A DNA stretch of 64,000 bases, taken from the NCBI GenBank assembly GCA_965228855.1, contig CBDDIJ010000002.1, positions 800,001 through 864,000 on the forward strand, read 5' to 3'. The position numbers and the translations under genes are program-made. How positions within the stretch are numbered: the stretch's first letter is position 1; the number at the start of each line of letters is the position of its first letter. The notes beneath the pieces were generated by a model, which ran no database searches, was not told where the DNA came from, and saw only the letters and a list, made by a program, of their open reading frames with translations. The stretch is from Candidatus Obscuribacterales bacterium (lineage in GTDB: Bacteria; Cyanobacteriota; Vampirovibrionia; Obscuribacterales; Obscuribacteraceae). Below are positions 1 to 64,000 of this stretch, in pieces.

Positions 1-240
1 GCCGCACTCAACATGAAGCAGCTTGGTGTGGAAGGCAAAGATGTAGTGACCGAGTTGAACTGGGTGATGAGCAGAAACAAAATGGGCTTCGAGGCGGCAA
101 TCAGTCCTGAAGGCATATTGGAAGTAGTTCATAAGACCAAGACTGAGACCGTCGTTCCGCTGGTTTCTGTGATGAGAAGTAGAGAAGGTCATGTCCTGAC
201 GGAAGTCTATGATGCCGAGGGCAAACCAGTTTCCGAGTGA
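1..240 (+). CDS. 3' end of hypothetical protein (probably truncated by window start)
   Basis: Frame is open from base 1 to TGA at 240; no recognisable motif. Confidence 0.5.
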   Translation, partial: AALNMKQLGVEGKDVVTELNWVMSRNKMGFEAAISPEGILEVVHKTKTETVVPLVSVMRSREGHVLTEVYDAEGKPVSE

Positions 241-487
241 GCATTGCTCGGACGCTTGTCTTCATGACGAAGATTGTTTTGAGAAGTTGAGTTCAATCAT
301 GTCCCGGTGTGTCGTGAAACCATCTCGGTCAGATTATCTGCCGGTTTCATTTCGAAAACATTGGTCGGATAAAGTGTGACAGGCGGGAGATTTACCCGCA
401 TTATGGGTACGATTTCAGTGCGCCCTATTTTTTACCGGTTCTAACCGTGGTCTTGGTAATATAAGTAGGTCAGTCGGAGGTTAGATT

Positions 488-925
488 GTGGCTGAGCCAG
501 CTGAAGTTCCAAAGGGAGACCATTCGCCCGCTGCCAGTAAAGACAGCGTCCAGACCCCGCGTCGTCAGGGGCTTAAAAACTTTGTTCTGGCGTTGAAACA
601 CATCAACGAGGCTTCAGTAGCGGAGAACGTCAAGCAACGTTTTTCCGACTATGTCACAATCGCGCTCGTCGTCCTCTGTATTTTGAGTCTTGTTGTAGCG
701 GTCTCGCTTGATGTTCCGCCTGGAGTCAAGTTCTTGCCGCTTGCGTTCACCGTTGGTGCGGTTTTGTTTTACATCATCAACCGCATGGGTATTATCATAA
801 GCCTGACAGCTCGTCAGGCTTTGATCGTTTGGCAGATTCTCGTCGCCGGCTTCTGGCTTGGTGTGACGAGCGCAATGCTGGTTATGCTGGTTAGCATGTA
901 CTGCTTGTCGCAGATGGGTCCTTAG
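488..925 (+). CDS. Hypothetical membrane protein (~3 TM segments)
   Basis: GGAGG RBS before GTG; three long hydrophobic stretches. Confidence 0.7.
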   Translation: MAEPAEVPKGDHSPAASKDSVQTPRRQGLKNFVLALKHINEASVAENVKQRFSDYVTIALVVLCILSLVVAVSLDVPPGVKFLPLAFTVGAVLFYIINRMGIIISLTARQALIVWQILVAGFWLGVTSAMLVMLVSMYCLSQMGP

Positions 926-959
926 GCTGTTACTGGTCGAATTGAAGGATGCGCTGGTT

Positions 960-2618
960 ATGCAACTGCCGCTCGGTCGATTGAAAAGACCGCCCGGTCG
1001 GATTCTCAGTTTCTTGACCGCAGCCTTAGCCTCGGCGGTGTTGGCCACGTCGTGCGCTTCGCCTCTAAGCGAAAGTGCGAAAGCAGATTTGTCCGGACGC
1101 ATTGTCGTTGGAATGCCCTGGGAGCCGCGTACGCTGAATCCTTTTCGCGGCGTCGATTCCGCCTCTTATTTCGCTCAAACCATGATTCACGGCGGCCTCG
1201 TTCGTTACAACGAAAAGGGCGAAATCAAGCCTGGGCTGGCGGAACGTTTCACCATCTCAGAAGATGGAAAAACCTATACTTTTTTTCTCCGCAAGAATTT
1301 GAAGTTCAGCGATGGTTCGCCTCTAACCTCCGAAGACGTGCTTGCTTCCATCAAAGCGACAGTCGGGCCGGGCTCCCCTTTTAGAAACAACTACGAATGC
1401 ATTCAATCTTTCGATTCTCCTAAGCCACTACAGGTGGTGCTACATTTATCAGCGAAGAACTTGTCGCTAATGTTACGGATGGCGGACTTGCGAGTTGTTC
1501 CTGCAAACAGTTTTTCCGAATCCATGAAGACTTCCAATGTCTTGTCGCGTCAACCGGTTGGCTGTGGTCAGTTTAAACTCGAACGTTGGGACCCAGGTCT
1601 CGAGCTGGTTTTCAAAGCCAATCCGAACTACTGGGGAGAGAAACCCAAGAGTAATTATCTGGTCTGGCGAGTGATACCAGATGGCAACTTGCTATCTGCA
1701 GCGCTATTTCGTGGGGATGTAGATGTAGCCAGGGTGGATGGTCGCATTGAACTTGGCGTCCTGAGCGAGCATAGTGATGTCGAATTTCAGAAATTTCCAG
1801 GCAATCGGACTTTGTTTCTCGCCTTCAACACAGAGAAAGAGCCATATTCGAAACCCAGTTTTCGTCAGGCGATCTCGATGCTCATCGACAAATACGCAAT
1901 CGTCAACAACCTCTACGCCGGTTTCGCAGTTGTACCGAGTTGTGATTTTCCGGAGTACGGACCCGTATACAATCGCTTGTCGCGCCGCTGGCCGCATGAT
2001 CCAAAACAAGCCGTGAGGTTTTTGGAGTCCAGTGGATTTGAATTGCGAAGCGACGGCTGGTATGAGAAGGCGAGCGGAGAGGCCCGGAATGAGCCGGTTT
2101 CACATTCATCAAAAAATTCGGAACGTCTCGCTTTCAAGATTGTCACCATAAAGGATTTTATGGATGTTGCCCAGGTAGTAGCCGGAGATCTACAGTCGGC
2201 CAAGATTGGCGTGCGAGTGGAATTAGTTGAGTATTCGACGATGAAGGATAAATACCTGACTACCGGCGAGTACGACGCCGTGTTGTTCAGCCGCACACAG
2301 GGACCGGATCCTGATTGCAGGCTGGTTTGGGGAAAGAAAGGCCCTCTGAATTATGCGCGTTATAAAAACGATCAACTCGACAACCTGGTTGAAGAGGCAT
2401 ACACTGCTCAGACGGAACCGCGACGAAAGGAATTGTACGACAGCGTTCAGCTGTTGCTGTCCGAACAATTGCCTTTCGTCTATCTTATCCAGCCGAGCCT
2501 GACGATCGCTCACAAAACCTACATAAAGGGAATTGGCGAAGGCGTTTCTAACGACAACGGCATGCCCTGGGACAATCCGCTGTTCGATGCCGGTAACTGG
2601 AAGCGGGTTTCAAAATAA
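960..2618 (+). CDS. ABC transporter substrate-binding lipoprotein, family 5 (peptide/nickel, OppA/AppA-like)
   Basis: Lipobox LATSC; PGLAERF..SEDGKTYTFFLRKNLKFSDGSPLTSEDV family-5 signature; PVGCGQFKL and NPNYWGEKP; start 960 (ATG) or 942 (TTG). Confidence 0.9.
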   Translation: MQLPLGRLKRPPGRILSFLTAALASAVLATSCASPLSESAKADLSGRIVVGMPWEPRTLNPFRGVDSASYFAQTMIHGGLVRYNEKGEIKPGLAERFTISEDGKTYTFFLRKNLKFSDGSPLTSEDVLASIKATVGPGSPFRNNYECIQSFDSPKPLQVVLHLSAKNLSLMLRMADLRVVPANSFSESMKTSNVLSRQPVGCGQFKLERWDPGLELVFKANPNYWGEKPKSNYLVWRVIPDGNLLSAALFRGDVDVARVDGRIELGVLSEHSDVEFQKFPGNRTLFLAFNTEKEPYSKPSFRQAISMLIDKYAIVNNLYAGFAVVPSCDFPEYGPVYNRLSRRWPHDPKQAVRFLESSGFELRSDGWYEKASGEARNEPVSHSSKNSERLAFKIVTIKDFMDVAQVVAGDLQSAKIGVRVELVEYSTMKDKYLTTGEYDAVLFSRTQGPDPDCRLVWGKKGPLNYARYKNDQLDNLVEEAYTAQTEPRRKELYDSVQLLLSEQLPFVYLIQPSLTIAHKTYIKGIGEGVSNDNGMPWDNPLFDAGNWKRVSK

Positions 2619-2629
2619 TCCAAAGCGAA

Positions 2630-2651
2630 AGCGCCTCGGTTAGGAGGCGCT
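2630..2651. terminator. Hairpin between convergent genes
   Basis: AGCGCCTC-ggttag-GAGGCGCT just after the SBP stop. Confidence 0.55.
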
Positions 2652-2857
2652 CTGAAAGCTATACGGTGTAATTATCGGTTTAGCGCAGCGACCGTGTTCA
2701 GCGAGCAAATCCAGCACATACGGTTGGTTTGTTTTGCTGCGGTTTCACTGATGTGTCCGATAACGCACAAGAAATTCCTGCAACAAATCAAAGGCGACTT
2801 GCATCGCGCATCGAGATGTCGTTACCGGTCCAGATTACAACGCTAAGCGCTCAGCAA

Positions 2858-3103
2858 TTACTTGCTGGTCGTAACCGTGATTCCTTCGATGTAGGACTCA
2901 GGGCAAACGAGAACGTTGCCGTTGTGCTCTCTGTACCAACGCAGAGCTTTAGCTTTGCGGTGGATTACCCGTTTTCTATGGCTCGGATATGAGTATTCCG
3001 GTGGCTTAAGGTGGAAATAACGCCCTTCATCGCCGCAAGCTTGGGCAAGTGCTGCCGGTGCTGCGATCATAGACAGAAGTGCTGTCAATACGAGTGCTCT
3101 CAT
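2858..3103 (-). CDS. Small secreted hypothetical protein
   Basis: Signal peptide ending ALA-QA; AGGAGAGG RBS upstream. Confidence 0.65.
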   Translation of the reverse strand: MRALVLTALLSMIAAPAALAQACGDEGRYFHLKPPEYSYPSHRKRVIHRKAKALRWYREHNGNVLVCPESYIEGITVTTSK

Positions 3104-3490
3104 GAAATATGCCTCTCCTTCAACTGAGGTTTTTGCTCGCTTTACTGGTAAAAGTGGTTCGGACTATCCGGACCAGTGACTCCCAACAAAGAGCCCAAAG
3201 TGATTGTACTATTCCCCGGTCGAACTGAAATATGTCAAGAATCGGAATCTTTCAAGCCAGGGTCGCGAAAGCGCCGAATAGATACTAATTAGCGCGGTTT
3301 ACAACTTTGTTGCCGATTGAAACTAGATTTGTCGAAAAACATCTTTGATTATTATCTGCATCTCGTTTGTGTATTACCCAAGATTGTTGGGCAGGTTGAA
3401 CTAGGCACATTTTGGGTTTTCAAGAGAATGTATTACACTCTCTTGTATATGTGATCCATATAACTAAGCCTCTAGAGAAAGATCTGTTCA

Positions 3491-6400
3491 GTGTCAAAGA
3501 CTCGTCGCCCAGACATTCGTTCGCGTAGGATGCCCCCACAACCGACAGATTGTCGAGATGCCATGCACTGGTTCGTCGACAACTTCGCTTTGTACACCGG
3601 ATCAGTTCGTGGACTTTTCGTAAGCGACTTCAGCGCAGAGTATGACGCTTACATCGAGTCTTCCGTCATAAATCTTCGAGCCCGCGGCATCGAGCCGTTT
3701 CTCACTGTTGGTGATCAAATCGTCGCTCAAGCAGAGGCACTATGGGCGATGGCAACGTCTGGCACGCCATTCAATCAACCCCATGTCACTAACTTCGAAC
3801 TGGACATGCTGCGCGCGGAAGTCGCAATCATCAAGGACCTCGAGGCGCCTGTGACGCCGTCGCAGCTCTGGTATCTCTACCACTACATAATTTATCCGCG
3901 AGCTCTGTTCAACAAGGCCACCGTCATTACAACCTCTCTGGGGCTGGATGAGTTCGTCGCATACGGCTCGGAATGCGAAGATTTCGAATACGCCGGACGC
4001 AAACTGTCATGGGAAAAACTGATGTGGCTGGTCGAGGCGACGATGATCGATCTCTACCAATTCCGTCAGGTAAAAACCGATGGGCATCCGCCTATGCTCA
4101 AGGCTGAATACAACCTTTTCAATGCCATGAATGAGCGGGGCTTACCAGTGACTGCTCAACAAGTCCTCGGCGATTACATGCTGGATATGTCCATTGCCGA
4201 TCGTGATAATCGGCTTGCCATTGAGATTGACGTTCTTGCGTCATTAGACCCTAGTGTGTCCGGCAGCGGCGATGCGAAGAAAAACCTCGTACTTTTGAGT
4301 GACGGCTGGAAAATTCTTCGGTTTACAACGGCCGAAATTCTTGGAGATTTGACGTCTTGCGTTGATGCGGTAGAGCAGGTGTGGACGGCTGGTCGAAAGA
4401 AGTCCGCTGTGGGCAGACTGATGTCCGGGCGCGAACAACCGAAAATTCACGAGTTGCCGGTTGACGACGACTCCCAAAAGCTTGCCATCACCCATGGTGC
4501 GGGACCGGTCGCTGTAACCGGCGGGGCTGGAACCGGAAAGACCAGTACCGTTGCTCACCGTGTTGCTTACCTGCTTGCACAAGGCGTATGCCCGGAGCGG
4601 ATTCTGGTGTTTTCGCATTCGGAGGAGACAGTTGCTCAGCTCAAGAGGAAAGTGGAGGTTCTTTCGGACGGTCAAACGGTCCAGCGCATTGGTTTTTCCG
4701 ACTGGAAAGACCTCGGACTGAGAATCCTCAAGGAGAACGCCGCGGCTGTGAAACGCAAACCGCCGTTAAAACTTGAAGCTACTCCGCACCGAGTTCTTCA
4801 GCGCGTTTTGAAGAAAGAGCTTAAGGATATCGACCCACTGCAGTTGGAGATGATGGATGCTGAGGTCGATGAAGCCACCATTGGACAGCTCATCTCGCTC
4901 TACAAGGCTAATTTAATTACCCCTGAGCGCATTAAGGAAAGAGCCACTACCGACGCGGAAGACCTTGTCGCAAAGCTATTTTCTGCATACGAGGAGGCTC
5001 TCAAGAAAAGCAACAAAGTCGATCCGGATGACACAATTTCTCTATGTGCCCAGCTGCTTGCCGACGATCCTGAGGTGCGTGCGAAGTATCAACACAAGTA
5101 TGAGTTTGTGATCGTCGACGAATACCAAGAGTGCACCGCAGCTGCCGATTTAATGGCAAGACTGCTTGCCTTTCCCCAGGAAAACTTGTTCCTGGTCGGC
5201 GATGAGGACGAGTGTGTGACCGAGAACAAGGGCGCCATGCCGCGCTATCTCGCGGACACTTCGATTAGAATGCCGAATGCGCGTTGTTATATTCTCGATA
5301 AGAACTGGCGCAGTCACCCGGCGATTGTCGATCACTCGCGAAGTTTGGCAGCGGCATTGGGTTTTCACGGAATCGTCAAAGATATGTTTCCGGGCTACGG
5401 TACGGCTGCGACCAGTGCGGTGATCGGACCGCAGCAATGCAAAAGCGAGGAGGCCGAAGCCGACTGGGTTGCTAACGAAGTGGCAATTCTCATCGAAAGC
5501 GGAAAGTCTCTCAACGATATAGTCGTACTCTGGCGAAATCAGCGCTATGCCTCGCTTCTGGAAGCGGCGCTGTTTAAAAAGAACATCAAATGTGTTTCTG
5601 CAACCGCCGGCAGTGAGTCCGTACCTGACGAAGTCGGTGACGTGATGGCGTTTTTACGGCTTGTTATGGATCCGGATGGACCGAAAGCCAGAGCCTCTTT
5701 TGAACGCTTTTGCCAGCTCAAGTCGCGCGAAATGGATCAAAAACTTTCCCGGCTGTCCAATACGATCGCTTCATTTGCCGAAGCAAACAATCTGTCGTTT
5801 CTCAAAGCCATAGAGATCTACCATGACGCCACTGCAGATAGTTCATGCGAAGACCTTGCGCAGCTAGTTCGTATTGTGCGAACGATGAATCAAGAAGGGC
5901 TTCCGCCGGCGCAGACGATAGGTCTGCTTAAACGTACCCAGAAGCTGAACGAAATTTATGCTGCGGTGACAGTGCCACCAGGAGTGGTGTATGAGCCGAT
6001 GCGCAAAGTTGAGCAACTTGAAGAAGAAGCTAAGGCTTATGGCACCGTCAGAGAGTTTGTGAAAGCGAAACAGGAGTTCCTGGAGAACAAGGACCCTTCC
6101 ATTGATGAGTCGTGTATCCAGGTCAAGAGTTTCGAAGATTCAAAAGGATGTGAGTATCCGATTGCGTTTCTAACAGGTATGGCGGAGGGATTGTGTCCTT
6201 CGGATCAGGCGGTGAATGTCGAAGAGGAGCGGCGGCTCTGTTATGTAGCGATGACTCGCGCGAAGGAGTTGCTTTATATCTCTTATCCCGCGACGTACGA
6301 GGAGAAGCCGGTACCGCCCTCACCCTTCCTGGTGGAGGCGCGTCTGTTGCCTATAAACGTTTATCGTAAGGCTGTTAGTCTAATTCAACATGAACTTCCC

Positions 6401-9175
6401 GCGAAGCCGAATGCTCAGGCTGAGCCGGCTGCGCCAGGGTCAGGTATGCTGACGCCGATTATGACTGGCAGACCGGAAAGAGTTCGACCGGGAGCAAACC
6501 GAGAAAGAAATCGTGAAGGTGCTCCCGCTGCAAGTCCAGGACAGCAACAGCCGGGTCAGCAACCCGGTGGTACTGCCGGTAGTGCTCCCCCGTCTGGTCA
6601 GGGCGGCGTGCGCCAACAGCGAGCCGGAAACCGGCCCGGTAGTGATGTCGCAGATCTTTTGGGCGGGCGGATCACTGCACCCGGAAGTGCTGCTCCACCC
6701 GGCGGCAGTGCTCAGCCGATTATACGACCCGCCGGACACAGCGCGAATCTGGCAAGGGGTGCTGCAGGAGACAGTACGATTCAGAACCCGTCGGCACCTG
6801 GACAAAATCAGATGCCTCAGAGTCCCGCCGGTCAGACTACTCCTGGTCAACAGGCCAACCCATTTGTCGGTTTCGATGCGGACCATTCCAGAGTTACTGA
6901 TGAAGCTCGACAGCGGGCGGAAAATGAAACCCGATTGAAAGCTCAGTACGAAGCCCACATCGTAGCTCAACAGCAAGCGGCCGCCCAGGCGGAACTCGAG
7001 GCTCAGAAAAGGGCAGAGCAGGACGCATACCTCAGGATGCGTCATGAGCAGCAAATGCGCGAACAGCAGGAAGCGCTGATACGCGCTCAGCAGGAGGAGT
7101 CGCTCAAACGAGCAATGGAGGAGGCTGCTCGAAAAGAGCAGCATGAGGCGCGGATGAAGGCCGACCATGAGGTCGAGATTCGCAAACAGCAGGAAGCGGA
7201 ACTCCAGGCTCAGCGCGAAGCGGCCATCCTCGCTCAGCAGGAGGCAGAGCAACGAGCTCGTCAGGAGGCGGCACAGCGAGCACAGGAGGAGGCCGCTGCC
7301 AGGGCTCAGCATGATGCCATGCTCCTTTTGATACAGCAGGAAGCGGAGCGGAAAGCGCAAGAGGAAGCTGCTCTGCTTGCCCAACAAGAAGCGGAGGCAC
7401 AGGCAGAGGCGCTTCGTGAAGCCGAGCTTCACGCTCAGCGCCTGGCGGAAGAGCAGGCGCAACGCGAAGCTGCATTGAGAGCGCAGCAGGAGGCAGAGCG
7501 GCTGGTGCGCGAAGAGGCTGCTCGTCAGGCTCAGGCGCAGGAAGCCGCATTGCAAGCCCAGAGGGAGGCTGCCCTGAATGCGCAGCAGCAAGCACAGTTT
7601 AATGCACAGCAGGATGCGGCCCTGCGCGCCCAGCAGCATGCCGCTTTGCAGGCGCAGCAGCAACAGCAGCAACAGCAGCAACAGCAGCAAGCCGAATTTG
7701 GAGCGGTTCAACAATCTGCAATGACGCCACAGCAGCAAGCAGAGTATTACGCTCAGCAAGAGGCTGCGCTGAAAGCTCAGCGCCAAGCCGAGTTCAACGC
7801 CAGGATTGAGGCATCGTTAGCGGCGCAGCAGGAAGCGGAATACAGAGCACAACAGCAGGAAGCTGCTCTGCGAGCCCAGAATCAGCCAGTTCCGCAAGCG
7901 TCTGATCTCGATGCACAAAGAGCTCAACAAGAAGCTGCGGCTCGGGCGCAACAAGAGGCGCTCGCTCGCGTTCAGGAGAAAGCCGCTCAGCGAGCTATGA
8001 TCGATCTGGAACTCAGAATGTCTCAAGAGGCAGCGATGAGAAGTGAGCAGCAGGCTTCGATTCAGAATCCGTCTAGCGCAACTCCGACAAATTCCACTTC
8101 TGACTTGACTAAACTCGTGGACGAACAGTTCAATTTTGCAGGTGTGCCGATCTCGCAAATTCAGCCGCCGGGAAGTGATTCTGAACTAAAGCAAGAGGTA
8201 GAACCAGATCGATCCAAGCAAGAAGAAGAGGTCCGTTCAATCAAAGAAAGTTTGGACGAACTGAGTCCTGCCGAGCGAAGTAAACAGCAAGACGCACTTC
8301 GCAAAAAGGCCCGAGAGAAGCTCTCTAAGGGACGGAAGAAGAAAGGCGGCGAAACTGATGCTGTGCCGTCGGCAGAGCCAATTTTAGAAGTCGCACCAGC
8401 AGCGGTGTCACAAGAACCGGTTGCGGCTCCTGGCGAAGTATTAGCTGAACCAGTTTTAGCCGCTCCATCTCACGAAGTGTCTCCGGAACCGACTCCAGCA
8501 CCTCCGCCGCGTGAGCCTTCTGTGGAGCCAGTGGCCTCAAGTCCTCCTCTCCAACCTTCTCCGGAACCAGTTTCAGAACCTCCGGAAACGCCAGTGCATT
8601 TAATGCCAACGTCTCCACAGCCTGCAATGCCGGCAGGATTGCCGCCGGCTGCCGCTTCGTCAACTGGCTTCGAGCAGTCGAATCCATACTCGAACGCACC
8701 CAATCCGTATGGTCAGACTCCGGATCCATACGGACGATCGTTACCGCAAACACCTGCTCAGCAGTCAGGTTCTCAGCATCCACTCGACTCATTCTCCAGT
8801 TCTCGCGCCCAGCAACCGGGTCCGTATGGGCATCAGGAAGGGCCACCGCCGGCGGTAGCGCCACCAGCGCCGGAGTTTAAATCACCACCTTATACGCCCG
8901 CGCCTGCTCAACCGCTCCTTGAGGCTGCGCCACAAATAACGCCGGTTGTGCCAAACCAGTCGAGCTTGCCTTTTTGTCCTCAATGCTCGAATCCACTGGA
9001 GCCGAATGCGCGATTCTGCGGCGAGTGCGGCCTGCACCTCAGTGTTCAGCCACAAGTGGCGGCTCCAGTTGCCATACCGGCTCCTGCGCCGGTCGGAATC
9101 TCCTGTCCCAGTTGCGCTGAGCCTTTAGAGCCAAATGCCAGATTCTGCGGAGAATGCGGTCACTCACTTGTTTGA
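3491..9175 (+). CDS. Giant UvrD/PcrA-like SF1 helicase fusion: IstB/DnaC-like remnant, DUF559-like domain, SF1 core, Q/A/E coiled coil, Pro-rich linker, double zinc ribbon
   Basis: GGAGTGKT, VDEYQE, NWRSHPAIV, SKGCEYP, EEERRLCYVAMTRAK; LAIEID...GWKILRFT; two C-terminal CPxCxxPLEPNARFCGECG repeats. Confidence 0.85.
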   Translation: MSKTRRPDIRSRRMPPQPTDCRDAMHWFVDNFALYTGSVRGLFVSDFSAEYDAYIESSVINLRARGIEPFLTVGDQIVAQAEALWAMATSGTPFNQPHVTNFELDMLRAEVAIIKDLEAPVTPSQLWYLYHYIIYPRALFNKATVITTSLGLDEFVAYGSECEDFEYAGRKLSWEKLMWLVEATMIDLYQFRQVKTDGHPPMLKAEYNLFNAMNERGLPVTAQQVLGDYMLDMSIADRDNRLAIEIDVLASLDPSVSGSGDAKKNLVLLSDGWKILRFTTAEILGDLTSCVDAVEQVWTAGRKKSAVGRLMSGREQPKIHELPVDDDSQKLAITHGAGPVAVTGGAGTGKTSTVAHRVAYLLAQGVCPERILVFSHSEETVAQLKRKVEVLSDGQTVQRIGFSDWKDLGLRILKENAAAVKRKPPLKLEATPHRVLQRVLKKELKDIDPLQLEMMDAEVDEATIGQLISLYKANLITPERIKERATTDAEDLVAKLFSAYEEALKKSNKVDPDDTISLCAQLLADDPEVRAKYQHKYEFVIVDEYQECTAAADLMARLLAFPQENLFLVGDEDECVTENKGAMPRYLADTSIRMPNARCYILDKNWRSHPAIVDHSRSLAAALGFHGIVKDMFPGYGTAATSAVIGPQQCKSEEAEADWVANEVAILIESGKSLNDIVVLWRNQRYASLLEAALFKKNIKCVSATAGSESVPDEVGDVMAFLRLVMDPDGPKARASFERFCQLKSREMDQKLSRLSNTIASFAEANNLSFLKAIEIYHDATADSSCEDLAQLVRIVRTMNQEGLPPAQTIGLLKRTQKLNEIYAAVTVPPGVVYEPMRKVEQLEEEAKAYGTVREFVKAKQEFLENKDPSIDESCIQVKSFEDSKGCEYPIAFLTGMAEGLCPSDQAVNVEEERRLCYVAMTRAKELLYISYPATYEEKPVPPSPFLVEARLLPINVYRKAVSLIQHELPAKPNAQAEPAAPGSGMLTPIMTGRPERVRPGANRERNREGAPAASPGQQQPGQQPGGTAGSAPPSGQGGVRQQRAGNRPGSDVADLLGGRITAPGSAAPPGGSAQPIIRPAGHSANLARGAAGDSTIQNPSAPGQNQMPQSPAGQTTPGQQANPFVGFDADHSRVTDEARQRAENETRLKAQYEAHIVAQQQAAAQAELEAQKRAEQDAYLRMRHEQQMREQQEALIRAQQEESLKRAMEEAARKEQHEARMKADHEVEIRKQQEAELQAQREAAILAQQEAEQRARQEAAQRAQEEAAARAQHDAMLLLIQQEAERKAQEEAALLAQQEAEAQAEALREAELHAQRLAEEQAQREAALRAQQEAERLVREEAARQAQAQEAALQAQREAALNAQQQAQFNAQQDAALRAQQHAALQAQQQQQQQQQQQQAEFGAVQQSAMTPQQQAEYYAQQEAALKAQRQAEFNARIEASLAAQQEAEYRAQQQEAALRAQNQPVPQASDLDAQRAQQEAAARAQQEALARVQEKAAQRAMIDLELRMSQEAAMRSEQQASIQNPSSATPTNSTSDLTKLVDEQFNFAGVPISQIQPPGSDSELKQEVEPDRSKQEEEVRSIKESLDELSPAERSKQQDALRKKAREKLSKGRKKKGGETDAVPSAEPILEVAPAAVSQEPVAAPGEVLAEPVLAAPSHEVSPEPTPAPPPREPSVEPVASSPPLQPSPEPVSEPPETPVHLMPTSPQPAMPAGLPPAAASSTGFEQSNPYSNAPNPYGQTPDPYGRSLPQTPAQQSGSQHPLDSFSSSRAQQPGPYGHQEGPPPAVAPPAPEFKSPPYTPAPAQPLLEAAPQITPVVPNQSSLPFCPQCSNPLEPNARFCGECGLHLSVQPQVAAPVAIPAPAPVGISCPSCAEPLEPNARFCGECGHSLV
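7655..7690 (+). repeat. (CAGCAGCAA)x4 encoding Q12 inside the helicase
   Basis: Read directly. Confidence 0.9.
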
Positions 9176-9801
9176 GCTTGCGAACTGAGCCGGACTCTCG
9201 GCTGTGCTAACAGTTCTTCGACCTGTCTTGCGGTTTCCTCAAGAGTTCCGGAATTATCGATACTGTAGTCTGCACGAGAGACTTTCTGTTCCTGGGGAAG
9301 CTGGGCTGCGAGTCGGCGGTCGACATCTTGCATTGATAATTGATCTCGTTGCTGAATTCTCTTCTTCAATATCTCTGCATCGGCGTAGATGGCCCAGATT
9401 TCGTCGTACTGTTTTTCGAGATTAGCTTCGAACAAAAGGGGTACCAGAACTGCTACGACATCGCTCTGTTCGCTCGCTTTTGCAATTTGTCGGCGGCACT
9501 CAGCGATTGTCGCAGGATGCACGATTGCTTCTAAAGCCTTGCGGGCGCCGGCATCTTTAAAAACAATCTGACCCAGTGCCGGTCTGTCCACCTTCTCTAT
9601 TCCATTGTGTGAAACTATCACAGAATCACCAAAACGGTTGCGAATAGCCGATCTCAGATCGACGCTGTCTTCGAACAGTTCATGAACTACTGCGTCAGAA
9701 TCAATCACTGGAATTCCCATACGTTCAAGAACGTGTCCGACGGCGGATTTGCCAGAACCTATCGTTCCTGTGATACCAATGACGTAAGGTGATTTGCTCA
9801 C
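9160..9801 (-). CDS. coaE: Dephospho-CoA kinase
   Basis: IGITGTIGSGKS P-loop, IDSD, VDRPALGQIVF, LEAIVHP, VPLLFE, RLAAQLP, IDNSG. Confidence 0.95.
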   Translation of the reverse strand: MSKSPYVIGITGTIGSGKSAVGHVLERMGIPVIDSDAVVHELFEDSVDLRSAIRNRFGDSVIVSHNGIEKVDRPALGQIVFKDAGARKALEAIVHPATIAECRRQIAKASEQSDVVAVLVPLLFEANLEKQYDEIWAIYADAEILKKRIQQRDQLSMQDVDRRLAAQLPQEQKVSRADYSIDNSGTLEETARQVEELLAQPRVRLSSQAQTSE

Positions 9802-10766
9802 AGAAGTCTGTTGCCTGTTGCCTTGAGTTGCAAACGTTGCACGAAGTCATTTACCGATGGAGCATAAACCGCGGGACGCTTGGCCTGAGTCTTTATGCGA
9901 ATCTCCGTGGACCCAGCATCCAGCGGGCTTGCCACCAAAATTAAGAATGCCGCCGCATCGTCCGGGTCCCCTTGCTTGGGAATTTTGAGGAGAATGTGTC
10001 CTGCCGGAACTGAGTCTGAGATGACGTTCCATCCTGAGACCTGTGCTTCCTGCAAAATGGAGTTATAAACTGTTCTGAAGTCTGCACTTAACGTAGCAAT
10101 GATTAAGCCACCTCCGGCTGGTTGGTTTCGAATGGCTTCAGCTGTAGCTCTCCAGGCAACCGGAGGTTTGTATTCAGAAGCCTGAGCCTGTTTTGTACTC
10201 GGAAGAAAAGTGCTGGGTGGTGGTGCCGATGGTGCCGGTGAGTAAATCTTAGGAAGTATGGAACCGGGCGTTGACAGCGGGAGTCGTACGGAATAGGTTT
10301 GTTGATCGGAGGCAGCAGGAGTAGAAGGCGAAGTCGATAAAGGAAGTATTGAATTCAAGGGTGCAGCAGTAGTATTCGAGCTGCTGTCTGTTTGAATTAT
10401 TCTTTCTAGCGTCGGTGTGTTCGCTGGGTTGTTGACCGGCTCTTGTATGTCTTGGTTCGAAGTGGTGGGCTGTTTGACCGGTTCGGTTGTCGTGATTGAC
10501 GGCGCTGTCATCAGTCGGTTAGCGGGTGGACGTTCTTCGGAAGATGTATTTGACGATGAGCGCAAAGGCGAGAACGGACTCTTCGGTATATAGGGAAAAA
10601 ATTTCCGGCGTGGTACCGCAGGCGGTGCGGTCGGTGGTGAGGTCGCGGTCTCATCTGCTGCCGCATAACGTGTCTCGTTCGAGGCAGTAGCGGGTGCTGC
10701 TGCCGCAAGTGCGATTATGATGGCCGCAAATGGGAGAACTAATTTCGTTGAGTTGGTCCAAAACAT
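9798..10766 (-). CDS. Secreted Pro/Ser/Thr-rich hypothetical protein with small C-terminal globular domain
   Basis: Signal peptide; stop overlaps the coaE start by 4 bp (translational coupling). Confidence 0.7.
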   Translation of the reverse strand: MFWTNSTKLVLPFAAIIIALAAAAPATASNETRYAAADETATSPPTAPPAVPRRKFFPYIPKSPFSPLRSSSNTSSEERPPANRLMTAPSITTTEPVKQPTTSNQDIQEPVNNPANTPTLERIIQTDSSSNTTAAPLNSILPLSTSPSTPAASDQQTYSVRLPLSTPGSILPKIYSPAPSAPPPSTFLPSTKQAQASEYKPPVAWRATAEAIRNQPAGGGLIIATLSADFRTVYNSILQEAQVSGWNVISDSVPAGHILLKIPKQGDPDDAAAFLILVASPLDAGSTEIRIKTQAKRPAVYAPSVNDFVQRLQLKATGNRLL

Positions 10767-10999
10767 CAGTGGCGATCACACCCTTGTCACTTCCGAGTAT
10801 TAGTCTAGCTCTTATACGACCGCAGCGTTCAGTGTTGTCTAAATTAAATATAGGTCAAACGGGGAACAATACACTCGGGAGGTCGTCAGTTTCTGAACTT
10901 CAGTACGTGAGTATGACCAGCGTCTCCAACAATATCAACGGAAGGCGCTTGAAAAAACAGGGTACATCCGGGAACTTCCTTGCACGAACGGGTGTTCAC

Positions 11000-12181
11000 A
11001 TGAGACTACATAAGACCGCAGTTTTGATTGCAATTGCTGTATCTGTGCCACTATCGGCGCATGGTCAAGAATCTGTCGCGAAAGAAACAGCCCAGCGCTA
11101 TGTCGAGGAGGGTCGAACGGAGCTTCTTGCGGGTCATACTATGGCTGCTGAGGTGGCGTTTCGACGAGCGATCAGAAAGGACCCCGAAGATCCTTTCGCG
11201 CACTATCTTCTCGCTAATTTGTTAGTAAGAACCGGAAAACATGACGAGGCGCGCCGGTTATATTTGCGGACTCTCGAATTAGATCCGGGAACTTCGTTAA
11301 CCGCCTACAGTACGCAGGCGCTCAAGGCTTACGGAAGACCGAGGTTGAAGTCTCAACCTCGCGTTTCCATGCCTTCGATTTCATCTGTATCACCTGGCGA
11401 TCCGTTGTCTCCGCCACCGACTATACCGCCTATTCCGGACATTCCATATCCGGTCGCGTCACCGCCAATGGTTTCGAGACCGGCTTATACAGGGGCTCGC
11501 GCTGTCCGGTCGCAGGGAAATTCGATAAGAGAATATTCAGAGGGCAATCAGCCAGGTGGTGTTACGGTATCGGGTCGCGTGAGTGCATATGGCTCGCCTG
11601 GATCGTCAACGTCCTCGGTTCCGTTGCAACCGGCTCAACCTGCGGCTTTGCCGGCAGTGACTGCTCGACCTGGCAGCGAAGAAGTCAACGGTGCGCTTTC
11701 AAAAATCGACGAAGGTGCCACATTCGAGAAGAATCGCAAACAGAATTATGCCTCCAACCTAGGACGCATGACCTTGAAGGGTGGAGATTGGAAAGCCAAT
11801 GACATAAAGGCGGTAGCGGAACAGGAAATAGCTATTTTTCATTCAGGGAAGAACGAACAATCCGCGCGCGATTATTTACGCAGACAAGCCGAAGCGCGTG
11901 CTAAGGCTGAGCAGGAGATGGCGAAGGAACGGTACGTTGCCCATCAGGAGTGGGCGGACAATAAACAGAAAGAGATCGACGAGGCCGCCAACAATCTGAA
12001 GGATCAGCTGACAAAGAAATCATCGCCTTACGGGGTGGATCTCGTACCCAATGGAACTTCGCTCTACGTGCGGAATTACAAGGCATCTTCGAACAAGAAA
12101 AAACTGGTTGACCCGCACTTCAGCGTAGTGAGGTTTGTTGATCGTGGCATGGAAGACGATGTTTCTACACCGAAGCAGTAA
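11000..12181 (+). CDS. Secreted TPR protein (paralog 1)
   Basis: Signal peptide from ATG 11000; TPR-like DPEDPFAHYLLANLL; C-terminal GTSLYVRNY motif. Confidence 0.8.
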   Translation: MRLHKTAVLIAIAVSVPLSAHGQESVAKETAQRYVEEGRTELLAGHTMAAEVAFRRAIRKDPEDPFAHYLLANLLVRTGKHDEARRLYLRTLELDPGTSLTAYSTQALKAYGRPRLKSQPRVSMPSISSVSPGDPLSPPPTIPPIPDIPYPVASPPMVSRPAYTGARAVRSQGNSIREYSEGNQPGGVTVSGRVSAYGSPGSSTSSVPLQPAQPAALPAVTARPGSEEVNGALSKIDEGATFEKNRKQNYASNLGRMTLKGGDWKANDIKAVAEQEIAIFHSGKNEQSARDYLRRQAEARAKAEQEMAKERYVAHQEWADNKQKEIDEAANNLKDQLTKKSSPYGVDLVPNGTSLYVRNYKASSNKKKLVDPHFSVVRFVDRGMEDDVSTPKQ

Positions 12182-12290
12182 TTCTTCCTGAACCGGTTTG
12201 TGGCGAACTGCCGGTTGTGTCCCGGGCTTGCCGAGCATAGAATATAAGTAGGAGCCGGAAGGCGGAGTTGGATGTCGAGGCGAGTTGCCC

Positions 12291-13499
12291 ATGCGTTATG
12301 TGATACTTCCAGTTTGCATTTCGCTTGGAGCGAATTCAGCATTTGCTCTGTCGTCGCATCCGGATGTGCTACTCTACCCTGCGACCGCTCCGTCAGGGCA
12401 AATTCAAGAGCGTAAGACGTTTTCGCCTGGTGCGTCTGGCGCAAGCTATGCCGCAAGTGGATTGGCTTTTCAGAAATCGAAGCAGTACAAACTTTCCGAA
12501 CACCATTTGAAATTGGCAGTAAAGGCCGAACCTACTAATAGCCTTTATTACTACTATTTAGCGAACGTCTACGTTCATCTGAAGCTACATGAAAAGGCCA
12601 TCGAGTGCTACAGGCGTTCTTACGAGTTGAATCCTTTCAGCACGGTATCGGGATTTTGCCGGCAAGCTCTTTTGACCTACAACGTAGCCGTTCCTGTCGT
12701 TGAAAGGCCGCTGCAAAAGCCAAAGATGCTTCCGTCATACAAAGAAGGTTCGCCACAAAACAAACCGTGGAAAAGCAAAGTTGCGCCGAAGGCACCAATT
12801 GCCGATGAAGATACCAACTCGGTAGGCGAGGATGAATCGGGCTCTCGAGAAATTTCAGCTAAAGATCATCACGTCAATAACGCCAGCGCAATGATACGGC
12901 GCCAGGCTGCCGATGAAAAAGCGAGGAAGAAACAGTACGCGGATCATCTGGCCACTAATGTAATTTCGACTGGTGCTGCTAAGGCCAACAAAATTAGAGC
13001 CGACGCAGAAGAGCAAATCAAGGAGTTGTACGAAGGACCAGTTCTCTACGATACGCAGGGAAATCCTCGCGGCAGAGGAGCTCCCGCCTGGCAATTGAAC
13101 CCGGTTTTGCAAGATCATTTGAAAGAGCGAGCCGATCAAATCCGCAGAGAGGCAGAGGCAAGAGCACAACTGGAGCTGTCGGTTTCCAACGACAAGTCCA
13201 GTCAATATCAGAAATGGTATTCTGCGCGAGAAGAAGATATCGATTACGTCAGTGACAGTTTAGAGTCACAGATGAAGTCATCGACTTCGACCTCGCGGTC
13301 AGGGGTGCTGCTGAACCCGGTAGGCACTGGACTGTACGTTCGCAACTACTCAACTTTTAAACCGAAGCATCCAATTCCCGACGCGCATTCCAGTGTTGTG
13401 CGGATGATCGATCGTGGTTTCGTCGACCAAGAACCGAGTCCCGAACTCAAGGAGCCGCGTTTGCAAGATCGTGGCGCGGGTAAGTCTGAGAGTAAATAG
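12291..13499 (+). CDS. Secreted TPR protein (paralog 2)
   Basis: Signal peptide; EPTNSLYYYYLANVY TPR; C-terminal GTGLYVRNY motif shared with upstream gene. Confidence 0.8.
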   Translation: MRYVILPVCISLGANSAFALSSHPDVLLYPATAPSGQIQERKTFSPGASGASYAASGLAFQKSKQYKLSEHHLKLAVKAEPTNSLYYYYLANVYVHLKLHEKAIECYRRSYELNPFSTVSGFCRQALLTYNVAVPVVERPLQKPKMLPSYKEGSPQNKPWKSKVAPKAPIADEDTNSVGEDESGSREISAKDHHVNNASAMIRRQAADEKARKKQYADHLATNVISTGAAKANKIRADAEEQIKELYEGPVLYDTQGNPRGRGAPAWQLNPVLQDHLKERADQIRREAEARAQLELSVSNDKSSQYQKWYSAREEDIDYVSDSLESQMKSSTSTSRSGVLLNPVGTGLYVRNYSTFKPKHPIPDAHSSVVRMIDRGFVDQEPSPELKEPRLQDRGAGKSESK

Positions 13500-13910
13500 C
13501 CATTTCTCGCTCTTGACAGAGACCGGTTTTCGTGTTTAGCACATGCACCGCAGATGGTGCCAAAAAAATTGCGTTTAGCGAAAAAATTTACACTGCTGCA
13601 AAAGGCAGAAAATCATTTGACAGTCGCATCGCGGTTTTTTATGATCGAACTAGTCTCGGTTGAGGACAGAGCATTAAAGTTTTGTCCGATTGTATCGAGT
13701 ATATGGGGTTCCGGCTCGAAACACAGACGTATACTTATGACCCTCTTCGCGGCACTTTTGTGCGACTGCTGATAGAGCGAAAGCTAATGAGTAGGCGATG
13801 AGGAGTAGGAAACGGGAATGTGTCAGGAGGTTCCCCACCTGGGATTTTCCGGGTCAAAACTCGCTTAACCGGTCCTTGGCTGAGACCTTACTATTAATAG
13901 AGAATAGGGC

Positions 13911-14489
13911 ATGTCCCTCGAGAAGCAAACTGGCGACAACAGCGTGGTGGAGTTCACACTCGCCGACGTAGGCGCTACGCGGGAGCTCGGGCGGATTCTG
14001 GCGGAATCGTTGGAGAGTGGCGCCGTGATCGCGCTGACAGGAAATCTTGGTGCTGGAAAGACGACCCTGGTGCAAGCTCTCGGAAAGGCGCTTGGTATCA
14101 GTGAAGTCATAAGCAGTCCTACGTTCACAATGATGAACGAATATCATTCCGGTCGTCTTCCCCTTTTTCACTTCGACTTCTATAGAGTGATGGAAATGGC
14201 TGAGCGACAGGAGCAAGACCTTTCGCTCGATCTGGTGGCCAGTGAGTTCGATGAGATCAGCGAGTCTGGTCGAGCACTAATGATGATTGAGTGGCCGGAA
14301 TACTTCCGCGTTGAGGGGGCAAACTATCTCGAATCCGTGGACAGGTTGAACGTAACCCTGACTGCGAGCGCTTCTCCGGATGGATTAGAAGACTGCCGAA
14401 ATGTCGTGATGTCTGCCACTGGTGCGGTTTCAGCCGCTTTGATCGATCGACTGAAGAGTCGGGTTGGTGATTTCAGGCAACCACAATAA
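13911..14489 (+). CDS. tsaE: tRNA threonylcarbamoyladenosine biosynthesis ATPase
   Basis: LTGNLGAGKTT, SSPTFTMMNEY, LFHFDFYR, IEWP. Confidence 0.95.
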   Translation: MSLEKQTGDNSVVEFTLADVGATRELGRILAESLESGAVIALTGNLGAGKTTLVQALGKALGISEVISSPTFTMMNEYHSGRLPLFHFDFYRVMEMAERQEQDLSLDLVASEFDEISESGRALMMIEWPEYFRVEGANYLESVDRLNVTLTASASPDGLEDCRNVVMSATGAVSAALIDRLKSRVGDFRQPQ

Positions 14490-14630
14490 ATGAAATAGAT
14501 CATTCTATATATGTAACGAAGTCCCGCAAAAAGATTTCTTCTCTGGTAAAACCATAGCTGTACGTTGGGTTTACTCCGATCGGTTCGGAACATTAACCGG
14601 AGGAGTTCATCTTTTCAATCTGGTGTGCCG

Positions 14631-14639
14631 TGATATACT
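14631..14639 (+). promoter_or_regulatory. Candidate extended -10 promoter for topA
   Basis: TG-A-TATACT ~40 bp upstream of the start. Confidence 0.4.
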
Positions 14640-14677
14640 CAACCCCCACTGACACACCTTGACAAAATATCAGGTAG

Positions 14678-17038
14678 ATGCACGTGGAAGACAGCAACAA
14701 ATCCCTAGTAATAGTAGAGTCTCCGGCGAAAGCCAAGACCATAAGTAAGATCCTCGGACGCGATTTTCAGGTTAAGGCGAGCATCGGACATGTTCGCGAC
14801 CTCCCGAAGAATCGGTTAGGCGTGAATGTCCGAAAGAACTTCGAGCCGCAGTATGAAATTCTGCGCGAGAAGGAACCTATAGTTAAAGAATTGAGAGAAG
14901 CGGCGCAGGATGCGGTGAAAGTCTACCTCGCGCCTGACCCTGACCGTGAAGGTGAGGCGATTGCGTGGCATCTTTCTGAGCTGCTCGACTTGCCGAAGTC
15001 GAAGCTGCACAGAATTGAGTTCAACGAAATCACAAAAGAAGCCGTCCTTGCGGCAATCAAATCGCCAAGACAGATCGACAAACGTCTTGTAGATGCTCAG
15101 CAAGCTCGACGTGTGCTCGACAGACTTGTAGGCTACAAGATCAGTCCTTTGCTCTGGAGAAAGGTCAACGGTCGTTCTGCCGGACGGGTGCAGTCAGTTG
15201 CCGTCAGGCTTATTTGCGAGCGCGAGCAGGATGTGACAAGTTTCGAGCCCAAAGAATACTGGTCGATCAAGGCCAGTCTCTCGAAGGCGAAAGCTAAGCA
15301 GGCGTTCACTGCGCCCCTATACAAGTGGAAAGAGAAGCGCATAATTGCTGCGTCCGACAAAGCGACGGCGCAGACTATGACGATCGACAGTGAGAAAGAA
15401 GCGAAGGCAATCGTCAAAGCAGTCGAAAACCAGGACTTCAAGGTTAGCTCGGTGACCGAAAAGTCGAGCCAGCGAAAGCCGCAGCCGCCGTTCATCACCT
15501 CGACTTTGCAAAGAGAGGCGTCGAATGCGCTCGGTTATCCGGTGAAGAAGACCATGCAATTGGCGCAGGCGCTTTATGAAGGTATAGAACTGGGTCCGGA
15601 CGGACCGACCGGTTTGATTACCTACATGCGTACTGACTCGACTCGTGTGTCGCAGCAAGCGCAAGATGATGCGCGCGCGTTCATCGAAGAGAAGTACGGC
15701 AAAGACTACATTCCTGCTAAACCCTGGGTCTATACGCGTAAAGCGAAAAACGTTCAGGATGCTCACGAAGCCATCCGCCCATCGTATCCTGATAAGATGC
15801 CGGACGAAGTGAAGAAGTATCTGACCTCGGATCAGTACAAACTCTATAAGTTGATCTGGCAACGTTTCATGGCTAGCCAGATGTCGCCGGTTAAACTGCA
15901 GACGACTACCGTCGAAATTGATGCAGGCGAAGCGATTTTCCGTGCTTCGGCGACTGAGAAGAAGTTCGATGGTTTCACCGTAGTTTATGATCGCTTGCCG
16001 AAAGGCGCAGCGGAAACCGGAGACGAAGAACCAGGTGAGGGTGAAGATGCTCAGGAAGAGCATACCGACAACTTGCCTGCGCTTAAGAAAAACGAAGAGC
16101 TGAAGCTGAAAGACGTTAATCCGAACCAGCATTTCACCCAGCCACCTCCGCGCTACAGCGAAGCAACGCTGGTTAAGACACTGGAAGAACTCGGCATCGG
16201 CCGTCCTTCTACGTATGCAGCCACGGTTACGACGATCATCGATCGTAAGTATGTGGAGCGTATCAACAAAGCTCTTGTCCCGACGAAACTCGGTCAGGCT
16301 GTCAATCTCTTGTTGGTTGAGCACTTCGGCAACATTGTCGATGTTCGTTTCACCGCCAACATGGAAGCGAAGCTCGACCAGATCGAAGAAGACAAAGTCG
16401 ACTGGCACGGCATGCTCAAAGACTTCTACCAACCATTTGGTGAGACTTTGAAAAAGGCCGAAGAGAATATGAACAAAGTGATTATTCTCTCTGAGCATAA
16501 CTGTCCGGCCTGTGGGCAGCAGATGGCGATTCGTTCTTCGCGATTCGGTCAATTCCTTGGTTGCATTGGTTACCCCGAATGCAAAACCAAAATCGCTTTG
16601 ACCAAAGAAGGAACACCGGTTCCGGAAGACAGACCGTCGGAAGAAAAGTGCAAAGCATGCGGCTCTGACATGATCATTAGATATGGTCGTTATGGCGACT
16701 ACCTTGCTTGTAGCAAGGAAGAATGCGGCGAGAAGCAACCAATCCTGAAAACAACGGGCGTTGATTGCCCTCGAGAAGGTTGTGGTGGAGCGATTGTCGA
16801 AAAGAAATCGCGCCGCGGCAAAATCTTCTACGGTTGCAGTAACTACTCGCAAAATCAGTGCACGTCGGCATACTGGTACTCACCGGTTATCTCCGGTGGT
16901 CCCTACGGCAAAAATACTTGTCCGCAGTGCAACAGCATCTTGCTCTACAAGACGTTGAAGCGCGGCGACCAGGTTCAATGCTCCAGCAAAGAATGCACAT
17001 TCGCCGAATTGGCAACTGGTAAGGAAGTGCACGCGTAA
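14678..17038 (+). CDS. topA: DNA topoisomerase I (type IA) with C-terminal zinc ribbons
   Basis: VIVESPAKAKTI, DPDREGE, SAGRVQS, ITYMRTDS, DAHEAIRP, GIGRPSTY; several CxxC ribbons. Confidence 0.98.
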   Translation: MHVEDSNKSLVIVESPAKAKTISKILGRDFQVKASIGHVRDLPKNRLGVNVRKNFEPQYEILREKEPIVKELREAAQDAVKVYLAPDPDREGEAIAWHLSELLDLPKSKLHRIEFNEITKEAVLAAIKSPRQIDKRLVDAQQARRVLDRLVGYKISPLLWRKVNGRSAGRVQSVAVRLICEREQDVTSFEPKEYWSIKASLSKAKAKQAFTAPLYKWKEKRIIAASDKATAQTMTIDSEKEAKAIVKAVENQDFKVSSVTEKSSQRKPQPPFITSTLQREASNALGYPVKKTMQLAQALYEGIELGPDGPTGLITYMRTDSTRVSQQAQDDARAFIEEKYGKDYIPAKPWVYTRKAKNVQDAHEAIRPSYPDKMPDEVKKYLTSDQYKLYKLIWQRFMASQMSPVKLQTTTVEIDAGEAIFRASATEKKFDGFTVVYDRLPKGAAETGDEEPGEGEDAQEEHTDNLPALKKNEELKLKDVNPNQHFTQPPPRYSEATLVKTLEELGIGRPSTYAATVTTIIDRKYVERINKALVPTKLGQAVNLLLVEHFGNIVDVRFTANMEAKLDQIEEDKVDWHGMLKDFYQPFGETLKKAEENMNKVIILSEHNCPACGQQMAIRSSRFGQFLGCIGYPECKTKIALTKEGTPVPEDRPSEEKCKACGSDMIIRYGRYGDYLACSKEECGEKQPILKTTGVDCPREGCGGAIVEKKSRRGKIFYGCSNYSQNQCTSAYWYSPVISGGPYGKNTCPQCNSILLYKTLKRGDQVQCSSKECTFAELATGKEVHA

Positions 17039-17060
17039 GCGAGACTTCGATTTGAAACTT

Positions 17061-17088
17061 GAGCGGGCAGGCGTAAGTCTGCCCGTTC
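17061..17088. terminator. Hairpin terminator after topA (likely bidirectional)
   Basis: GAGCGGGCAGGC-gtaa-GTCTGCCCGTTC. Confidence 0.7.
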
Positions 17089-17096
17089 GTTGCTGG

Positions 17097-17300
17097 CTAA
17101 GCGATCAACTTGTCGTAGAATTGCTGCGCCAGAGGTTGACGTGAAGCTGCCTCTTTTCTAAGGGCTTCATCGTTGTTGGCAAGATGACTGGACCAGATTG
17201 CTCTGAGATTCGAGTCGAAGTCTTGCATGGCCTGGTCGGCGACATCCTGGGTTAATGCCTGGCTCATGTCGAGCTCTTCAGTGTGTCTTCTGAGGTTCAT
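17097..17300 (-). CDS. Small hypothetical protein
   Basis: GAGGAAA RBS; ends at the shared hairpin. Confidence 0.5.
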   Translation of the reverse strand: MNLRRHTEELDMSQALTQDVADQAMQDFDSNLRAIWSSHLANNDEALRKEAASRQPLAQQFYDKLIA

Positions 17301-17666
17301 TGAAGTTTCCTCTTTTCACTTTCCTGGGGAGCTTCCAACTTTTTTTGAAAACTTCCATGGTTCGCATGTAGCATTTTTTTCGTCAACTGCTGTTGGCAAC
17401 TGGCAAATCTAATGTTTCTTCCCTGCTGATTAACTTTGTTGGAACTGTCACCTAAAGGAGTAGATCACGCTATGCTTTCGTCCTATTCTTGTTTCCCTTA
17501 TTAGTAATGAGCGACAAATAGCGACGATGTGAAGAGGAGTCAAAGTCGACTGATCTTCAGAAAGTCTTTACCTATGAGGCTTTCGAAATAGTCATCGGGT
17601 TGCGTTTAACCGCATACTCTGATGTTAGAATGTAATCACATTGGTTCTGGGAGAAGATAAACAGCC

Positions 17667-20252
17667 ATGTTTGAACGGTTCACCGAAAAAGCGATCAAAG
17701 TAATCATGCTTGCGCAGGAAGAGGCGCGACGACTTGGTCACAATTTTGTGGGCACTGAGCAGATTCTTCTCGGGTTGATTGGCGAAGGTACTGGTATTGC
17801 CGCCAAAACACTCAAGTCGATGGGAGTCAACTTGAAAGATGCCCGAGTAGAGGTCGAGAAAATCATCGGACGCGGATCCGGTTTCGTGGCTGTGGAGATT
17901 CCATTCACGCCTAGAGCGAAACGAGTCCTCGAGCTGTCCTGGGATGAAGCCAGGCAGTTAGGACACAACTACATCGGAACGGAGCACCTCCTGTTGGGGC
18001 TGATTCGCGAAGGTGAGGGTGTGGCAGCCAGAGTGCTCGAAAACCTCGGTGTCGACCTGACTAAGGTGCGCAGCCACGTCATTCGTCTGCTCGGTGAGAG
18101 CGGCGCTTCGACATCAGGCGCGTCTACCTCGACAAGCACGGGTCGTAGTAAAACACCCACGCTGGACGAGTTTGGTTTAAACCTCACACAAGCCGCTCAG
18201 GAAAACCGTCTGGATCCTGTAGTCGGTCGTGAAAAAGAAATCGAACGTGTGATTCAAATCTTGGGTCGCCGTACGAAAAATAACCCTGTATTGATTGGAG
18301 AACCCGGCGTTGGTAAAACAGCAATCGCCGAAGGTTTGTCGATTCGCATTGCGAATGGCGATGTTCCGGACATCTTGTCTGAACGCAAAATCGTCATGCT
18401 CGACATTGGTCTCCTCGTCGCCGGTACGAAGTATCGCGGCGAATTCGAAGAGCGCTTGAAGAAGATCATGGATGAGATTCGCGCAGCCGGCAACGTTATG
18501 CTGGTAATCGACGAATTGCATACGTTGATCGGCGCCGGCGCCGCAGAAGGTGCCATCGATGCCGCGAACATTTTGAAGCCAGCCCTGGCTCGTGGAGAGT
18601 TGCAGTGCATCGGCGCCACCACCATGGATGAATACCGCAAACATATTGAGCGTGATGCCGCCCTGGAACGTCGTTTTCAACCGGTAATCATCGATCCGCC
18701 CAGTGTGGACGAAACGATTGAAATCCTTCGCGGTTTGCGTCCCAAGTATGAAGAGCACCACAGATTGCAAATCGGTGATGACGCGATCGAATCCGCTGCA
18801 AAACTGTCGGATCGTTATATAACAGATCGCTTCCTTCCGGACAAAGCAATCGACTTGGTTGACGAAGCGTCTTCGCGTGTACGTTTGAGAGCCAGCTCCC
18901 TTCCGCCGGAAGGTAAGGAAGTTGAGAAGGAATTGCGCAAAGTTCGCCGCGATAAAGAGATGGCAATTCGCAACCAGGAATTCGAGAAAGCAGCTTCTCT
19001 TCGTGAACAAGAGACCAAACTCTCGGAAAAAATTCGCGAAATCCAAACGGCCTGGAAAGCTAAGCAAGAGACCGAGAAGCCTTACGTTAACGCTGAGGAA
19101 GTTGCTCACGTAGTTAACGCCTGGACCGGTATCCCGCTACTCAAGCTGACCGAAGCAGAATCCGAGAAATTGCTCCACATGTCCGATGTTCTGCACCAGC
19201 GTGTCATCGGTCAAAACGAAGCCGTCGATGCTGTTTGCAAAGCAATCAGAAGAGCTCGTGTCGGTTTGAAAAACCCGGCGCGTCCAATCGGAAGCTTCAT
19301 CTTCTCCGGTCCCACCGGGGTTGGTAAAACCGAACTTGCAAAGGCGCTTGCCGGCTACTTCTTCGGTTCAGAAGACAACTTGATTCGGATAGATATGTCT
19401 GAGTTTATGGAGCACCATACAACCTCCAAGTTGATTGGCTCTCCGCCCGGCTATGTCGGATATCAGGAAGGCGGTCAGTTGACGGAATCAGTTCGTCGCA
19501 AACCTTATTCCGTAATTCTTTTCGATGAAATTGAAAAAGCACACCCTGACGTATTCAACGTGCTTCTTCAGATTCTCGATGACGGACGTTTGTCGGACAG
19601 CAAAGGACGCACGGTCGACTTCAAGAACACAATCATTATCATGACCTCCAACGTCGGTGCTCAATTCATCGACAAGACCGCGATGACCCTGGGCTTCCAG
19701 GTTCAAAGCGCAGCTGAGGAGCATGAGAATCGCTACAAGATCATCAAAGATAAAGTCATGGACTCGATGAAGAAGACCTTCAGACCAGAGTTCTTGAACC
19801 GTATCGACGAGATCATTGTGTTCCAACAGCTCACCCGCGAAGAAATTCGCCGCATCGTCGACCTCATGTCGGCCGATCTGCAAAGCCGCATCAAGAGTCA
19901 GGGTATGGAGCTCGTTGTTACAGACGAGTGCAAAGACCTGATCGCCAAGGAAGGTTACAACCCGACTTATGGTGCCAGACCGTTGCGTCGAGCTATTCAA
20001 AGAATGCTAGAAGACAATATGGCTGAGCAAGTCTTGATGGGCAAATTCAAGGAAGGCGACATCATCATCACGAAACTAGAGGGTGATACCGTTGTCTTCG
20101 AAAAGACGGGTAAGACCATTGAGAAACCCGCTGAGAACAAAGAGAACGGCGGCGACAAAGCGGACAAGGTAAAGAGTGAGAAGACTGCGAAGTCGAGCAA
20201 AAAATCCTCTGACGGCGACGCCGAGAAGAGTGAAGAAAGTTCGAATAACTAG
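17667..20252 (+). CDS. clpC: ATP-dependent Clp protease ATP-binding subunit (cyanobacterial type)
   Basis: [32 protein letters not shown]; two AAA modules GEPGVGKT and [11 protein letters not shown]-like linker; LGF ClpP-docking loop. Confidence 0.98.
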
Positions 20253-20327
20253 AGGCTGTATGCCGCGAATGCGGCAAGGTTAATGACTCGAGGGTCAACA
20301 ACTAGTTCGCAGTAAAATCGAAAGAAT

Positions 20328-20358
20328 AAAAAGAGCGACTTCGGTCGCTCTTTTTTTT
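20328..20358 (+). terminator. Intrinsic terminator after clpC
   Basis: AAAAAGAGCGAC-ttcg-GTCGCTC-T8. Confidence 0.9.
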
Positions 20359-20588
20359 CTGTGAACGAAGTGCCAATCTCGAAGTTGGAACGCTATCGCA
20401 CCTTCGGAAACGCTGATGTGCTGCGGTTGTTCCAGCGGTAACGCTTTCTTGGTTTAAATCTGAAAATTCGTCGGTTATTTTTGTTGGAGGAACATCCCCC
20501 ATTCAGGGGACATCAAAATCATTTAGATGCGTGATGATTCTTGCCGGCGATTAGGGCAAACTATATGTAGAGGACGACCAAGGGGACT

Positions 20589-20882
20589 GTGATGAGCGAT
20601 TTGTTTAACAACTGTGTGAGTAAGATCAAAAACCTTTTCTCAAAAGAGAGCGCCGAAGATGTTTGCGATGACCGAATCGAGTCGGCTCGAATAACATCAA
20701 ACAGGCTCCAGGCGCTTCAGAGAATGCGCTCAAACTCCCCAACCACCCCGGACTACAAGCTTGAAGGCGCCAGTCAAACGACTTTTAGCAAGAACACGAA
20801 GCCTGAAAAACGCCTCACGAAGCTCGATGACGTAGAATTGGACTTCGGTATGAAGATCGGTCACTCGACCACTCTCCCATAA
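20589..20882 (+). CDS. Hypothetical protein
   Basis: AGGGGA RBS; 97-aa ORF. Confidence 0.55.
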   Translation: MMSDLFNNCVSKIKNLFSKESAEDVCDDRIESARITSNRLQALQRMRSNSPTTPDYKLEGASQTTFSKNTKPEKRLTKLDDVELDFGMKIGHSTTLP

Positions 20883-21269
20883 GTAATCAATCTGCAGTTT
20901 GTCCTCTTCATTCATTTAAACTACCTGTTTGAATTTGAGACGTTTATCGGCGTCGAGTTAATCCAGATGTATTTGCCTTGTGTTGATATCGTAATTGTTT
21001 CTCGTTGGTATCATTGTGGTGTCAACTATGGAATAGTACCAGAAAAGATAGTAGGTACCTGGGAAATTGAAAACGACAAAGTCACGCACCCCGAAAGGAG
21101 CGTAACCTCGTCGTTCCAACGCCTCGTGAGAGACTCGCTTGCGCTTCGCTTTTGGAGTCGTTAACGCTGACCTTTTACGCCAGGCATAGCTTGGCGCTGG
21201 GCAGTGGCTAACGGCTCCTAGACGACGTCATCCGTTCAGCTATTGGGATGACTAAAAACTTGAACCAGC

Positions 21270-23141
21270 TCAGTCCGGTTTGCGACGCGTGTACAGTTCC
21301 TCTTCCATCGCCTTGTAGCGCTTCAGAACCTCCTCGGTCCTGATCGACAGCTTGTTGGTGAGGAGACCGTTGTCGACGGATGCAGCCACCGGTACGATCG
21401 AGAACTGCTTGATCGTTTCCCAGCGCTCCAGGCTTTTGTTGGCCTTCTCCACGATCTCCGCGACGCGAGCGACGATCGCCGGGTGCGTTGCGAAGAACGC
21501 GGGCAGTCCGTCGCCGGGTAGAGCCACGGATTTGTCGGACATCAGTTTGCGAGCCTTGTCCTGGTTCACGAAGATGAGCGCGCCGATGAACGGCTTGCCA
21601 TCACCGACCGGGACGACGTACTGGACGAGCTCATCGATGCCGTCGAAGGCGTTCTCGAGCTTCTCCGGAGCGACGTACTTGCCGCCGTCCGTCTTCAACA
21701 GGCGCTTCTTGCGACCCGTGATGTACAGATACTTGTCGGCGTCGAAGCGGCCGAGGTCGCCGGTGTTGAACCAGCCGTCGCTGAACGATGCCGCATTGGC
21801 GTCCGGCAGCTGCCAGTAGCCAGGCGTCACGCAGTCGCCCTTCAGCCAGATCACGCCGGCGCCGGATGTGTCACCGGGCTCCGGTACGATCTTCACGTCG
21901 ATGCAGTCCACGACTCGTCCAACGGAACCCGGACGGTTGTTGTCGATGGTATTGACTGCGATACCACCGCAGGTTTCGGTCAGCCCGTAGCCCTGACGCA
22001 GGGTGAAGCCGGTCAGGTCGAAGAAGTTGACCACATCCGCAGCGATGGGCGCGCCGCCCGAGAGCATGACTCGAACCCGGCCGCCGAGTGCCGCGCGGAT
22101 TTTGCTGAACACGAGTGCGTCAGCGATCTTGCGCTTGATACCGGGCTGATTCTGTTTGAACGCCCAGTCGATCAGCATTTTCTTCAGACCGGTCGCCGAG
22201 TGGATCTGCGCCTCAGCCTTGTCCTTGATCTTGCGCCACACGGCAGGAACGCCGAGCAGGACCGTCGGACGAATCTGCTTCACGACATCGGCCATCTCCT
22301 CGACCTTGCAGAAGGCAGAGGTGACACCACACCAGAGGCACAGCGAAGTGCCGTTGACGCGCTCGTAGACGTGGGCGAGCGGCAGGTACGACAGGTAGAT
22401 GTCGTCCTTGTTGAAGGTGAAGCCGTGCCGGAGAAGCGCTTCGCAAGCGGAGGCGATGTTGTGGTGCGTGAGCACGACGCCCTTCGGCACGCCGGTCGAG
22501 CCGGACGTGTAGATGATGGTGGCGATGTCATCGCCGTCGATGCCGAGGAACGTGCTGGACGCCGGGGTGCCATGGAACTGTCGGCCGATGGCGGACAGCA
22601 TATCCTGCGCGCGAAGGCTGGCTTCACGCTGCGTCGCGCCGGTGTGGTCGAGAGCATTCGCCGTCGCATCCGAGAAGGCGTGTGCAACAAGACCTTTGAC
22701 GCCGCCGCACTTGGCGAGCTGATCGGGACCGTCGACGAAGATGGTCATGGCGCCGGAGTCGCGAACGATGTAGCTGACCTGATCGGTTGCCGAGTTCGGG
22801 TAAATCGGAACCGAAGTGCCGCCGAGAGATTGAATGGCGAGATCCATCCACACCCATTCCGGGCAGTTCCAGGCGAGAAGCGCGGCGCGAGAGCCCTTGG
22901 AGAACCCGCGGTCCTTCAGGTAGACCATGAGTTCAGCAACGATCAGACCACATTCCCGCCACGTCACCTTGCGGTGACTGGAAGCCTCGGGGATCCAGAT
23001 AGGACCGCCTCCCGGATAACCCGCCGACATGAGATACAAGTCGCTACCGATCTTCGACTCGTTCTTGGCCAGGATCGCGGCCTTGTCGGGCGTGTTGAAA
23101 ACATGCGACCAGAACTGTCGCACAAGAGTTTTATTACTCAT
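21270..23141 (-). CDS. fadD: Long-chain fatty acid-CoA ligase (AMP-binding family)
   Basis: IIYTSGSTGVPKGV, YLPLAHVYER, QGYGLTE, WFNTGDLG, ITGRKK; likely start MSNKTL at 23141. Confidence 0.9.
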   Translation of the reverse strand: MSNKTLVRQFWSHVFNTPDKAAILAKNESKIGSDLYLMSAGYPGGGPIWIPEASSHRKVTWRECGLIVAELMVYLKDRGFSKGSRAALLAWNCPEWVWMDLAIQSLGGTSVPIYPNSATDQVSYIVRDSGAMTIFVDGPDQLAKCGGVKGLVAHAFSDATANALDHTGATQREASLRAQDMLSAIGRQFHGTPASSTFLGIDGDDIATIIYTSGSTGVPKGVVLTHHNIASACEALLRHGFTFNKDDIYLSYLPLAHVYERVNGTSLCLWCGVTSAFCKVEEMADVVKQIRPTVLLGVPAVWRKIKDKAEAQIHSATGLKKMLIDWAFKQNQPGIKRKIADALVFSKIRAALGGRVRVMLSGGAPIAADVVNFFDLTGFTLRQGYGLTETCGGIAVNTIDNNRPGSVGRVVDCIDVKIVPEPGDTSGAGVIWLKGDCVTPGYWQLPDANAASFSDGWFNTGDLGRFDADKYLYITGRKKRLLKTDGGKYVAPEKLENAFDGIDELVQYVVPVGDGKPFIGALIFVNQDKARKLMSDKSVALPGDGLPAFFATHPAIVARVAEIVEKANKSLERWETIKQFSIVPVAASVDNGLLTNKLSIRTEEVLKRYKAMEEELYTRRKPD

Positions 23142-24188
23142 ATAAGCCTGTGCCTTTTCTGTAGCGGCTGCAGTCAGGCCGGCACGAACGGCTCTCAGTC
23201 GGGTCCGACAGAGGGCGATATGTGCCACCAGCAGCAGTGCTACTTGACTTTCTTGCGAAGCTGGAAGAAGGTGGACGACGAATTCAGTCGCTCCGCGCTC
23301 AAGCAATAGCCTCGATTAAAAGTGATCCGATAGATTTCGGCTGAAAGAAGTAGTGACGGTTTATAAAACAACAAAACGAAGCTAGCTTATTGAGCCTTCC
23401 AATCTCAAGAGCTAATAAGAGCTTGGTGAAGGGAGACTTTGAACAATGATAGATCTCAAGTAGATCACTTGATCGCTAGCTATCAACTCGTGGGAGAACT
23501 GGCGTAAGTAACTTGTGGTGGTTGTCATTGGCGCCGTGTGGTAAAAGTTGCGGCAGTCAAGGTTCTCAAGATGACGACCTTGCGCGAACCGTAATTACCG
23601 TTGTCATGAAGTGGTGTCACCTATGGTGTTACTCTTTTTACAGGTTCACCAAAAACGTTCTCTCGACTGTGTTTCAGAGATGGTGTCGCTGCCAGTATCA
23701 CGCGCGCTGTTGGCGTTTCACAAATAGACAGAATGATTATTCGAAGTTTGTTTGTCAAGAGGTGGTTGATTGGGATATTTCGACACTTTGTGATCGGTAG
23801 TGGAGGTAAAACTTCTCTTGGCAGCTTGTCAAACTACTCACAGGTGTTTGTCGGGTGGTAGCTGCCAAGGGGTGCGTTGAAAGCCACTCTCGCTTAGCAC
23901 AGCTTTACAAAATGCGTACAGACGATAGAGCTTTTTGACGATTTACTCGCTAAAGCTCAAGATTCTGTAAGTACTTGATATATGACTGCTCAGATTTTTA
24001 GCATCAGAGAGGCTTATTTCAATAACACCGTCTTCGGAAGTTCTGCGAAAACTTTTTTCTCCAACATTCCCCAATAGCTCAGCCATCCCGTATCTCCACT
24101 ACTGAACGTTCAGTGGCCGGAGTAGCACAAGAGCCGCTAATGGAGCCATTGCCGGCTTCCATATCGGGCTGCAAAAGGAGCGTGTATC

Positions 24189-25256
24189 ATGTCTAACAAG
24201 AATGTTTCTGCTGCTCCGACCACGCCTGAGCGCGAGTTCCATCTCGTATGCAGTAGCGGTGGTTCGCGAGCAATTCTCGGCAGTGCGGGAGTACTTCTCG
24301 CCTGCAATCAGGCCGGCATCAGCAAGTTCAAGTCCATCGGTGGTATCAGCGGCGGGTCCATTCCGACCGTTCTGTACTCCTCCGGCATGGATGCGAAGAC
24401 TTGCCTGAGCACGGCTCTGGATATGGATTTTTCCAGCCTGCTCACTCGCCGCGCCAGTTTCTTCCGCATCCTGGTCGCGTACTTCATGCAGCGCCGCAAC
24501 GAGAAGGTTCGGCCGGTCAATGGTGTCCTCACCTCTGAGAAACTCGGCGACTTCGTCGAAGGTTTCCTCAAGGATGGGGAGCTGTGGCCCAAGGGCTACT
24601 GGACGATGGCGATTGCTGAGGATGCGCAAATCGTGTTCTCGGAAAATGGCGTTTTCGAGATCCGCCCCGATGGTCACCTGCGGTTCATCTCGTGCGACCC
24701 GGGTCCTCTCGGTACTGCGGTCCGTGGCAGCTGCGCTGTTCCCGGCATCATCTCGGCTGTCGAATACAAGAACAAGGTTCTGTTCGACGGCGCGCTTGGT
24801 CCTGAGAGCCGCGTTCCCGCCGGCGTCCCCATGCGACTCTACGGCGCTCAGCCGCGCGATATCATCGCGTGCGACGTGGGCGACGAGAACAGCAAGCAGG
24901 CGCAGCGCGTCACCAAGCTCTGGAAGATGGTCTGCGGTGACGACTGCGTCCCCGCCGTCGAAGACCCGATCTACAACAAGTCCCATGGACTGACGTGGAT
25001 CGAGCCGAAGATCACCTCCGTGCGGTCTCTGCAGTTCAACCTGACCCGTGACCAGAAGTGGGAAGCGGTGATGGCCGGCTTCGTGGCGTCCGTTCCGGAA
25101 CTCGCTCTGTCGGGCATCCTGACCGGAGATCGCCTGGTCGGCGCTCAAGCGCTGGTCACGGAGTACGAGGCTGCTCTGCGGCAGACCGAGACCGGCAAGG
25201 TCGGTGATCTGACCAAGCTGGTCGAGAGCATGCTGTCGAAGAACGGCTTGCTGTGA
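24189..25256 (+). CDS. Patatin-like phospholipase/esterase
   Basis: SSGGSRA oxyanion loop, GISGG nucleophile, GSCAVPG, FDGA. Confidence 0.85.
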   Translation: MSNKNVSAAPTTPEREFHLVCSSGGSRAILGSAGVLLACNQAGISKFKSIGGISGGSIPTVLYSSGMDAKTCLSTALDMDFSSLLTRRASFFRILVAYFMQRRNEKVRPVNGVLTSEKLGDFVEGFLKDGELWPKGYWTMAIAEDAQIVFSENGVFEIRPDGHLRFISCDPGPLGTAVRGSCAVPGIISAVEYKNKVLFDGALGPESRVPAGVPMRLYGAQPRDIIACDVGDENSKQAQRVTKLWKMVCGDDCVPAVEDPIYNKSHGLTWIEPKITSVRSLQFNLTRDQKWEAVMAGFVASVPELALSGILTGDRLVGAQALVTEYEAALRQTETGKVGDLTKLVESMLSKNGLL

Positions 25257-25269
25257 TGTTGAAGCTGGG

Positions 25270-25320
25270 CATCCGGTCGCGGCTAAGAGACTGATATCAG
25301 TCTCTCGGTCGTGACCGGTG
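25270..25320 (+). terminator. Long hairpin after the patatin gene
   Basis: CCGGTCGCGGCT..GAGACTGA-ta-TCAGTCTC..GGTCGTGACCGG. Confidence 0.5.
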
Positions 25321-25491
25321 CGTAGCTGTTAAGCTTTAAGTAAAGACTTAAGGAGCCCTCGTAGGGACTTCATAATCCCCTTCAGGAGTGCGTCATTTGA
25401 TTCCAATCAACGTTCAGACATCCAGTTTCCGACACGGTGTCGGTGGATGTCCGGACGCTGTTTTCTAGCACTTCAGCATAGGACGATCACA

Positions 25492-26712
25492 ATGAGTGAC
25501 AAGAAGAACAAAGTGTTTCTCGTGAGCGGCAGCCGGACCCCGATCGGGTCGTTCGGCAAGAGCTTGCGTTCCGTTCCTGTGGACAAGCTGGCAAGCCACA
25601 GCATGACCCACGCCATTCGGCGTGCTGGTATCGACGCCGGTCGACTCGGCGGCGTCATTCTCGGTCATGGTTACCAGACCTCGTACACGCCCAATACGGC
25701 GCGTGTCGCGTCGCTGGATGCCAATCTCCCCGCTACCGTTCCTGGCGTGACCGTACAGCGCCAGTGCGGCTCCGGCATGGAAGCCATCAACATGGCAAGC
25801 GAGAAGATCATGCTTGGCAAGGCCGACCTGATGCTCGCTGGCGGTGCCGAGTCCATGTCGACGATCCCGTATCTGATTCCCGGCGACCTGCGCTGGAACG
25901 GCTGGATCGCCAAGTACGTCAAGATCGCGCGCCTCGGGCCGCGTCCGACGCCGTTCGTTCTGGCTGACAACGGGCTTGCCCCGCTGAAGCTGATCAACGA
26001 CACCAAGACCGTCGCCATGGCCAAGACCGCTCAGCGTCTGGCCGAGACCTACGGCATCTCTCGCGAAGCCGCCGACGAGTACGCGCTGCGCTCGCAGCTG
26101 CTCGCCAACGAGGCAATCACGAGCGGACGTTTCGACCTCGAGATCGATCCGATTGCGGTCGGCTCCCGCGGTTTCTTCTCGCGTGATGAACACGCGCGCA
26201 AGACGAGCAAGGAAGCGCTCGCCAAGCTCGGTCCGGTGCTCGGCACTCGTCAGGTTACCGCGGGCAACAGCTCTGGTATCAATGACGGTGCGTGCATGGT
26301 CGTGCTGGCTTCCGAAAAGGCAGTCAACGAGCTCGGCTTGTCGCCGCTCGCCGTCCTGGTCGATCACGCCGTGGTTGGTGTGGACCCGGATCAGATGGGA
26401 CTAGGTCCCGTCGCTGCCATCACCAAGCTGCTCGACGACAACGGCCTGACGCTCGCCGACATTGACCTCATCGAGCTCAATGAGGCTTTCGCCGCCCAGT
26501 ATCTGGCGTGCGAGAAGCTGCTCGGACTGGACCGCAACAAGGTCAACGTCAACGGCGGCGCCATCGCGCTCGGTCACCCGATCGGCATGTCCGGCGCTCG
26601 CCTGCCCCTCACGCTCGCCTATGAGCTCAAGAAGCGCGGTCTGAAGCGTGGTATCGCTTCGCTGTGCATCGGCGGTGGCATGGGCATCGCTACCCTTATC
26701 GAGCTGCCCTAA
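25492..26712 (+). CDS. fadA: Acetyl-CoA C-acyltransferase (thiolase)
   Basis: RQCGSG catalytic Cys, [28 protein letters not shown]; start MSDKKN. Confidence 0.92.
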
Positions 26713-26758
26713 CGGAGTTTTCTAACGGTTTAACCAGAAACCAGAGGACACAATAACC

Positions 26759-28960
26759 ATGTCAAAGGCCATCACTCTCAGTAAGCTCGGTAGCGGCATC
26801 GCCGTCATCACCATCGACCTTCCCGACAGCAAAATGAACCTGCTGTCGGGTTCGGTCATGACCGAGCTCAACGAAGCTTTGGACACCATCGAGCGCGACG
26901 GCTCGAAGGGCGTCATCATCGTCTCCGGCAAAGAAGGCAACTTCGGCGCCGGCGCCAACGTCGAGGAGATTCAGGCGCTCCAGAGCCAGCCTGCCATCAA
27001 GATCTACGAGGCGGCGAAGGACGGCAAACGGCTGTTCGCGCGTCTCGAGAAGCTCAACTCCATTGCGGCGATCAACGGCACGTGCCTGGGCGGCTTCACT
27101 GAGCTCACCCTGGGCTGCAAGTACCGCATCGCCACCTCCGATCCGAAGACCGAGATCGGTGTCCCCGAGGTGCTGCTCGGTTTCATCCCGGGCTGGGGCG
27201 GTACCGTGCGGCTGCCGCGGCTCATCGGAGCGCAGGCTGCGTTCAAGATGATTTCGACGGGCAAGGCCGAGTCGGGCTACAAAGCCTGGCGCCTGGGACT
27301 CGTCGATGAGATCGTCGCCAAGCACGAGCTCGTCGAGCGCGCCGCCGAGATTCTCCTGGGTTCCAAGCCCAAGCGCTATCAGCCGCGCTTCAAGGAAGGC
27401 ATCGTCCGCAAGCTCACGGCTGTCGGTCTGGAAGGAAACAGCCTCGGCCGTTCGCTCTTCCGCAAGATGGCGTCGCAGGCTGTTTACGCCGCCACCAAGG
27501 GCAAGTACCCGGCTCCGGTCGAGGCGCTCAAGGTCGTCATGGTCGCGCTTTCCGGTGACCGTGAGAAGGCTTTCGAAGCCGAGTCGCAGGCGTTCGCCAA
27601 GCTCGCCACCAGCCAGGTGTCGAAGAACCTGGTCAGCATTTTCTTCGGGCAGTCCGTGTCGAAGAAGATGGAAGGCGTCGCTCCGAACATCGACGTGAAG
27701 TCGGTCGGCGTTCTCGGCGCAGGCGTCATGGGTGCCGGCATCGCGCAGGCGGCGGCTTACAAGGGCTACACGGTCGTCCTCAAGGACATCGACCAGGCTG
27801 CGCTCGACAAGGGCATGGAGACCATTCGCGGTCTCTTCAAGGCGCTCGTCGACCGCAAGAAGCTCAGCCAGACCGAGATGGACGTGATCATGTCCGCGGT
27901 CAAACCGACGCTCGACTACGCCGACCTCGCCGACTGCGACCTCGTCATCGAGGCGGTCGTCGAGAAGATGAACGTGAAGAAGATGGTGCGCGCCGAGTGC
28001 GAGAAGGCCATCAGCAAGCCGTTCATCTTCGCCACCAACACGTCGTCGCTGTCTGTCGGCGGCATGACCGAAGAGCTGCGCAAGGGCGAAGAGCTGGTCG
28101 CTCCCGCCTCGCGCCATCCGGAGATGACGGTGGGCATCCACTTCTTCAACCCGGTGCACAAGATGCAGCTCGTCGAGGTCGTGCGCGGCTCGACCACCAG
28201 CGAGGAAACGCTGGCTGCGGCCAAGGCTTTCGTCGCCAAGCTCGGCAAGTTCCCGGTCCTGACCAACGACGCCCCCGGCTTCGTGGTCAACCGCATCCTC
28301 ACCCCGTACATGCGCGAAGCTATGGTGCTGGCCGAAGCCGGTGTTCCGATTCCGGACATCGAGAAGGCGGCGCTCAATTTCGGCATGCTCATGGGTCCCT
28401 TCACCCTGCTCGACGAAGTCGGTCTGGACATCGCCGGCCACGTCATCGAGACGCTTCACGGCGCCTTCGGTGATCGGCTGTCGCCCCCGCCGATTCTGTC
28501 GGTCGTGAAGGAGAAGAAGCTGCTCGGCCGCAAGGGTGGCAAGGGCATCTACCTCTACGACGAGAAGAACGACCGTCGCTTCGTCATGGAAGGCGGCCGC
28601 TTCTCGAAGAAGAAGAAGCGCTACCTGCTCAACCCGGAGATCACCGATGCCATCAAGGCGCCGGTGAATCGCAAGACCGAGGGCGAGATCCAGGATCGGC
28701 TCTTCCTTGCCATGGTCGCTGAAGCGGCGCTGGCGGTGCAGGAGAACGTGATCGAGGATCCGGCGCAGCTCGACTTCGCCATGATCTACGGAACCGGCTT
28801 CCCTCCGTTCATCGGTGGTCCGCTCGCCTACGCCGACGCGATGGGCACCTCTCTGGCTTACCAGAAGCTGCTCTATCTGTCGAAGGTCCACGGCGACAAC
28901 TACAAGCCCTGCGACCTCCTCAAGGAGAAGGGCGCCACCGGCGAACCGTTCCGCAAGTAA
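26759..28960 (+). CDS. fadJ: Fatty-acid oxidation complex alpha subunit (enoyl-CoA hydratase / 3-hydroxyacyl-CoA dehydrogenase)
   Basis: CLGGFTEL, PEVLLGFIPGWGGT, GAGVMGAGIA, EAVVE, ATNTSSL, HFFNP, PGFVVNR. Confidence 0.93.
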   Translation: MSKAITLSKLGSGIAVITIDLPDSKMNLLSGSVMTELNEALDTIERDGSKGVIIVSGKEGNFGAGANVEEIQALQSQPAIKIYEAAKDGKRLFARLEKLNSIAAINGTCLGGFTELTLGCKYRIATSDPKTEIGVPEVLLGFIPGWGGTVRLPRLIGAQAAFKMISTGKAESGYKAWRLGLVDEIVAKHELVERAAEILLGSKPKRYQPRFKEGIVRKLTAVGLEGNSLGRSLFRKMASQAVYAATKGKYPAPVEALKVVMVALSGDREKAFEAESQAFAKLATSQVSKNLVSIFFGQSVSKKMEGVAPNIDVKSVGVLGAGVMGAGIAQAAAYKGYTVVLKDIDQAALDKGMETIRGLFKALVDRKKLSQTEMDVIMSAVKPTLDYADLADCDLVIEAVVEKMNVKKMVRAECEKAISKPFIFATNTSSLSVGGMTEELRKGEELVAPASRHPEMTVGIHFFNPVHKMQLVEVVRGSTTSEETLAAAKAFVAKLGKFPVLTNDAPGFVVNRILTPYMREAMVLAEAGVPIPDIEKAALNFGMLMGPFTLLDEVGLDIAGHVIETLHGAFGDRLSPPPILSVVKEKKLLGRKGGKGIYLYDEKNDRRFVMEGGRFSKKKKRYLLNPEITDAIKAPVNRKTEGEIQDRLFLAMVAEAALAVQENVIEDPAQLDFAMIYGTGFPPFIGGPLAYADAMGTSLAYQKLLYLSKVHGDNYKPCDLLKEKGATGEPFRK

Positions 28961-29007
28961 GCTTCACTGTTTGAGATTGACAGAGTAGTTGGATAAACAA
29001 TCTCCGG

Positions 29008-29046
29008 CTGGACGGAAGGTGACCACAAGTCACCTTCCTCCAGTTT
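29008..29046 (+). terminator. Intrinsic terminator after fadJ
   Basis: GGAAGGTGAC/GTCACCTTCC stem followed by TTT. Confidence 0.75.
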
Positions 29047-29059
29047 GTCTAAACCTTCC

Positions 29060-29143
29060 CTACTAGATCGTATCGTGATACAAAGCTTTCAAGATGTTGT
29101 GAGAATTGCTACTAGATCGTATCGTGATGCAAAGCTTTCAAGA
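29060..29143 (+). repeat. Tandem 35-bp direct repeat (period 49) of the CTACTA box region
   Basis: CTACTAGATCGTATCGTGATRCAAAGCTTTCAAGA at 29060 and 29109; first 20 bp recur at 30975. Confidence 0.9.
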
Positions 29144-29194
29144 CAGCCTCTCCGTAGCAGTTTCCAGATTTGTGCGTTTGTGGTTTGGTGTTTT

Positions 29195-29246
29195 TGGCAA
29201 CGAGAGAGCGACGATTTATCCAAATTCCGTCAATGCCACGTAGACA
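29195..29246. repeat. 52-bp symmetric core, copy A (left box at 29109; right box degenerate near 29338)
   Basis: TGGCAA-cgagagagc-GACG-atttatccaaattc-CGTC-aatgccacg-TAGACA. Confidence 0.85.
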
Positions 29247-29703
29247 GTTTGGTTGACCCTGGAGTCTGAAACCCCCGAAGTCTCTCTGTGCAGGGTTTTA
29301 CTGAGACGGACTTTACGGAGAGCTGGATTAGACGGTGGGTGGCTGAGGGCGCCGTGCGTGAGCTTCGCATCATAAATTCTGCGTGACTGCACCGTTACGG
29401 CTTGCGCTAAGGAACTGGAAACGCCGTGCGGACGGCGATGTTACGGGGTTTTAAGTGTTTCATTTCGAAATGTATTGGTGATTACTAGCGAGGCCAACTG
29501 ATAAACAGAGATGTCAACATTCTCGTCTCTGCCTCAGGAGTTCATCGTCACGCGTTCCTGAAACTCCCTCTCATTCGAAGCTTTTCGTGTCTCTTCATGG
29601 AGTCGCGTCATGGTTCGTCTGGCTGGAGAACGAGAACGGCCGCCTTTCCGCGGTCGTCGTTGAATCCACTCACGCATTGAACACAACCAAATCAGGAGTT
29701 CAA

Positions 29704-30900
29704 ATGACCAAGAAGATCGTGGTTCTCGCTGCTGCGCTGGCGGCGGCTTTGTCGTTCGCCACCTCTCAGGCGGCGTTCGCTCAGGCTCAGGTTCAAACGC
29801 AAGCAGCGGCCCTGCCGGTCGTGACGCCGCAGACGGTCGATGCAGAGCTCGCCGGCGATAAGCCGGTTTTCATCATCCTGACCGGCGCGGACTGCAACGT
29901 CTGCACCGAGATTGCGAAGCTCGCAGCGAAGTACCCGCAGATGAAGTTCCTCCAGGGAAAGGCTAGCGACTTCGATTCTCCGGATGTCGTCCACGTCGGA
30001 ATCCTCCCGCTCGCCATCGTCAGCGTCCCCGGCGTCGGCCCGACGTTCCAGCTGGAGAAGTTCGCCCCCGCCGACCTCGACAAGTTCATCGCGGAACGTG
30101 TGACTGTCGCGATGCGTCAGACTGCTGCTTCCAACAAGGTCTCAGCGGTGCGCGAGAACATCAAGACGACTTCGCAGCCGTTCAACGAAGACCTCGCGAA
30201 GCTGAACGCCGAGTACAAAGAGCTGTGGAAGCCCTACGCTGATCGCATCGATGCGGAGCGCCTCAAGGCCGCGAAGGCGACGGCACCGTTCGAAGCACAA
30301 CTCACCGCTCTCTCGAAGAAGGCGAACGACGAACGCGATCCGCTCGTCGCCAAGCTTCGCGAAATCGAGGGTCGAGCCCGCGCTGCCGTGGAGGCGGATT
30401 CGGAGATCGTGGCGCACACGAAGACGATCGGCGACCTGCGCAAGTCCTTTGCCGATGCGGAAGCCGAACTTGAGCAGCTCAAGGAGAAGGGCGTCGACGG
30501 CAAAGATGCCGCCTTCAAGGCGGTGACCGACAGGATGAGTGCGCTCGACAAGTCATTCGGCGACACGATTGCGGCTGGTCGCGCTCGTACCGTCGAGGTC
30601 ATGAAGCCGTTCGCGGAAGAGGCCAAGCCGGTTGCCGCGCAGCTCGAAGCCGTCGAAAAGAAGTTTGGTCCTCAGATCGCCGACCTCTATGCCAAGATCG
30701 AGCAGGCATCGAAGCCGTTCGCGGACGAAGCCAGCAAGATCTCTGCCGAAGGGAAGCTCATGCTCAAGCCGCACTTCGACGAGGTGGACACCGTCAAGGC
30801 CAACAAGAAGCGCGCGCTCAAGCCGCTGTTCGACGAGCTGAAGACAGCAATGGGCGAACTGGAGAAGGTTCTCGACGAGACCGCCGCGCCGGCGAAGTAA
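29704..30900 (+). CDS. Secreted thioredoxin-like (CNVC) domain plus long Pro-punctuated helical repeat
   Basis: CAGGAG RBS, signal peptide to AFA-Q, KPVFIILTGADCNVC, ~18-aa xP(F/Y/L) helical repeats. Confidence 0.75.
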   Translation: MTKKIVVLAAALAAALSFATSQAAFAQAQVQTQAAALPVVTPQTVDAELAGDKPVFIILTGADCNVCTEIAKLAAKYPQMKFLQGKASDFDSPDVVHVGILPLAIVSVPGVGPTFQLEKFAPADLDKFIAERVTVAMRQTAASNKVSAVRENIKTTSQPFNEDLAKLNAEYKELWKPYADRIDAERLKAAKATAPFEAQLTALSKKANDERDPLVAKLREIEGRARAAVEADSEIVAHTKTIGDLRKSFADAEAELEQLKEKGVDGKDAAFKAVTDRMSALDKSFGDTIAAGRARTVEVMKPFAEEAKPVAAQLEAVEKKFGPQIADLYAKIEQASKPFADEASKISAEGKLMLKPHFDEVDTVKANKKRALKPLFDELKTAMGELEKVLDETAAPAK

Positions 30901-30927
30901 TCGAGCAGCCCAAACATCAGTAGTGGA

Positions 30928-30961
30928 GCGGATGGCGAGAGATAATCTCGCCGTCCGTTTT
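30928..30961 (+). terminator. Intrinsic terminator
   Basis: GCGGATGGCGAGA/TCTCGCCGTCCGT followed by TTT. Confidence 0.8.
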
Positions 30962-30974
30962 CTTGGATCTTTTG

Positions 30975-31198
30975 CTACTAGATCGTATCGTGATGGTTTC
31001 GTTTAAAAAACCTGATAGCGCCAGTTGTTTCGTGGGACGTGATGTTTAGAGCGATGTTTTTGGCAACGAGAGAGCGACGATTTCTCGTGATTCCGTCATA
31101 GCCAGATAGACAGCCCAGAGCTATCGGAAAGACGTGTGTCTCTAGATGGTCTGTAGGGCATGTTCTAGAGGATTCGTCCTCACTGTGCGAGATAGTAG
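30975..31198. repeat. Symmetric element copy B (core 31061-31112)
   Basis: CTACTAGAT ... TGGCAA-cgagagagc-GACG-N14-CGTC-atagccaga-TAGACA ... AGATAGTAG; core centre equals element midpoint 31086.5. Confidence 0.9.
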
Positions 31199-31278
31199 CG
31201 AGGTTTGGGCTTAGCCTCACTGGATAGTAGTGGGGTTTGGACTTAGTCTCACTGTGCAAGATGGTAGCGGGGGTTTAC
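31179..31278 (+). repeat. Three degenerate tandem copies of the right box of element B
   Basis: CTCACTG(tgcra)GATRGTAGYG..GGTTT repeated three times. Confidence 0.8.
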
Positions 31279-32729
31279 TGGGTAAGGGGAGACAGCAGGG
31301 ATACGCGTCGCTCAAGCTCTTCGGCAGCCAGTCCCGCGAATGGAATTAGAAACTGATTCAGTTGTGCTCCGGACACATAGTACGGCGCCGTGCTGGTAAG
31401 GGGTAAACCCGCATCAGCTGCGGCTGATACGAATCCACGGTCCATAAGTCGTTGAGAGATTCGGATACACAAATGCAGACCGGCGCTCTGGCGTGGGACC
31501 TCGATTTCTGTTTTGAACAAAGTGAACAGCGCTCCAGTAAGAGCTTTCCGGCGTTTCTCGTAATGCGGTTTGGTTTTCTTCACGTGCAGAGCAAGTGCGC
31601 CTGTGCGCAGGAACTCAGCTAGTGCGTAGTGTTCGAGGATGGGAAACTGCCGTTCTGACAGGAATTTTACGCGTTCGAATACGGGCACCAGGGACGGTGG
31701 CACGACGGCGCAACCCGCTGTCGTCAAAGGGTAAAGAAGTTTCCAAAAGCTATACACGTAGATGACGCGCTCGTTATCATCCATTCCCTGCAGCGCCGGT
31801 AGTGGTGGATTGAGGTACGAAAAGTCGCTATCCCAGGCGTCTTCAATGATGTAGCTGTCGTTGCGCTTCGCCCAATCCAGCAGTTTTTTCCTTCGCTCCG
31901 GCGATAGAATTGTCCCTGTGGGATCGTGATAGGACGGCGTGACATAGGCTAATTTAGCCGCTTGCGACTCAAACTGATCCACCTGTATTCCGTCGATGTC
32001 GATATCGATGGGGACAAGTGTGGCGCCTCGATCGGACAGTGAGTCCCGCGCTCCGCCGTAGCCGGGATTCTCGACGATCACTCTATCTCCCGGGTCAATC
32101 AGCACTTTCGCGATGTATGTGAGCGCTTGCTGCGATCCCTGAAATACGATCACCTGTTCCGGCTGACAGTTCAAACCCTTAGTACGAGCCAGATATGACG
32201 CGATCTCGACTCGTAGTTTGTATTGACCGAGGGTCTCGGGCGCGGCGTCGAAGTGATGGGGAAGGAGCTGACGATACTGTTTCGTCAGAATCTCCTTCCA
32301 CTGATTCATCGGGAGTTCATCGGACGGGGGAGCGCCGTAATTCAAGTCCTTGAGATTGCCGGCCAGACCGGTCGAAAGCGACATTTGCATGAGTTTTGCC
32401 GCGTCGCTGGAAATTCTCGGTGGTGCCGATTGCGCTGCGCTGCGCTTCTGCACGATGTCCTTCTGGAAATTTCTTTCGAATTGACCGCGCTTACTCACGA
32501 AAGTACTGCTGCCAGTTATCGATTCTAAGTAGCCCTGGGCGATCAGGTCTTCGTACGCTTTCACGACGGTACCACGGGCGATGCCGAGCGAATTGGCCAG
32601 CTCGCGCGTGGCAGGTAGTGGCGCACCGGCTGGCAGGGTGCCGGCAATAATCCGCTCCTTCAAAGCTTTGGAAAGCTGTATGAAAAGGGGTTCTTGATTG
32701 TCTTTATCGAGTGTGAGCGGGAATTCCAT
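31275..32729 (-). CDS. MocR/GabR-family GntR regulator with PLP-dependent aminotransferase domain
   Basis: N-terminal wHTH LPATRELANSLGIARGTVVKAYEDL; GSQQAL, VENPGY, YVTPSYHDPTG, IIEDAWDSDF, SFWK. Confidence 0.93.
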   Translation of the reverse strand: MEFPLTLDKDNQEPLFIQLSKALKERIIAGTLPAGAPLPATRELANSLGIARGTVVKAYEDLIAQGYLESITGSSTFVSKRGQFERNFQKDIVQKRSAAQSAPPRISSDAAKLMQMSLSTGLAGNLKDLNYGAPPSDELPMNQWKEILTKQYRQLLPHHFDAAPETLGQYKLRVEIASYLARTKGLNCQPEQVIVFQGSQQALTYIAKVLIDPGDRVIVENPGYGGARDSLSDRGATLVPIDIDIDGIQVDQFESQAAKLAYVTPSYHDPTGTILSPERRKKLLDWAKRNDSYIIEDAWDSDFSYLNPPLPALQGMDDNERVIYVYSFWKLLYPLTTAGCAVVPPSLVPVFERVKFLSERQFPILEHYALAEFLRTGALALHVKKTKPHYEKRRKALTGALFTLFKTEIEVPRQSAGLHLCIRISQRLMDRGFVSAAADAGLPLTSTAPYYVSGAQLNQFLIPFAGLAAEELERRVSLLSPLTQ

Positions 32730-32773
32730 GGACAAATTCTAAATCAGAACACGAGGACTTTTTGTCCTCAAAA

Positions 32774-32807
32774 GCATACCAATCAAACCAATTCTGCGCA
32801 TACCAAT
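32774..32807. promoter_or_regulatory. Candidate MocR/GabR-type operator
   Basis: GCATACCAAT at 32774 and 32798 with AAACCAAT between, in the divergent promoter region. Confidence 0.6.
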
Positions 32808-33043
32808 TTAGTTGCGCACTCCTTGTTTCTTGCGATCGCTGCAAAAGGTTTCTCATCAAAGACAAAGCTGTGGTTTTAAACAGCAGCGCCTTTGTAGACT
32901 TTGTTGTCAAACCTCTTGCTGCAATTTTTTAAACCCAAACGACTAACCATCGCTCTCGATCGTTGACGGCATTCGCTCGTGGAAGAAAAGATTCACCTTT
33001 TCAGACGAGTTGTACTCGACGGTCCTGACCATAGGAGAGTGTG

Positions 33044-33661
33044 ATGTACAAACGCATTTTATTTTCATTCTCTGCCCTGCTCTTCGCCGCCACCGCTGGC
33101 GGTGCTGCTCTCGCCGCTGAAGTTCCAGTCGCGTCTCCCGAGGCAAAACCGCTCACCGCACCCGTCTCCTTCGAGCTGAAGTCGGACCCCGCGTCTCTTT
33201 CCGAAGCGGTTTCGCCGGACTCGTTAGTGCTTCAATCCACGAACCAGCAGGATTCGTCGCCGGAAGAACTCGTTCGTCGAGCGCTTCGTGATTACGACCG
33301 TTCTGTCAAGGACGACCCGTTCGGCATCAAGCCGAAGCCGGTTTATGGTCCGTCGCAGAGCGTCAGTGGAAGTCCGAACCTGAGTCAGAAGCCGCTTCGT
33401 TTCGACCGAAAGGACAGCTATTCCTATTCGGATCCCGGCGACTTCAATCCGTACGATTCCGATCGGCTTTCCAATGATGCTCGGCGTCAAATCTCAACGC
33501 AGCGGCAGCGAACTGCTGACCGCATCGCCGACATGATCTCTCCGGGTTTCGGTCGCGCTGAGTTCCAACTTGGTGAGAATCACGTTCGTGTCGATTACAT
33601 CTACTCGCGGCGTTGCAAAACGCGGGGTGTGGGCGTCTGCTTTCAAATGACGTTCCGCTGA
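33044..33661 (+). CDS. Secreted hypothetical protein
   Basis: AGGAGA RBS; signal peptide to ALA-A. Confidence 0.7.
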   Translation: MYKRILFSFSALLFAATAGGAALAAEVPVASPEAKPLTAPVSFELKSDPASLSEAVSPDSLVLQSTNQQDSSPEELVRRALRDYDRSVKDDPFGIKPKPVYGPSQSVSGSPNLSQKPLRFDRKDSYSYSDPGDFNPYDSDRLSNDARRQISTQRQRTADRIADMISPGFGRAEFQLGENHVRVDYIYSRRCKTRGVGVCFQMTFR

Positions 33662-33665
33662 AAAC

Positions 33666-33738
33666 AAGCTTGCGATGAGCGATTGCGACGACTATTCTGC
33701 ATTGCAGAGGTTTGTTGTCGTCGTCTCATCGCAAGCTT
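33666..33738 (+). terminator. 73-nt hairpin directly after the stop codon
   Basis: AAGCTTGCGATGAG / CTCATCGCAAGCTT 14-bp perfect outer stem with inner pairing. Confidence 0.55.
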
Positions 33739-33853
33739 CGGTCTCAGCTGTATGCCTACTAGATGGATTGGTAGAAATTCAAGGGCGGGAAGGGAGTCGT
33801 AGTGATGCTTTTGGAGGAAGGCGTCCCTTAGTTCGGGCGTGAAAAAGCGAGTT

Positions 33854-33905
33854 TGGCTATCTGGCTATGACGGAATTCGAAAATTCCGGCGCTCTCTCGT
33901 AGCCA
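33854..33905. repeat. 52-bp symmetric core, copy C (inverted relative to B; left box CTACTAGAT at 33756)
   Basis: TGGCTA-tctggctat-GACG-gaattcgaaaattc-CGGC-gctctctcg-TAGCCA. Confidence 0.85.
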
Positions 33906-34291
33906 GACGCCAGGCAGCTGAGTTGCGAAGTTATTTTTGAAACGGTTGTCGAGGCTTGGCTAGTCAAGTGTTGAGGCTCGTTCGGACTATGTCAGAGCTG
34001 TGCGAGGCTCTGCTGTTTTCTCAGTGACCCCAGACAGTCGGGATTAGCCGTCAAGCCAGCTGATGAGGCGTCTTATTTCTTTTAAAGAACGACAGTTTCG
34101 GAGAAGTAAAGAGAGAACCAAGATAAGAGCTCTTTGTAGCCTCATACAGACATACTTCTTCTTCCGTTTCGTAGATCTAGATCAACAGCCACAGTCAGAG
34201 CTCGCTCTCGTTTAACTCTCTACCACCAGGAGCCACTGGTGCGTCTCTCATCGCCCTGTCGCTGCGAGGCGCAGGTGAAAGGACGAGTACT

Positions 34292-34795
34292 ATGTCATCG
34301 GTACTAGTTTTGAACAGTTCTTCCGAGCCGTTGCACGTATGCGACTGGCGAAGAGCTGTCTCGCTGATTTGCAAAGGCAGAGCCCAGGTTGTAGAGCACA
34401 GCGACAGGCGCTTGCTGGCAGATGATTTCCCCTTACCGGTCGTCATCCGCCTGCATTCGCAGGTTTTTGTGCCTTACGCACCTCTCTCGGCCAGTCGCGG
34501 CAACATCCTCGCGCGCGACAAACACACCTGTCAGTATTGCGCCACCAAACGCGGCGAGATGACGCTCGACCACGTTGTTCCTCGCTCGCGTGGCGGTGGT
34601 TCAACCTGGGAGAATCTCGTTACCGCCTGCCAGAAGTGCAATGCACGCAAGGGAGACCGCAGCCTGAGCGAATCTGGCATGAAGTTGCTTTCCACGCCGG
34701 CGCGTCCTCGCGACCGGATGTCATTCCTGATCATGAAACACCGGTCGCAAAACCCGGCGTTCGAGAGCTGGTCGCGTTACCTCAAGGTTTCGTGA
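34292..34795 (+). CDS. HNH endonuclease (McrA/HNH_5-like)
   Basis: VLVLN..EPL, RDKHTCQYC, TLDHVVPRSRGG..WENLVTACQKCNARKG. Confidence 0.92.
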   Translation: MSSVLVLNSSSEPLHVCDWRRAVSLICKGRAQVVEHSDRRLLADDFPLPVVIRLHSQVFVPYAPLSASRGNILARDKHTCQYCATKRGEMTLDHVVPRSRGGGSTWENLVTACQKCNARKGDRSLSESGMKLLSTPARPRDRMSFLIMKHRSQNPAFESWSRYLKVS

Positions 34796-34829
34796 TTCTC
34801 CTCGAAGAATAAACAGAAAGAGAAATCGC

Positions 34830-36437
34830 ATGAGCACAGAATCGAACCACGGAACGGCCAATCCGCTCCGCGAACTCTACGCCCCGCGTCAGCCGTTCAA
34901 CTCCGGCATGCTGCGCGTCTCCGAGCTCCACGAGATTTATTTCGAGGAAAGCGGCAATCCCAACGGAAAGCCGGTGGTCTTCGTCCATGGTGGTCCCGGT
35001 GGTGGCACTGACCCGAGTCAACGGGGCTTCTTCAACCCCGACATTTACCGCATCGTGCTATTCGACCAGCGCGGCTGCGGCAAGAGCCTGCCTTATGCGT
35101 CACTCGTCGACAACACGACCTGGGACCTGGTCGAGGATATGGAGAAGCTGCGCAAGCATCTCGGTATCGCTCGCTGGCAGGTCTTCGGCGGCTCGTGGGG
35201 CAGCACACTGGCGCTCGCGTATGCGGAAACGCATCCGGAGTTCGTCACCGAGCTCGTTCTGCGGGGCATCTTCCTGGTCCGCAAGCAGGAGATCGACTGG
35301 TTCTACCAGCGCGGCGCCAGCGCCATATACCCGGACGCCTGGGAGCATTATCTGAAGGCTATCCCGGCGTCGGAGCACGGCGACCTCGTCTCGGCTTATC
35401 ACAAGCGCCTGACGTCCGACGACCCGGCTGTGCGTCTCGCTGCTGCGAAGGCATGGAGCATCTGGGAAGGCAGCACCAGCAAGCTCTACACCGATCCGAA
35501 GTTCCTCTCACGCTACGCCGCCGACGATTTCGCCGTCGCGTTCGCCCGCATCGAATGCCACTACTTCGTCAACAAGGGCTTCATGCGCGAAGGTCAGCTG
35601 CTCGAAGACGTGCACAAGATCAGGCACATTCCGACCGTGATCGTCCAGGGACGCTATGACGTCGTCTGTCCGATCGAGTCGGCATGGGCGTTGCACCGCG
35701 CGTTCCCCGAAGCCCAGCTGGTGGTCGTCAACGACGCCGGTCACTCCGCCAAAGAGCCCGGCAATGCCTCGGCTTTGATCGAAGCGACCGACAGATTCGG
35801 TGCCAATTTCAATCCCGAGGCTGAAACCGTTGCCGCGGCGCCGGCAGTCGCCGGCACCGCTGGCGATACCACGCAGCGTTGTGTTTTCCTCGATCGCGAT
35901 GGCGTCATTAACGTCGGCATCAACGTCACGCAAGCGTCTGACTTCCAACTCATCCCAGGCTCAAAGGACGCGATTGCGAAACTGAAGCAAGCCGGCTTCA
36001 AAGTAGTGGTCGCGACCAACCAGGGCGGTCTTGGAGAAAACCTTGACGGGTCGATTCGCTGGAAGGCCCACCCACTTTCGCGCAAGGCGCTCGGCGAGAT
36101 TCACGCGCGCATGCTCGAGCTTCTCGGCGAGGAAGCCAAGCCGGATGCCATCAAGGTCTGTCCGCACTCCAAATCGGTGGACTGTCCGTGCCGCAAACCG
36201 GCTCCCGGTATGCTCACCGATGCCGCCGGAGAACTGAACATCGACCTGAAGCGTTCCTTCATGGTCGGCGACCGCGACACGGATGTGGCGACTGGTATCG
36301 CAGCTGGTGCGACCGGTATCCTGGTTCTCAGCGGACCCGACGGCGACAAGGCGAAGGACAAGGATCGGGTTCCCGACGGAACACCGGTCTTCCCGTCGCT
36401 CAAGGAAGCCGCCGACTGGATTCTGCTGCAGAACTAA
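34830..36437 (+). CDS. pip: Proline iminopeptidase fused to a GmhB/HisB-like HAD-IIIA phosphatase
   Basis: HGGPG, FDQRGCG, GGSWG, GRYD, DAGH; then FLDRDGVIN, ATNQGG, CPH..C.CRKP.PGM, MVGDRDTD, all in one frame. Confidence 0.88.
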   Translation: MSTESNHGTANPLRELYAPRQPFNSGMLRVSELHEIYFEESGNPNGKPVVFVHGGPGGGTDPSQRGFFNPDIYRIVLFDQRGCGKSLPYASLVDNTTWDLVEDMEKLRKHLGIARWQVFGGSWGSTLALAYAETHPEFVTELVLRGIFLVRKQEIDWFYQRGASAIYPDAWEHYLKAIPASEHGDLVSAYHKRLTSDDPAVRLAAAKAWSIWEGSTSKLYTDPKFLSRYAADDFAVAFARIECHYFVNKGFMREGQLLEDVHKIRHIPTVIVQGRYDVVCPIESAWALHRAFPEAQLVVVNDAGHSAKEPGNASALIEATDRFGANFNPEAETVAAAPAVAGTAGDTTQRCVFLDRDGVINVGINVTQASDFQLIPGSKDAIAKLKQAGFKVVVATNQGGLGENLDGSIRWKAHPLSRKALGEIHARMLELLGEEAKPDAIKVCPHSKSVDCPCRKPAPGMLTDAAGELNIDLKRSFMVGDRDTDVATGIAAGATGILVLSGPDGDKAKDKDRVPDGTPVFPSLKEAADWILLQN

Positions 36438-36447
36438 GTTGGAAACG

Positions 36448-36484
36448 CTGGAGAAGTTGGCCCAAAGCCAACTTCTTCAGTTTT
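36448..36484 (+). terminator. Intrinsic terminator
   Basis: CTGGAGAAGTTGGC/GCCAACTTCTTCAG followed by TTTT. Confidence 0.8.
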
Positions 36485-36494
36485 CTGAAATTCG

Positions 36495-36717
36495 CTACTA
36501 TATAAGACAGGACAGGCAAAGCCTGCGATGGCCGACAACGTCAGGATCGCAGGCCCTGGAACGGCAAATCTCCTCTCGTTGTCTATCGCTCGATGACGAT
36601 TTTCAGTAAATCCGGCATCGAGCGATAGACAAAAGGGCCTGGCTCTGAACGGAAAACTTCAGACAGCGTCTCTGGTAGGCACTTTCGAGAATTTTCTTAT
36701 CTTATCCTGTATAGTAG
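36495..36717. repeat. Symmetric element copy D (core 36580-36631)
   Basis: Ends CTACTATATAAGACAGGACAGG / CTTATCTTATCCTGTATAGTAG form an imperfect 22-bp IR; core has a perfect 17-bp IR TTGTCTATCGCTCGATG. Confidence 0.9.
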
Positions 36718-36764
36718 TAAAATCGCTTGTCCTGTCGAGTCGATTAGCGAGGATCGGGGGCGGG

Positions 36765-37595
36765 TTAGCCGATTTCGATCAGTTCCGTTTCCGAATAAAA
36801 ATATTGTTTCGGGGAGATTGGATGCGGCGAGGATTTGAACATCTCTTGCACGAACGTTCTCATCTTAACGAGGTCTTCTTGCGAATCTTCGCCGCAAATT
36901 ACCAGGATGTCCCTTGCGGGCACCGAGATTATCGGGCTGCCCTTGACCATGTCGGTCATGTTTCTCATGAACTTTCGGTTCAGCAGTAGTCCCGATTCGA
37001 AATCGCGTCCTGAAGCCAGAACCCAGAGAGTCGGTCCGCCCTTTAGAGATATTTCGCCACCCAAAAGGTCTTTCAAGTTTTGAACGGCTTTCTCGCGCAA
37101 GTCGCTGTCATCGAGGGGAACGCTTGAGCGACCTTCCGGAGACAAATAGCCGACGGCGGCTCGCGAGTTTATACCATAAACCATTGAAAGGTCCGCACCA
37201 AGCGATTCTCGAACAAGTTTTTGCCCGATCTTCTCCTCTATCTGGTCAACTTCTTCAGTTCTTCGAATCAACGGGATCAAGTTGTTTTCTACGTCTTGCG
37301 AGGACAGGGAAGTTAGTTTGGTTGAATCGCGCATTGTTGTAATTTGCGGTTCGATGAACGCGAGTCGCTTGCCAGGCTGATCTTTGCAAGCTTTCCAAAC
37401 ATTTTCCAGGTTTAACTGCGCTGTAAGCGTTTCGCCGGACTGCGATGGGATTTGAGCCTCGATGCGGAGCGCGCTAACCACGTTCGCCAGTGCGCCCGCG
37501 ACTGATGACTGAATCAGGTTTGCGTAGATGTTCGTGAAAGTCTCATCGTCCAGATCGGACGATTCGAGCTTATCGAAATCAGGTTCCAGATTCAT
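36765..37595 (-). CDS. DUF1444-like hypothetical protein
   Basis: LIPLIR, LREKAVQNL, ESGLLL, ISVPARDILVI, SPHPIS pattern recalled from the DUF1444/YtpQ family. Confidence 0.6.
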   Translation of the reverse strand: MNLEPDFDKLESSDLDDETFTNIYANLIQSSVAGALANVVSALRIEAQIPSQSGETLTAQLNLENVWKACKDQPGKRLAFIEPQITTMRDSTKLTSLSSQDVENNLIPLIRRTEEVDQIEEKIGQKLVRESLGADLSMVYGINSRAAVGYLSPEGRSSVPLDDSDLREKAVQNLKDLLGGEISLKGGPTLWVLASGRDFESGLLLNRKFMRNMTDMVKGSPIISVPARDILVICGEDSQEDLVKMRTFVQEMFKSSPHPISPKQYFYSETELIEIG

Positions 37596-37614
37596 TTTCG
37601 TCCTCGATAGTGGC

Positions 37615-38949
37615 CTACGGTTGATAGAGTTGTTGATCTTCCGGAATATTCAACGCACGCCAGGTTCCGGTAATGACTGGAACTCCTGGTCCGTGAATGC
37701 GGTCGGCTTCTTGCGCTCTGCCTGTGCTTCTGAGCAAGTTTGCCAGACTGCGTCCTAAACCTTTTGTTTCCGGATGATCGGGTCCGAGCGTCTTTTGTCT
37801 GATGCTGAGCGCTTGTCTGTAAAGCGGTTCTGCATCTTTGAATCGAACCTGGATATGATATAGAGTTCCAAGGTTGTGCAGAGCAGTCGCATAATCCGGA
37901 TGCTCGGTCCCAAAGATTTTGGCGTAAATTTCCACGCATTTTTTTGTGAGCGGTTCTGCTTCATTGAAACGGTTGAGCTGGTAGTAGAGCCGAGCCAGAT
38001 TGTTCAGCGAACGAGCAACTACGATGTGTTGGGCGCCCAGGTGTTTGACTTTGATGTCGATAGCTCGCCTGTAAAATTGCTCCGCTGCGTCGTGACGCTC
38101 TTGCGCGCAAAGCGAATCTGCGAAGCTGTCCAATGCGTATGCCAGTCGCCTGGGATCTTCGTTGGCAAACGGTTCGAAATAGCGAACGGTCGCTGCCCAG
38201 ATCGCTTCGGCATCGGAGAGACGACGTTCATTGTCCGCTATCTCTGCCATTCTTCGTAGGTTTTCCCAGCGGGCAACGGCCAGCCCAAGCGGCTCACGAA
38301 CTGGTTTCACTGGTGGTGGCAGTGGAATTGGCGGCGAAACGTTCTCGCTCGTTCCGCGCTGTTCCCCGCGCCGTCCAGGAGGCGGTGGCGGTGGAGGAGG
38401 GGGAGGAGGAGGTGGTGGTGGCGGCGGAGGCGCAGGCTCCTCGGCTTTCGTCTTGGCCCAGTTCTTTGCGGTTATCAAAACTTCGCCGGATTTTAGTTTT
38501 TCAGCGTCTTCCACGCGCCCGCAAGCCCGAAGCAAATTTGAATAGTTGCCTAGCAGTTTCGCTATATCCGGATGATCCTTGCCGAGCCGGCGCGTTTTTA
38601 TGTCTAAAGCCTGCTGGTAGAACTCTTCGGCTTCCGGATATTTTTCTTGAACATGCAAAAGCATAGCCAGGTTGGTCGCTATCACTCCGACGTCGTACTG
38701 GTCTTCGCCGAAAATTTCGGAATAAATCGCATGAAGCTGCCGGCAACAGTTCGTCGCGTCTGCGAAGCGACCCAGGTGCCAGTAAACTTCGGAAAGTCCC
38801 TCGAGAGTGAGCGCCGTACGCCGGTCCGTGCGGTCAAAACGCTCAGCTTCTTTGAGTGCCTCCTTCCAGGCAAGCTCGGCGTCTTGCAGCCGTTTTTGTT
38901 GCTGTGCTTCTTCCGCCTTGGATCTTAATGCGTCCCAAATCTCAGACAC
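37615..38949 (-). CDS. TPR protein (kinesin-light-chain-type repeats) with central poly-Pro
   Basis: Repeats such as ARSLNNLARLY, GTEHPDYATALHNLG, LGPDHPET; 18 consecutive Pro at 38377-38430. Confidence 0.88.
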   Translation of the reverse strand: MSEIWDALRSKAEEAQQQKRLQDAELAWKEALKEAERFDRTDRRTALTLEGLSEVYWHLGRFADATNCCRQLHAIYSEIFGEDQYDVGVIATNLAMLLHVQEKYPEAEEFYQQALDIKTRRLGKDHPDIAKLLGNYSNLLRACGRVEDAEKLKSGEVLITAKNWAKTKAEEPAPPPPPPPPPPPPPPPPPPGRRGEQRGTSENVSPPIPLPPPVKPVREPLGLAVARWENLRRMAEIADNERRLSDAEAIWAATVRYFEPFANEDPRRLAYALDSFADSLCAQERHDAAEQFYRRAIDIKVKHLGAQHIVVARSLNNLARLYYQLNRFNEAEPLTKKCVEIYAKIFGTEHPDYATALHNLGTLYHIQVRFKDAEPLYRQALSIRQKTLGPDHPETKGLGRSLANLLRSTGRAQEADRIHGPGVPVITGTWRALNIPEDQQLYQP

Positions 38950-39092
38950 GTTTACGCCCCTTCAACTCTCTCAAGCACATTATGACAGGGGTTGCGTGTC
39001 GTTTGAAAAGGTTTCGCGTTTGAATTGGCGAAGTCAAGCGCCGTCGCCGCTCTGGGGTTGATATGATTCTGAAATCAATTGAGGTCTAGTAA

Positions 39093-39419
39093 ATGGCGAC
39101 AGAAACCGCAGTACCAGTCACAGCAGAAAACTTTCACAAGCTTCCGCGCGGCTCACAACTTCTCATTGCGTACGCATTGTTTAACGACATGTGGAACATC
39201 CAACTGTTGAGAACCGACCGCGACATACTCGCTCTGGTTAATTCCGGTTGGCTTGTGGCGAAGCCAAGTAGCGCGCACGGATTTGTCAACGGCCTCTTCG
39301 AAGACGCTACCTGGGCGGCCTTTGAAACGTTCGAAGATAAGATCCTTGGCAGCGTTACCGATGTTGAGATGGAGCGCTTTGTCGCTAGAAAAGGCAAAGA
39401 GTATCCCTGGCTTTGGTAA
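39093..39419 (+). CDS. Hypothetical protein
   Basis: GAGG RBS; protein-like composition. Confidence 0.6.
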   Translation: MATETAVPVTAENFHKLPRGSQLLIAYALFNDMWNIQLLRTDRDILALVNSGWLVAKPSSAHGFVNGLFEDATWAAFETFEDKILGSVTDVEMERFVARKGKEYPWLW

Positions 39420-39835
39420 ACTTCTGGAGCGAAACCAATTGCGCTCACCGGTCTGTGGTATCGCTGGTGGTGCGCCATTGTCAGGTGGAAAGGCGATATT
39501 TGTTTTCACTTGAAACAGTTAATTTAAATTCGACTGCTTTTCCGATATATTGTTGAGATACACGACATTGATTTTGAAGTGGAGTTTGGTTCGAATGACG
39601 CCCATCAGTAGCGCCGACAAAGTATGGTTCCTCCTCGGACTCGTTTTCCTGGTCTGGGTTTTGGCTGCCAGCGCGCACCACTTCGCCCAATAGGCGATCT
39701 TTCAAGTTTAGATTTCCAAGCCGCTTGATTGGCGGCTTTTCGTTTGGATTGAAGATACTATATGATGTCACTGGTTTTGGTTGAAAACGAAATCACCCAG
39801 CCGGGGCGGGGTGATTCCGTCTCTCCTCAGACGGG

Positions 39836-40048
39836 CTACTGCTGTTTCGTAATTGGAATGGCCTGAGACGCGGCGATTAAGCCGGCCATGGGCACGTTCA
39901 ATATCAACAAAACCGGATAGAGTTCACGAACCGCAGTCCAGCCGATTGTCAGCGTTATGAAGAAACCGATTAGAAGTAACATCACGACGTAGGCGGGCAG
40001 GAAATAAAACGCGAACCAGTGAGTCAGTGCGCTCAGCGCTTTGAGCAT
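39836..40048 (-). CDS. Small membrane protein (2 TM)
   Basis: AGGAGGAG RBS before MLKALS; hydrophobic. Confidence 0.55.
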   Translation of the reverse strand: MLKALSALTHWFAFYFLPAYVVMLLLIGFFITLTIGWTAVRELYPVLLILNVPMAGLIAASQAIPITKQQ

Positions 40049-40174
40049 GGTCTCCTCCTGTTGAGACAGAAGCGGTGCCGACGCGCGCCGGCACCGCTCT
40101 GTGGTCAAAGTGGGCTTGTGGGGTGGATTAAACAGTCACGCCTTAAGAAGCAAAACCGTCCGGCGCTGCAGTGG

Positions 40175-40387
40175 TTAACCGGCGGGCAAGCTGGAAATCT
40201 TGAGCGGTTCCGGTTGCACCATGATTCCGCGCTTGAGCGGCGAATCGGTGTTCAGGCTGTCGCCATGCGAGTCCGTTGGAGCGGGCGTCGGCATGGTTGC
40301 CGTCTTGTGTTTCGGTTTGGCGGCATGGTAAGCGCCGATCACGGCGAAGGCGAACAGGGCGCAGGCGAGCCATCGCGACATACTCAT
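40175..40387 (-). CDS. Small secreted/anchored hypothetical protein
   Basis: AAGGA RBS; signal-like N-terminus. Confidence 0.5.
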   Translation of the reverse strand: MSMSRWLACALFAFAVIGAYHAAKPKHKTATMPTPAPTDSHGDSLNTDSPLKRGIMVQPEPLKISSLPAG

Positions 40388-40949
40388 AGAAGTCCTTGGG
40401 TTGGGGTAGTTGTATCAGGTGTCACCGCACTTGATACCGTCGTTTTGTTTCCGCGCATTCTCGGAACAACGACCAGAGCCGCTTGATACTGCCGACGCTC
40501 GGTCGACAGTTTATCTTGTTGGTGAAGTTCAGTTGATGGTTCTAGCGGTTTGGTCCAGGCGTTGATTGACGAGAATGTGCCTAAAGTTATCGATTTAACT
40601 GAAGTCGATCAACGAATGTTGAACAAGTAAGAAGCGCAATCAGTTTCACTCAAAACTGCGTAGAATGGCTTGTAATGTAGAACTACAGGGACGTGCGGAA
40701 CTTCTGGTATGAAAACTTTGCCTTGCGTGCGCTTATGAATTGATATTGCAAGGTGGCGTTTGTCCGCGGACTTCAGAGGTATCGGTTGTGTCGGGACTGT
40801 CTCGTTTTGGTCCGAATGCACCAGGGTATACTATCTGATGTCGTGAATGAGAGTGTAAGTTGGAATGCGCAGAAGGTTTATCACCAACCGCGCATTCCGA
40901 ACCCCTCAACGAGCCGCTTGACACTCTTGCCTTGCGACCGTTTCAGTGA

Positions 40950-42329
40950 TCACTTGTCCTTGTCGTTCGCCTCCGATTCATCGCTCACGCCGCGCAGGAG
41001 CGGCAAGAGGAAGATGCATGCGGCGGTGAAAGCGGCCGACACAAAAATCAGCGGTGTCAGCGTGTTGGCGAAAACACTCACGTACAGCTTCGCGCCGACG
41101 ATTGCGCTAACCTGAGTGGACGCGTTGTACACCGACATGAGCGCTGCGAACGTGAAGCCTTCCGACTCCTCCGGGCAGGCCCGAGCGGCGACCGTAAGCA
41201 CCGTCAGAACAGCAATCATACCTGTCACGCCGAAGACCAGGTTGAGCGCGATAGCAATCGCCTGGGCGTGAGGCGTGGGCGCAATCAGCGACAGGTACGC
41301 GAGCGTACCGATCACGCCGGTGACGACACAGAAGATGAGCTGGAACTTGAAGGTCTTCTTTGCGAAGTACTTGCCATACACGAGCGAGCCGATGACGGAC
41401 CCGACCGCGCTAACCGCACCGAGTTGACCGATGAAGTCCTGCGAGAACTTCAGCGTGTCGACCATGTGGTAATAGAACGGGGTTCCGAAGCTCGGGCTGA
41501 ACTGGAACAGCGCGATGAACGCGGCGACCAGCCACAACGTCTTCGTGCGAAGCGCAAACAACGCAACGAGGAACGGCAGCGCCCAGATCGCGGTTTGTCC
41601 GAGGTAGACGAAACCGGCAATCATGCCTGCCGCGCCAAGCACCAGATACAGTGGCTTGACGCGCGACAGCGGCTTCACGAAAGTCTGTTTCAGACCCGCG
41701 AAATTCGCAGTCGCCTTTTCTTCTTTGATAATGAACCAGCTGGCCACCATGACTGACAGCGGCGCCAGGAAGGTAATCATCGCCGAGATTGAAAGCGCCT
41801 TTGTCGGCGTGAAGGTGCTGCAGAGGTAGCCGCCCATCAGCGATGTTGCGATGGCGGCCACGTAGAACCAGAACCACTGTACGCTCTGGAAGCGTCCGGT
41901 GGCGTTGAGAGCCTTGCCCTTTTCGACCATGAGCGCGTCGACGATGACGTCCGACGCGGCTGTGCCGAACGCCGTGAGCATCATCGCGGTAACGATCATG
42001 GCAGGTGCCGTCAGCCCGGAGAGCCAGAGGAAGCCGAGGGCGGCGAGACCATTCATAGCCATCAGCCAGGTCTTGCGGCGGTAGCCCAGCAGCGGGACGT
42101 AGTCGCTGAGCAAGCCGTAGAGCGGTTTGATGATCCAGGGGAAGGTAAGAATCGACAGATATTCAGTGACCTGTGCGGGGTCGAGACCAAGCGCTTCTTT
42201 GAAGAAGAACTGCATCGGCTGGCTAACCAGACCGCTTGCCTGTCCGAGCCCCTGCATGAAATACACAAGTCCAAAGTAAACAAGCATCAGGCCGATGCCG
42301 CGGCCTTTCTCATTGTTGGGCGAGCCCAT
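40950..42329 (-). CDS. BT1-family (folate/biopterin) MFS transporter
   Basis: PWIIKPLYGLLSDYVPLLGYRR, SDVIVDALMVE, ARACPEESEGFTFAALMSV; ~12 TM. Confidence 0.88.
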   Translation of the reverse strand: MGSPNNEKGRGIGLMLVYFGLVYFMQGLGQASGLVSQPMQFFFKEALGLDPAQVTEYLSILTFPWIIKPLYGLLSDYVPLLGYRRKTWLMAMNGLAALGFLWLSGLTAPAMIVTAMMLTAFGTAASDVIVDALMVEKGKALNATGRFQSVQWFWFYVAAIATSLMGGYLCSTFTPTKALSISAMITFLAPLSVMVASWFIIKEEKATANFAGLKQTFVKPLSRVKPLYLVLGAAGMIAGFVYLGQTAIWALPFLVALFALRTKTLWLVAAFIALFQFSPSFGTPFYYHMVDTLKFSQDFIGQLGAVSAVGSVIGSLVYGKYFAKKTFKFQLIFCVVTGVIGTLAYLSLIAPTPHAQAIAIALNLVFGVTGMIAVLTVLTVAARACPEESEGFTFAALMSVYNASTQVSAIVGAKLYVSVFANTLTPLIFVSAAFTAACIFLLPLLRGVSDESEANDKDK

Positions 42330-42668
42330 GGTTGATACCTTTCCGAACCGCGCAGCAGCGAAGGCTTCGTTCCTGCAGTGGGTCGGCTCTGCCGACAGCA
42401 AAACGCGAACTGACGATGCCGGAAAGGACGCTCGTCAGTTCATTGCAGGTACGAGAAGACTTCGCTTTGATGGGCGCGGGTTAACGTTGCGAATGTGACA
42501 CAAACGTCAGTGCCACTGTGATTGCGCGAACATCGCACAAAGACCTCCAGACGAAAGGAGGGCGCAGTGTGATACCACATCCGGTGACATCACGCTTCGC
42601 CTGATTGATGAGTCTGGGTCCGTTAGACTCACCGGCGGTTCTCCTGATGACGAGTTTCGGCGTCCTGC

Positions 42669-43073
42669 TTACTTCTTCGTCACGGTGGCTGCCAACGTCT
42701 TCGAGCCGAACATCAGCTTGTAGACGGGGCACTTCTCCGCTGTGCGCTTGATGGCATCGAGGTCCGCTTGCGACAGGTTGCCCTTCACCTCGATATCCTC
42801 GGTTACCACAGGGTCAGCTGCGGTGCCGTTCGGATAGGTGACGCCAACCTTGACGATAAGCTCCTGGATGTCCCAGTTGCGACGCGGAGCGACAATCAGA
42901 ATGGTTTGAACGGTGCAGGCTCCAAGTCCGGCGAGAAACAGATCCTTGGGATTCGGTCCACCATCGGCACCGCCTGCGGAGACGGGCTGATCGCTGATGA
43001 ACGTGTGAGTCCCGGAATTGCACTCGACTTGAAACTTCTGACCGGTAACCTGTTTTACGGTGACCTGCGCCAT
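42669..43073 (-). CDS. OsmC/YhfA-like protein
   Basis: DQP..GG.DGGPNPKDLFLAGLGAC ... AEKCPV. Confidence 0.88.
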   Translation of the reverse strand: MAQVTVKQVTGQKFQVECNSGTHTFISDQPVSAGGADGGPNPKDLFLAGLGACTVQTILIVAPRRNWDIQELIVKVGVTYPNGTAADPVVTEDIEVKGNLSQADLDAIKRTAEKCPVYKLMFGSKTLAATVTKK

Positions 43074-43423
43074 GGTTTGATTCCCATGTTAGTTGTTTCG
43101 AACTGCGCTGGAAGAACATGCTCCCTCTACAACCGTGCCCGATCAGACCACTCCAGTGAGCGGACTGAATCAAGCTTCTTGCGGAGGCGCTTGATGTTTG
43201 GAGCTATTAAGTTTTCTCCGGGTCAATTGCGGTGGGGCATGGATTGGAATTCAATCCTAGCTAAGTAACATCCGTGAAAGCTCTTTGATTTCTGTTAATA
43301 GAACAGTTCTAAAAAGCAGTCATGAGTTCCGGATCTAGTTTGGATCGAGGTTTGCGACGGTTTAACCTTGAGCAGAAACAATTAGCGCAAGTTGCAATAG
43401 TGTCGCGATTGCCAACAGATCTC

Positions 43424-44521
43424 TTATCTTCTTCCGGACATTGCCTTCCGCTGACCACCAGTAGTGAGCTCGTCTTCAGAGCTTTCACCAGGTTTCGGCG
43501 GAGGCAGGAATTTGTTTTTGTGTCTCCAAATGAGAATCGCTGCGACCGGTGTTCCAATCGCGACCAGACCAGCTGCCACGAAGATCGAAGTCAGGACCAT
43601 GCTCAATAGGTCTCGAAGAGCGGCGATGTCTCCTGACAGCCCGGAGAGCTGCTTTTCCAAATTGGTGATTGGTTTTTCCATGTTCGATAGCGGCTTGCGT
43701 ATGCTGCTTATGTCGTCATGAACACCAGTCACTTGCGCGTCTAGGTCGTGAATCGGTTCTGCCATTGAGATCAACGGCTCTTTCAATTCCATGATCGGCT
43801 CTCGAATTCGGTCAATATCTGAGCGCACCCGTGATATGTCGGGTCGCATTCGCTTCAGCTCCGTGTAGGTCCCTTTGATTGACGACTGTACCGAGTTCAT
43901 TTGATCTGAAACAGTTGCAATGCGATTCTCCACACCTTTCATGTGCCCTACTGTTTCACCGAGTCGTTCTTCGACGCCCTTCATGTGACCGACGGTTTCG
44001 TCAAGGCGATTCGAAATTCCGCCCATCTCGCCTCGAACATCACGCATGTCGTGTTGAACGCCCTTGAGTTGCCCGCCCATTTTGTCGACGCGATTCTGGA
44101 GATTCAACATCGCCGGTTGCAGCGCTGCAATCGGCCCTGTAAGTTTCATCATCTGTTGCTGCAAGCGCACAGTTTGCTCTTGCAGTTTAATCACAGGTGA
44201 AAAAATCCAGCGGATTGGATTCAGTGAAAAACCTTTCTTCTTGGCGGGCTTCTCCTTGAGATCGGCGGTGGAAACTTCCACTCCTGGAACCGTGTTTAGA
44301 GCCTCAGCTTGTTCCTTCGCGAACTTGTTGGCGTCTTTCACCTGAATTTGGTCGAGCTTTGCTTCTGTTTCAGTCACCTTTTTGTCGTCCAGTTCGACTG
44401 CGGGGGCAGTGGTCGAAACGCTACCCTCGTGCGGCTCGGCGGCCATCGCCAGGCATGGCAAAGTCAACGCCGTAAACGACGCCGCGTAAGTGGCTACGAT
44501 GATTCTCTTGAAAGTCTGCAT
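43424..44521 (-). CDS. Exported coiled-coil protein with C-terminal TM anchor
   Basis: Signal peptide from MQTFKR; heptad repeats including a 14-aa duplication (RLxETVGHMKGVEx); TM near the C-terminus. Confidence 0.75.
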   Translation of the reverse strand: MQTFKRIIVATYAASFTALTLPCLAMAAEPHEGSVSTTAPAVELDDKKVTETEAKLDQIQVKDANKFAKEQAEALNTVPGVEVSTADLKEKPAKKKGFSLNPIRWIFSPVIKLQEQTVRLQQQMMKLTGPIAALQPAMLNLQNRVDKMGGQLKGVQHDMRDVRGEMGGISNRLDETVGHMKGVEERLGETVGHMKGVENRIATVSDQMNSVQSSIKGTYTELKRMRPDISRVRSDIDRIREPIMELKEPLISMAEPIHDLDAQVTGVHDDISSIRKPLSNMEKPITNLEKQLSGLSGDIAALRDLLSMVLTSIFVAAGLVAIGTPVAAILIWRHKNKFLPPPKPGESSEDELTTGGQRKAMSGRR

Positions 44522-44621
44522 AAAGTCACCCCCGGTAAGCATGTTTGCGGGACGGGCAACTTCGCCGATGGTTCCCTTGAGCAAAAAAACCACTACTAGA
44601 CCAGACAGCAAAAAAAAACTA

Positions 44622-44870
44622 CTACTAGACTAGATAGTCTTTATTGAATGCCGTCAAATGAGACGCGGCAAGGCATTTCGGCTTTGCTTCACTAGCAGTT
44701 TCACAAAGACAACTCGTTTTGGCTATCCTGGTATGACGCATTTGGCTAAATCCGGCATTCCAGGATAGACAAAGAGACTTTTGTCTCGACTACAACGGGA
44801 CGTTAAGGACTGAAACGCCCTATCTCCACAGCGTTGCGCGGTTTTGACTGAGCATGACGGCATATAGTAG
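44622..44870. repeat. Symmetric element copy E (core 44720-44771)
   Basis: CTACTAGAC (duplicated at 44593) ... TGGCTA-tcctggtat-GACG-N14-CGGC-attccagga-TAGACA ... ATATAGTAG. Confidence 0.88.
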
Positions 44871-44936
44871 AAAAACACGAAAGCGCACAATCCCGGGGGG
44901 TGAGTCCGGAATTGTGGCTTCCGCCTAGCGGCAGTA

Positions 44937-45791
44937 TCAGGCGGTTTTCTTCGCCAAACGGAGCCGCTGCTCGATTGCGTCGTTGATGATGCGCAGCACC
45001 GTCACGCGGCTGAAGCGCTTGCAGTTGCTGGGAATGACGTGCCACGGCGCCGTCTTGGTGCCGGTCAGGTGGAACATCTTGTTGGCGTACTTGGTGTACT
45101 CGTCCCAGTGCTTGCGAGCGGTTTCGTCGGCTTCGGTGTACTTCCAGCCCTTGCTCTCGCGCCGTTCCTTGAAGCGCTCTTCCTGCACTTCCGGCGTGAT
45201 TTCCAGCCAGATCTTCACCGGAATGGTCCCGCTTTGCGAGATCAGCCATTCCATCGTGTTGATGTGACCGTAAGCCGCCTGGACGTGCTCCTTGGAAGCG
45301 AGCCCCATGACCGGGACGACGAGGAGTTCTTCGTTCCAGCCGCGGTCGAAGATGCGGACCTGTCCGAATCCGGGCATGCGGTCACGCTCGAAGAAGCGGA
45401 GCAAGTACGGCTGGCTGCGCTCCTCGTCATTGGGCGGACCGACGGGAACGACGGCGAGCGTCTTCATGTCGAAGTCGACGCCGGTGATGATGCGCTTCGT
45501 GGCGCCAGACTTGCCGGCGGCGTCGCGACCCTGGAATGTGACGACGAGAGAAAGTTTGGGCTCCTGGAGCTGGCGAACCAGGTCGTTGAGCCGTTCTTCT
45601 TCCTTGGCCAGGGCCTTCTCGTAGGTTTTCTTGTCGAGCGCGCGACCGTGGTCGAGCAACGACAAGTAGTCCGGCACGTCGCCCGGCTTGGAGTAAGGCG
45701 CAGTCGGGTTCTTGTTCGCGTGAGCGACCTGAACGATACCGCGCTCGTTGAGCCTGGCGTTGACACCAGGCGGGAGTTTCGAACGTGACAT
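44937..45791 (-). CDS. ppk2: Polyphosphate kinase 2 family protein (single domain)
   Basis: FQGRDAAGKSG Walker A, IFDRGW Walker B, KIWLEIT..Q.ERF, WKYTEAD, APWHVIP. Confidence 0.88.
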   Translation of the reverse strand: MSRSKLPPGVNARLNERGIVQVAHANKNPTAPYSKPGDVPDYLSLLDHGRALDKKTYEKALAKEEERLNDLVRQLQEPKLSLVVTFQGRDAAGKSGATKRIITGVDFDMKTLAVVPVGPPNDEERSQPYLLRFFERDRMPGFGQVRIFDRGWNEELLVVPVMGLASKEHVQAAYGHINTMEWLISQSGTIPVKIWLEITPEVQEERFKERRESKGWKYTEADETARKHWDEYTKYANKMFHLTGTKTAPWHVIPSNCKRFSRVTVLRIINDAIEQRLRLAKKTA

Positions 45792-45871
45792 GGGTTTCCC
45801 TTTTGGTCTTGAGTTACACAGCGATAGAGGGCTCTCGGTTGGAAACCGAGAACCCTCATCGCCGGCGGACC

Positions 45872-47779
45872 TTACGGCTGGCCGAACCAGTCGAAGGCGT
45901 AGAACCGGAGTCGCATGAAATCCGAAACAGCAGCCGTGCCGTCGACCTTGGTCTTGGCGACAGAGTTCCCCGCGGCGTCGAACTCCTCCACGGAAAGCGC
46001 GACTGGCGTGCCGACATCGTTTCGCACGATGACGACGACGTACAGCAGACGCTTCAGTCCCGTGTAGTGTTCGGCACGCACCACGCTGCCGGTCGAGCTG
46101 ACGCGGTAGATGGAGCGACCCGTGAAGATGTTGCCTCTGCCTTCAAAACGGTCAATCTGCACGGCGCCGTCGCGGTAGTAGCTCATGACCAGCTGGAAGG
46201 TCATGTACTGACTCGAATCATACTCCTGGTACACGACCAGGCGACGATCCGCGTCGTAGCCGGACACCTTGGCCCACTGGAAGCCGCTCCCATAGGTCAC
46301 TTCCCACCGCGCCACTTGAACGCGCACGGCGTTGTGGACGAAGCGGAACGCGAACCCCGGGACCTCGGTGAATTCCTGCTTCACGCCCGGCTCGACGGCT
46401 GGCGGTTCGGCAGGCGGATTGAACGGACCCGGATCGACCACCACCGGAGGCGGCGGGTCGACGGGCTTGGTCGGCGGCTCGACCGGTTGGCAGCCCGCGC
46501 AAGGCGGGATGTTGTTGATCACCGTCACCGACCCGCCGCCGTTGTTCGTGTTGTGATTGTGGTCGTGCCACATCCACAGCATGATGCAGGCGAACAGGAA
46601 GGCGAGGAACCCGAGGAAGCCGAACAGCATCCAGCGGTTGTTGTCCCGCTGTTTCTTGCTGGTGTCCCCATCCGCCGGCGGAGGCGGCGGAGATGGCGGG
46701 TTGGGCTCATCCGGTTTTCCCGGCTTGTTGCGAGCGCTCATCTTGACCTCCACGTCGAATTGGCGAGCGAGCTTTTCGCCGCCGGTGTCCGAGGAACGGT
46801 CCACCGTCAGCGACAGATGCGCACTCGCCTCCTGGTGTTGGGTGCCAGCCACATCACCGAGCTGCGCAAGAGCCTCTTCGGTGCCGACGCCCGCCGCATG
46901 CCGGAGGTACTCGCGGTACCGGGCATTGGCGTCGTCTTTGCCGGGCTCTGCGGGCTTGTCGTCTTCCGACTTGCCATCGCCGTCGCCCTCAGCCGGTTCG
47001 CCGGTCGTGTCACCGCTGGGCGGTTCCACGGGCTCGCCAGCAGGCGGAACGGTGGCACCATCGGCTTCGCTGCTCGCTTCGGCTTCGGTGGGTGCCGGAG
47101 CGCTGGCAGCGTGCTTCTCGGCTCGTTCGATGACGGGACCGTGAAGTTCCGCGACCTTGGCAGCGGTCGTCTCGATGTCGAAGGAGTTGTCGATGAGGAC
47201 GTCGGACAGCTTCGCCTTCTCCGTCTGCGACATTTGCAGTGAGATGAGGCGAGCCGCTTCGGTCTCGTCCACGTTGTCGCGCGCCTTGAGTCGCTCCATG
47301 CGGATGTTCTCGTTGGCGACGACGCACCAGACTTCGTCGAAGTACGCCTTCATCCCGGCTTCGTGGAGAAGTGGGACGAGCATGAAAACGATTTTCTTGC
47401 CTTCGCCGCTGTACTGGGCAACGTAGGCTTCGAGGCGCTCGTTGATGCGCGGAAACATGATGGCCTCGAGGCAGGCTTTGGCCTCGTCGGAATCGAACGC
47501 GCGAGCGCGGAGGCGGTCGCGGTTGATCGGGCCGTTTTCGGCGTCCACGAGGTCGGTGCCGAAGTGCGCGAGCACTTCGTGGTACGCCTCGCAGGGGCCG
47601 CTGAGCAGCTCATGCGTGATCAGATCGGTGTCGATCACGATCTCGCCATGGCGCTCTTGCAGAATTTCACCGACGACGGACTTGCCGGTAGCGCGCGAAC
47701 CCGTGATACCCACGAGATACGGACGCACGACATCGCCAGCCGACGGCAAGCTTCCGCTACCGCAGAAGGGCTTGCTCAT
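45872..47779 (-). CDS. Dephospho-CoA-kinase domain fused to acidic/Pro linker, TM helix and extracytoplasmic beta-rich domain
   Basis: VGITGSRATGKS, IDTD, INRDRL, VPLLHE, RLKARD, LIDN in the first ~220 aa; TM WMLFGFLGFLAFLFACIMLWMW. Confidence 0.8.
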   Translation of the reverse strand: MSKPFCGSGSLPSAGDVVRPYLVGITGSRATGKSVVGEILQERHGEIVIDTDLITHELLSGPCEAYHEVLAHFGTDLVDAENGPINRDRLRARAFDSDEAKACLEAIMFPRINERLEAYVAQYSGEGKKIVFMLVPLLHEAGMKAYFDEVWCVVANENIRMERLKARDNVDETEAARLISLQMSQTEKAKLSDVLIDNSFDIETTAAKVAELHGPVIERAEKHAASAPAPTEAEASSEADGATVPPAGEPVEPPSGDTTGEPAEGDGDGKSEDDKPAEPGKDDANARYREYLRHAAGVGTEEALAQLGDVAGTQHQEASAHLSLTVDRSSDTGGEKLARQFDVEVKMSARNKPGKPDEPNPPSPPPPPADGDTSKKQRDNNRWMLFGFLGFLAFLFACIMLWMWHDHNHNTNNGGGSVTVINNIPPCAGCQPVEPPTKPVDPPPPVVVDPGPFNPPAEPPAVEPGVKQEFTEVPGFAFRFVHNAVRVQVARWEVTYGSGFQWAKVSGYDADRRLVVYQEYDSSQYMTFQLVMSYYRDGAVQIDRFEGRGNIFTGRSIYRVSSTGSVVRAEHYTGLKRLLYVVVIVRNDVGTPVALSVEEFDAAGNSVAKTKVDGTAAVSDFMRLRFYAFDWFGQP

Positions 47780-48314
47780 AGCTAGTTCTCCTTTTACCTG
47801 ATTAGATGTTGAGTAACAGAGAAGCAGCCCGCGAGAACTTGATGTTCTGCGAGTGCGAGAGACACTTGAAACTCTCCGCGAGACAGAGTCTCAGGGAAAG
47901 AGCGGTTAGGTCCGGGTACTGTTGGTGGTTTGTAGGACGAAGACCTTTGTTTCAAGAGAAAGAAGATTGTGCCTGACACCCTAGTGGCCAAGAGGACTCG
48001 AAGTCAACGAGTTCAGCCGCCTGTGGCAATATCGCTACAATGCTTAAAACCGCTTGCGCGCTCGACGCTGAACCGCTGTGAGCTCTCCCAGGTACGGCCG
48101 CTGGCTCGCGCAGAGATCTCTTACGCGAAGCCGCTTGAGGGTTTACAGTCGCGATGAGAGTTGAACGTCACGCGGTAGCTATAAGTTCATGAGCTTTAAA
48201 GATCCTGTGCTAGCTTCGCTATAGATCGTGATCTAATTATTTTAAGCAGTTCGCGCAACTCGCGCAGCGTGCTGGAAAAGTTCCGACGGAGCGCAAAAAG
48301 TGGTGGCGCCGGCG

Positions 48315-48410
48315 GTGTCAAACCTTCTCTACTGTATGATTCCGTTTCTTCCGGCGCTCTCTGTGTCAAAACCCCATCTACTATATGATCCCGTTTCTTC
48401 GGGCGCTCTC
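48315..48410 (+). repeat. Tandem ~48-bp direct repeat (period 48-49) covering the left box of element F
   Basis: GTGTCAAA..CTACTRTATGATYCCGTTTCTTCSGGCGCTCTC twice. Confidence 0.85.
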
Positions 48411-48475
48411 AAAGTTCGGTGCATTCGGGCTTCGTGGCATTTTAAGCGTTGTTCTCCACTCGAAAGATGGTTACT

Positions 48476-48527
48476 TGGCTACGCCAGAGCGACGCTTTTT
48501 GCCAAATGCGTCATGCCAGCGTAGACA
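48476..48527. repeat. 52-bp symmetric core, copy F (left box CTACTATAT at 48378)
   Basis: TGGCTA-cgccagagc-GACG-ctttttgccaaatg-CGTC-atgccagcg-TAGACA. Confidence 0.85.
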
Positions 48528-48539
48528 AAAATTGATGAA

Positions 48540-48613
48540 CAGTAACCGCAAGTGCTCAACAGTGACGGCAAGAGCTCAGCAGAAATCGTAAGAGCTCAGC
48601 AGTAACCGCAAGC
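48540..48613 (+). repeat. 20-bp tandem repeat, ~3.7 degenerate copies
   Basis: CAGTAACCGCAAGTGCTCAA / CAGTGACGGCAAGAGCTCAG / CAGAAATCGTAAGAGCTCAG / CAGTAACCGCAAG. Confidence 0.8.
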
Positions 48614-48911
48614 TGCCGAGACCTTCTCTGCAACCCTTGCATACGGTTATGGGTTAGTGGATGCAATCGTACGAGGCGAAGTCAAGCCAACGGCACGCGA
48701 AAAAGACTATAAGAACTATTGCGAAGCAGATTCCGAACCATTGCATGAAGGTCATTTCTTCTGGATCAAGCATCTACGCAGTTCCTCGGGGTTGTCGAAA
48801 GAGTCCTTTCAGTAGCTTGCGCGGCTGGCCCTCAATTTCAGGGCGAAAGTTCCTCTCATTACTAGTATAATCTCTCGTTCTGGCAAAACTTACACCCCAG
48901 CGGAGTTTACA

Positions 48912-49337
48912 ATGGCTGAGAAACCACGGTTAATTGGCATCATCTTGTGCGAGAGAGTTCTCCAAGATGTATTGCGTAGAGATGCAGTTTCCTGTGTCAA
49001 CATCTATAACGGCATCACAGCACAATCTTTCCCAGCGGTTGTTCCGTTGGTCTATGCATTCGCTCAGATCTCCGGTTCTTCGGAAGGATTCGAATATCAG
49101 TTCAAAATCGCTGACGGCGGTGGCAGAGTTATCGCAATGTCTCCTCCCGCCAAGGTAGAGCCTCTACCGAGTCAGTTCATGACCCACAAGATCATCAGCG
49201 CTTTCAGTGGCCTGGCTTTCGAACAAGAAGGCACCTACGAAATCATTCTCTACGTCGGTGGAGAAGCGTTGGGTTCGCTTCCGTTCCAAGTGCTCGTCAT
49301 GCAGCCGCAACCGCAGCCTGCAGAAGCTGGCGTTTAG
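48912..49337 (+). CDS. Hypothetical beta-sandwich protein (DUF6941-like)
   Basis: GGAG RBS; ILCERV.QD ... FPA ... F.QEGTYEI.L pattern. Confidence 0.7.
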   Translation: MAEKPRLIGIILCERVLQDVLRRDAVSCVNIYNGITAQSFPAVVPLVYAFAQISGSSEGFEYQFKIADGGGRVIAMSPPAKVEPLPSQFMTHKIISAFSGLAFEQEGTYEIILYVGGEALGSLPFQVLVMQPQPQPAEAGV

Positions 49338-49360
49338 TTCACGAAAGGCGAATAGCTTTT

Positions 49361-49391
49361 AAACTCCTCTGTACGCAGGGGAGTTTTTTTT
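49361..49391 (+). terminator. Intrinsic terminator
   Basis: AAACTCCTCTG/CAGGGGAGTTT followed by a T-run. Confidence 0.8.
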
Positions 49392-49407
49392 CGGGACGAA
49401 ACAGCTG

Positions 49408-51816
49408 CTAGTTCTCCAGTCGCTTAACCTGCTCGGACTCAGGATAGTACCGTCTCAGATGTTTTCCGATCACGAGCTTTTCGGCCGCATTGCCGGATTT
49501 CGCTGCCAGTTTGTACTTGGTCCACAGCGCCAGCCAGTTTGACGGATCGAGCATCAGTGATTGGTTCAGCATCATATCTGCCGGCGAATCTGCCTTGGTG
49601 GTGCTTTGCGAGGAACTTTCCATTGGTGAGTCTGTTGACGTTCTTTCGCCCGGCGCATCTTCCGAACCGGCGAGCAGTAGCCCGGCTGCTGCATAAACAG
49701 AGGGCTCGGTCTGGCAGGTCGCCAGCGCCTTGTTGATAAGCGGGCGTGCTTTACTGTGATTGGCATTGCCGGTTTGCAAATAGTATTGCGCCCAGAGAGA
49801 CAAGACTTTTGCCATCACAGGTTTCCTGTCGCTGCGTTTGGCGTAATCAAAGGCGGTCATGAATTTGTCGGTGATTATCTTGTTTGCTTTTGGCATCTCG
49901 TTTTTCTGAGCGGCGATACCGGTTTTTGACAAATAGAGAGCCTCGTTTGCCATTGCCAGGGAAGCGGTAGCCGTGCAGCCCTGGGACACGGCATCGGTTG
50001 CCAGATGCGCCAGTTGATTCGTCGCTGACCTGGCGTTGCCGTGGTTGTAGTAATCTGCAAGGATTCTATTTAGCCGGGCATCAAGCTCTGTCTCAGCTTT
50101 TGGGGTTGTATCCTCGAAATAAATTTTCTGATTGCGATAGTCGATCGTGACACGGTACTGACTGAGAAGGGGATTGCCGATGATTGCAAGCGCGCCACCG
50201 GATATGATACCGCGCGGCGTCTCTTCGTTTTCGTTTGAAGGTGCTACCGAAAAGATTGGATCTTTGATGGACAGCTTGCCGATGTCGAGCGATTTGAAGC
50301 GTATCGCGCCGGTTTTAACCGGCGTTCCGTCGAGACCTTTGATAATCCCTACCGGCAGAAGAGGTTCGGCCGCAACCGCTTTGATTAGAGACTCAGACAC
50401 GTGATTGAAGGCCGCACCGCTGTCAACGAGAAAGGACAACTTCAAGTTGTTGTCGATCACTCCTTCAACTGCAAGACCGGATACGCCCAGCGACGGTTTG
50501 GTCTCCACGGCAACCGCTCCCTCTGGAATCTTGACGCGGTCAGGGTCTTGAAGTAGCAGTTCCTGTTTGTCGTAATCGATGGTGATAAGAAACCGTTTCA
50601 AAATGTTGGCGCCGATAAGACCATGCGGTCTGGTGGCGAGGAATTGCGAAAACTTGGACAGGTCGGCAATTGCTACAGGCACGTTGTCGAGGACGATGTC
50701 TCCGATCTGAAATGTTTTTAGATTTGCAAAACCCATTTTCATTGCGCCAGAGCCGGTTGTGATTGCCACTTCCTCGCTGGGCTTGGCAATCATGTCTCGG
50801 AATGTAGCGGTGTCGACGATTGATTGAGTCGCGCCTGTGTCCAGGATAAATGGGCGGTTTGGTAAACCGTTGACACTGGCCATGACGAGAATTTCATTGG
50901 AAGTGTAATGGAACGGAACTCGAACCGGACCGCTGCGCAGTCTCGCGATCTTTGATTCCGTCGGCATTTTGAAGAAGTTATCAGTGACTTTGATATTGGT
51001 CTCCAGCTTTGTAATTTCTAAAACGCTGACCTTCTTCTTGTCTGAATATTCTATTGCTTTAAACGGTTGAAGGGTGTCGTCGACCGCCCTGTAATCCAAG
51101 TATTCATAAGCCTTCAGGCAATCGACGCCCTGTTCGATGTCGGCACCCTGGTACTCGGAGCGGACAACAAGATTTGTTCCAGGGTCCACGTAGAAAATGG
51201 TAGGTTTGTCGTCATCTGCCACCACGGATAGTGCTTCGCATTTGACGTCGTTGATCACTCTCGGCTCGGCAAGACTCAGTTTTCGACCTTTGTCCAGGAG
51301 CCTCTCGATCAGCAGGAGTCCATGATCCAAATCTTCTTTTACGCGCTTTGCGGTTATTAAATCCGTTGGCATGGCGTTGTTGCCCTGCATCGTCCAACAT
51401 TCTTTGCCATCGTATCCGGTGACTACCGGCTGACCCATGAAGGTGACGGATATCCATTGTTTGCGACCCTGAGAAACGATCTCGCAAGGCAAAGTATTGG
51501 AAGATCCGGACAGAGAAGAGATTTGCTCGACATTGCCTTTTGCTCTATAAGGAGTCGAGTTGAACTTCTTGATTTTCTCCAGACCTCCCAACTTCTCAAT
51601 GATCTTTTCTGCCAGTGCGAGCGCCTTTGACGCTGATGCAGATGAGTCTTCCGAGCTGAGGAGGGTTGTGTTGGCTGTCTGGAGTGATGGTGGTGTCGCA
51701 GGAGTATCAGCTGCGGTGACCGGCGAAACCACAAGTGGTGATATTGCCAGCCAGAACGACAAGGCGCAGAAGAGCGCTCTTTTTTGTGCAGCTTGACAAT
51801 GCGCTCTGCTTTCCAT
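49408..51816 (-). CDS. Secreted protein with two retropepsin-like aspartyl protease domains
   Basis: FILDTGATQS..GLIGANIL and FLVDSGAAFN..IIGNPLL; signal peptide; helical C-terminus. Confidence 0.85.
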   Translation of the reverse strand: MESRAHCQAAQKRALFCALSFWLAISPLVVSPVTAADTPATPPSLQTANTTLLSSEDSSASASKALALAEKIIEKLGGLEKIKKFNSTPYRAKGNVEQISSLSGSSNTLPCEIVSQGRKQWISVTFMGQPVVTGYDGKECWTMQGNNAMPTDLITAKRVKEDLDHGLLLIERLLDKGRKLSLAEPRVINDVKCEALSVVADDDKPTIFYVDPGTNLVVRSEYQGADIEQGVDCLKAYEYLDYRAVDDTLQPFKAIEYSDKKKVSVLEITKLETNIKVTDNFFKMPTESKIARLRSGPVRVPFHYTSNEILVMASVNGLPNRPFILDTGATQSIVDTATFRDMIAKPSEEVAITTGSGAMKMGFANLKTFQIGDIVLDNVPVAIADLSKFSQFLATRPHGLIGANILKRFLITIDYDKQELLLQDPDRVKIPEGAVAVETKPSLGVSGLAVEGVIDNNLKLSFLVDSGAAFNHVSESLIKAVAAEPLLPVGIIKGLDGTPVKTGAIRFKSLDIGKLSIKDPIFSVAPSNENEETPRGIISGGALAIIGNPLLSQYRVTIDYRNQKIYFEDTTPKAETELDARLNRILADYYNHGNARSATNQLAHLATDAVSQGCTATASLAMANEALYLSKTGIAAQKNEMPKANKIITDKFMTAFDYAKRSDRKPVMAKVLSLWAQYYLQTGNANHSKARPLINKALATCQTEPSVYAAAGLLLAGSEDAPGERTSTDSPMESSSQSTTKADSPADMMLNQSLMLDPSNWLALWTKYKLAAKSGNAAEKLVIGKHLRRYYPESEQVKRLEN

Positions 51817-51934
51817 ACTTAGATTCCGGAGGAGAAACAAATACTCATTATGGCAAACTCCGGCGAAGCATCGGGTAAAATAGCGCAACTCGGCACACAT
51901 TTGCGTGGCGCCGTCTTTGAGTGAGAGCTTTCAG

Positions 51935-52831
51935 ATGTCTTACGCTCGTGTGGAGTCAGGTCCGTCAGTGCTTGAACTTGTACAGTCTATTGAGTCGCTG
52001 CGCCAGTGGAGAGCGAGGATGCTCAAATCCGGCGATGACTCCGGTCGTCTCAGGCTCGGGTTGGTTCCGACTATGGGCTATCTGCACGAGGGGCACCTCT
52101 CACTTGTTGAGCGAGCAAGAGAGTCTTGCGATCTGGTAGTGGTTTCAATCTTCGTCAATCCGCTCCAATTTGGGCCAAATGAGGACTTCGAGCGTTATCC
52201 TCGTGATCTGGAACGGGATCTATCATTGCTTCGCGGTGCGAAAGTCGATTGCGTTTTTAATCCGACAGCCGAAGATGTTTATGGAAACGGTCATCGTCCC
52301 GGCACACATGTGGTGCCTCCGCAATGGCTGATCGAGCGTCTCTGCGGAGAGTTTCGTCCTGGTCACTTTGAGGGCGTGGCCACAGTGGTCGCAAAGCTGT
52401 TCAACATTGTCCAACCCGATATCGCCTACTTTGGAGAAAAGGACTATCAGCAGTTGCTGGTGATCAAGCACATGGTCAAGGACTTGAACATGAACTTGAA
52501 TGTACAGGGTGTTCCAATTGTGCGTGAGTCCGACGGGCTGGCGATGAGCTCTCGCAATGTTTATTTGTCTGAGAGCGGCAGAAAAAAGGCACCGATCATT
52601 CACGAAGTTTTGAGCGAGGTCAAATCGGCCGTACAGCGAAAAGCGTCTGTTCAAGAGGCAATCGCGAAGGGCAAACAAAAATTGATCGACAATGGTTTCG
52701 AAGTTCAGTATTTGGAACTTTGTCGAGCCGACACGCTGGAGCCGGCAAATGATAGCGAGAAGCCGGTGGTCATCCTGGTCGCGGCGAAGCTAGATAAAGT
52801 TCGCTTGATCGATAATATGATCGTTTCGTAA
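51935..52831 (+). CDS. panC: Pantoate-beta-alanine ligase
   Basis: VPTMGYLHEGHLSL, SIFVNPLQFGPNEDF.RYPR, RPGHFEGV, FGEKDYQQ, GLAMSSRN, RLIDN. Confidence 0.97.
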   Translation: MSYARVESGPSVLELVQSIESLRQWRARMLKSGDDSGRLRLGLVPTMGYLHEGHLSLVERARESCDLVVVSIFVNPLQFGPNEDFERYPRDLERDLSLLRGAKVDCVFNPTAEDVYGNGHRPGTHVVPPQWLIERLCGEFRPGHFEGVATVVAKLFNIVQPDIAYFGEKDYQQLLVIKHMVKDLNMNLNVQGVPIVRESDGLAMSSRNVYLSESGRKKAPIIHEVLSEVKSAVQRKASVQEAIAKGKQKLIDNGFEVQYLELCRADTLEPANDSEKPVVILVAAKLDKVRLIDNMIVS

Positions 52832-52838
52832 ACGCGAT

Positions 52839-53819
52839 CTAGAACTTCAGGGTTTTTTCAAGCAGCGATCCGGTCTTCGCGAGCCTGGATCGTTTTTCAG
52901 TAACCAGCAGCTCATCTATAGCTTGCTTACGCAATTCGGGTGTTAAAAAACCGCGAGCAAAATCACCGCTTTCAATTCTTTGTAGAATTCGTTTCAATTT
53001 ATTTCGTGTTCGATTATCGACGATTTCGTCGCCGGTCAAGGCAGAGCCGTACTTCGCGGTAGTTGAGATGGCCTCGCGCATTCCGTCAATGCCGCGTTCG
53101 AACAAAAGGTCCGCGATTAATTTGACTTCTTTGAGGCAAGAAATGTAGGCAAGTTCCGGTTGGTATCCGGACTCGACCAGGGTGTCGAAACTGGCTTTTA
53201 TTAAGGCAGGAACGCCACCACACAATACGGATTGTTCACAAAACAAATCTGTAACAGTTTCTTCTTCGAATGTTGTTTCGATTGCTCCTGCTCTTGTGCA
53301 GCCGATGCCGCGAGCAAAGGCGAGACACTTCTCAAAAGCGCGCCCGCTGCCGTTTTGCGCGACTGCAATTAACGCGGGTAAACCGCTGTTTTCTTCATAC
53401 AAACTTCGCAATTTTCTTCCAGGTCCAGTCGGCGCAACCAGAATAATGTCCGAATCGCTTGGTAGATGGACGATCTTGTTGTGTATTGCAAAACCGTGTG
53501 CAAAAACAAACGTTCTGTGAGATGTCAAGTATGGTTCGATAGAGTGTCGGTAAACATTCTCGATAACCTCGTCTGGGAGCAGGATTGCAAGAACATCACA
53601 ATTTGCTGCAATCTCTTCTATTGTTTGCGGTGCGAATTTGTCTTTCAGGGCTGCCGCTTCTGACGGGCTTCCGGGTCTGGCGGCGACGCGGACCGAAAGC
53701 CCGCTATCACGCAGGTTTAAGGCTTGTGCTCTGCCCTGATTTCCGTACCCGATTATTCCAATTACTGAATCTTGAAGTTCGCCGATTGTTGTATCGCGAT
53801 CGTAATATATTTTTGCCAT
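52839..53819 (-). CDS. ilvC: Ketol-acid reductoisomerase
   Basis: IGYGNQGRAQALNLRDSG, LLPDE, FAHGF, TTFEEET.TDLF.EQ.VLCGG, ISTTAKYG. Confidence 0.93.
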   Translation of the reverse strand: MAKIYYDRDTTIGELQDSVIGIIGYGNQGRAQALNLRDSGLSVRVAARPGSPSEAAALKDKFAPQTIEEIAANCDVLAILLPDEVIENVYRHSIEPYLTSHRTFVFAHGFAIHNKIVHLPSDSDIILVAPTGPGRKLRSLYEENSGLPALIAVAQNGSGRAFEKCLAFARGIGCTRAGAIETTFEEETVTDLFCEQSVLCGGVPALIKASFDTLVESGYQPELAYISCLKEVKLIADLLFERGIDGMREAISTTAKYGSALTGDEIVDNRTRNKLKRILQRIESGDFARGFLTPELRKQAIDELLVTEKRSRLAKTGSLLEKTLKF

Positions 53820-54086
53820 ATATGGTGAGAACCCGCTTGAGACGCCGCCCCGAAGATTTTATCTTTGCGCGATTATACAAAAGTACTACTGGTATCACGC
53901 GACATGTAACAGCATCTTATATAGTATTGGTGCCATTTTTCAGTTGCTGGTTACAGGAAAGGTTAAACCTTCGGGAGAGGTCTTGTCTTCCGATATTAAC
54001 CTGTCTATTCTGTTCATGTGCGGTCGGCCACCTTAGTAAAAAACCGGAGTTTGATGGGTTTACATTAATCACTCCGCGGTCGGCGA

Positions 54087-55286
54087 TTGCGCATTTACGG
54101 GAGGCGTTTCGTGTTTTTCTCGGGACAAGTTACACCGAACTCGGTAGCCGGCGGGCTGGGCCAGTTGCAAGCTTCGGGCACTCAGGTCGCAGAGGTGTGC
54201 ATCATCGGCGATGGCGCAGCAGAGAGACTGGCTCTTGCAAATTTAGTGGGTGCGCACAAAGTTTTGATATTCGCAGACGGCATTATTAGCCCGTATCCGA
54301 ATCTTGAACAATTGCAAGTTCGTGAGTATGAAGTTAGAGAACGAGGCGCTGCCGTTTGCTCCCAGCGTGGTGCTACCAGGATTGATGTTAAAAACGTAGA
54401 CAGAGTGGATGATTTGCGTAACGCTGACGGAATCGTCATCGATGCGCCTACCACCAGATACGGTGCCATCGTCGAAAAACTCGCAGCATCGTTCCGCGAT
54501 CATCAAACTATCGTTTTGATAAATGCCTCTCTCGGAGCGGGTCTTGAGTTCCGAGCGCTACTGGGCAAGCATAAGGTCAAACACCAGGTCAATATTATTG
54601 AAACAGGAAGACTTTTCGATTCGGCTCGAGTTGAATCAGGTGTTCTTCTGATCTCCGGTTTGCGGCATAAAGTGGGCGTCTGCGGTTTGGAGCGCAATGA
54701 AACTCGGCGCGGTTTACCTGTGGCTAGCGCCGTGGTGAAGGAGATTGTTCCGTTCTCGAGCGTTCTGGAACGGGGTCTTACCGACGCCGAGCGCGTAGTG
54801 AGACCGGCAATTCTGTTGTCGGCTCTGATCGCTGATGACATGGAGCTGGCGGTCAATGCATCAGTCGTCAAAATTTTGCAAGCGTTAGATCGCGAAGTGC
54901 AAGGTCTGGCAAAATCTTTTCAATGTGTCGTTCCTGGATTCACGCGTAATCTGCAGGACTTTGCCTCGTTTGAGCCGGGCATGAACCGCTCCAAGTCGGC
55001 GACTCTAGAGGGCACCTTGTCGGCACTGGGAGTAGGTCTGTTCGGTGGAACAGAGGCGACCAGAGAGACCTATATCGAGATGTTAATCGAAGATGTATGC
55101 GAATCGCTTACTCTTTTGGCGGACATGGGAGTTCTTAGCCATTCCCCAGTAGGCGTTATCTCAAGCATCGTGGAAATGGCATCAGTTGTAGTTGGAGAGG
55201 ACCTCAACAAGCGCGGAAGAAAACTTTCGTCGCTAGGCTTGATCGGTTTTGATACTGAAGAAATCATCGAGATCGTTAACGCTTGA
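54087..55286 (+). CDS. Divergent opine (octopine/nopaline) dehydrogenase-like protein; start uncertain
   Basis: Degenerate Rossmann VCIIGDG, GAGLEF, SVLERGL, ALDREV, IEDV pattern. Confidence 0.55.
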   Translation: MRIYGRRFVFFSGQVTPNSVAGGLGQLQASGTQVAEVCIIGDGAAERLALANLVGAHKVLIFADGIISPYPNLEQLQVREYEVRERGAAVCSQRGATRIDVKNVDRVDDLRNADGIVIDAPTTRYGAIVEKLAASFRDHQTIVLINASLGAGLEFRALLGKHKVKHQVNIIETGRLFDSARVESGVLLISGLRHKVGVCGLERNETRRGLPVASAVVKEIVPFSSVLERGLTDAERVVRPAILLSALIADDMELAVNASVVKILQALDREVQGLAKSFQCVVPGFTRNLQDFASFEPGMNRSKSATLEGTLSALGVGLFGGTEATRETYIEMLIEDVCESLTLLADMGVLSHSPVGVISSIVEMASVVVGEDLNKRGRKLSSLGLIGFDTEEIIEIVNA

Positions 55287-55989
55287 GCGTTGTCTGGTTG
55301 AACGGTTGATCGATTTACATCTTTCAGATTCTCGCGGCTGAGGCAGGCGAGAATGGTTTTTCTGTAAACGAGAACGATTTCGTGCGAGGAAACGATTGCG
55401 GAGGGTATTCCGGATGACTGATTGCCGTGATGTCAGGTGCTTGCGCAGGTTGTCGCAATTGATCCTGTTGGCATGTGGGTTTGTCTGTTGACAAGCTTGT
55501 GAGGCTTGATTTGATTTCGGTTTCAACGCCTTTCGTTTTGCTTAATATATTGCGCGCTTTGCGTCACACTTTTGTTGTCAGTAGCAAGTGGTGGCACATT
55601 TGGTGCCCCATAAGCGGCTTGAAAATGATTTGAGCTCGTCCATAATTCGCTCAAGAAGATGGTTTTCAAGAACTTGAACCGACCTTTGCTATATCAATAC
55701 TTTTAAATACTCATTACTTTTTCCTGCCAACATTTTCGGCTTATCTCACCAAAGACAAGCACAAAGCCTCCTAACCACTCGTTTTAACTGTCACTGAGTG
55801 ACTGGTAGGGAAGCTGTCTTTTTCTTTCACGTGGAATTCTGCTCGAAGCGGATTCTACTCCGGAGGTCGCGTTAACGATTTCCGACTCTTCGCAAGGGAC
55901 ACGGCTGGTGCGTACAAGACAAGTGCGTTCCTCGCCTGGTCGTGAACATATACTCGGCTGCAAAGCCGCGAACGAGAAGGGCTAAATAG

Positions 55990-57123
55990 ATGCTCAAATT
56001 TACCGTGGCAAACTATCCTGAGTTACTCGGGTACACGAAAGTTTGTCAGGTGTCTGATGAGGACATCTGGCAGCACCTCGTGTCACCGATGACGAAGGGG
56101 CTTTTGGGAGGCATCGTCGAGATTCGACCTCCTCGAGTGATTGAGTCGCTCGAAGGTCTTTTCCCTGGCGACCACGCTGCCAACCTCAACGACCACCGCA
56201 TGTTCGGTGGGCAGCGAGGTTTCGTGCGTTTTCCCTATGTGACCAACTTCTGCAAAACCGAGAATGGTGCGTTCATCGTCAAGCGAGATGGCGTCAAGTT
56301 CGAGGTGTTCTGCTGGTTTGGTGACGTTGAGAAAGGCAAGGGCGAGATGATTCTCAAAGCGGGTCTTCGCGACCGTCGCTTTGACGGCACTGTGCGTGCC
56401 AATGATTCAGCTCTGCTCGATTATCCTTACGACGACCCGATTCTGCACCGTCCGCTCAGTCCGGACTTCAGCTCTCTCGAGTTGTCGATTTACGCTTTCC
56501 TGCCCGGCTCTCGCATCACGGACGTGATCAGCGATGCCGAGTACGAGCGCTTCGTGACGCAGCCCTACACCTTCTGCAACAAGCCCGAGGAATTCATCAA
56601 GTTCTTCAATATGGCTTGGGCGTCGAAGCGTGCTCCTGGTCAGCAGGCTGCTCCGATTCCGGACGTCGCTCCCTTCGTCCTGCGCGGTTTCCAGCGAATC
56701 GCTGAGGACCTGGGCTACGACTTCCTGGAGATGGCTCCGAGCCACTATCACGTTGCTCGCTGGGGACTCGGCGGAGACTACCTCTTCCGCGACCCGGTTC
56801 AGGAGGCTACGTTCAATGCGTTCAGCGAGGGACTGGAGCGCATTCGCGCATCCGGTATGCCGCTGACTCGCTCGCAGCAGTCGTGGGTCTGCGTTGTTCA
56901 GAGCTTGCAGCCGTCCAGCCGTATACCGGTTGCGCTGCGGCTCTCCGGTCCCCAGTGGCCGCAGGACAACATCGGACCCAAGGTGCTCTGGCTCTATAAG
57001 CCGCTATCCGAGCGCGCGAAGGGTTTCAAGCCCGCGCCGCTCCACGTGGCCGAGCCTGCTGTTTCTGTCGCTGGAGGTAGCTCGTCTGCCTCCGGTTTCG
57101 CTGTTGTTGCTCCCAAAGAGTGA
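55990..57123 (+). CDS. Hypothetical protein, tandem paralog 1
   Basis: Shares LRDRRFDGT.RAND, PGSRI, APSHYHVA and WPQDNIGP motifs with the next gene. Confidence 0.85.
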   Translation: MLKFTVANYPELLGYTKVCQVSDEDIWQHLVSPMTKGLLGGIVEIRPPRVIESLEGLFPGDHAANLNDHRMFGGQRGFVRFPYVTNFCKTENGAFIVKRDGVKFEVFCWFGDVEKGKGEMILKAGLRDRRFDGTVRANDSALLDYPYDDPILHRPLSPDFSSLELSIYAFLPGSRITDVISDAEYERFVTQPYTFCNKPEEFIKFFNMAWASKRAPGQQAAPIPDVAPFVLRGFQRIAEDLGYDFLEMAPSHYHVARWGLGGDYLFRDPVQEATFNAFSEGLERIRASGMPLTRSQQSWVCVVQSLQPSSRIPVALRLSGPQWPQDNIGPKVLWLYKPLSERAKGFKPAPLHVAEPAVSVAGGSSSASGFAVVAPKE

Positions 57124-57127
57124 GCGC

Positions 57128-57165
57128 ACGGGAGTGTGGCAGTCGCCGCACTCCCGTTGATTTTT
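57128..57165 (+). terminator. Intrinsic terminator
   Basis: ACGGGAGTGTGGC/GCCGCACTCCCGT followed by a T-rich tail. Confidence 0.75.
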
Positions 57166-57241
57166 ATCAGCGTCCTCTTACTTCAAGTGCAATGGTTTCC
57201 CCGAACCATGCGGATAGCTTATAACACGGGAGACCCCTAAT

Positions 57242-58336
57242 ATGGCTAACCACAAATTCTCTAGCCCGAACATCACTGAAATGCTCGGGGTTACTCCTAT
57301 TGCTCTTGTCACGGACGAAGAAATCTGGACGCGGTTGGTCACGCCCCAGGTCAAAGCTTTGCTCGGTGACATTGTTTCCAGCAAGGTTGAACTCCGTGAA
57401 ACCGTCGATGGAACCTTCAATGGCGATGAAGTGACCAACTTCAACGACCACCGTCTCTACGGCGGCAAGGAGGGTTTCAAGTACATTCGTTTCCCCTACA
57501 TCCACTCGCACTACAAGACCACTTACGGCTCGCTCGTCATCAAGCGCGACGGCGCGAAGTTCAAGGTCCTCGGATACGTCGGCAATGTCGAGAAGGGTCC
57601 GTTCGACCTGATCTTCAAGGTCGCTCTGCGTGACCGCCGCTTCGACGGAACGGCTCGCGCCAACGACTGCTCGCTGGTGGACTTCATCGGTTACGAAGAT
57701 CCCACGCTCAACCACACCCTGCAGATTGCGGGGCTGGTCGAGAACGCGACAGCAGTCGAGCTGTCCACCTACGGCTTCATGCCCGGCAGTCGCATTGTCG
57801 ACGCCACTGGTGACGAGCAGCTCGATGAGTTTGTTCGCAATCCGTACCTGTTCGTCGGCAAGCCGAAAACCTGGCTGCGCCTGTTCAAGAAGGCGTGGAA
57901 GTCGAAGCGTTCGCCCGGTCAGAACGGCAACCCCGTTCCGGACATCGCTCGCCTGGTGCCCAACATCGTCGAAGCCATGGCTTTCGAGCGTGGTTACGAC
58001 TACATGGAAAACGCACCCAGCCACTATCATGTGGCTAAGTGGGCGGAGAGCTGCAAGTACTGGTATTCCGACCCGGAACAGGCTGCAGCCCTCAAGGCTC
58101 TGGGTGCCGGTATTGCAAGCGTCAAGGCAGCCGGCGAGACGTTGACTCGTCCGCAAGAGTCCTGGCTTGTCGCGATGCAGAGCCTGCCGAAGGAATTCAT
58201 TCCCGAGAAGTTTTACTTCGGCGGCGCCAAGTGGCCTCAGGACAACATCGGTCCCGAGAACCTCTGGATGTACAAGCCTTTGTCCGACCGCGCCAAAGCA
58301 TCAGCAGCTGCTGTTGCCGCGGCGAGTTCGAAATAG
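57242..58336 (+). CDS. Hypothetical protein, tandem paralog 2
   Basis: Colinear similarity with 55990..57123 over the full length. Confidence 0.85.
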   Translation: MANHKFSSPNITEMLGVTPIALVTDEEIWTRLVTPQVKALLGDIVSSKVELRETVDGTFNGDEVTNFNDHRLYGGKEGFKYIRFPYIHSHYKTTYGSLVIKRDGAKFKVLGYVGNVEKGPFDLIFKVALRDRRFDGTARANDCSLVDFIGYEDPTLNHTLQIAGLVENATAVELSTYGFMPGSRIVDATGDEQLDEFVRNPYLFVGKPKTWLRLFKKAWKSKRSPGQNGNPVPDIARLVPNIVEAMAFERGYDYMENAPSHYHVAKWAESCKYWYSDPEQAAALKALGAGIASVKAAGETLTRPQESWLVAMQSLPKEFIPEKFYFGGAKWPQDNIGPENLWMYKPLSDRAKASAAAVAAASSK

Positions 58337-58344
58337 CGTTTCGT

Positions 58345-58392
58345 GGCGGCGGATTTTCAGGCTCACCCCTGAACTTCCGCCGCCCTTTTTTT
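58345..58392 (+). terminator. Intrinsic terminator
   Basis: GGCGGCGGA/TCCGCCGCC followed by T7. Confidence 0.8.
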
Positions 58393-58571
58393 CGATCCAC
58401 TACTATATGCCGGCGTTGAACATTGTTGGAGGCGGTGTCTCGAAAGGCATGCTGTTACTGCGTCATGCCGATGCGGGTGAGACAGGCGGCAGATTTGCAG
58501 TGTCTTTTGGCAACGAGAGAGCGACGGATTTCGCGAATTCCGTCATAGTGGCGTAGATAGTGTGTTAGGTG

Positions 58572-59534
58572 TCAAGCCAGAGTGCTGTTAAACCTGGAAT
58601 CGAATGGTTGTTTCGAGCGATATACAGCGACCATCATACGGAGAAGTTTGCGTGAGGCGGCACAAACAATTACTTTTCTGTTTTTTCCCTTTGCTGCCAG
58701 TCGTTTAGCGAATTCAGCCACTGGCGGATTAAACCGAGTGGCGGTAAGGGCGGCCATGTACAACATGCTGCGGATCACTGGATTTCCCATCTTCGAAATT
58801 CTGGAACGTCCTCGGACTGAAGAACCGGACTCACGGATCATGGGATTCAGACCACAGAATGCTTCGATCTGGCGCAAGCTCGTAAACGAGTCCATCATCG
58901 ACAGTTCTGAGAGAAACGTGAATGCTGTTCTCCAGCCGACGCCCTTAATCGTCTGGAGTAATTTAGCGTTGCTTTTCAAAGCAGGATTCTCGGAGACCAG
59001 CGTCTTCGCCAGCTTTTCCAGTGTTTGAATTTCGTTGGTAATGAACTTCAACATACGCATCTGAGAGTCTAAAGCGCGCTGGTCCAGGCGTCCCGATTTC
59101 ATTCGATTTGTGACTTGGGTTTTGGTTTTCTTTAGCGCAGCGAGCTCTCTACAAATGTCTCTCAGGGAGCGAATGTCAGGATCCATCGGAGACCAAGGAA
59201 GGGGCTCCATTTTAAAACAAAAGTCGGCGATGATTTCCGCATCGATTGCGTCGGTTTTTGAACGTCTAAATTGGCTCTTGCCGAAGGCGTGTATCAGCGC
59301 TGGATTTACCACGCTGACTCGATAGCCAAGTTTGTGTAGAAACTCCGCAAGGGGCTCCCAGAGCTTCCCCGTAGCTTCCATGCAAAAGTGAACATCCTTA
59401 CCGGATGCTTGAATCCATTTGACTATTCTCTTGAACCCAGCTGGGTTATTGCTGACGTGCAGCTTCGAATTCTTCCTGTCCTGGCGATGGCAGTCTAACG
59501 TCTCCTTCGATACGTCGATTCCAACAAAGATCAT
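58572..59534 (-). CDS. IS110-family DEDD transposase / bridge recombinase
   Basis: VGIDVSK, MEATG, KTDAIDA (D-E-D-D); TIKGVG, GLNP..RESGSS..G..RISKMGN; AGGAG RBS. Confidence 0.96.
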   Translation of the reverse strand: MIFVGIDVSKETLDCHRQDRKNSKLHVSNNPAGFKRIVKWIQASGKDVHFCMEATGKLWEPLAEFLHKLGYRVSVVNPALIHAFGKSQFRRSKTDAIDAEIIADFCFKMEPLPWSPMDPDIRSLRDICRELAALKKTKTQVTNRMKSGRLDQRALDSQMRMLKFITNEIQTLEKLAKTLVSENPALKSNAKLLQTIKGVGWRTAFTFLSELSMMDSFTSLRQIEAFCGLNPMIRESGSSVRGRSRISKMGNPVIRSMLYMAALTATRFNPPVAEFAKRLAAKGKNRKVIVCAASRKLLRMMVAVYRSKQPFDSRFNSTLA

Positions 59535-59563
59535 TGCTCCTACCTCCTGTTGCTGGTTCGCTT

Positions 59564-59796
59564 GGACGCGGATAGAATCTTGTCAGGGCGAGCCTTGTTT
59601 ACACGTGCTAAATCGGTCAGGATTTGCTGTAGATAGTGTTCAGCCTTAGAGGACAAGACAGGAGCGGAAGTCCGAAATCTACGCCTCTGACTTTCTAGCC
59701 GGAGACAAAATACTGGTTTCTTCCGCTCCTCTATCCTCGCGTCCTCGGATAGCCTTGCCGACTGCACGCTCCTGGTCAACAGCAACGTACCAGTCA
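59564..59796 (-). ncRNA. Predicted bridge RNA of the IS110 element
   Basis: Target loop closed by 11-bp IR (59660-70/59720-30) with guides TATTTTGTCT and GGCGTAG; donor loop closed by TCTTGTC/GACAAGA with guides ACACTATCT and ACAAG; transcript ends approximate. Confidence 0.82.
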
Positions 59797-59936
59797 ACAT
59801 CTAACGTACAAGACAAATATGAGGACCGTTTCGCGGTCGAAGTGCAAATCCCCGAGCCATGTGGCTTTGGGCATCTCGAAGGTGTGGAGTTTTATAGTAG
59901 GATTGGCCGGCAGGTTCAAAATCCCGGGACTGCCGC

Positions 59937-60746
59937 TTACTTCGCTGATTCGGCGACTTCTTTGTCGGAACCTTGACCGCCCGAATTAGTTCCACCCTCA
60001 GCGGCGGCATAGCGCACTACAATCATGGTGACGTTGTCCGGGGCGCCGCCATCGAGTGTTGCCTTGAGAAGCTTTTCGCAGGCGTCCTTTGGTGTTTCAC
60101 AGGTGGCTACGATTTCGCCGATGTTTTCGTCCAGAACAACTGTGGATAGACCGTCACTCGACAGAATGAGCCAATCTCCGGGCTTCATCTCTGCTGGAGT
60201 TCTATCAATCTCGACTTTAGCTTTGTGACCGACGCATCGAGTGAGATAGTGGCGGAACGGGCTGTTGCGAAGCTGTTCTTCGCTCATTCGTCCTTGCAAC
60301 ACCATCTCCATGACCACCGAATGATCCTGAGTAAGCACGACGGTTTTGCCCTCGCGAATCAGGTAAGCACGCGAGTCTCCGACGTGCGCGATTTGCAGAC
60401 TTCCATCGGGACAATGGATTGCCGCGACAATTGTTGTACCCATGTCCTTCACTGCAGGGTCGGCTGCTGCTGCATCAAACACATCCTGGTTGGCGTTCGA
60501 AACCGCCTCCACGAGCCATGCTTGAATGGTATTGGCGTCGACCGAATTCGGTTGACGCTCGTTCCATAACTTTTCAACTGCGAGAATCGCAAGCTTGCTG
60601 GCTTTACTTCCGCCTTTCATGCCGCCCATCCCGTCAGCGACTACGAGGAGTCGATTGTCGGAACTCACAAACATATTGTCCTGATTTTCGGTTCTCTTGA
60701 TTCCAGGATCAGTGACGGAGGCAACCTGCCACGAAACTTTAGTCAT
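59937..60746 (-). CDS. PP2C-family Ser/Thr protein phosphatase (Stp1/PrpC-like)
   Basis: TDPG.KR..NQD, VADGMGG, MGTT, AHVGDSRAY, LTQDHS, LSSDGL, GAPDNVT. Confidence 0.95.
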   Translation of the reverse strand: MTKVSWQVASVTDPGIKRTENQDNMFVSSDNRLLVVADGMGGMKGGSKASKLAILAVEKLWNERQPNSVDANTIQAWLVEAVSNANQDVFDAAAADPAVKDMGTTIVAAIHCPDGSLQIAHVGDSRAYLIREGKTVVLTQDHSVVMEMVLQGRMSEEQLRNSPFRHYLTRCVGHKAKVEIDRTPAEMKPGDWLILSSDGLSTVVLDENIGEIVATCETPKDACEKLLKATLDGGAPDNVTMIVVRYAAAEGGTNSGGQGSDKEVAESAK

Positions 60747-61104
60747 CGTTTCCCCTGCAAACGAGTGTGTACTTCGGTACTGAGTTTATACCCCAGTGCA
60801 TATAGCCACTATCCCAAATTTCATAGAAAAAGAAACTCCTGTCATGGGTGATTGCCAAGGTGTTAAGAGGGTGGCGTTGTTCGCGCAGCGCCGCCATAAG
60901 GTATAGATTCATTGCGAGGAGTAGGTAGTGAGCTGTAACAAAAGTTTCTTGAGTCCAGGATCTGATCTCTTCTAAAAATAGTCGTTACTCAACCCAACCC
61001 CGACACCCTTTTGCTCCTGGTCCGATAAACCGAGAATCACAATCAATGCTGATAAACCGACCGAGACGGTTGGTGGGTGTCGCATTTGCTGAACGGAGTT
61101 TGGC

Positions 61105-62358
61105 ATGAATAAAACCTACTTGGCCCTTGGAGCTGTTGCAGTCATCATTGCAGCAGTCGTTGGGCTGACCACGTTTTGGTCGCCTCGTCCCGAGCCCGTG
61201 AGGGTGCCTTCTTATCTTGAGAAGGCCTCTGGCGAGACGATTCTTCCACCAGCCAGTCGTGAGGAGATTCAGCGTCGCGTGCAGTTTGCGCCCGACGGTT
61301 TCACTCGAGAGCGGCTTGTTGTCTTCTTCACCAACGGCGACGTCGGCGTGACTGTGTTCAATCCCGACCGCAGCGCCATTGTGTTCCGCTTCTATCCGCC
61401 GGGTGATGGATTCGACTGGAAAGCGTCTGCGTTTTCCGAGAAGGGCATGAAAAGCCGAGTCGAACGCGCTGCCGATGGAAAAACAATCATGGCGGAACGG
61501 CACTGGTACGAGGACGGAACGCTGAAGCGCCTCGGGCAGCGGCTTCCCGCCGGTGGCTATCAGGTTACCGCTTTCTTCGGCGACGGCGTCACCATGTCGG
61601 AGAGCACCTTGTTCTCCAACACCGGCGTGCTCGAAATCCAGTCGATGTACTACCAGACCGGAATCCTCAAAAGCGTTCTGAAAAGCAAGTACAACGGCTT
61701 GTACAAGGACTGGGTCAGTTATTTCCCCGACGGCAAGAAATCTGCTTTCCACATCGTCGAGGGTAACACCGAGCGTGGTGAGTTCTATTACGATGACGGT
61801 GTGACGGTTCGCATCAAGTTCATGAAAGAGCTCATCTCGCGAAACTTCATGGGCGTTTCGGTGGTGACGGCGGTGTACAACAACGCCGATGGAACGCTCA
61901 ATCACACGCGCGTGTGGGATACGAACAGCATGAAGGTCAGCTATCCCGCGGTAAACGGGAAGCCGGCGTTCACGCAGATCTGGAGATACGTCGACGCGAA
62001 GAAGGCGCAAAACCGTCTCGCTATCGATAACTTTCAGCTCCAGTCGGTAAGCGTTGCCAGGCTTGACGGTATCGACAATGTCGATATTTCGCTGGGCAAA
62101 GATCAGATTCCGGTCGAGATTCGTTTCGTTCGCAAGAACGACAAGGGCGTCGAGGAGCGCATCACGCGCAAGCTTCGAGCCGACGGTACTGTCGAATCCG
62201 AATCTGTGGCCAGCTACTCCGGCGGACGCGTCGAGCGCAAATTCACTGGTGAAGAGGGCGGGCGTGTAATCATTCCTGTCGACTTCTTCGCCGCGGGCTC
62301 GTATGAGGCACCACCTTCGGTGCCATCCGAATTCTCGTATTACCCGGGTGGTTACTGA
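61105..62358 (+). CDS. Membrane-anchored protein with MORN-variant/YwqK-like beta repeats
   Basis: N-terminal TM; repeats WYEDGTLK, YYQTGILK, YFPDGKK, YYDDG, YNNADGTL. Confidence 0.75.
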   Translation: MNKTYLALGAVAVIIAAVVGLTTFWSPRPEPVRVPSYLEKASGETILPPASREEIQRRVQFAPDGFTRERLVVFFTNGDVGVTVFNPDRSAIVFRFYPPGDGFDWKASAFSEKGMKSRVERAADGKTIMAERHWYEDGTLKRLGQRLPAGGYQVTAFFGDGVTMSESTLFSNTGVLEIQSMYYQTGILKSVLKSKYNGLYKDWVSYFPDGKKSAFHIVEGNTERGEFYYDDGVTVRIKFMKELISRNFMGVSVVTAVYNNADGTLNHTRVWDTNSMKVSYPAVNGKPAFTQIWRYVDAKKAQNRLAIDNFQLQSVSVARLDGIDNVDISLGKDQIPVEIRFVRKNDKGVEERITRKLRADGTVESESVASYSGGRVERKFTGEEGGRVIIPVDFFAAGSYEAPPSVPSEFSYYPGGY

Positions 62359-62451
62359 TAAGGAGCCACTTCCCATTGCTTCAGACGGGCTTGGCAAGCC
62401 GAGCCTTGCAGCTGAGAGTTTAATGCTGCCGTAAACATCTGGAGTGATTCA

Positions 62452-62652
62452 ATGTCCATCGCATTGACCCTTCTCGCGCTGGTTGTAGCCACCGCGATTC
62501 TCGTGCGGGTCAAGAAGAAGCAGGCTGAGCGCCGTGACGCTGCTCAGGTCTTCTACGTTTGCAGGCAATGCGAACATCCGTACGTGATGCCGAACGTCCC
62601 TCTCCGTTGCCGTCGTTGTGACGGTCCGGTCGAGAAGACCTTCGAGAACTGA
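62452..62652 (+). CDS. Small membrane-anchored zinc-ribbon protein
   Basis: GGAG RBS; N-terminal TM; CRQC...CRRC. Confidence 0.7.
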   Translation: MSIALTLLALVVATAILVRVKKKQAERRDAAQVFYVCRQCEHPYVMPNVPLRCRRCDGPVEKTFEN

Positions 62653-62656
62653 GTCC

Positions 62657-62695
62657 AACCAGGGCATGGCGCCTACCCTGCCATGCCCTGGTTTT
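62657..62695 (+). terminator. Intrinsic terminator
   Basis: AACCAGGGCATGGC/GCCATGCCCTGGTT followed by TT. Confidence 0.8.
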
Positions 62696-62707
62696 CCTCA
62701 ACCTTGG

Positions 62708-62934
62708 CTACTATATGAAGTAGGTCTCTCTCTTCGTTCGAATGTCCCGACCTGGAATGGTTTAGGGCAAAACCTTTGCGAGCGACTATCTCGACTGCCT
62801 ATCCAGGAACGACGGAATCTCGGAAAACCGTCACTCCTGGATAGACACGATGCTCCTCATTCTGAAATTAAATCCCGGAAGTCACGCGCAGGCGGGTACT
62901 GCAGAAGTTTGGTAAATCCTGTCGAATATAGTAG
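62708..62934. repeat. Symmetric element copy H (core 62796-62847)
   Basis: CTACTATAT ... TGCCTA-tccaggaac-GACG-N14-CGTC-actcctgga-TAGACA ... ATATAGTAG; midpoint 62821 vs core centre 62821.5. Confidence 0.9.
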
Positions 62935-62949
62935 GACAGGTTTTTGTGG

Positions 62950-62989
62950 AAAAGGATGCGGAACATCCGGGGGGAAGTTCCGCATCCTT
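62950..62989 (-). terminator. Intrinsic terminator for the minus-strand genes
   Basis: AAGGATGCGGAAC/GTTCCGCATCCTT 13-bp stem. Confidence 0.75.
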
Positions 62990-63025
62990 GAAGTAATCAA
63001 CGTTCAGTTCAGAGCCAGTGGCGTG

Positions 63026-63328
63026 TTACTGAGCGTCGCGGTCGCGTTTGCGCGCTTCCTGCTCTTCGCGTTCGCGTTTCTCGCGAGCTTCGGCTTCTTC
63101 GCGGCCGCGCTTGTTGAACTCCTCGAGCGTTCGCTGCCATTCGTGCATCAGGAAGCTGAAGACGAAGGTCAGAACAAACCACACCGCAATGGCGTCGCCG
63201 AGCGGATTGCCGGCGGCAGGCTGCGTCCCGATCAAGGTCGGAACAACGCTCATCAGAATGTAGATCGAGGTGATGAAAGTCGAGAAGATGCCGCCAATCA
63301 GAATTGACAGCCCGAGATTGGGTTTCAT
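63026..63328 (-). CDS. Small 2-TM protein with charged tail
   Basis: Two hydrophobic segments then an E/R-rich helix; GGTAGGA upstream. Confidence 0.7.
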   Translation of the reverse strand: MKPNLGLSILIGGIFSTFITSIYILMSVVPTLIGTQPAAGNPLGDAIAVWFVLTFVFSFLMHEWQRTLEEFNKRGREEAEAREKREREEQEARKRDRDAQ

Positions 63329-63428
63329 GATCCTACCCTATGTTCAAAGAGCGTCGGCTTCGCAAGCCGCGCGCTCCTCCAGGCGCACCTGGATGGTTAA
63401 CTTGCGACGATCCAGGCACGCTGGATTG

Positions 63429-64000
63429 CTACGTCGCTTGCCGGCTCTTCAACAGGAGAGCTGCGATGCTCCCGACTGCGAAAGCGGCATGGATACCTGG
63501 AAACAAAGTGAAAAGGCCGACCCACGTGAAACAAGCGAGAGTCAGCGCTGAAGCGACCGCGAACATCACCAGCAGTGGTGCCAGTCCCGATCCGAGCTTG
63601 ATGCCGGCAATGCGAACCGACATGTCGCTGATTTTGTCCTTGCGAGGCTGCAGCAGCGTCAAGCTGAAGCCGGACAGCGCGAAGAAGAGAGCGGACGCAT
63701 AGAAGGCGAGCGCAGCGACTTCGGGAAGCTGAACAGCGGCGACGATCGCTCCAAACGCGGCCATGAAATACGTCACGCCCAGATACATACCGGCGCCGCC
63801 AGGGGTGGCAACCTTGTCGCGTACCTGGTCTCCCTGGAATTGGACGCTCTCCACCTGAGGCTTGCCCAGGTACCTCACGATCGTCACGTTGGCGGGCTCG
63901 GTCTGAAAGCGTATCTTGTCGTACACTGCCGGAGTGAGTTCAGCCAGGTGCATCTCATCTGCGACTTTGAACCAGCAGTATCGGGTGTTGGTGCGTTGCC
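63429..64000 (-). CDS. Membrane protein (~4 TM), probably truncated by window end
   Basis: Frame stays open from the ATG at 63953 to the window edge; hydrophobic C-terminal half. Confidence 0.65.
   Translation of the reverse strand, partial: QRTNTRYCWFKVADEMHLAELTPAVYDKIRFQTEPANVTIVRYLGKPQVESVQFQGDQVRDKVATPGGAGMYLGVTYFMAAFGAIVAAVQLPEVAALAFYASALFFALSGFSLTLLQPRKDKISDMSVRIAGIKLGSGLAPLLVMFAVASALTLACFTWVGLFTLFPGIHAAFAVGSIAALLLKSRQAT

Follow-up and report, generated by a model that had tools for sequence, protein, structure and literature searches.

A lineage-specific family of 225–250-bp intergenic repeats in an Obscuribacterales genome, with a symmetric core and boxes that may be a binding site for a dimeric protein

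What is the symmetric element that recurs eight times, with fixed geometry, between the genes of a 64,000-nucleotide stretch of an Obscuribacterales genome (the window; contig CBDDIJ010000002.1, positions 800,001–864,000)? The host is a non-photosynthetic relative of cyanobacteria. A sequence-only reading had left the choice between a protein-binding or recombination site and an old REPIN/MITE-like family. A mixture fits: repeat-family behaviour and a constraint like that of a protein-binding site were borne out, but recombination and the REPIN variant were not. The best reading is that of an old REP-dimer/MITE-like repeat, now retained as a putative double-stranded protein-binding site.

The repeat family and its units

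A scan of the window with the pattern proposed earlier returned exactly the eight cores that had been noticed (Table 1), seven as exact matches and copy G with one mismatch, compared with a mean of 0.03 and a maximum of 1 in 100 dinucleotide-preserving shuffles. The family is dispersed between the genes of the 8.2-Mb genome, with 134 cores by the strict pattern and 217 by profile; the control pattern, read backwards, gave 0. No match to an Rfam family, a plasmid or phage record, or a RAYT or Ssn system was obtained.

From one end to the other, a full unit has a CTACTAKA box, a first arm, the 52-bp dyad core, a second arm and an inverted box; the arms measure about 86 or 97–98 bp. The upstream CTACTA(G/T)A box claimed for each window core was present in 8/8, at 85–108 bp from the core start, and the five claimed inverted boxes were recovered in B, D, E and H directly and in G after removal of its insertion sequence; the right box is absent from A, C and F. 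CTACTA was found upstream of 98 and TAGTAG downstream of 85 of the 134 strict cores (8 and 16, respectively, in the wrong orientation), and 260 of the 385 CTACTAKA boxes of the genome faced a core. A surplus of these boxes was limited to the two genomes rich in cores. Two-box units throughout the genome measured near 224–226, 235–238 and 244–249 bp, in agreement with the suggested 223–249 bp; the three classes therefore point to two arm classes (about 86 and 97–98 bp), with no single spacing value. The box-to-core distance was sharply bimodal, with 84–90 bp in 81 and 94–101 bp in 73 of 166 arms, and the two lengths may simply represent two founder subfamilies. No box pair in the genome enclosed a gene.

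Some window copies carry additional parts. Element A has a second, duplicated box with the start of an arm at 29060 (135 bp from the core start); element B, between convergent genes, has a further TAGTAG ending at 31230; element E has an additional box at 44593 (127 bp to the core start) and, in the sister genome G007, is tandemly duplicated with a period of 199 bp. In element C the core is in essence that of a B-type copy in reverse complement, so that the window copies are more alike than a comparison on one strand implies. Element D, whose core is a near-perfect palindrome, is placed between two convergent genes and is bordered on its outer sides by the terminator-like hairpins of these genes.

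Table 1. Positions of the repeat elements and of the insertion sequence in the window
Feature	Position	Strand	Details
Element A	29109..29246		left box CTACTAGA at 29109, 86-bp arm, core 29195–29246
Element B, complete unit	30975..31198		box 30975, core 31061–31112, inverted box end 31198; box-to-core 86
Element C	33756..33905		box 33756, 98-bp arm, core 33854–33905
Element D, complete unit	36495..36717		box 36495, core 36580–36631, inverted box end 36717; box-to-core 85
Element E, complete unit	44619..44870		box 44619, core 44720–44771, inverted box end 44870; box-to-core 101
Element F	48378..48527		box 48378, 98-bp arm, core 48476–48527; divergent intergenic region
Element G, left part	58400..58557		box 58400, 108-bp arm, core from 58508, broken by IS after ...GTAGA
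IS110-family insertion sequence, 1253 bp	58558..59810	-	transposase 58572–59534; inside element G
Element G, right part	59811..59900		core remainder AGACA, right arm, inverted box end 59900
Element H, complete unit	62708..62934		box 62708, core 62796–62847, inverted box end 62934; box-to-core 88; between convergent genes

The single mismatch of copy G is due to the IS110 insertion into the final bases of its core; in G007 the orthologous copy has no IS, is uninterrupted and ends GTAGACA. Three identical copies of this IS occur, all of them within cores and at one and the same core position, and the core end is a precise landing site for IS110 elements.

Copies lie in the gaps past gene ends, preferentially between convergent genes. 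With gene positions from a crude in-house ORF and codon-usage caller, the 159 occupied regions were 64 convergent, 79 tandem, 13 divergent and 3 genic, compared with 14% convergent, 52% tandem and 34% divergent among intergenic regions at baseline. Recurrent neighbours were histidine kinases, S41 peptidases, TPR proteins and IS110. A 1.1-Mb domain, 13% of the genome, contained 177 of the 217 copies (binomial p ~1e-114). This domain, −740 to +330 kb relative to dnaA, includes the GC-skew minimum (switch) and the single dnaA of the genome, and has a G+C content of 0.53–0.60 vs 0.50. Confinement to it could reflect domain history or local spread and not function; no polarity of the elements relative to the origin was detected (Fisher p = 0.15).

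Constraint on core and boxes

The core is composed of two independent 26-bp half-sites in inverted order (TGKCTA, 9 variable bases, GMCGGAWTT), of which discrete variants are freely combined. The genome (G000) was compared with its sister G007 (~94% identity) over 434,757 aligned bases. Mismatches amounted to 11/640 (1.7%) at the fixed core positions and 4/312 (1.3%) in the boxes, compared with 5.9% (N9), 5.4% (N14), 8.9% (arms) and 10.1% (third codon positions). The evolution of core and boxes is 5–7 times slower than that of the arms, which change at about the third-codon-position rate. Tested against half the arm rate, which is only a rough correction for conditioning on copies that still fit the pattern in one genome, the core gave p = 1e-4 and the boxes gave p = 1.5e-3. 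The 11 orthologous pairs of equal length differed by 4.0% in the half-sites and by 11% in the flanking 120 bp. Three cores of a third relative (G303:C8) were identical at 156/156 positions, including 96 outside the fixed letters of the search pattern, and their arms differed by ~8–10%. Within the two or three closely related genomes that this comparison covers, the slow change of core and boxes favours recognition as double-stranded DNA.

It had been proposed that spacing rather than hairpin pairing is conserved. Of the window copies, D, E and H indeed have complementary N9 arms and the other five do not, as read off the pattern matches; N9 arms at most two positions off perfect complementarity occurred in 25/134 cores vs 10.8 in shuffles, the majority being not complementary. 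Among 102 non-redundant cores, the variable symmetric positions showed no covariation (Watson-Crick pairing at positions 16/35, 0.53 vs 0.55 expected; at 2/49, 0.59 vs 0.56), and therefore the hairpin is not the conserved feature. The other half of the proposal, selection on spacing, was not upheld, since indels were as common in orthologous half-units (9/41) as in control intergenic segments (17/95).

The DNA between box and core is unconserved, as had been suspected: 210 of 268 arms matched no other arm. Weak position-specific composition was present (GTA at +15, with runs of A and of T at +32 and +53, respectively), and the arms had no common pairing, no surplus folding energy (mean z −0.19) and no 10–11-bp A/T periodicity, which would be expected for wrapped DNA. 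In a few dispersed copies arms are held in common together with the adjoining half-site, which indicates that the half-unit is what is inherited.

On these data we would give about an even chance to the reading that the family consists of lineage-specific 225–250-bp intergenic repeats, with the 52-bp symmetric core and the CTACTAKA boxes under purifying selection as a double-stranded site of a putative dimeric protein. The repeat is likely a docking site for such a putative DNA-binding protein, of which one subunit would occupy each half-site of the core, with outer contacts that would be provided by the boxes some 86 or 97 bp away.

Alternative explanations

A purely selfish, non-autonomous MITE or REP dimer is a possible, if doubtful, explanation. 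The boxes would act as terminal inverted repeats, and a transposase or nuclease would have its internal site in the core; there would be no host role, and apparent conservation would stem from recent copying, gene conversion or ascertainment. Much of the family's behaviour is that of a repeat family: high copy number, a narrow lineage range, extragenic position, a unit of defined length bounded by inverted terminal boxes, tandem amplification, and related arms in some dispersed copies. Insertion at CTAG with duplication of TA, as the presumed rule, would suit the C-TA...TA-G at the outer side of the boxes. REPs, according to Di Nocera et al. 2013 (PMC3733652), are high-copy extragenic palindromes located after genes and between convergent genes; they form head-to-head dimers, including heterodimers, with spacers that may retain length while differing in sequence. 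IS110-family elements favour REPs as targets, as described in PMC11208160. The elements described here share all of these traits. Yet most arms have no relative among other copies, and the comparison of filled and empty sites suggested earlier yielded no clean case between G000 and G007 over ~500 kb, the differences examined being almost all in tandem copy number, plus an IS insertion and one replacement. No target duplication was seen outside the boxes (2-nt: 2/46 vs 1.99 expected), and no box pair carries a gene. A partner gene (RAYT, Ssn-type or other) was not found; Y1/RAYT genes are absent from the element-bearing genomes and present in three element-free relatives. Old immobile copies retain box and core despite saturated arms, which selection among elements cannot produce. 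The REPIN reading does not stand, as both RAYT and hairpins are missing.

It is quite improbable that the element acts as single-stranded nucleic acid, either as an RNA terminator or stabiliser hairpin, as small convergent RNAs from the boxes, or as a hairpin of ssDNA that an Ssn-type nuclease would cleave. In its favour are cores that form almost perfect palindromes of 52 nt (within the window, D, E and H), the modest enrichment of N9 complementarity and the position after genes, which is typical of RNA-level REP functions (PMC3733652). The half-sites read outward CGTC-AT ... CCA/ACA, reminiscent of the NTS motif (PMC11893778) and of REPs tagged with CGTC (PMC3733652), and some match the first nine NTS letters, CGTCATTCC. 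Against this stand the lack of covariation and the large internal mismatches of most cores; half-sites are also too short for the 8–9-bp stem that defines CGTC REPs. By eye, units lie outside the genes' apparent own terminators, which the consensus scan did not list. The box is no general promoter motif (CTACTA upstream of genes, 67 vs 145 expected), and Rfam gave no match. Ssn-related motifs (SRMs), as described by Chenal et al. 2025 (PMC11893778), are single hairpins that are cut as ssDNA by SsnA GIY-YIG nucleases and flank ssnA. Here the repeats are likewise CGTC-AT-led and of high copy number, but without a hairpin; of small GIY-YIG genes there is only one, found in 8/8 genus genomes and flanked by neither cores nor hairpins.

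A role as an att, res or attC recombination site, with the core as crossover between two recombinase-binding halves, the boxes as arm-type sites and half-site mixing as a trace of past exchanges, appears highly improbable. The central 14 bp between the two independent half-sites has GC or CG as its middle dinucleotide, and a given half-site variant is seen alongside many different partners. The layout of a core and outer sites over ~240 bp resembles that of phage attP. Three genes missing at the syntenic loci of G002 and G005 adjoin elements A–D, and the genome has 17 tyrosine-recombinase matches, two of them inside the 1.1-Mb domain. However, G000 and G007 are collinear over ~500 kb that contain 66 and 112 cores, and no rearrangement ends at a core; half-site differences in 11 clean orthologous pairs are Poisson-like (mean 1.05, variance 0.95 per 26 nt), without wholesale swaps; and intervals of a single gene between elements show no enrichment (18 vs 24 expected). 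The check for a co-occurring recombinase showed none associated with the elements and no such gene among the recurrent neighbours.

Relation to known repeats and possible role

Read outward, the half-sites start CGKC-AW, end MCA (CCA/ACA) and often contain GTAG, which echoes the tags and CCA tail of GTAG- and CGTC-tagged REPs (PMC3733652). Unlike REPs, the half-units are not stem-loops, with only 12 nt between tag and tail and no pairing; the tags lie inside the dyad and not at unpaired ends, a second tier of conserved boxes is found 86 or 97 bp off, RAYT is missing from the carriers, and the family is confined to the origin-side domain.

Correia/NEMIS elements of Neisseria and ERIC/IRU are likewise lineage-specific intergenic repeats of 100–250 bp with terminal inverted repeats and tens to hundreds of copies, some with a central protein-binding site. 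In these, copies resemble each other over the full unit and have target duplications on either side, whereas here only ends and centre are alike, and neither duplications flanking the boxes nor insertion polymorphism were seen. A symmetric site repeated in one replication-defined domain and rare elsewhere is also known from matS/MatP (E. coli terminus domain), ram/RacA and parS/ParB (origin domains). Those are sites of 13–16 bp, with 10–25 copies, conserved across genera and with known proteins; the present unit has three parts, 225–250 bp and ~180 copies, in 3/301 genomes. ParB_N is absent from the chromosome and equally from element-free relatives.

A burst of a REP-dimer/MITE-like unit, founded with two arm lengths, would have occurred in the ancestor of this small clade; the arms would since have decayed, and core and boxes would have been retained through use by a host or resident protein, perhaps in an architectural or topological role in the origin-proximal domain. 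Since the family is present in 3 of the 301 genomes of the class that were searched, and in 3 of 8 of the genus, any host function would be recent and dispensable for close relatives.

Architecture and range of the element

Scanning of the window with the pattern TGBCWA-N9-GMCG-N14-CGKC-N9-TWGVCA, where N9 and N14 are variable stretches, returned exactly the eight cores (A to H) which had been reported from the sequence alone, seven of them exact and one with a single mismatch, against a mean of 0.03 matches in shuffled sequence. A CTACTA(G/T)A box was present upstream of all eight, and the five downstream inverted boxes of the sequence-only reading were recovered in B, D, E and H, and also in G past an insertion sequence. 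The mismatch is that of copy G, where an IS110 element of 1253 bp sits in the last bases of the core; in the sister genome, G007, which is collinear with the window at 93–95% identity, the G locus carries no IS and its core is intact. The copies are more alike than a comparison on one strand shows, because C, when both strands are read, is the B type reversed.

In the whole genome (G000; 8.2 Mb, 6 contigs, with the window at C2:800001-864000), 134 strict matches were obtained, and none with the same pattern read backwards. A profile built from the strict copies detected 217 loci with strands merged, on contigs C2 (182), C3 (25) and C5 (10). The core consensus is TGKCTA-YS-NNNN-RWT-GMCGGAWTT-ysNNrs-AAWTCCGKC-AWY-NNNN-SR-TAGMCA, usually preceded by TTT and followed by AAA. 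The 268 half-sites contained 157 different N9 strings; a few recurred, CGAGAGAGC in 14 half-sites, TCTGGCTAT in 13 and TCCTGGAAT in 11, and each of these was combined with numerous partners. CTACTA was found upstream of 98 of the 134 cores, TAGTAG downstream of 85, and both around 59; boxes in the wrong orientation numbered 8 and 16. The distance between box and core, determined for 166 arms, was bimodal, with 84–90 bp in 81 (mode 86) and 94–101 bp in 73 (modes 96–98), besides minor classes of 74–76 bp (eight arms) and 108–111 bp (three arms); two-box units therefore measure about 225, 236 or 247 bp. Units bounded by the terminal inverted repeats CTACTAKA ... TMTAGTAG had lengths near 224–226, 235–238 and 244–249 bp; a complete one is found at 36495–36717 of the window. 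Tandem arrays with periods of 146, 157, 165–171 and about 209 bp also occur, one period comprising box, arm and core, and the next box following a few bases past the core. A core subtype, TGTCAAT...ATTGACA, forms tandem arrays of 73 bp with identical 21-bp spacers containing CTAG, mainly in G007, where they are much expanded compared with G000. A CRISPR interpretation of these arrays was ruled out, since the spacers do not differ between units.

The DNA between box and core had been described as unconserved, and this held throughout the genome: 210 of 268 arms (100 nt) had no detectable relative among the others. Alignment by the box left a faint signal, i.e., GTA at +15 (about 70–75%), a run of A over +32 to +34 and one of T over +53 to +55. 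An arm hairpin of A run, stem and T run, seen by eye, was discarded; the arms had no common secondary structure, the mean folding z was -0.19, and pairing at the expected columns was explained by composition. Words of the type CCGAAA/TTTCGG are common in all intergenic DNA of G000. DNA wrapping was likewise dismissed, as no helical A/T periodicity (10–11.5 bp) was present in the arms. Dispersed copies which share an arm also share the adjoining half-site, and not always the other half; thus, inheritance is by half-units.

Among 41 relatives, matches to the pattern were found in G000 (134), G007 (113) and G006 (2, in an assembly of 740 contigs) and in no others; a class-wide sample of 301 genomes gave matches in the same three. 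An excess of CTACTAKA boxes was seen only in G000 (385) and G007 (276), the other six members of the genus having 86–140. In these six element-poor genomes the word was 3–7 times rarer than its backwards-read version, and in G000 and G007 the gap was about 2-fold, narrowed by the elements' own boxes. Public records with many copies bear the title Candidatus Obscuribacterales bacterium. Five elements (L028–L030, L159, L161) were found at a contig end in G303, a record labelled Acidobacteria; this stretch is orthologous to C2:562–566 kb of G000, with about 93% identity, and probably belongs, judging from that match, to a third relative, the contig being mis-binned or chimeric. Transfer between phyla was therefore set aside, mis-binning being simpler. 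In one short-read run (X1) contigs end at cores; repeats can break such assemblies. The genus members G002 and G005 have no element in syntenic, well-assembled regions where G000 has eight; alignment of empty sites was tried, and the intergenic DNA was too diverged to align. Three genes adjoining elements are missing from these otherwise syntenic regions, two without a Pfam match and one with DUF1444. For the element, which the sequence-only reading could not assign to a known family, neither Rfam nor plasmid and phage collections contained a match, and nothing relevant was found in the literature on repeats in Obscuribacter or Melainabacteria.

Coordinates of features connected with the elements or noted beside them
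Feature	Location	Strand	Remarks
IS110 element	window 58558-59810	minus	5' non-coding end 59535-59810
Second IS110-type element	G000, C2:197223-198188, 987926-988891; C5 near 861,000 and 1,462,500		four copies
TGTCAAT-subtype 73-bp arrays	G007, C3:39549-39986, 59832-60269, 64199-64636		loci L099, L100
Replacement of a core	G000, C2:1001890-1003783		1.9 kb of unique DNA
dnaA	G000, C2:793284-793766		sole match in G000
Element-bearing contig end	G303, C8:83,500-88,578		record labelled Acidobacteria
Genes missing in G002/G005	window 29587-30900, 33041-33661, 36765-37595		each adjoins an element (A–D)
Protein of 1894 aa	window 3491-9175		restriction-endonuclease-like N-terminal domain, UvrD-type helicase, C-terminal double zinc ribbons

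Constraint on core and boxes

Mismatches were counted in an alignment of G000 with G007 which covered 434,757 bases. They amounted to 1.7% at fixed core positions (11/640) and 1.3% in boxes (4/312), compared with 5.9% in N9, 5.4% in N14, 8.9% in arms, 5.8% in other intergenic DNA and 10.1% at third codon positions. Since the copies were picked by pattern in G000, a neutral site would still show about half of the neutral divergence; when tested against 4.5%, the halved arm rate, core and box mismatches gave p = 1e-4 and p = 1.5e-3, respectively. N9 and N14 were likewise under the arm rate (p ~0.003–0.005). In 11 loci of equal length the half-sites differed by 4.0% and the flanking 120 bp by 11%, with half-site difference counts which were Poisson-like (mean 1.05, variance 0.95). 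Three cores of the third relative were identical at 156/156 positions, and the arms of these differed by about 8–10%. Protection of arm length was not detectable, indels occurring in 9 of 41 orthologous half-units versus 17 of 95 control segments; selection on spacing was not supported, the arm indel rate being equal to that of the controls, and drift from two founder lengths would account for the spread of 1–2 bases in either length class.

The copy number and range of the family, together with its inverted ends and its growth in tandem, are those of a dispersed repeat. A purely selfish element is the explanation ranked second, although a doubtful one: old copies retain core and boxes despite neutral drift of the arms, which selection among elements cannot do. 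This retention points to a use of core and boxes, by the cell or a resident protein, as a putative duplex binding site. The explanation ranked first, to which we give about as much credence as doubt, is that of an old repeat burst which is now retained as a putative protein-binding site.

Covariation was examined with 102 non-redundant cores, at symmetric positions which alternate between two letters, and none was detected: pair 16/35 gave 0.53 versus 0.55 expected, pair 2/49 gave 0.59 versus 0.56, and pairing of 19/32 was below expectation. N9 arms with at most two mismatches from complementarity were present in 25 of 134 cores versus 10.8 in shuffles, a modest excess, most being non-complementary. 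No internal palindrome was found in the half-sites. GTAG and CGTC, of which REPs carry one as an unpaired tag at a hairpin end, both occur in the consensus, where each stands, inside the dyad, opposite its own complement. The earlier statement that hairpin pairing is not what is conserved was thus correct, and from the lack of covariation and the mostly non-complementary N9 it follows that the conserved feature is two independent 26-bp half-sites in inverted order. Such a pair suits reading by a dimeric protein on double-stranded DNA and would be no requirement of a folded RNA or of a single strand; the same two results make an RNA or single-strand element very improbable.

In form, the family comes nearest, among described repeats, to REP dimers in head-to-head order, which can be heterodimers with spacers that keep length but not sequence (PMC3733652). 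The unit of REPs and REPINs, however, is an imperfect palindrome of 20–40 bp which folds as a stem-loop, and the elements have neither covariation between halves nor an internal palindrome. Integron attC sites fold as the bottom strand and have R''/L''/L'/R' boxes, and their cassettes form a single array beside intI, whereas the elements are unpaired and dispersed over 1.1 Mb. Ssn-related motifs (NTS/SRM) are CGTC-led hairpins, repeats of which flank ssnA (GIY-YIG, cd10448); the elements form no hairpin, and the corresponding gene is not flanked by cores.

Turnover, insertion sequences and partner genes

In about 500 kb of G000 alignable with C3 of G007, 66 cores were present in G000 and 112 in G007; 48 of the 66 were spanned by one alignment including both flanks. 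The differences inspected were of three kinds, namely tandem copy number, IS insertions and one replacement, in which unique DNA stands in place of about 100 bp including a core, the element being intact in G007. A clean insertion of a whole unit, i.e., a filled and an empty site, was not found in this stretch of two long-read genomes. No direct repeat suggestive of a target-site duplication was detected outside the boxes, a search to which a TA counted within the box is invisible, and no core-less boxes paired around genes, as would an autonomous partner with the same ends. The suggestion of a recombination site from the sequence-only reading, the least probable of all, was not supported, since in the G000/G007 alignment no rearrangement ends at a core, and tyrosine recombinases, although present in the genome, are not associated with the elements. 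The idea of gene cassettes was given up as well: intervals with a single gene between elements were not enriched genome-wide (18 versus 24 expected), and gene content differs at many element-free places too.

The guess of an old REPIN- or MITE-like family stood in part. Copy number, narrow range, inverted ends and tandem growth agree with it; RAYT, hairpin, target duplication and whole-length homology are missing. MITEs share with the elements terminal inverted repeats which bound a unit of defined length; they have, in addition, homology between copies over the whole length, as opposed to the mostly unrelated arms described here, and target-site duplications, presence/absence polymorphism and an autonomous partner, none of which was found for the elements. 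Genomes with REPs and REPINs encode a Y1 (RAYT) transposase, the gene of which is usually flanked by repeats; PF01797 had no match in G000, G007 and G006, with control genomes positive, and did have matches in the element-free G002, G003 and G005. On defining features, the family does not qualify as a REP/RAYT, MITE, attC or Ssn motif.

Other candidate partners were rejected as well. A small GIY-YIG gene is present in all eight members of the genus, flanked by neither cores nor hairpins. ParB_N had no match on the chromosome or in seven of the eight genus genomes, the sole one lying on the 182-kb contig C4 of G000; ParB was rejected. A family of 407–417 aa which adjoins four elements is shared with relatives that lack the elements, and no lead was obtained from the ESM Atlas. 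Recurrent neighbours were histidine kinases, response regulators, S41 peptidases and TPR proteins, all ordinary large families, with IS110 as the exception.

The IS110 element of the window has three identical copies in G000, all at the same spot between ...CGTAGA and AGACAAA..., the core-end letters at the insertion point being GGCGTAGA and AGACAAA, a candidate programmed target. Its 5' non-coding end contains GGCGTAGATTT, which repeats the letters left of the insertion point, and TTTTGTCT, which complements those on the right. IS110 bridge RNAs make this kind of match with their targets; the two strings are thus a candidate guide pair of a bridge RNA. Four further IS110-type genes adjoin cores, with insertion inside the variable N9 as judged by the truncated cores beside them; a second IS110-type element, present in four copies and about 82% like the first over 210–220 bp of its end (four partial matches), sits within N9 and not at the core end. 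The IS110 family is known for insertion into REP elements (PMC11208160).

Placement on the chromosome and significance

Gene positions were obtained with our own ORF and codon-usage caller. Of 159 occupied regions, 64 were convergent, 79 tandem, 13 divergent and 3 genic; the baseline of intergenic regions of at least 150 bp comprised 305 convergent, 1173 tandem and 768 divergent ones. The elements are high-copy and extragenic, with a bias towards gene ends and convergent gaps, and the box lies at a median of 99 bp beyond the stop codon. Just outside the box of B, D and H, a hairpin rich in G+C and, after it, a T run were seen by eye; a simple scan listed none of these. A promoter function of the box was rejected, as CTACTA is under-represented upstream of genes (67 versus 145 expected), and only one box was called promoter-like. 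A run labelled RNA-Seq (X11) had the character of DNA contigs.

The region C2:0.05–1.13 Mb, 13% of the genome, holds 177 of the 217 copies (binomial p ~1e-114). Its G+C content is 0.53–0.60, compared with about 0.50 elsewhere; in the first 50 kb of C2 values up to 0.66 were noted. GC skew turns from negative to positive near 800 kb of C2, and the opposite turn is on C3 near 1.55 Mb. Judged by this turn and by the sole dnaA at 793 kb, the likely origin of replication is about 6 kb away from the start of the window, and around it the element-rich domain spans about -740 kb to +330 kb. Orientation of the elements relative to the origin showed no bias. Confinement to one replication-defined domain is shared with sites of the matS, ram and parS type; those have a dedicated binding protein, for which no candidate was found here. 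Of all features, the restriction to the origin side is the most suggestive, although the distinct composition of that domain is a confounder. It is conceivable, if rather unlikely, that about 180 sites belong to an undescribed architectural system for marking, compacting or segregating the 1.1 Mb near the origin, each forming a three-part protein-DNA complex of two 26-bp half-sites and two outer boxes. The outer boxes of the two arm classes would then be placed about one helical turn apart, and the set would operate in a lineage without chromosomal ParB.

It has long been asked which purpose intergenic repeats serve in bacterial cells, and this family separates the variables unusually well. 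Because the arms have decayed to noise, with centre and ends still held, the constrained letters could be mapped without an experiment; hairpin formation can be set aside, and the copies have a distribution restricted to the origin side. The IS110 elements provide a natural example of a non-coding end which carries letters matching the landing site. Even if the family were only a decayed mobile element, repeats resembling REP dimers would be extended to a new lineage and a new architecture. For the Obscuribacterales, poorly known non-photosynthetic relatives of cyanobacteria, the unit of 225 bp offers a concrete probe for finding a DNA-binding protein.

Follow-up and report, generated by a model that had tools for sequence, protein, structure and literature searches.

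Sister IS110 elements of an Obscuribacterales genome likely enter one host repeat under bridge RNA guidance, one of them across unequal cores

The IS110-family element found in the window (the whole 64-kb stretch of DNA analysed, C2:800001-864000 of the 8.2-Mb, 95% complete genome G000), here designated IS-A, is inserted in a copy of an abundant 52-bp intergenic repeat, and its sequence makes it highly probable that it inserts there by recombination guided by its own bridge RNA. A sister element, IS-B, would by the same means enter the same repeat at an inner position, joining a target with a GT core to a donor with a CT core. It is already known that IS110 elements target repeats (IS621, ISPpu9/10) and that two IS110s can occupy one repeat family. 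The broader reading, towards which the evidence inclines slightly, is that a natural IS621-like clade routinely recombines unequal cores (GT, AT or TT with CT), with the first core base serving as an extra handshake; this would overturn the equal-core rule, appears undescribed to date, and would be the way in which the two sisters have divided a repeat of the origin domain between them.

The closest named protein hit, with 85% identity, comes from an Obscuribacterales bacterium and points to the lineage of G000. Three identical 1256-bp copies of IS-A are present in this genome. CT is found at both ends of all three, reflecting a scarless, fixed-position insertion with a 2-bp core common to target and donor. 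Because of this core the ends are ambiguous, and the coordinates 58555-59810, which follow the IS621 cutting convention, are equivalent to 58557-59812. Removal of the latter interval gives ...CGTCATAGTGGCGTAG|ACAAAT, and the rebuilt window core scores 67.7 bits on the repeat matrix against a family median of 58.2, with the rebuilt cores of the three copies ranging from 63 to 68 bits (median 58). The coordinates and junction proposed for IS-A in the initial annotation are thus correct, both by sequence and by the rebuilt core, while its claim that excision restores a perfect core holds with respect to the family consensus, but not in the sense of a perfect palindrome. The right TATAGTAG box, said to lie 110.5 bp from the core centre after excision, has its last base at that distance. 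In G007, a genome of the same genus whose aligned blocks are 92-97% identical to those of G000, the orthologous sites are intact at all three IS-A loci; at the window site this empty allele has one extra arm base approximately 8 bp from the junction, the junction itself being identical. In two of the four runs examined, X8 and X17, which belong to different studies, contigs pass over the window joint with exactly 1256 bp missing, and contigs of runs X3 and X4 carry IS sequence. The empty allele therefore agrees at the junction with the reconstruction made from the window (three of three loci in G007; X8 and X17), and the other copies lie inside repeat cores, as had been supposed (3/3 for IS-A and 4/4 for IS-B). 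The IS contig of run X3 (window 58552-59817) has a depth of ~55, with ~13 in its flanks, a weak hint of four copies given that contig depth is not copy number; a loose contig end in this run matched none of the core flanks in G000.

Table 1. Features of IS-A, its insertion site and the intact repeat cores in the 64-kb window (window coordinates).
Feature	Position	Strand	Basis or remark
IS-A, complete IS110 (IS621-like) element	58555..59810	-	1256 bp including one CT core; G000 has three identical copies; empty alleles
DEDD/serine bridge recombinase, 320 aa, intact	58572..59534	-	PF01548 and PF02371; IS621 catalytic columns
TTGACA -35 box of predicted circle-junction promoter	58570..58575	-	Sequence; 17 bp from TACGTT once ends joined
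TACGTT -10-like box of predicted junction promoter	59803..59808	-	Sequence; inferred
Predicted bridge RNA, approximate limits (5' stem, target loop, donor loop)	59565..59796	-	Fold z = -4.4; compensatory pairs
Left target guide ATTTTGT-CT	59703..59711	-	7-8/9 match to three target left arms
Right target guide GGCGT, core-pairing AG, handshake AT	59677..59685	-	5/5, 3/5 and 5/5 against target right arms
Left donor guide ACACTATCT	59631..59639	-	Same sequence as the right end of the element
Right donor guide AAACA, AG, handshake GC	59592..59600	-	Pairs with CT-TGT of the element's left end
Left 49 bp of interrupted 52-bp repeat core	58508..58556		Intact in G007
Last 3 bp (ACA) of interrupted core	59813..59815		Junction reading; G007 comparison
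Left flanking box (CTACTATA on +)	58400..58407	-	Offset 126 from core centre
Right flanking box TATAGTAG	59893..59900	+	Offset 103 after excision
Intact repeat core	29195..29246		Core search; G007 comparison
Intact repeat core	31061..31112		Core search; G007 comparison
Intact repeat core	33854..33905		Core search
Intact repeat core	36580..36631		Core search
Intact repeat core	44720..44771		Core search
Intact repeat core	48476..48527		Core search
Intact repeat core	62796..62847		Matrix hit at C2:862793

The IS-A recombinase contains both the DEDD RuvC-like domain and the C-terminal catalytic serine domain (PF01548 and PF02371, respectively), and the columns of the IS621 residues D11, E60, D102, D105 and S241 are invariant in the five aligned proteins, that of IS-A included. 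Among 55 plasmid records IS621 is the top annotated relative, with 40.6% identity, while a scan of the genome-contig collection returned two distant relatives only. As far as the accessible text of the IS621 papers goes (PMC11208160, PMC11208158, PMC13626964), IS-A resembles IS621 of Escherichia coli in the same two domains and catalytic residues (40% identity), in a long non-coding left end that encodes four guides together with handshake bases, and in insertion into a multicopy intergenic repeat, which for IS621 is REP. IS-A also has the canonical CT/CT core, and the donors are near-identical (ACACTAT-CT-TGTAC in IS-A and ACAGTAT-CT-TGTAT in IS621), so that the parallel with IS621 and REP drawn in the initial annotation is apt, with donors two bases apart. 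The two elements differ in their targets, and the repeat in G000 is not a GC-rich hairpin. If joined, the ends of IS-A would give TTGACA-17-TACGTT, a predicted junction promoter like the circle-junction promoter described for IS621 (PMC11208160); the spacing of the two boxes after end joining is the same in IS-B.

The left non-coding end of IS-A is 276 bp in length and folds better than all of 200 shuffled sequences (z -4.4). Compensatory changes are seen in 12 of the 36 pairs of the consensus fold of 12 relatives, where the target guides fall in unpaired, variable columns and the donor loop is less well resolved; an Rfam scan of the window gave no match. In IS-A each of the four guides is readable, as are the two handshake dinucleotides. 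An earlier reading of the target guide as TTTTGT-CT-ACG, the conserved end of the repeat, is matched by the left guide ATTTTGT-CT and by a right guide that is the complement of CT-ACGCC. The guides covary with their targets among relatives, both in IS-B and a clade with AT target cores (see below) and in the metagenomic relative L036 (85% amino acid identity), which occupies the same position in a full core scoring 67.2 and has the right guide CTCGT and target ACGAG, where IS-A has GGCGT and ACGCC. In a second metagenomic relative, L037 (83% amino acid identity), of which the left end is missing, the right flank fits the guide and lies outside any core (score -68), so that targeting of the repeat is not exclusive.

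IS-B is 1265 bp in length and 52% identical to IS-A, with four copies in G000 (by tblastn) and one in G007 at another locus. In a tree of 44 proteins IS-A and IS-B form sister lineages with 100/99 support. The repeat is broken at an inner position by all five IS-B copies, the four in G000 sharing one symmetric offset, and at an identical base of the core by all three IS-A copies, such that the seven copies in G000 all fall inside cores that cover 0.13% of the genome. This is like the situation of ISPpu9 and ISPpu10 of Pseudomonas putida, two IS110-family elements of one genome with all copies in one repeat family (PMC1525189; 10.64898/2026.03.19.712850, as far as their accessible text goes). 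ISPpu9 and ISPpu10, however, have a single insertion base in common, with direct repeats of 2 bp (PMC1525189, accessible text), whereas IS-A and IS-B insert at different positions. IS-A leaves 49 of the 52 bp of the core, broken cores still scoring 52-57, and shifts one flanking box 1.26 kb away, while IS-B splits an inner conserved unit.

A matrix search of G000 returned 210 cores, with none in a reversed-genome control, which upholds the earlier view that the repeat is real and abundant. These hits include the three cores broken by IS-A; with the four broken by IS-B there are 214 cores, 207 of them without an IS. None of the 210 cores is located in a gene as called by a crude ORF caller, and 90 (43%) lie between convergent genes, compared with 85 of 493 background gaps (17%). 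The suggestion that the repeat serves the element as a safe harbour can be kept only in the sense of this intergenic location: the box displacement by IS-A and the splitting of an inner unit by IS-B mean that the harbour is gene-free, rather than demonstrably cost-free. The first 1.2 Mb of C2 holds 174 of the 210 cores. The dnaA gene at C2:793 kb and a GC-skew switch near 800 kb place oriC just upstream of the window, and 53 and 46 cores lie within 400 kb of this inferred origin on its two sides. The conserved bases of the core are arranged as two G(T/G)C-N11-G(A/C)C units that stand 33 bp apart on either side of an A/T-tract spacer. A TATAGTAG box is found outward of the core on 241 of 420 arms, compared with 15 of 1680 control positions, at distances that peak near 93, 104, 116 and 127 bp, in steps of ~11.5 bp, while the DNA between core and box is unconserved. 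The strict pattern was found in three of 104 family genomes (90 copies in G000, 67 in G007 and one in G006), and the half pattern occurs 281 times in G000 and 239 times in G007, compared with at most six in six other genomes of the genus, in five of which no core was seen in an orthologous spacer. Core positions are mostly orthologous in G007. In G006 the only copy is found on a 2.4-kb contig, flanked by genes of ordinary appearance, and no mobile gene is apparent there. No description of this repeat was found in the literature on the taxon searched in combination with repeats or IS110.

Several further observations were made in and around the repeat-rich region. Its G+C content (C2:1-1,150,000) is 52-63% and its called coding density 78%, with 50-51% and 87%, respectively, in the rest of the contig. 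Four of the seven gene-sized differences between G007 and G000 that were examined (L025, L028, L029 and L030) adjoin or replace a core or box, a count made without a control, and a fifth occurs at a short distance from one. In L028 and L029 (C3 of G007) a core subfamily with TGTCAA/TTGACA ends forms tandem arrays of up to six copies with a 73-bp period, and the copy number of these arrays differs between G007 and G000. Within the window, a 49-bp tandem duplication with a variant flanking box (29060-29143) is located upstream of the core at 29195, and two tandem paralogues (55990-57123 and 57242-58336; 48% identical) have no Pfam match; the latter has matches in seven of eight genomes of the genus, and a third paralogue is encoded at C2:98.5 kb. 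Elsewhere in G000, 21 tRNA genes form an array on one strand (C3:724,518-727,973).

The features of the repeat appear to suit the binding of a host protein to double-stranded DNA more than they suit a REP hairpin, and there is perhaps an even chance that it is the site of a candidate host double-stranded DNA-binding protein around the replication origin. RacA ram, parS and matS are palindromic sites crowded in one chromosomal domain. The repeat is similarly crowded in one domain, but differs in having far more copies (~214) and a longer composite site, and is proposed as a candidate protein site only. A somewhat less probable, though still serious, alternative is that it is simply a hairpin of the REP type, or else a mobile element, non-autonomous and ~220 bp from box to box. 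The intergenic location, the excess between convergent genes (90/210 and 85/493), the tandem copy number that differs between G000 and G007, the narrow distribution, the presence of CGTC and often GTAG, the inverted flanking boxes and a modest excess of arm complementarity would all fit this alternative; the accessible text on GTAG- and CGTC-tagged REP families (PMC3733652) likewise describes intergenic sequences that are enriched between convergent genes, form tandem clusters, occur in narrow taxa and carry CGTC. A REP, however, is a well-paired stem-loop of 20-40 bp with an 8-9 bp stem and an unpaired end tag (PMC3733652, accessible text), whereas the repeat measures 52 bp, contains four conserved sub-sites, all of them short, and has arms that pair weakly. 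The arms match at 17.3 of 26 positions, compared with 16.1 for shuffled arm pairs, only ~1% of the cores are near-perfect palindromes, the folding energy of -10.3 kcal/mol is barely better than that of chimeras (-8.8 kcal/mol), and the strongest dependencies within the core are between neighbouring bases. The arms thus pair poorly, and the repeat is not a typical REP hairpin. The phased flanking box and the crowding around the origin also set it apart from REP families (PMC3733652, accessible text), while the ~11.5-bp steps across unconserved DNA and the mostly orthologous positions in G007 argue against both the REP and the mobile element reading. So does the failure to find a Y1/RAYT transposase (PF01797), which only the GTAG type would call for, in the 95% complete G000, in a search whose control was positive in six of 14; a REPtron was rejected on this ground. 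Other candidates were similarly set aside. PF04552 (RpoN), expected for a sigma-54 enhancer or promoter array, was not found, and 168 of the 241 boxes face a gene end; PF00239, as for a resolvase site, was not found in G000; core-to-core spacing in 10.4-bp steps gave a best period of 12.3, which was weak; and the one match among viral contigs, in apparently coding phage DNA, was judged by eye to be due to chance. G000 has 17 matches to tyrosine recombinases and a sole ParB_N match, on the small contig C4.

With regard to how the elements find the repeat, guide pairing may be insufficient, a stem-loop in the repeat or a bound host protein gating or recruiting the recombinase as reported for ISPpu10. 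All seven copies, together with L036 and L002, are in cores even though guide-like sites exist outside them, and the accessible text on ISPpu10 (10.64898/2026.03.19.712850) offers a precedent for gating or recruitment beyond guide pairing. Matching sites are, however, mostly in cores by sequence alone: the IS-A 10-mer occurs 43 times inside and 24 times outside cores, that of IS-B 22 and five times, which makes the presence of 3/3 and 4/4 copies in cores unremarkable. The location of L037 outside a core and the poor match of the arms (17.3/26 against 16.1) also stand against this explanation. Gating or recruitment is thus rather unlikely, and probably nothing beyond a guide match is needed for insertion. 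It is very improbable that the association is circular, the repeats being remnants made or spread by IS110 elements: the repeat and both IS types do occur in the same narrow lineage, but repeat and IS have no sequence in common beyond the guides, the repeat is intact at empty sites, 207 of 214 cores have no IS, and at eight related loci in other genomes the guides differ and no core lies in the vicinity.

The IS-B insertions differ from those of IS-A in their cores. The target sequence is ...GC-GT|CATAG, with CC-GT at a single site, and that of the donor ...AT-CT|TGTAC, with AC-CT in a single copy. Only the T is thus common to both, and one base is duplicated. A GT target core is joined to a CT donor core in all five copies from two genomes, and the two cores are thus not identical. 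Two of the four IS-B sites in G000 align straight through in G007; at the third the core is intact in G007, with the alignment split there, and the flank of the fourth was not found in that genome. Conversely, the site of the single IS-B copy of G007 is empty in G000. In IS-B the GT is encoded by the left target guide, and AG is retained in both right-hand guides. In the two copies whose left guide is a variant, this guide fits the copy's own site at eight of nine positions, where the majority guide would give seven and six (n=2); the left guide of the IS-B site L023 matches at only six of nine, and the right guide at L003 at two of five. That the inequality arose by later mutation or assembly error after an insertion with equal cores, although the core is regarded as invariant in published work on IS621 (PMC13626964, accessible text), is the least credible of the alternatives, given the same junctions in five of five copies from two genomes, empty alleles that read GT, a left guide that encodes GT and a G that is 99% conserved in the repeat. 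The IS-B copy at C5:860,952-862,216 of G000 is the one that ends in AC-CT rather than AT-CT, and pairs perfectly with the target-loop handshake bases.

Unequal cores are also present among relatives. Of 50 loci, 19 anchored loci with an IS-A-type RNA scaffold were counted, since in many of the remainder the left junction could not be read or the RNA scaffold was of another kind. Of the 19, six have a CT target core, five GT and eight AT; AG is kept in the right target guide of all 19, and the donor core is CT in all 16 with a readable right end. Both junctions are seen in five of the eight AT elements, each with AT against CT, while the remaining three have no right end. L108, whose branch is separate and weakly placed, has a TT target and CT donor with a guide match of 9/9; AT and TT target cores were read from the left junction and guide only, without empty alleles. 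The IS621 control reads CT/CT, as do distant relatives with both ends readable (e.g., L094, L100 and L130). The eight AT elements and one TT element indicate that the split core is natural and recurrent. The number of pairs counted at positions 6-9 rises after exchange in IS-B and the AT elements, typically from four to six Watson-Crick pairs in IS-B, in what is a paper model and not a measurement. At a single locus, L131 (plasmid record CP084574.1, IS110 at 489-1463), the two junctions have CA, to which the right-hand guides are complementary, and CT is read in the left-hand guides. This breaks the expectation that the second base is T.

These observations differ from the account of IS621, whose CT core is called invariant in the accessible text of a 2026 structure paper (PMC13626964), in that IS-B and relatives pair a GT, AT or TT target with a CT donor. 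Within the text available for each source, IS621 cores were reprogrammed in target and donor together only (PMC11208160), the IS621 design code stops with an error when the two cores differ (PMC11208160, supplement file 7), matching cores served as a filter in IS622 designs (10.1101/2025.05.14.653916), and CT and GT cores removed cross-reaction in IS621 when each loop was programmed as a matched set (10.64898/2026.04.29.721476). Also within the available text, 12.8% of IS621 off-target sites lack CT (PMC11208160), right-guide core mismatches still gave reads in a small part of supplement file 3, and half-matched sites recombine (10.64898/2026.08.31.748434); some tolerance of the core was thus already known. 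No report of a programmed natural core inequality was found in the literature, subscription papers and bioRxiv supplements lying beyond the reach of the search, and the accessible parts of PMC11187229, PMC13604230 and 10.64898/2026.08.14.744561 add nothing on unequal cores.

A mechanism may be proposed largely by analogy with IS621. The element would form a circle, the junction of which would create the TTGACA-17-TACGTT promoter, and the resulting bridge RNA would pair with both target and donor. Since the guides of IS-A match one end of an abundant intergenic repeat, insertion would occur there, the repeat potentially offering dozens of gene-free landing sites. Both strands would then be cut just 3' of the core, in which case the first core base of each partner would stay where it was. 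For IS621 the cut in both strands falls between positions 9 and 10 (PMC11208158, accessible text), which predicts exactly the unequal-core junctions observed. As the left target guide of IS-B carries the G of the target, while the AG of its right target guide fits the CT of the donor, the first core base may act as a third handshake position favouring strand exchange. Recombinases of the IS-A/IS-B class are likely not to need the identical cores demanded by design rules.

Bridge recombinases are under development for genome editing, with design rules by which target and donor must have identical 2-bp cores. The unequal natural cores suggest that no base but the T need be common to both, provided that the right-hand guides remain matched to the donor. 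If true, a single donor with a CT core could serve every NT target, and the orthogonality of cores would become a matter of guide design. Boundary searches that rely on duplicated cores could, in turn, miss elements with unequal cores. For the IS621-like family, the unequal cores represent genomic support for a crossover 3' of the core, while in the host the IS insertions flag a lineage-specific repeat with ~214 copies crowded around the origin.

Follow-up and report, generated by a model that had tools for sequence, protein, structure and literature searches.

The minus strand at 59564-59796 of the window, by which the whole 64,000-nucleotide stretch analysed here is meant, had been read from its letters as a bridge RNA whose guides match the ends and the insertion site of the surrounding IS110 element. 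The locus raises the question of whether such an RNA is encoded there, to which site it would direct the element, and how closely the cores of target and donor have to agree. It is almost certainly the non-coding left end of an intact IS110 element resembling IS621, hereafter IS-A, from which a predicted bridge RNA likely steers the insertion of a circular form to the tip of a palindromic repeat. The features seen directly, on which this reading is based, are the element boundaries, three identical copies, the guide matches, the covariation of guides and flanks, the repeat target and the catalytic residues.

The IS-A element and its repeat target

58555-59812, minus strand: IS110 element IS-A, both CT cores included (three identical copies with sharp, equal boundaries)
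58572-59534, minus strand: intact IS110 recombinase gene, 320 aa (Pfam and PDB matches)
59542-59548, minus strand: Shine-Dalgarno-like AGGAGGT ahead of the recombinase start (from sequence)
59806-59819, minus strand: left junction of IS-A, with left target 59813-59819, core CT 59811-59812 and right donor 59806-59810
58550-58563, minus strand: right junction of IS-A, with left donor 58557-58563, core CT 58555-58556 and right target 58550-58554
58505-58554, minus strand: remainder of the interrupted 56-bp repeat, whose first bases lie at 59813-59817

The protein encoded by IS-A matches the N- and C-terminal domains PF01548 (98.9 bits, cut-off 29 bits) and PF02371 (84.5 bits, cut-off 21.3 bits). 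Its relatives in the PDB are IS621 and ISCro4 only, the best match being IS621 8wt6 (E 7e-63; ISCro4, E 2e-59), and it is 40.6% identical to IS621. The catalytic DEDD and serine are kept (D7, E53, D95, D98 and S236, equivalent to D11, E60, D102, D105 and S241 of IS621), and the core-contacting A, G and N together with two of the three wedge residues of IS621 are preserved. The recombinase had been called compact in the first-pass annotation, but 320 aa against the 326 aa of IS621 makes no useful difference. Judged by its long upstream and short downstream non-coding ends (276 nt upstream of the gene, 17 nt from the stop codon to the core end), IS-A is a member of the IS110 group and not of IS1111. 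It agrees with IS621-type elements in the features checked by sequence and is an ordinary new bridge-RNA element; its novelty had been overrated, taking into account that 32,190 bridge RNAs have already been predicted (10.64898/2026.10.21.760802) and that its donor is identical to that of IS621 at 12 of 14 positions.

Seven IS110 genes are present in the genome, three belonging to IS-A and four to a sister element, IS-B. Genome comparison shows the three IS-A copies to be identical across 1256 nt, from the left end to the right core. The expectation that other copies would have the same ends was borne out by the two further ones, and all three are flanked by TTTGT-CT on the left and CT-ACG on the right, with a CT core at both junctions (3/3).

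The insertion site of all three copies, unremarked in the first-pass annotation, is the tip of a 56-bp imperfect palindromic repeat. This family comprises 417 nhmmer hits on both strands, corresponding to 212 loci, eight of them in the window, where seven more copies lie at 29193-29246, 31059-31112, 33852-33905, 36579-36633, 44718-44773, 48475-48529 and 62796-62847. The sequence TGTCTACG is read at 100 of 363 oriented repeat ends and at 3/3 IS-A insertions, so that even within the repeat family the placement of all three at this exact site has p ~0.02. The insertion point of IS-B is the right arm of the same repeat, a short many-copy palindrome that is intergenic at the sites read. REP-type repeats have an associated Y1 (RAYT) transposase gene. 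This genome, 95% complete, gave no PF01797 match to a Y1 transposase, and the repeat is therefore termed REP-like only.

The repeat is unevenly distributed, 172 of the 212 loci being held by the region C2:1-1,250,000. The G+C content of this region drops from 0.59 to 0.53, against about 0.505 elsewhere, and the motif CTACTATA occurs there 21-62 times per 250 kb, against 0-8 elsewhere; these features could reflect a separate replicon, DNA acquired as a block, or contamination of the bin (5.8%). Near IS-A, two adjacent and related plus-strand ORFs at 55990-57123 and 57242-58336 (377 and 364 aa), both without a Pfam match, end near a WPQDNIGP motif, and a 417-aa plus-strand ORF at 61105-62358, also lacking a Pfam match, has a hydrophobic N-terminus and short repeated beta-type motifs.

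The predicted bridge RNA and its known counterparts

59564-59797, minus strand: predicted bridge RNA in the left end of IS-A, ends approximate (fold, covarying stems, guide-flank covariation)
59760-59796, minus strand: predicted 5' stem-loop, present in free and constrained folds alike
59731-59744, minus strand: 5' strand of the predicted closing helix, pairing with 59564-59575 in the minimum free energy fold
59660-59730, minus strand: predicted target-binding loop (11-bp outer stem, 59720-59730 with 59660-59670; inner hairpin 59689-59700)
59703-59711, minus strand: predicted left target guide, 9 nt (matches to three left flanks)
59679-59685, minus strand: predicted right target guide with two core-pairing bases, complementary to CT-ACGCC
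59677-59678, minus strand: predicted handshake dinucleotide of the target loop, AU, which complements donor positions 6-7
59578-59658, minus strand: predicted donor-binding loop (outer stem, 59652-59658 with 59578-59584, and an inner hairpin)
59631-59639, minus strand: predicted left donor guide, with the same sequence as the final 9 nt of IS-A (58555-58563)
59592-59602, minus strand: predicted right donor guide (59594-59598, likely with 59601-59602) and donor-loop handshake GC (59592-59593)

The four guide segments lie where the first-pass annotation had placed them, reading on the minus strand TATTTTGTCT (59703-59712), GGCGTAG (59679-59685), ACACTATCT (59631-59639) and ACAAG (59594-59598), and the stems that it had drawn are present (59720-59730/59660-59670, 59652-59658/59578-59584 and 59731-59744/59564-59575). 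The match of the left target guide to the left flank also held, but its in-register extent is the 9-mer 59703-59711 and not 59703-59712. Comparison with nine real IS621 copies agreed with the proposed IS621-type layout of left and right target and donor guides around a CT core. The left guides are identical to the left target and left donor, and the right guides complementary to the right target and right donor.

Anchored at the core, the exact matches extend over 7 nt for the left target, 7 nt for the right target, 9 nt for the left donor and 5 nt for the right donor. When the left end was shuffled 20,000 times by dinucleotide, these lengths were reached singly in 1.0%, 1.9%, 0.06% and 31% of cases, respectively, and jointly in none. 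The right donor match is weak by itself, because 31% of shuffles reach 5 nt; this guide likely continues across a 2-nt bulge to 59601-59602, judging from the sequence, and would then be discontinuous like that of IS621. The right donor guide of IS-B is that of IS-A minus the bulge. At the three IS-A sites, the left target guide agrees with the left flank at 7, 8 and 7 of 9 positions, and the right target guide matches outside the core at 5, 5 and 3 of 5. Guide positions 1-2 are mismatched in five of six cases at these sites, so that recognition by IS-A may rest on about 10-12 bases.

The fold of 59560-59760 reaches -71.2 kcal/mol (z -3.67), and none of 200 shuffles was equally good. In the free fold of the IS-A RNA, pairing between parts of the two target guides partly shuts the target loop, whereas the constrained fold displays the 5' stem-loop, the target loop and the donor loop. 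Holding all guides open costs about 14 kcal/mol in IS-A and about 5 in IS-B. The stems are further backed by covariation across relatives: in 19 aligned RNAs, 43 cells are changed on both sides, against 22.9 in shuffled alignments (0/500), and 81.6% of cells are paired, against 40-54% in slid controls. These double-sided changes fall mainly in the target stem (9/11 outer pairs, 2/4 inner pairs). The donor-loop stems are paired in 93-99% of cells with little variation, being partly fixed by the search pattern itself. Conservation is lowest in the closing helix, where 68% of cells are paired (other helices, 78-99%), and RNAalifold favours a different pairing for the closing region. No Rfam match at E up to 1 was obtained in 58300-60000, and no tRNA in the window.

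The layout of the bridge RNA of IS621 from Escherichia coli, including its 5' stem-loop, has been described (Durrant 2024, PMC11208160; Hiraizumi 2024, PMC11208158; PDB 8wt6). IS-A resembles this system in its RuvC-like DEDD and serine Tnp domains, in the position of the predicted RNA in the left end, in the 9-nt left target guide, in the order of 5' stem-loop, target loop and donor loop, in the predicted junction promoter, in the CT core at both junctions and in having a palindromic repeat as target. The 3' 8 nt of the right target guide are common to both, and the handshake dinucleotide AU of the target loop equals A81-U82 of IS621 (PMC13626964). It differs in the left target (TTTGT against ATCAGGC), in the length of the RNA (about 235 nt against 177), in the repeat family and in an extra closing helix around both loops, which does not figure in the descriptions of IS621 available to us. 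Among its relatives, furthermore, target and donor cores are unequal, whereas all nine IS621 copies have CT at both junctions.

ISCro4 (IS622) belongs to the same clade and shares the architecture of IS-A (10.1101/2025.05.14.653916; PDB 9t56); it has been tested and is reported as active in human cells. According to the text of the same study, 18 of 72 orthologues gave any product and one a measurable amount, so a new orthologue cannot be taken to be active outside its host. The seekRNA elements of the ISEc21 type also carry an upstream non-coding region, and their abutted ends form a promoter; the account given for them, in which the repeated bases belong to the element and are not a target duplication (PMC11187229), fits the unequal cores described below. 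ISPpu9 and ISPpu10 are reported in several copies within an intergenic palindrome (PMC12288879; 10.64898/2026.03.19.712850), as here, although in the present genome one repeat serves two sister elements, at a different position for each.

Natural reprogramming, proposed insertion pathway and rival readings

IS-B is present in four copies of 1265 nt with three differences among them (L014-L017, at C2:987644, C2:198470, C5:860952 and C5:1462675), and one further IS-B (L002) was found in another genome of the same genus. Its protein is 52% identical to that of IS-A, it has the same donor, and its scaffold is 84% identical outside the target guides. In IS-B the left guide has the sequence AAAAAGCGT, the right guide complements CT-CATAGCC, and both match its own flanks in 4/4 copies. 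None of the seven IS-A and IS-B copies occupies a site of the other element, which speaks against free cross-mobilisation even though the donor is common to both. A scaffold swap between IS-A and IS-B was considered and set aside, because 75 other pairs have a mean scaffold identity of 68% and reach 87%, a spread that takes in the 84% seen here at 52% protein identity.

A scaffold-pattern search provided 16 metagenome and 12 genome loci, the named ones being mostly labelled Candidatus Obscuribacterales; further loci came from searching 61 and 107 genomes by protein. The 43 tabulated loci were sorted into lineages at 93% scaffold identity, each lineage contributing a single row. Repeated rows and L043, which is degenerate and has no left end, were left out, as was L025, which has no left flank, from the left-flank counts; one-base register slips in L024, L027 and L019 remain in the scores. 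In 22 lineages, 142 of 176 left-flank positions agree with the left guide (mean under permutation 66.0, maximum 102); in 16 lineages, 61 of 80 right-flank positions agree with the right guide (mean under permutation 35.6, maximum 53). Both comparisons used 100,000 permutations, whose p-values are overstated because the lineages are kin. Position 7 of the left guide agrees with the flank in 22/22 lineages. That a change of guide would alter the choice of target, as the first-pass annotation had supposed, has a natural counterpart, guide and flank differing together in IS-B and in the 22 lineages. The left donor guide was built into the search pattern for 39 of the 43 loci and does not count as an independent test of covariation; among three protein-found loci in which it is changed, the right end follows in L048 and does not in L046 or L047. 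In the L019 lineage the right donor and its guide are altered together.

Small variation was also observed within IS-B. The left guide of L014 (C2:198470) has T instead of A at position 5, where its flank also has T; in L002, guide and flank alike have T at both position 4 and position 5. Two of the three differences among the four copies fall within the 51 recognition positions (p ~0.005, post hoc). These single-copy changes were rejected as proof of retargeting and are only suggestive, T being the majority base at position 5 (83/107 sites).

By analogy with IS621, excision would join the right end of the element to its left end, bringing together the two halves of a promoter.

58570-58575, minus strand: predicted circle-junction promoter, -35 half TTGACA, overlapping the stop codon
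59803-59808, minus strand: predicted circle-junction promoter, -10 half TACGTT, 3/6 consensus, 17 nt from the -35 half in the reconstructed junction

The end-to-end junction, as reconstructed, reads TTGACA-17-TACGTT in both IS-A and IS-B, and a promoter scan of the linear form found none. The right ends of the relatives carry TTGAC ahead of the left donor, this motif being part of the right-end test. As regards 59770-59810, in the subgroup with IS-A and IS-B (also L003, L009 and L023, among others) the 5' part is about 21 nt longer and contains TTGAC twice, and in the other subgroup (L004, L024, L033, L039 and L019) TTGAC occurs once. No right-end-to-left-end joint was seen in contigs of public runs over IS-A and one IS-B copy, but such contigs lose rare forms, so the missing joint is no evidence against circles. 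The single run of raw reads had none on this stretch, and no RNA run was among those listed for it, which has no bearing on expression. The top strand of the circle would take its core from the right junction, whether or not excision is single-stranded (10.64898/2026.08.31.748434).

The bridge RNA would then be bound by the recombinase, its left guides pairing with the bottom strands and its right guides with the top strands, as in IS621. The top strands would be cut after the core T (T9) and exchanged (PMC11208158), the exchange being driven by the handshake, which in IS-A, as in IS621 (PMC13626964), would pass from one Watson-Crick pair before to three after. Across 15 lineages, 21 of 60 handshake pairs are formed before exchange and 47 after. 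On the bottom strands the cut would fall between 9* and 10*, facing positions 6 and 5 in the numbering of PMC11208158, and positions 6-9 would give a heteroduplex of 4 bp, whose resolution would favour the top strand. The top-strand bases are those found at positions 6 and 8 of both junctions in 7/7 insertions of this genome and in 9/9 IS621 copies.

One IS-B copy, L016 (C5:862205 region), has at position 7 of its right junction C instead of T, which is the base of the target there; contigs from four public runs, representing no more than two samples and possibly the source itself, carry the variant too. It could be a scar of heteroduplex repair or an ordinary transition. A cytosine at donor position 7 is described as disfavoured in IS621 (PMC11208160), so that this copy may move poorly.

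The most serious rival reading accepts a real IS110 RNA and supposes that the repeat hairpin, read by the protein, weighs as much as the guide in the choice of site. In keeping with it, 7/7 insertions in the genome lie within the palindromic repeat, outer guide positions are often mismatched, and a target stem-loop is presented as a second determinant for ISPpu10 (10.64898/2026.03.19.712850). The two elements, however, use different positions of the hairpin, each foretold by its own guide in 7/7 cases, and IS-A cuts near the edge of the repeat, leaving almost the whole hairpin on one side, so that we consider this reading unlikely, with perhaps one chance in four left to it.

A further view is that the RNA is ancestrally real and that the present copies are inactive, for instance through the pairing of the target guides with each other. 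The shutting of the target loop in the free fold would agree with this, as would the presence of IS-A in only 3/212 repeat loci, but three copies without any difference over 1256 nt, an open frame and the full set of catalytic residues point to recent movement and make the view improbable. As for the guide matches being chance or duplication leftovers at the element ends, the 5-nt right donor match does arise in 31% of shuffles, yet the four never occurred jointly in shuffles, their order and strand are right, and guides change with flanks across lineages; the probability of such an origin is close to nil. A probable guide-directed insertion of IS-A at the repeat tip is the reading retained here.

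Unequal target and donor cores

The left junction of IS-B has the core GT and the right junction CT, in 4/4 copies and in L002. The G of the left core is the target's own: at the corresponding column, the repeat reads GT in 266, GG in 149 and CT in none of its 417 hits (remnants at seven occupied sites included). The empty tandem repeat unit beside L002 also reads GT. Among the 16 lineages for which both junctions are available, the left core is AT in ten, GT in one, TT or AT in one whose register is ambiguous, and CT in four, whereas the right core is CT in 16/16, although the right-end pattern permitted any base at position 8. The target core differs from the donor core (CT) in 12/16 lineages. 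For AT-core elements no unoccupied site turned up, and their case rests on guide covariation.

The guides follow this asymmetry. The eighth base of the left guide equals the left-junction base in 21/22 lineages, the miss being the register-ambiguous one, and the right target guide reads CT in all 14 AT or GT lineages and in 11/12 unequal-core lineages. The left target guide alone would read position 8 of the target, and the right target guide would still read the C of the donor. On counting top-strand pairs at position 8, one would be gained and one lost, hence exchange would be neutral there; by the same count, the G of the right target guide was discarded as a third handshake base. The mismatch at position 8 would add to the known mismatches at positions 6-7 of the heteroduplex, leaving T as the sole common base. 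Against this, orthogonal CT and GT cores are reported to have abolished, in a test with IS621, cross-reactions between two RNAs (10.64898/2026.04.29.721476), but in that test each right guide read its own core, and two pairs would be lost on exchange by the same count.

A residue of the transposase accompanies these cores. At the position of A61 of IS621, whose carbonyl contacts the core-pairing G, glycine is present in 12/12 transposases with an AT left junction and in one with a guide ending in AT, and alanine or serine in six CT elements and one GT element. Glycine at this position would mark the AT-core branch. All 59 glycine rows belong to one branch, so the link between glycine and AT is one event and only a lead, and it was not retained as independent covariation. 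Four proteins within the glycine branch (P0044, P0050, P0053 and P0061) have alanine at this position; their DNA was not found in 401 genomes searched with one protein as query. In the lineage of L019, L040 and L045, proline stands at the A61 position and the right target guide reads TT; the right donor is altered, with its guide matching the alteration, and the cores are TT or AT on the left and CT on the right.

We consider it very likely that unequal cores in the relatives of IS-A are real. That they are both real and hitherto undescribed, with targets AT, GT or TT and a donor that is always CT, is put forward tentatively, at slightly less than an even chance. No statement on natural unequal cores was found in the article texts searched, and an earlier description may exist elsewhere. 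In the published texts consulted, the core is defined as the repeated sequence with CT given priority, and target and donor cores were reprogrammed together (PMC11208160); a less conserved first base is described within a shared core (PMC11208158); and designs relied on sites chosen with matching cores (10.1101/2025.05.14.653916). Pipelines may record merely a one-base core for unequal-core elements.

By itself, IS-A is one among tens of thousands of predicted bridge RNAs. Together with IS-B it forms a natural pair in one genome, a clean control for programmability and cross-talk. If the unequal cores are as described here, the "matching dinucleotide core" rule of bridge editing would be no mechanistic requirement, a simple guide rule for breaking the core match would be at hand, and IS-B and the AT-core elements would be ready test cases. 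The CT preference has been called a constraint (PMC13396178); with guides patterned as in these relatives, so that a CT donor is joined to an AT or GT target, the range of usable sites could grow by as much as about fourfold.
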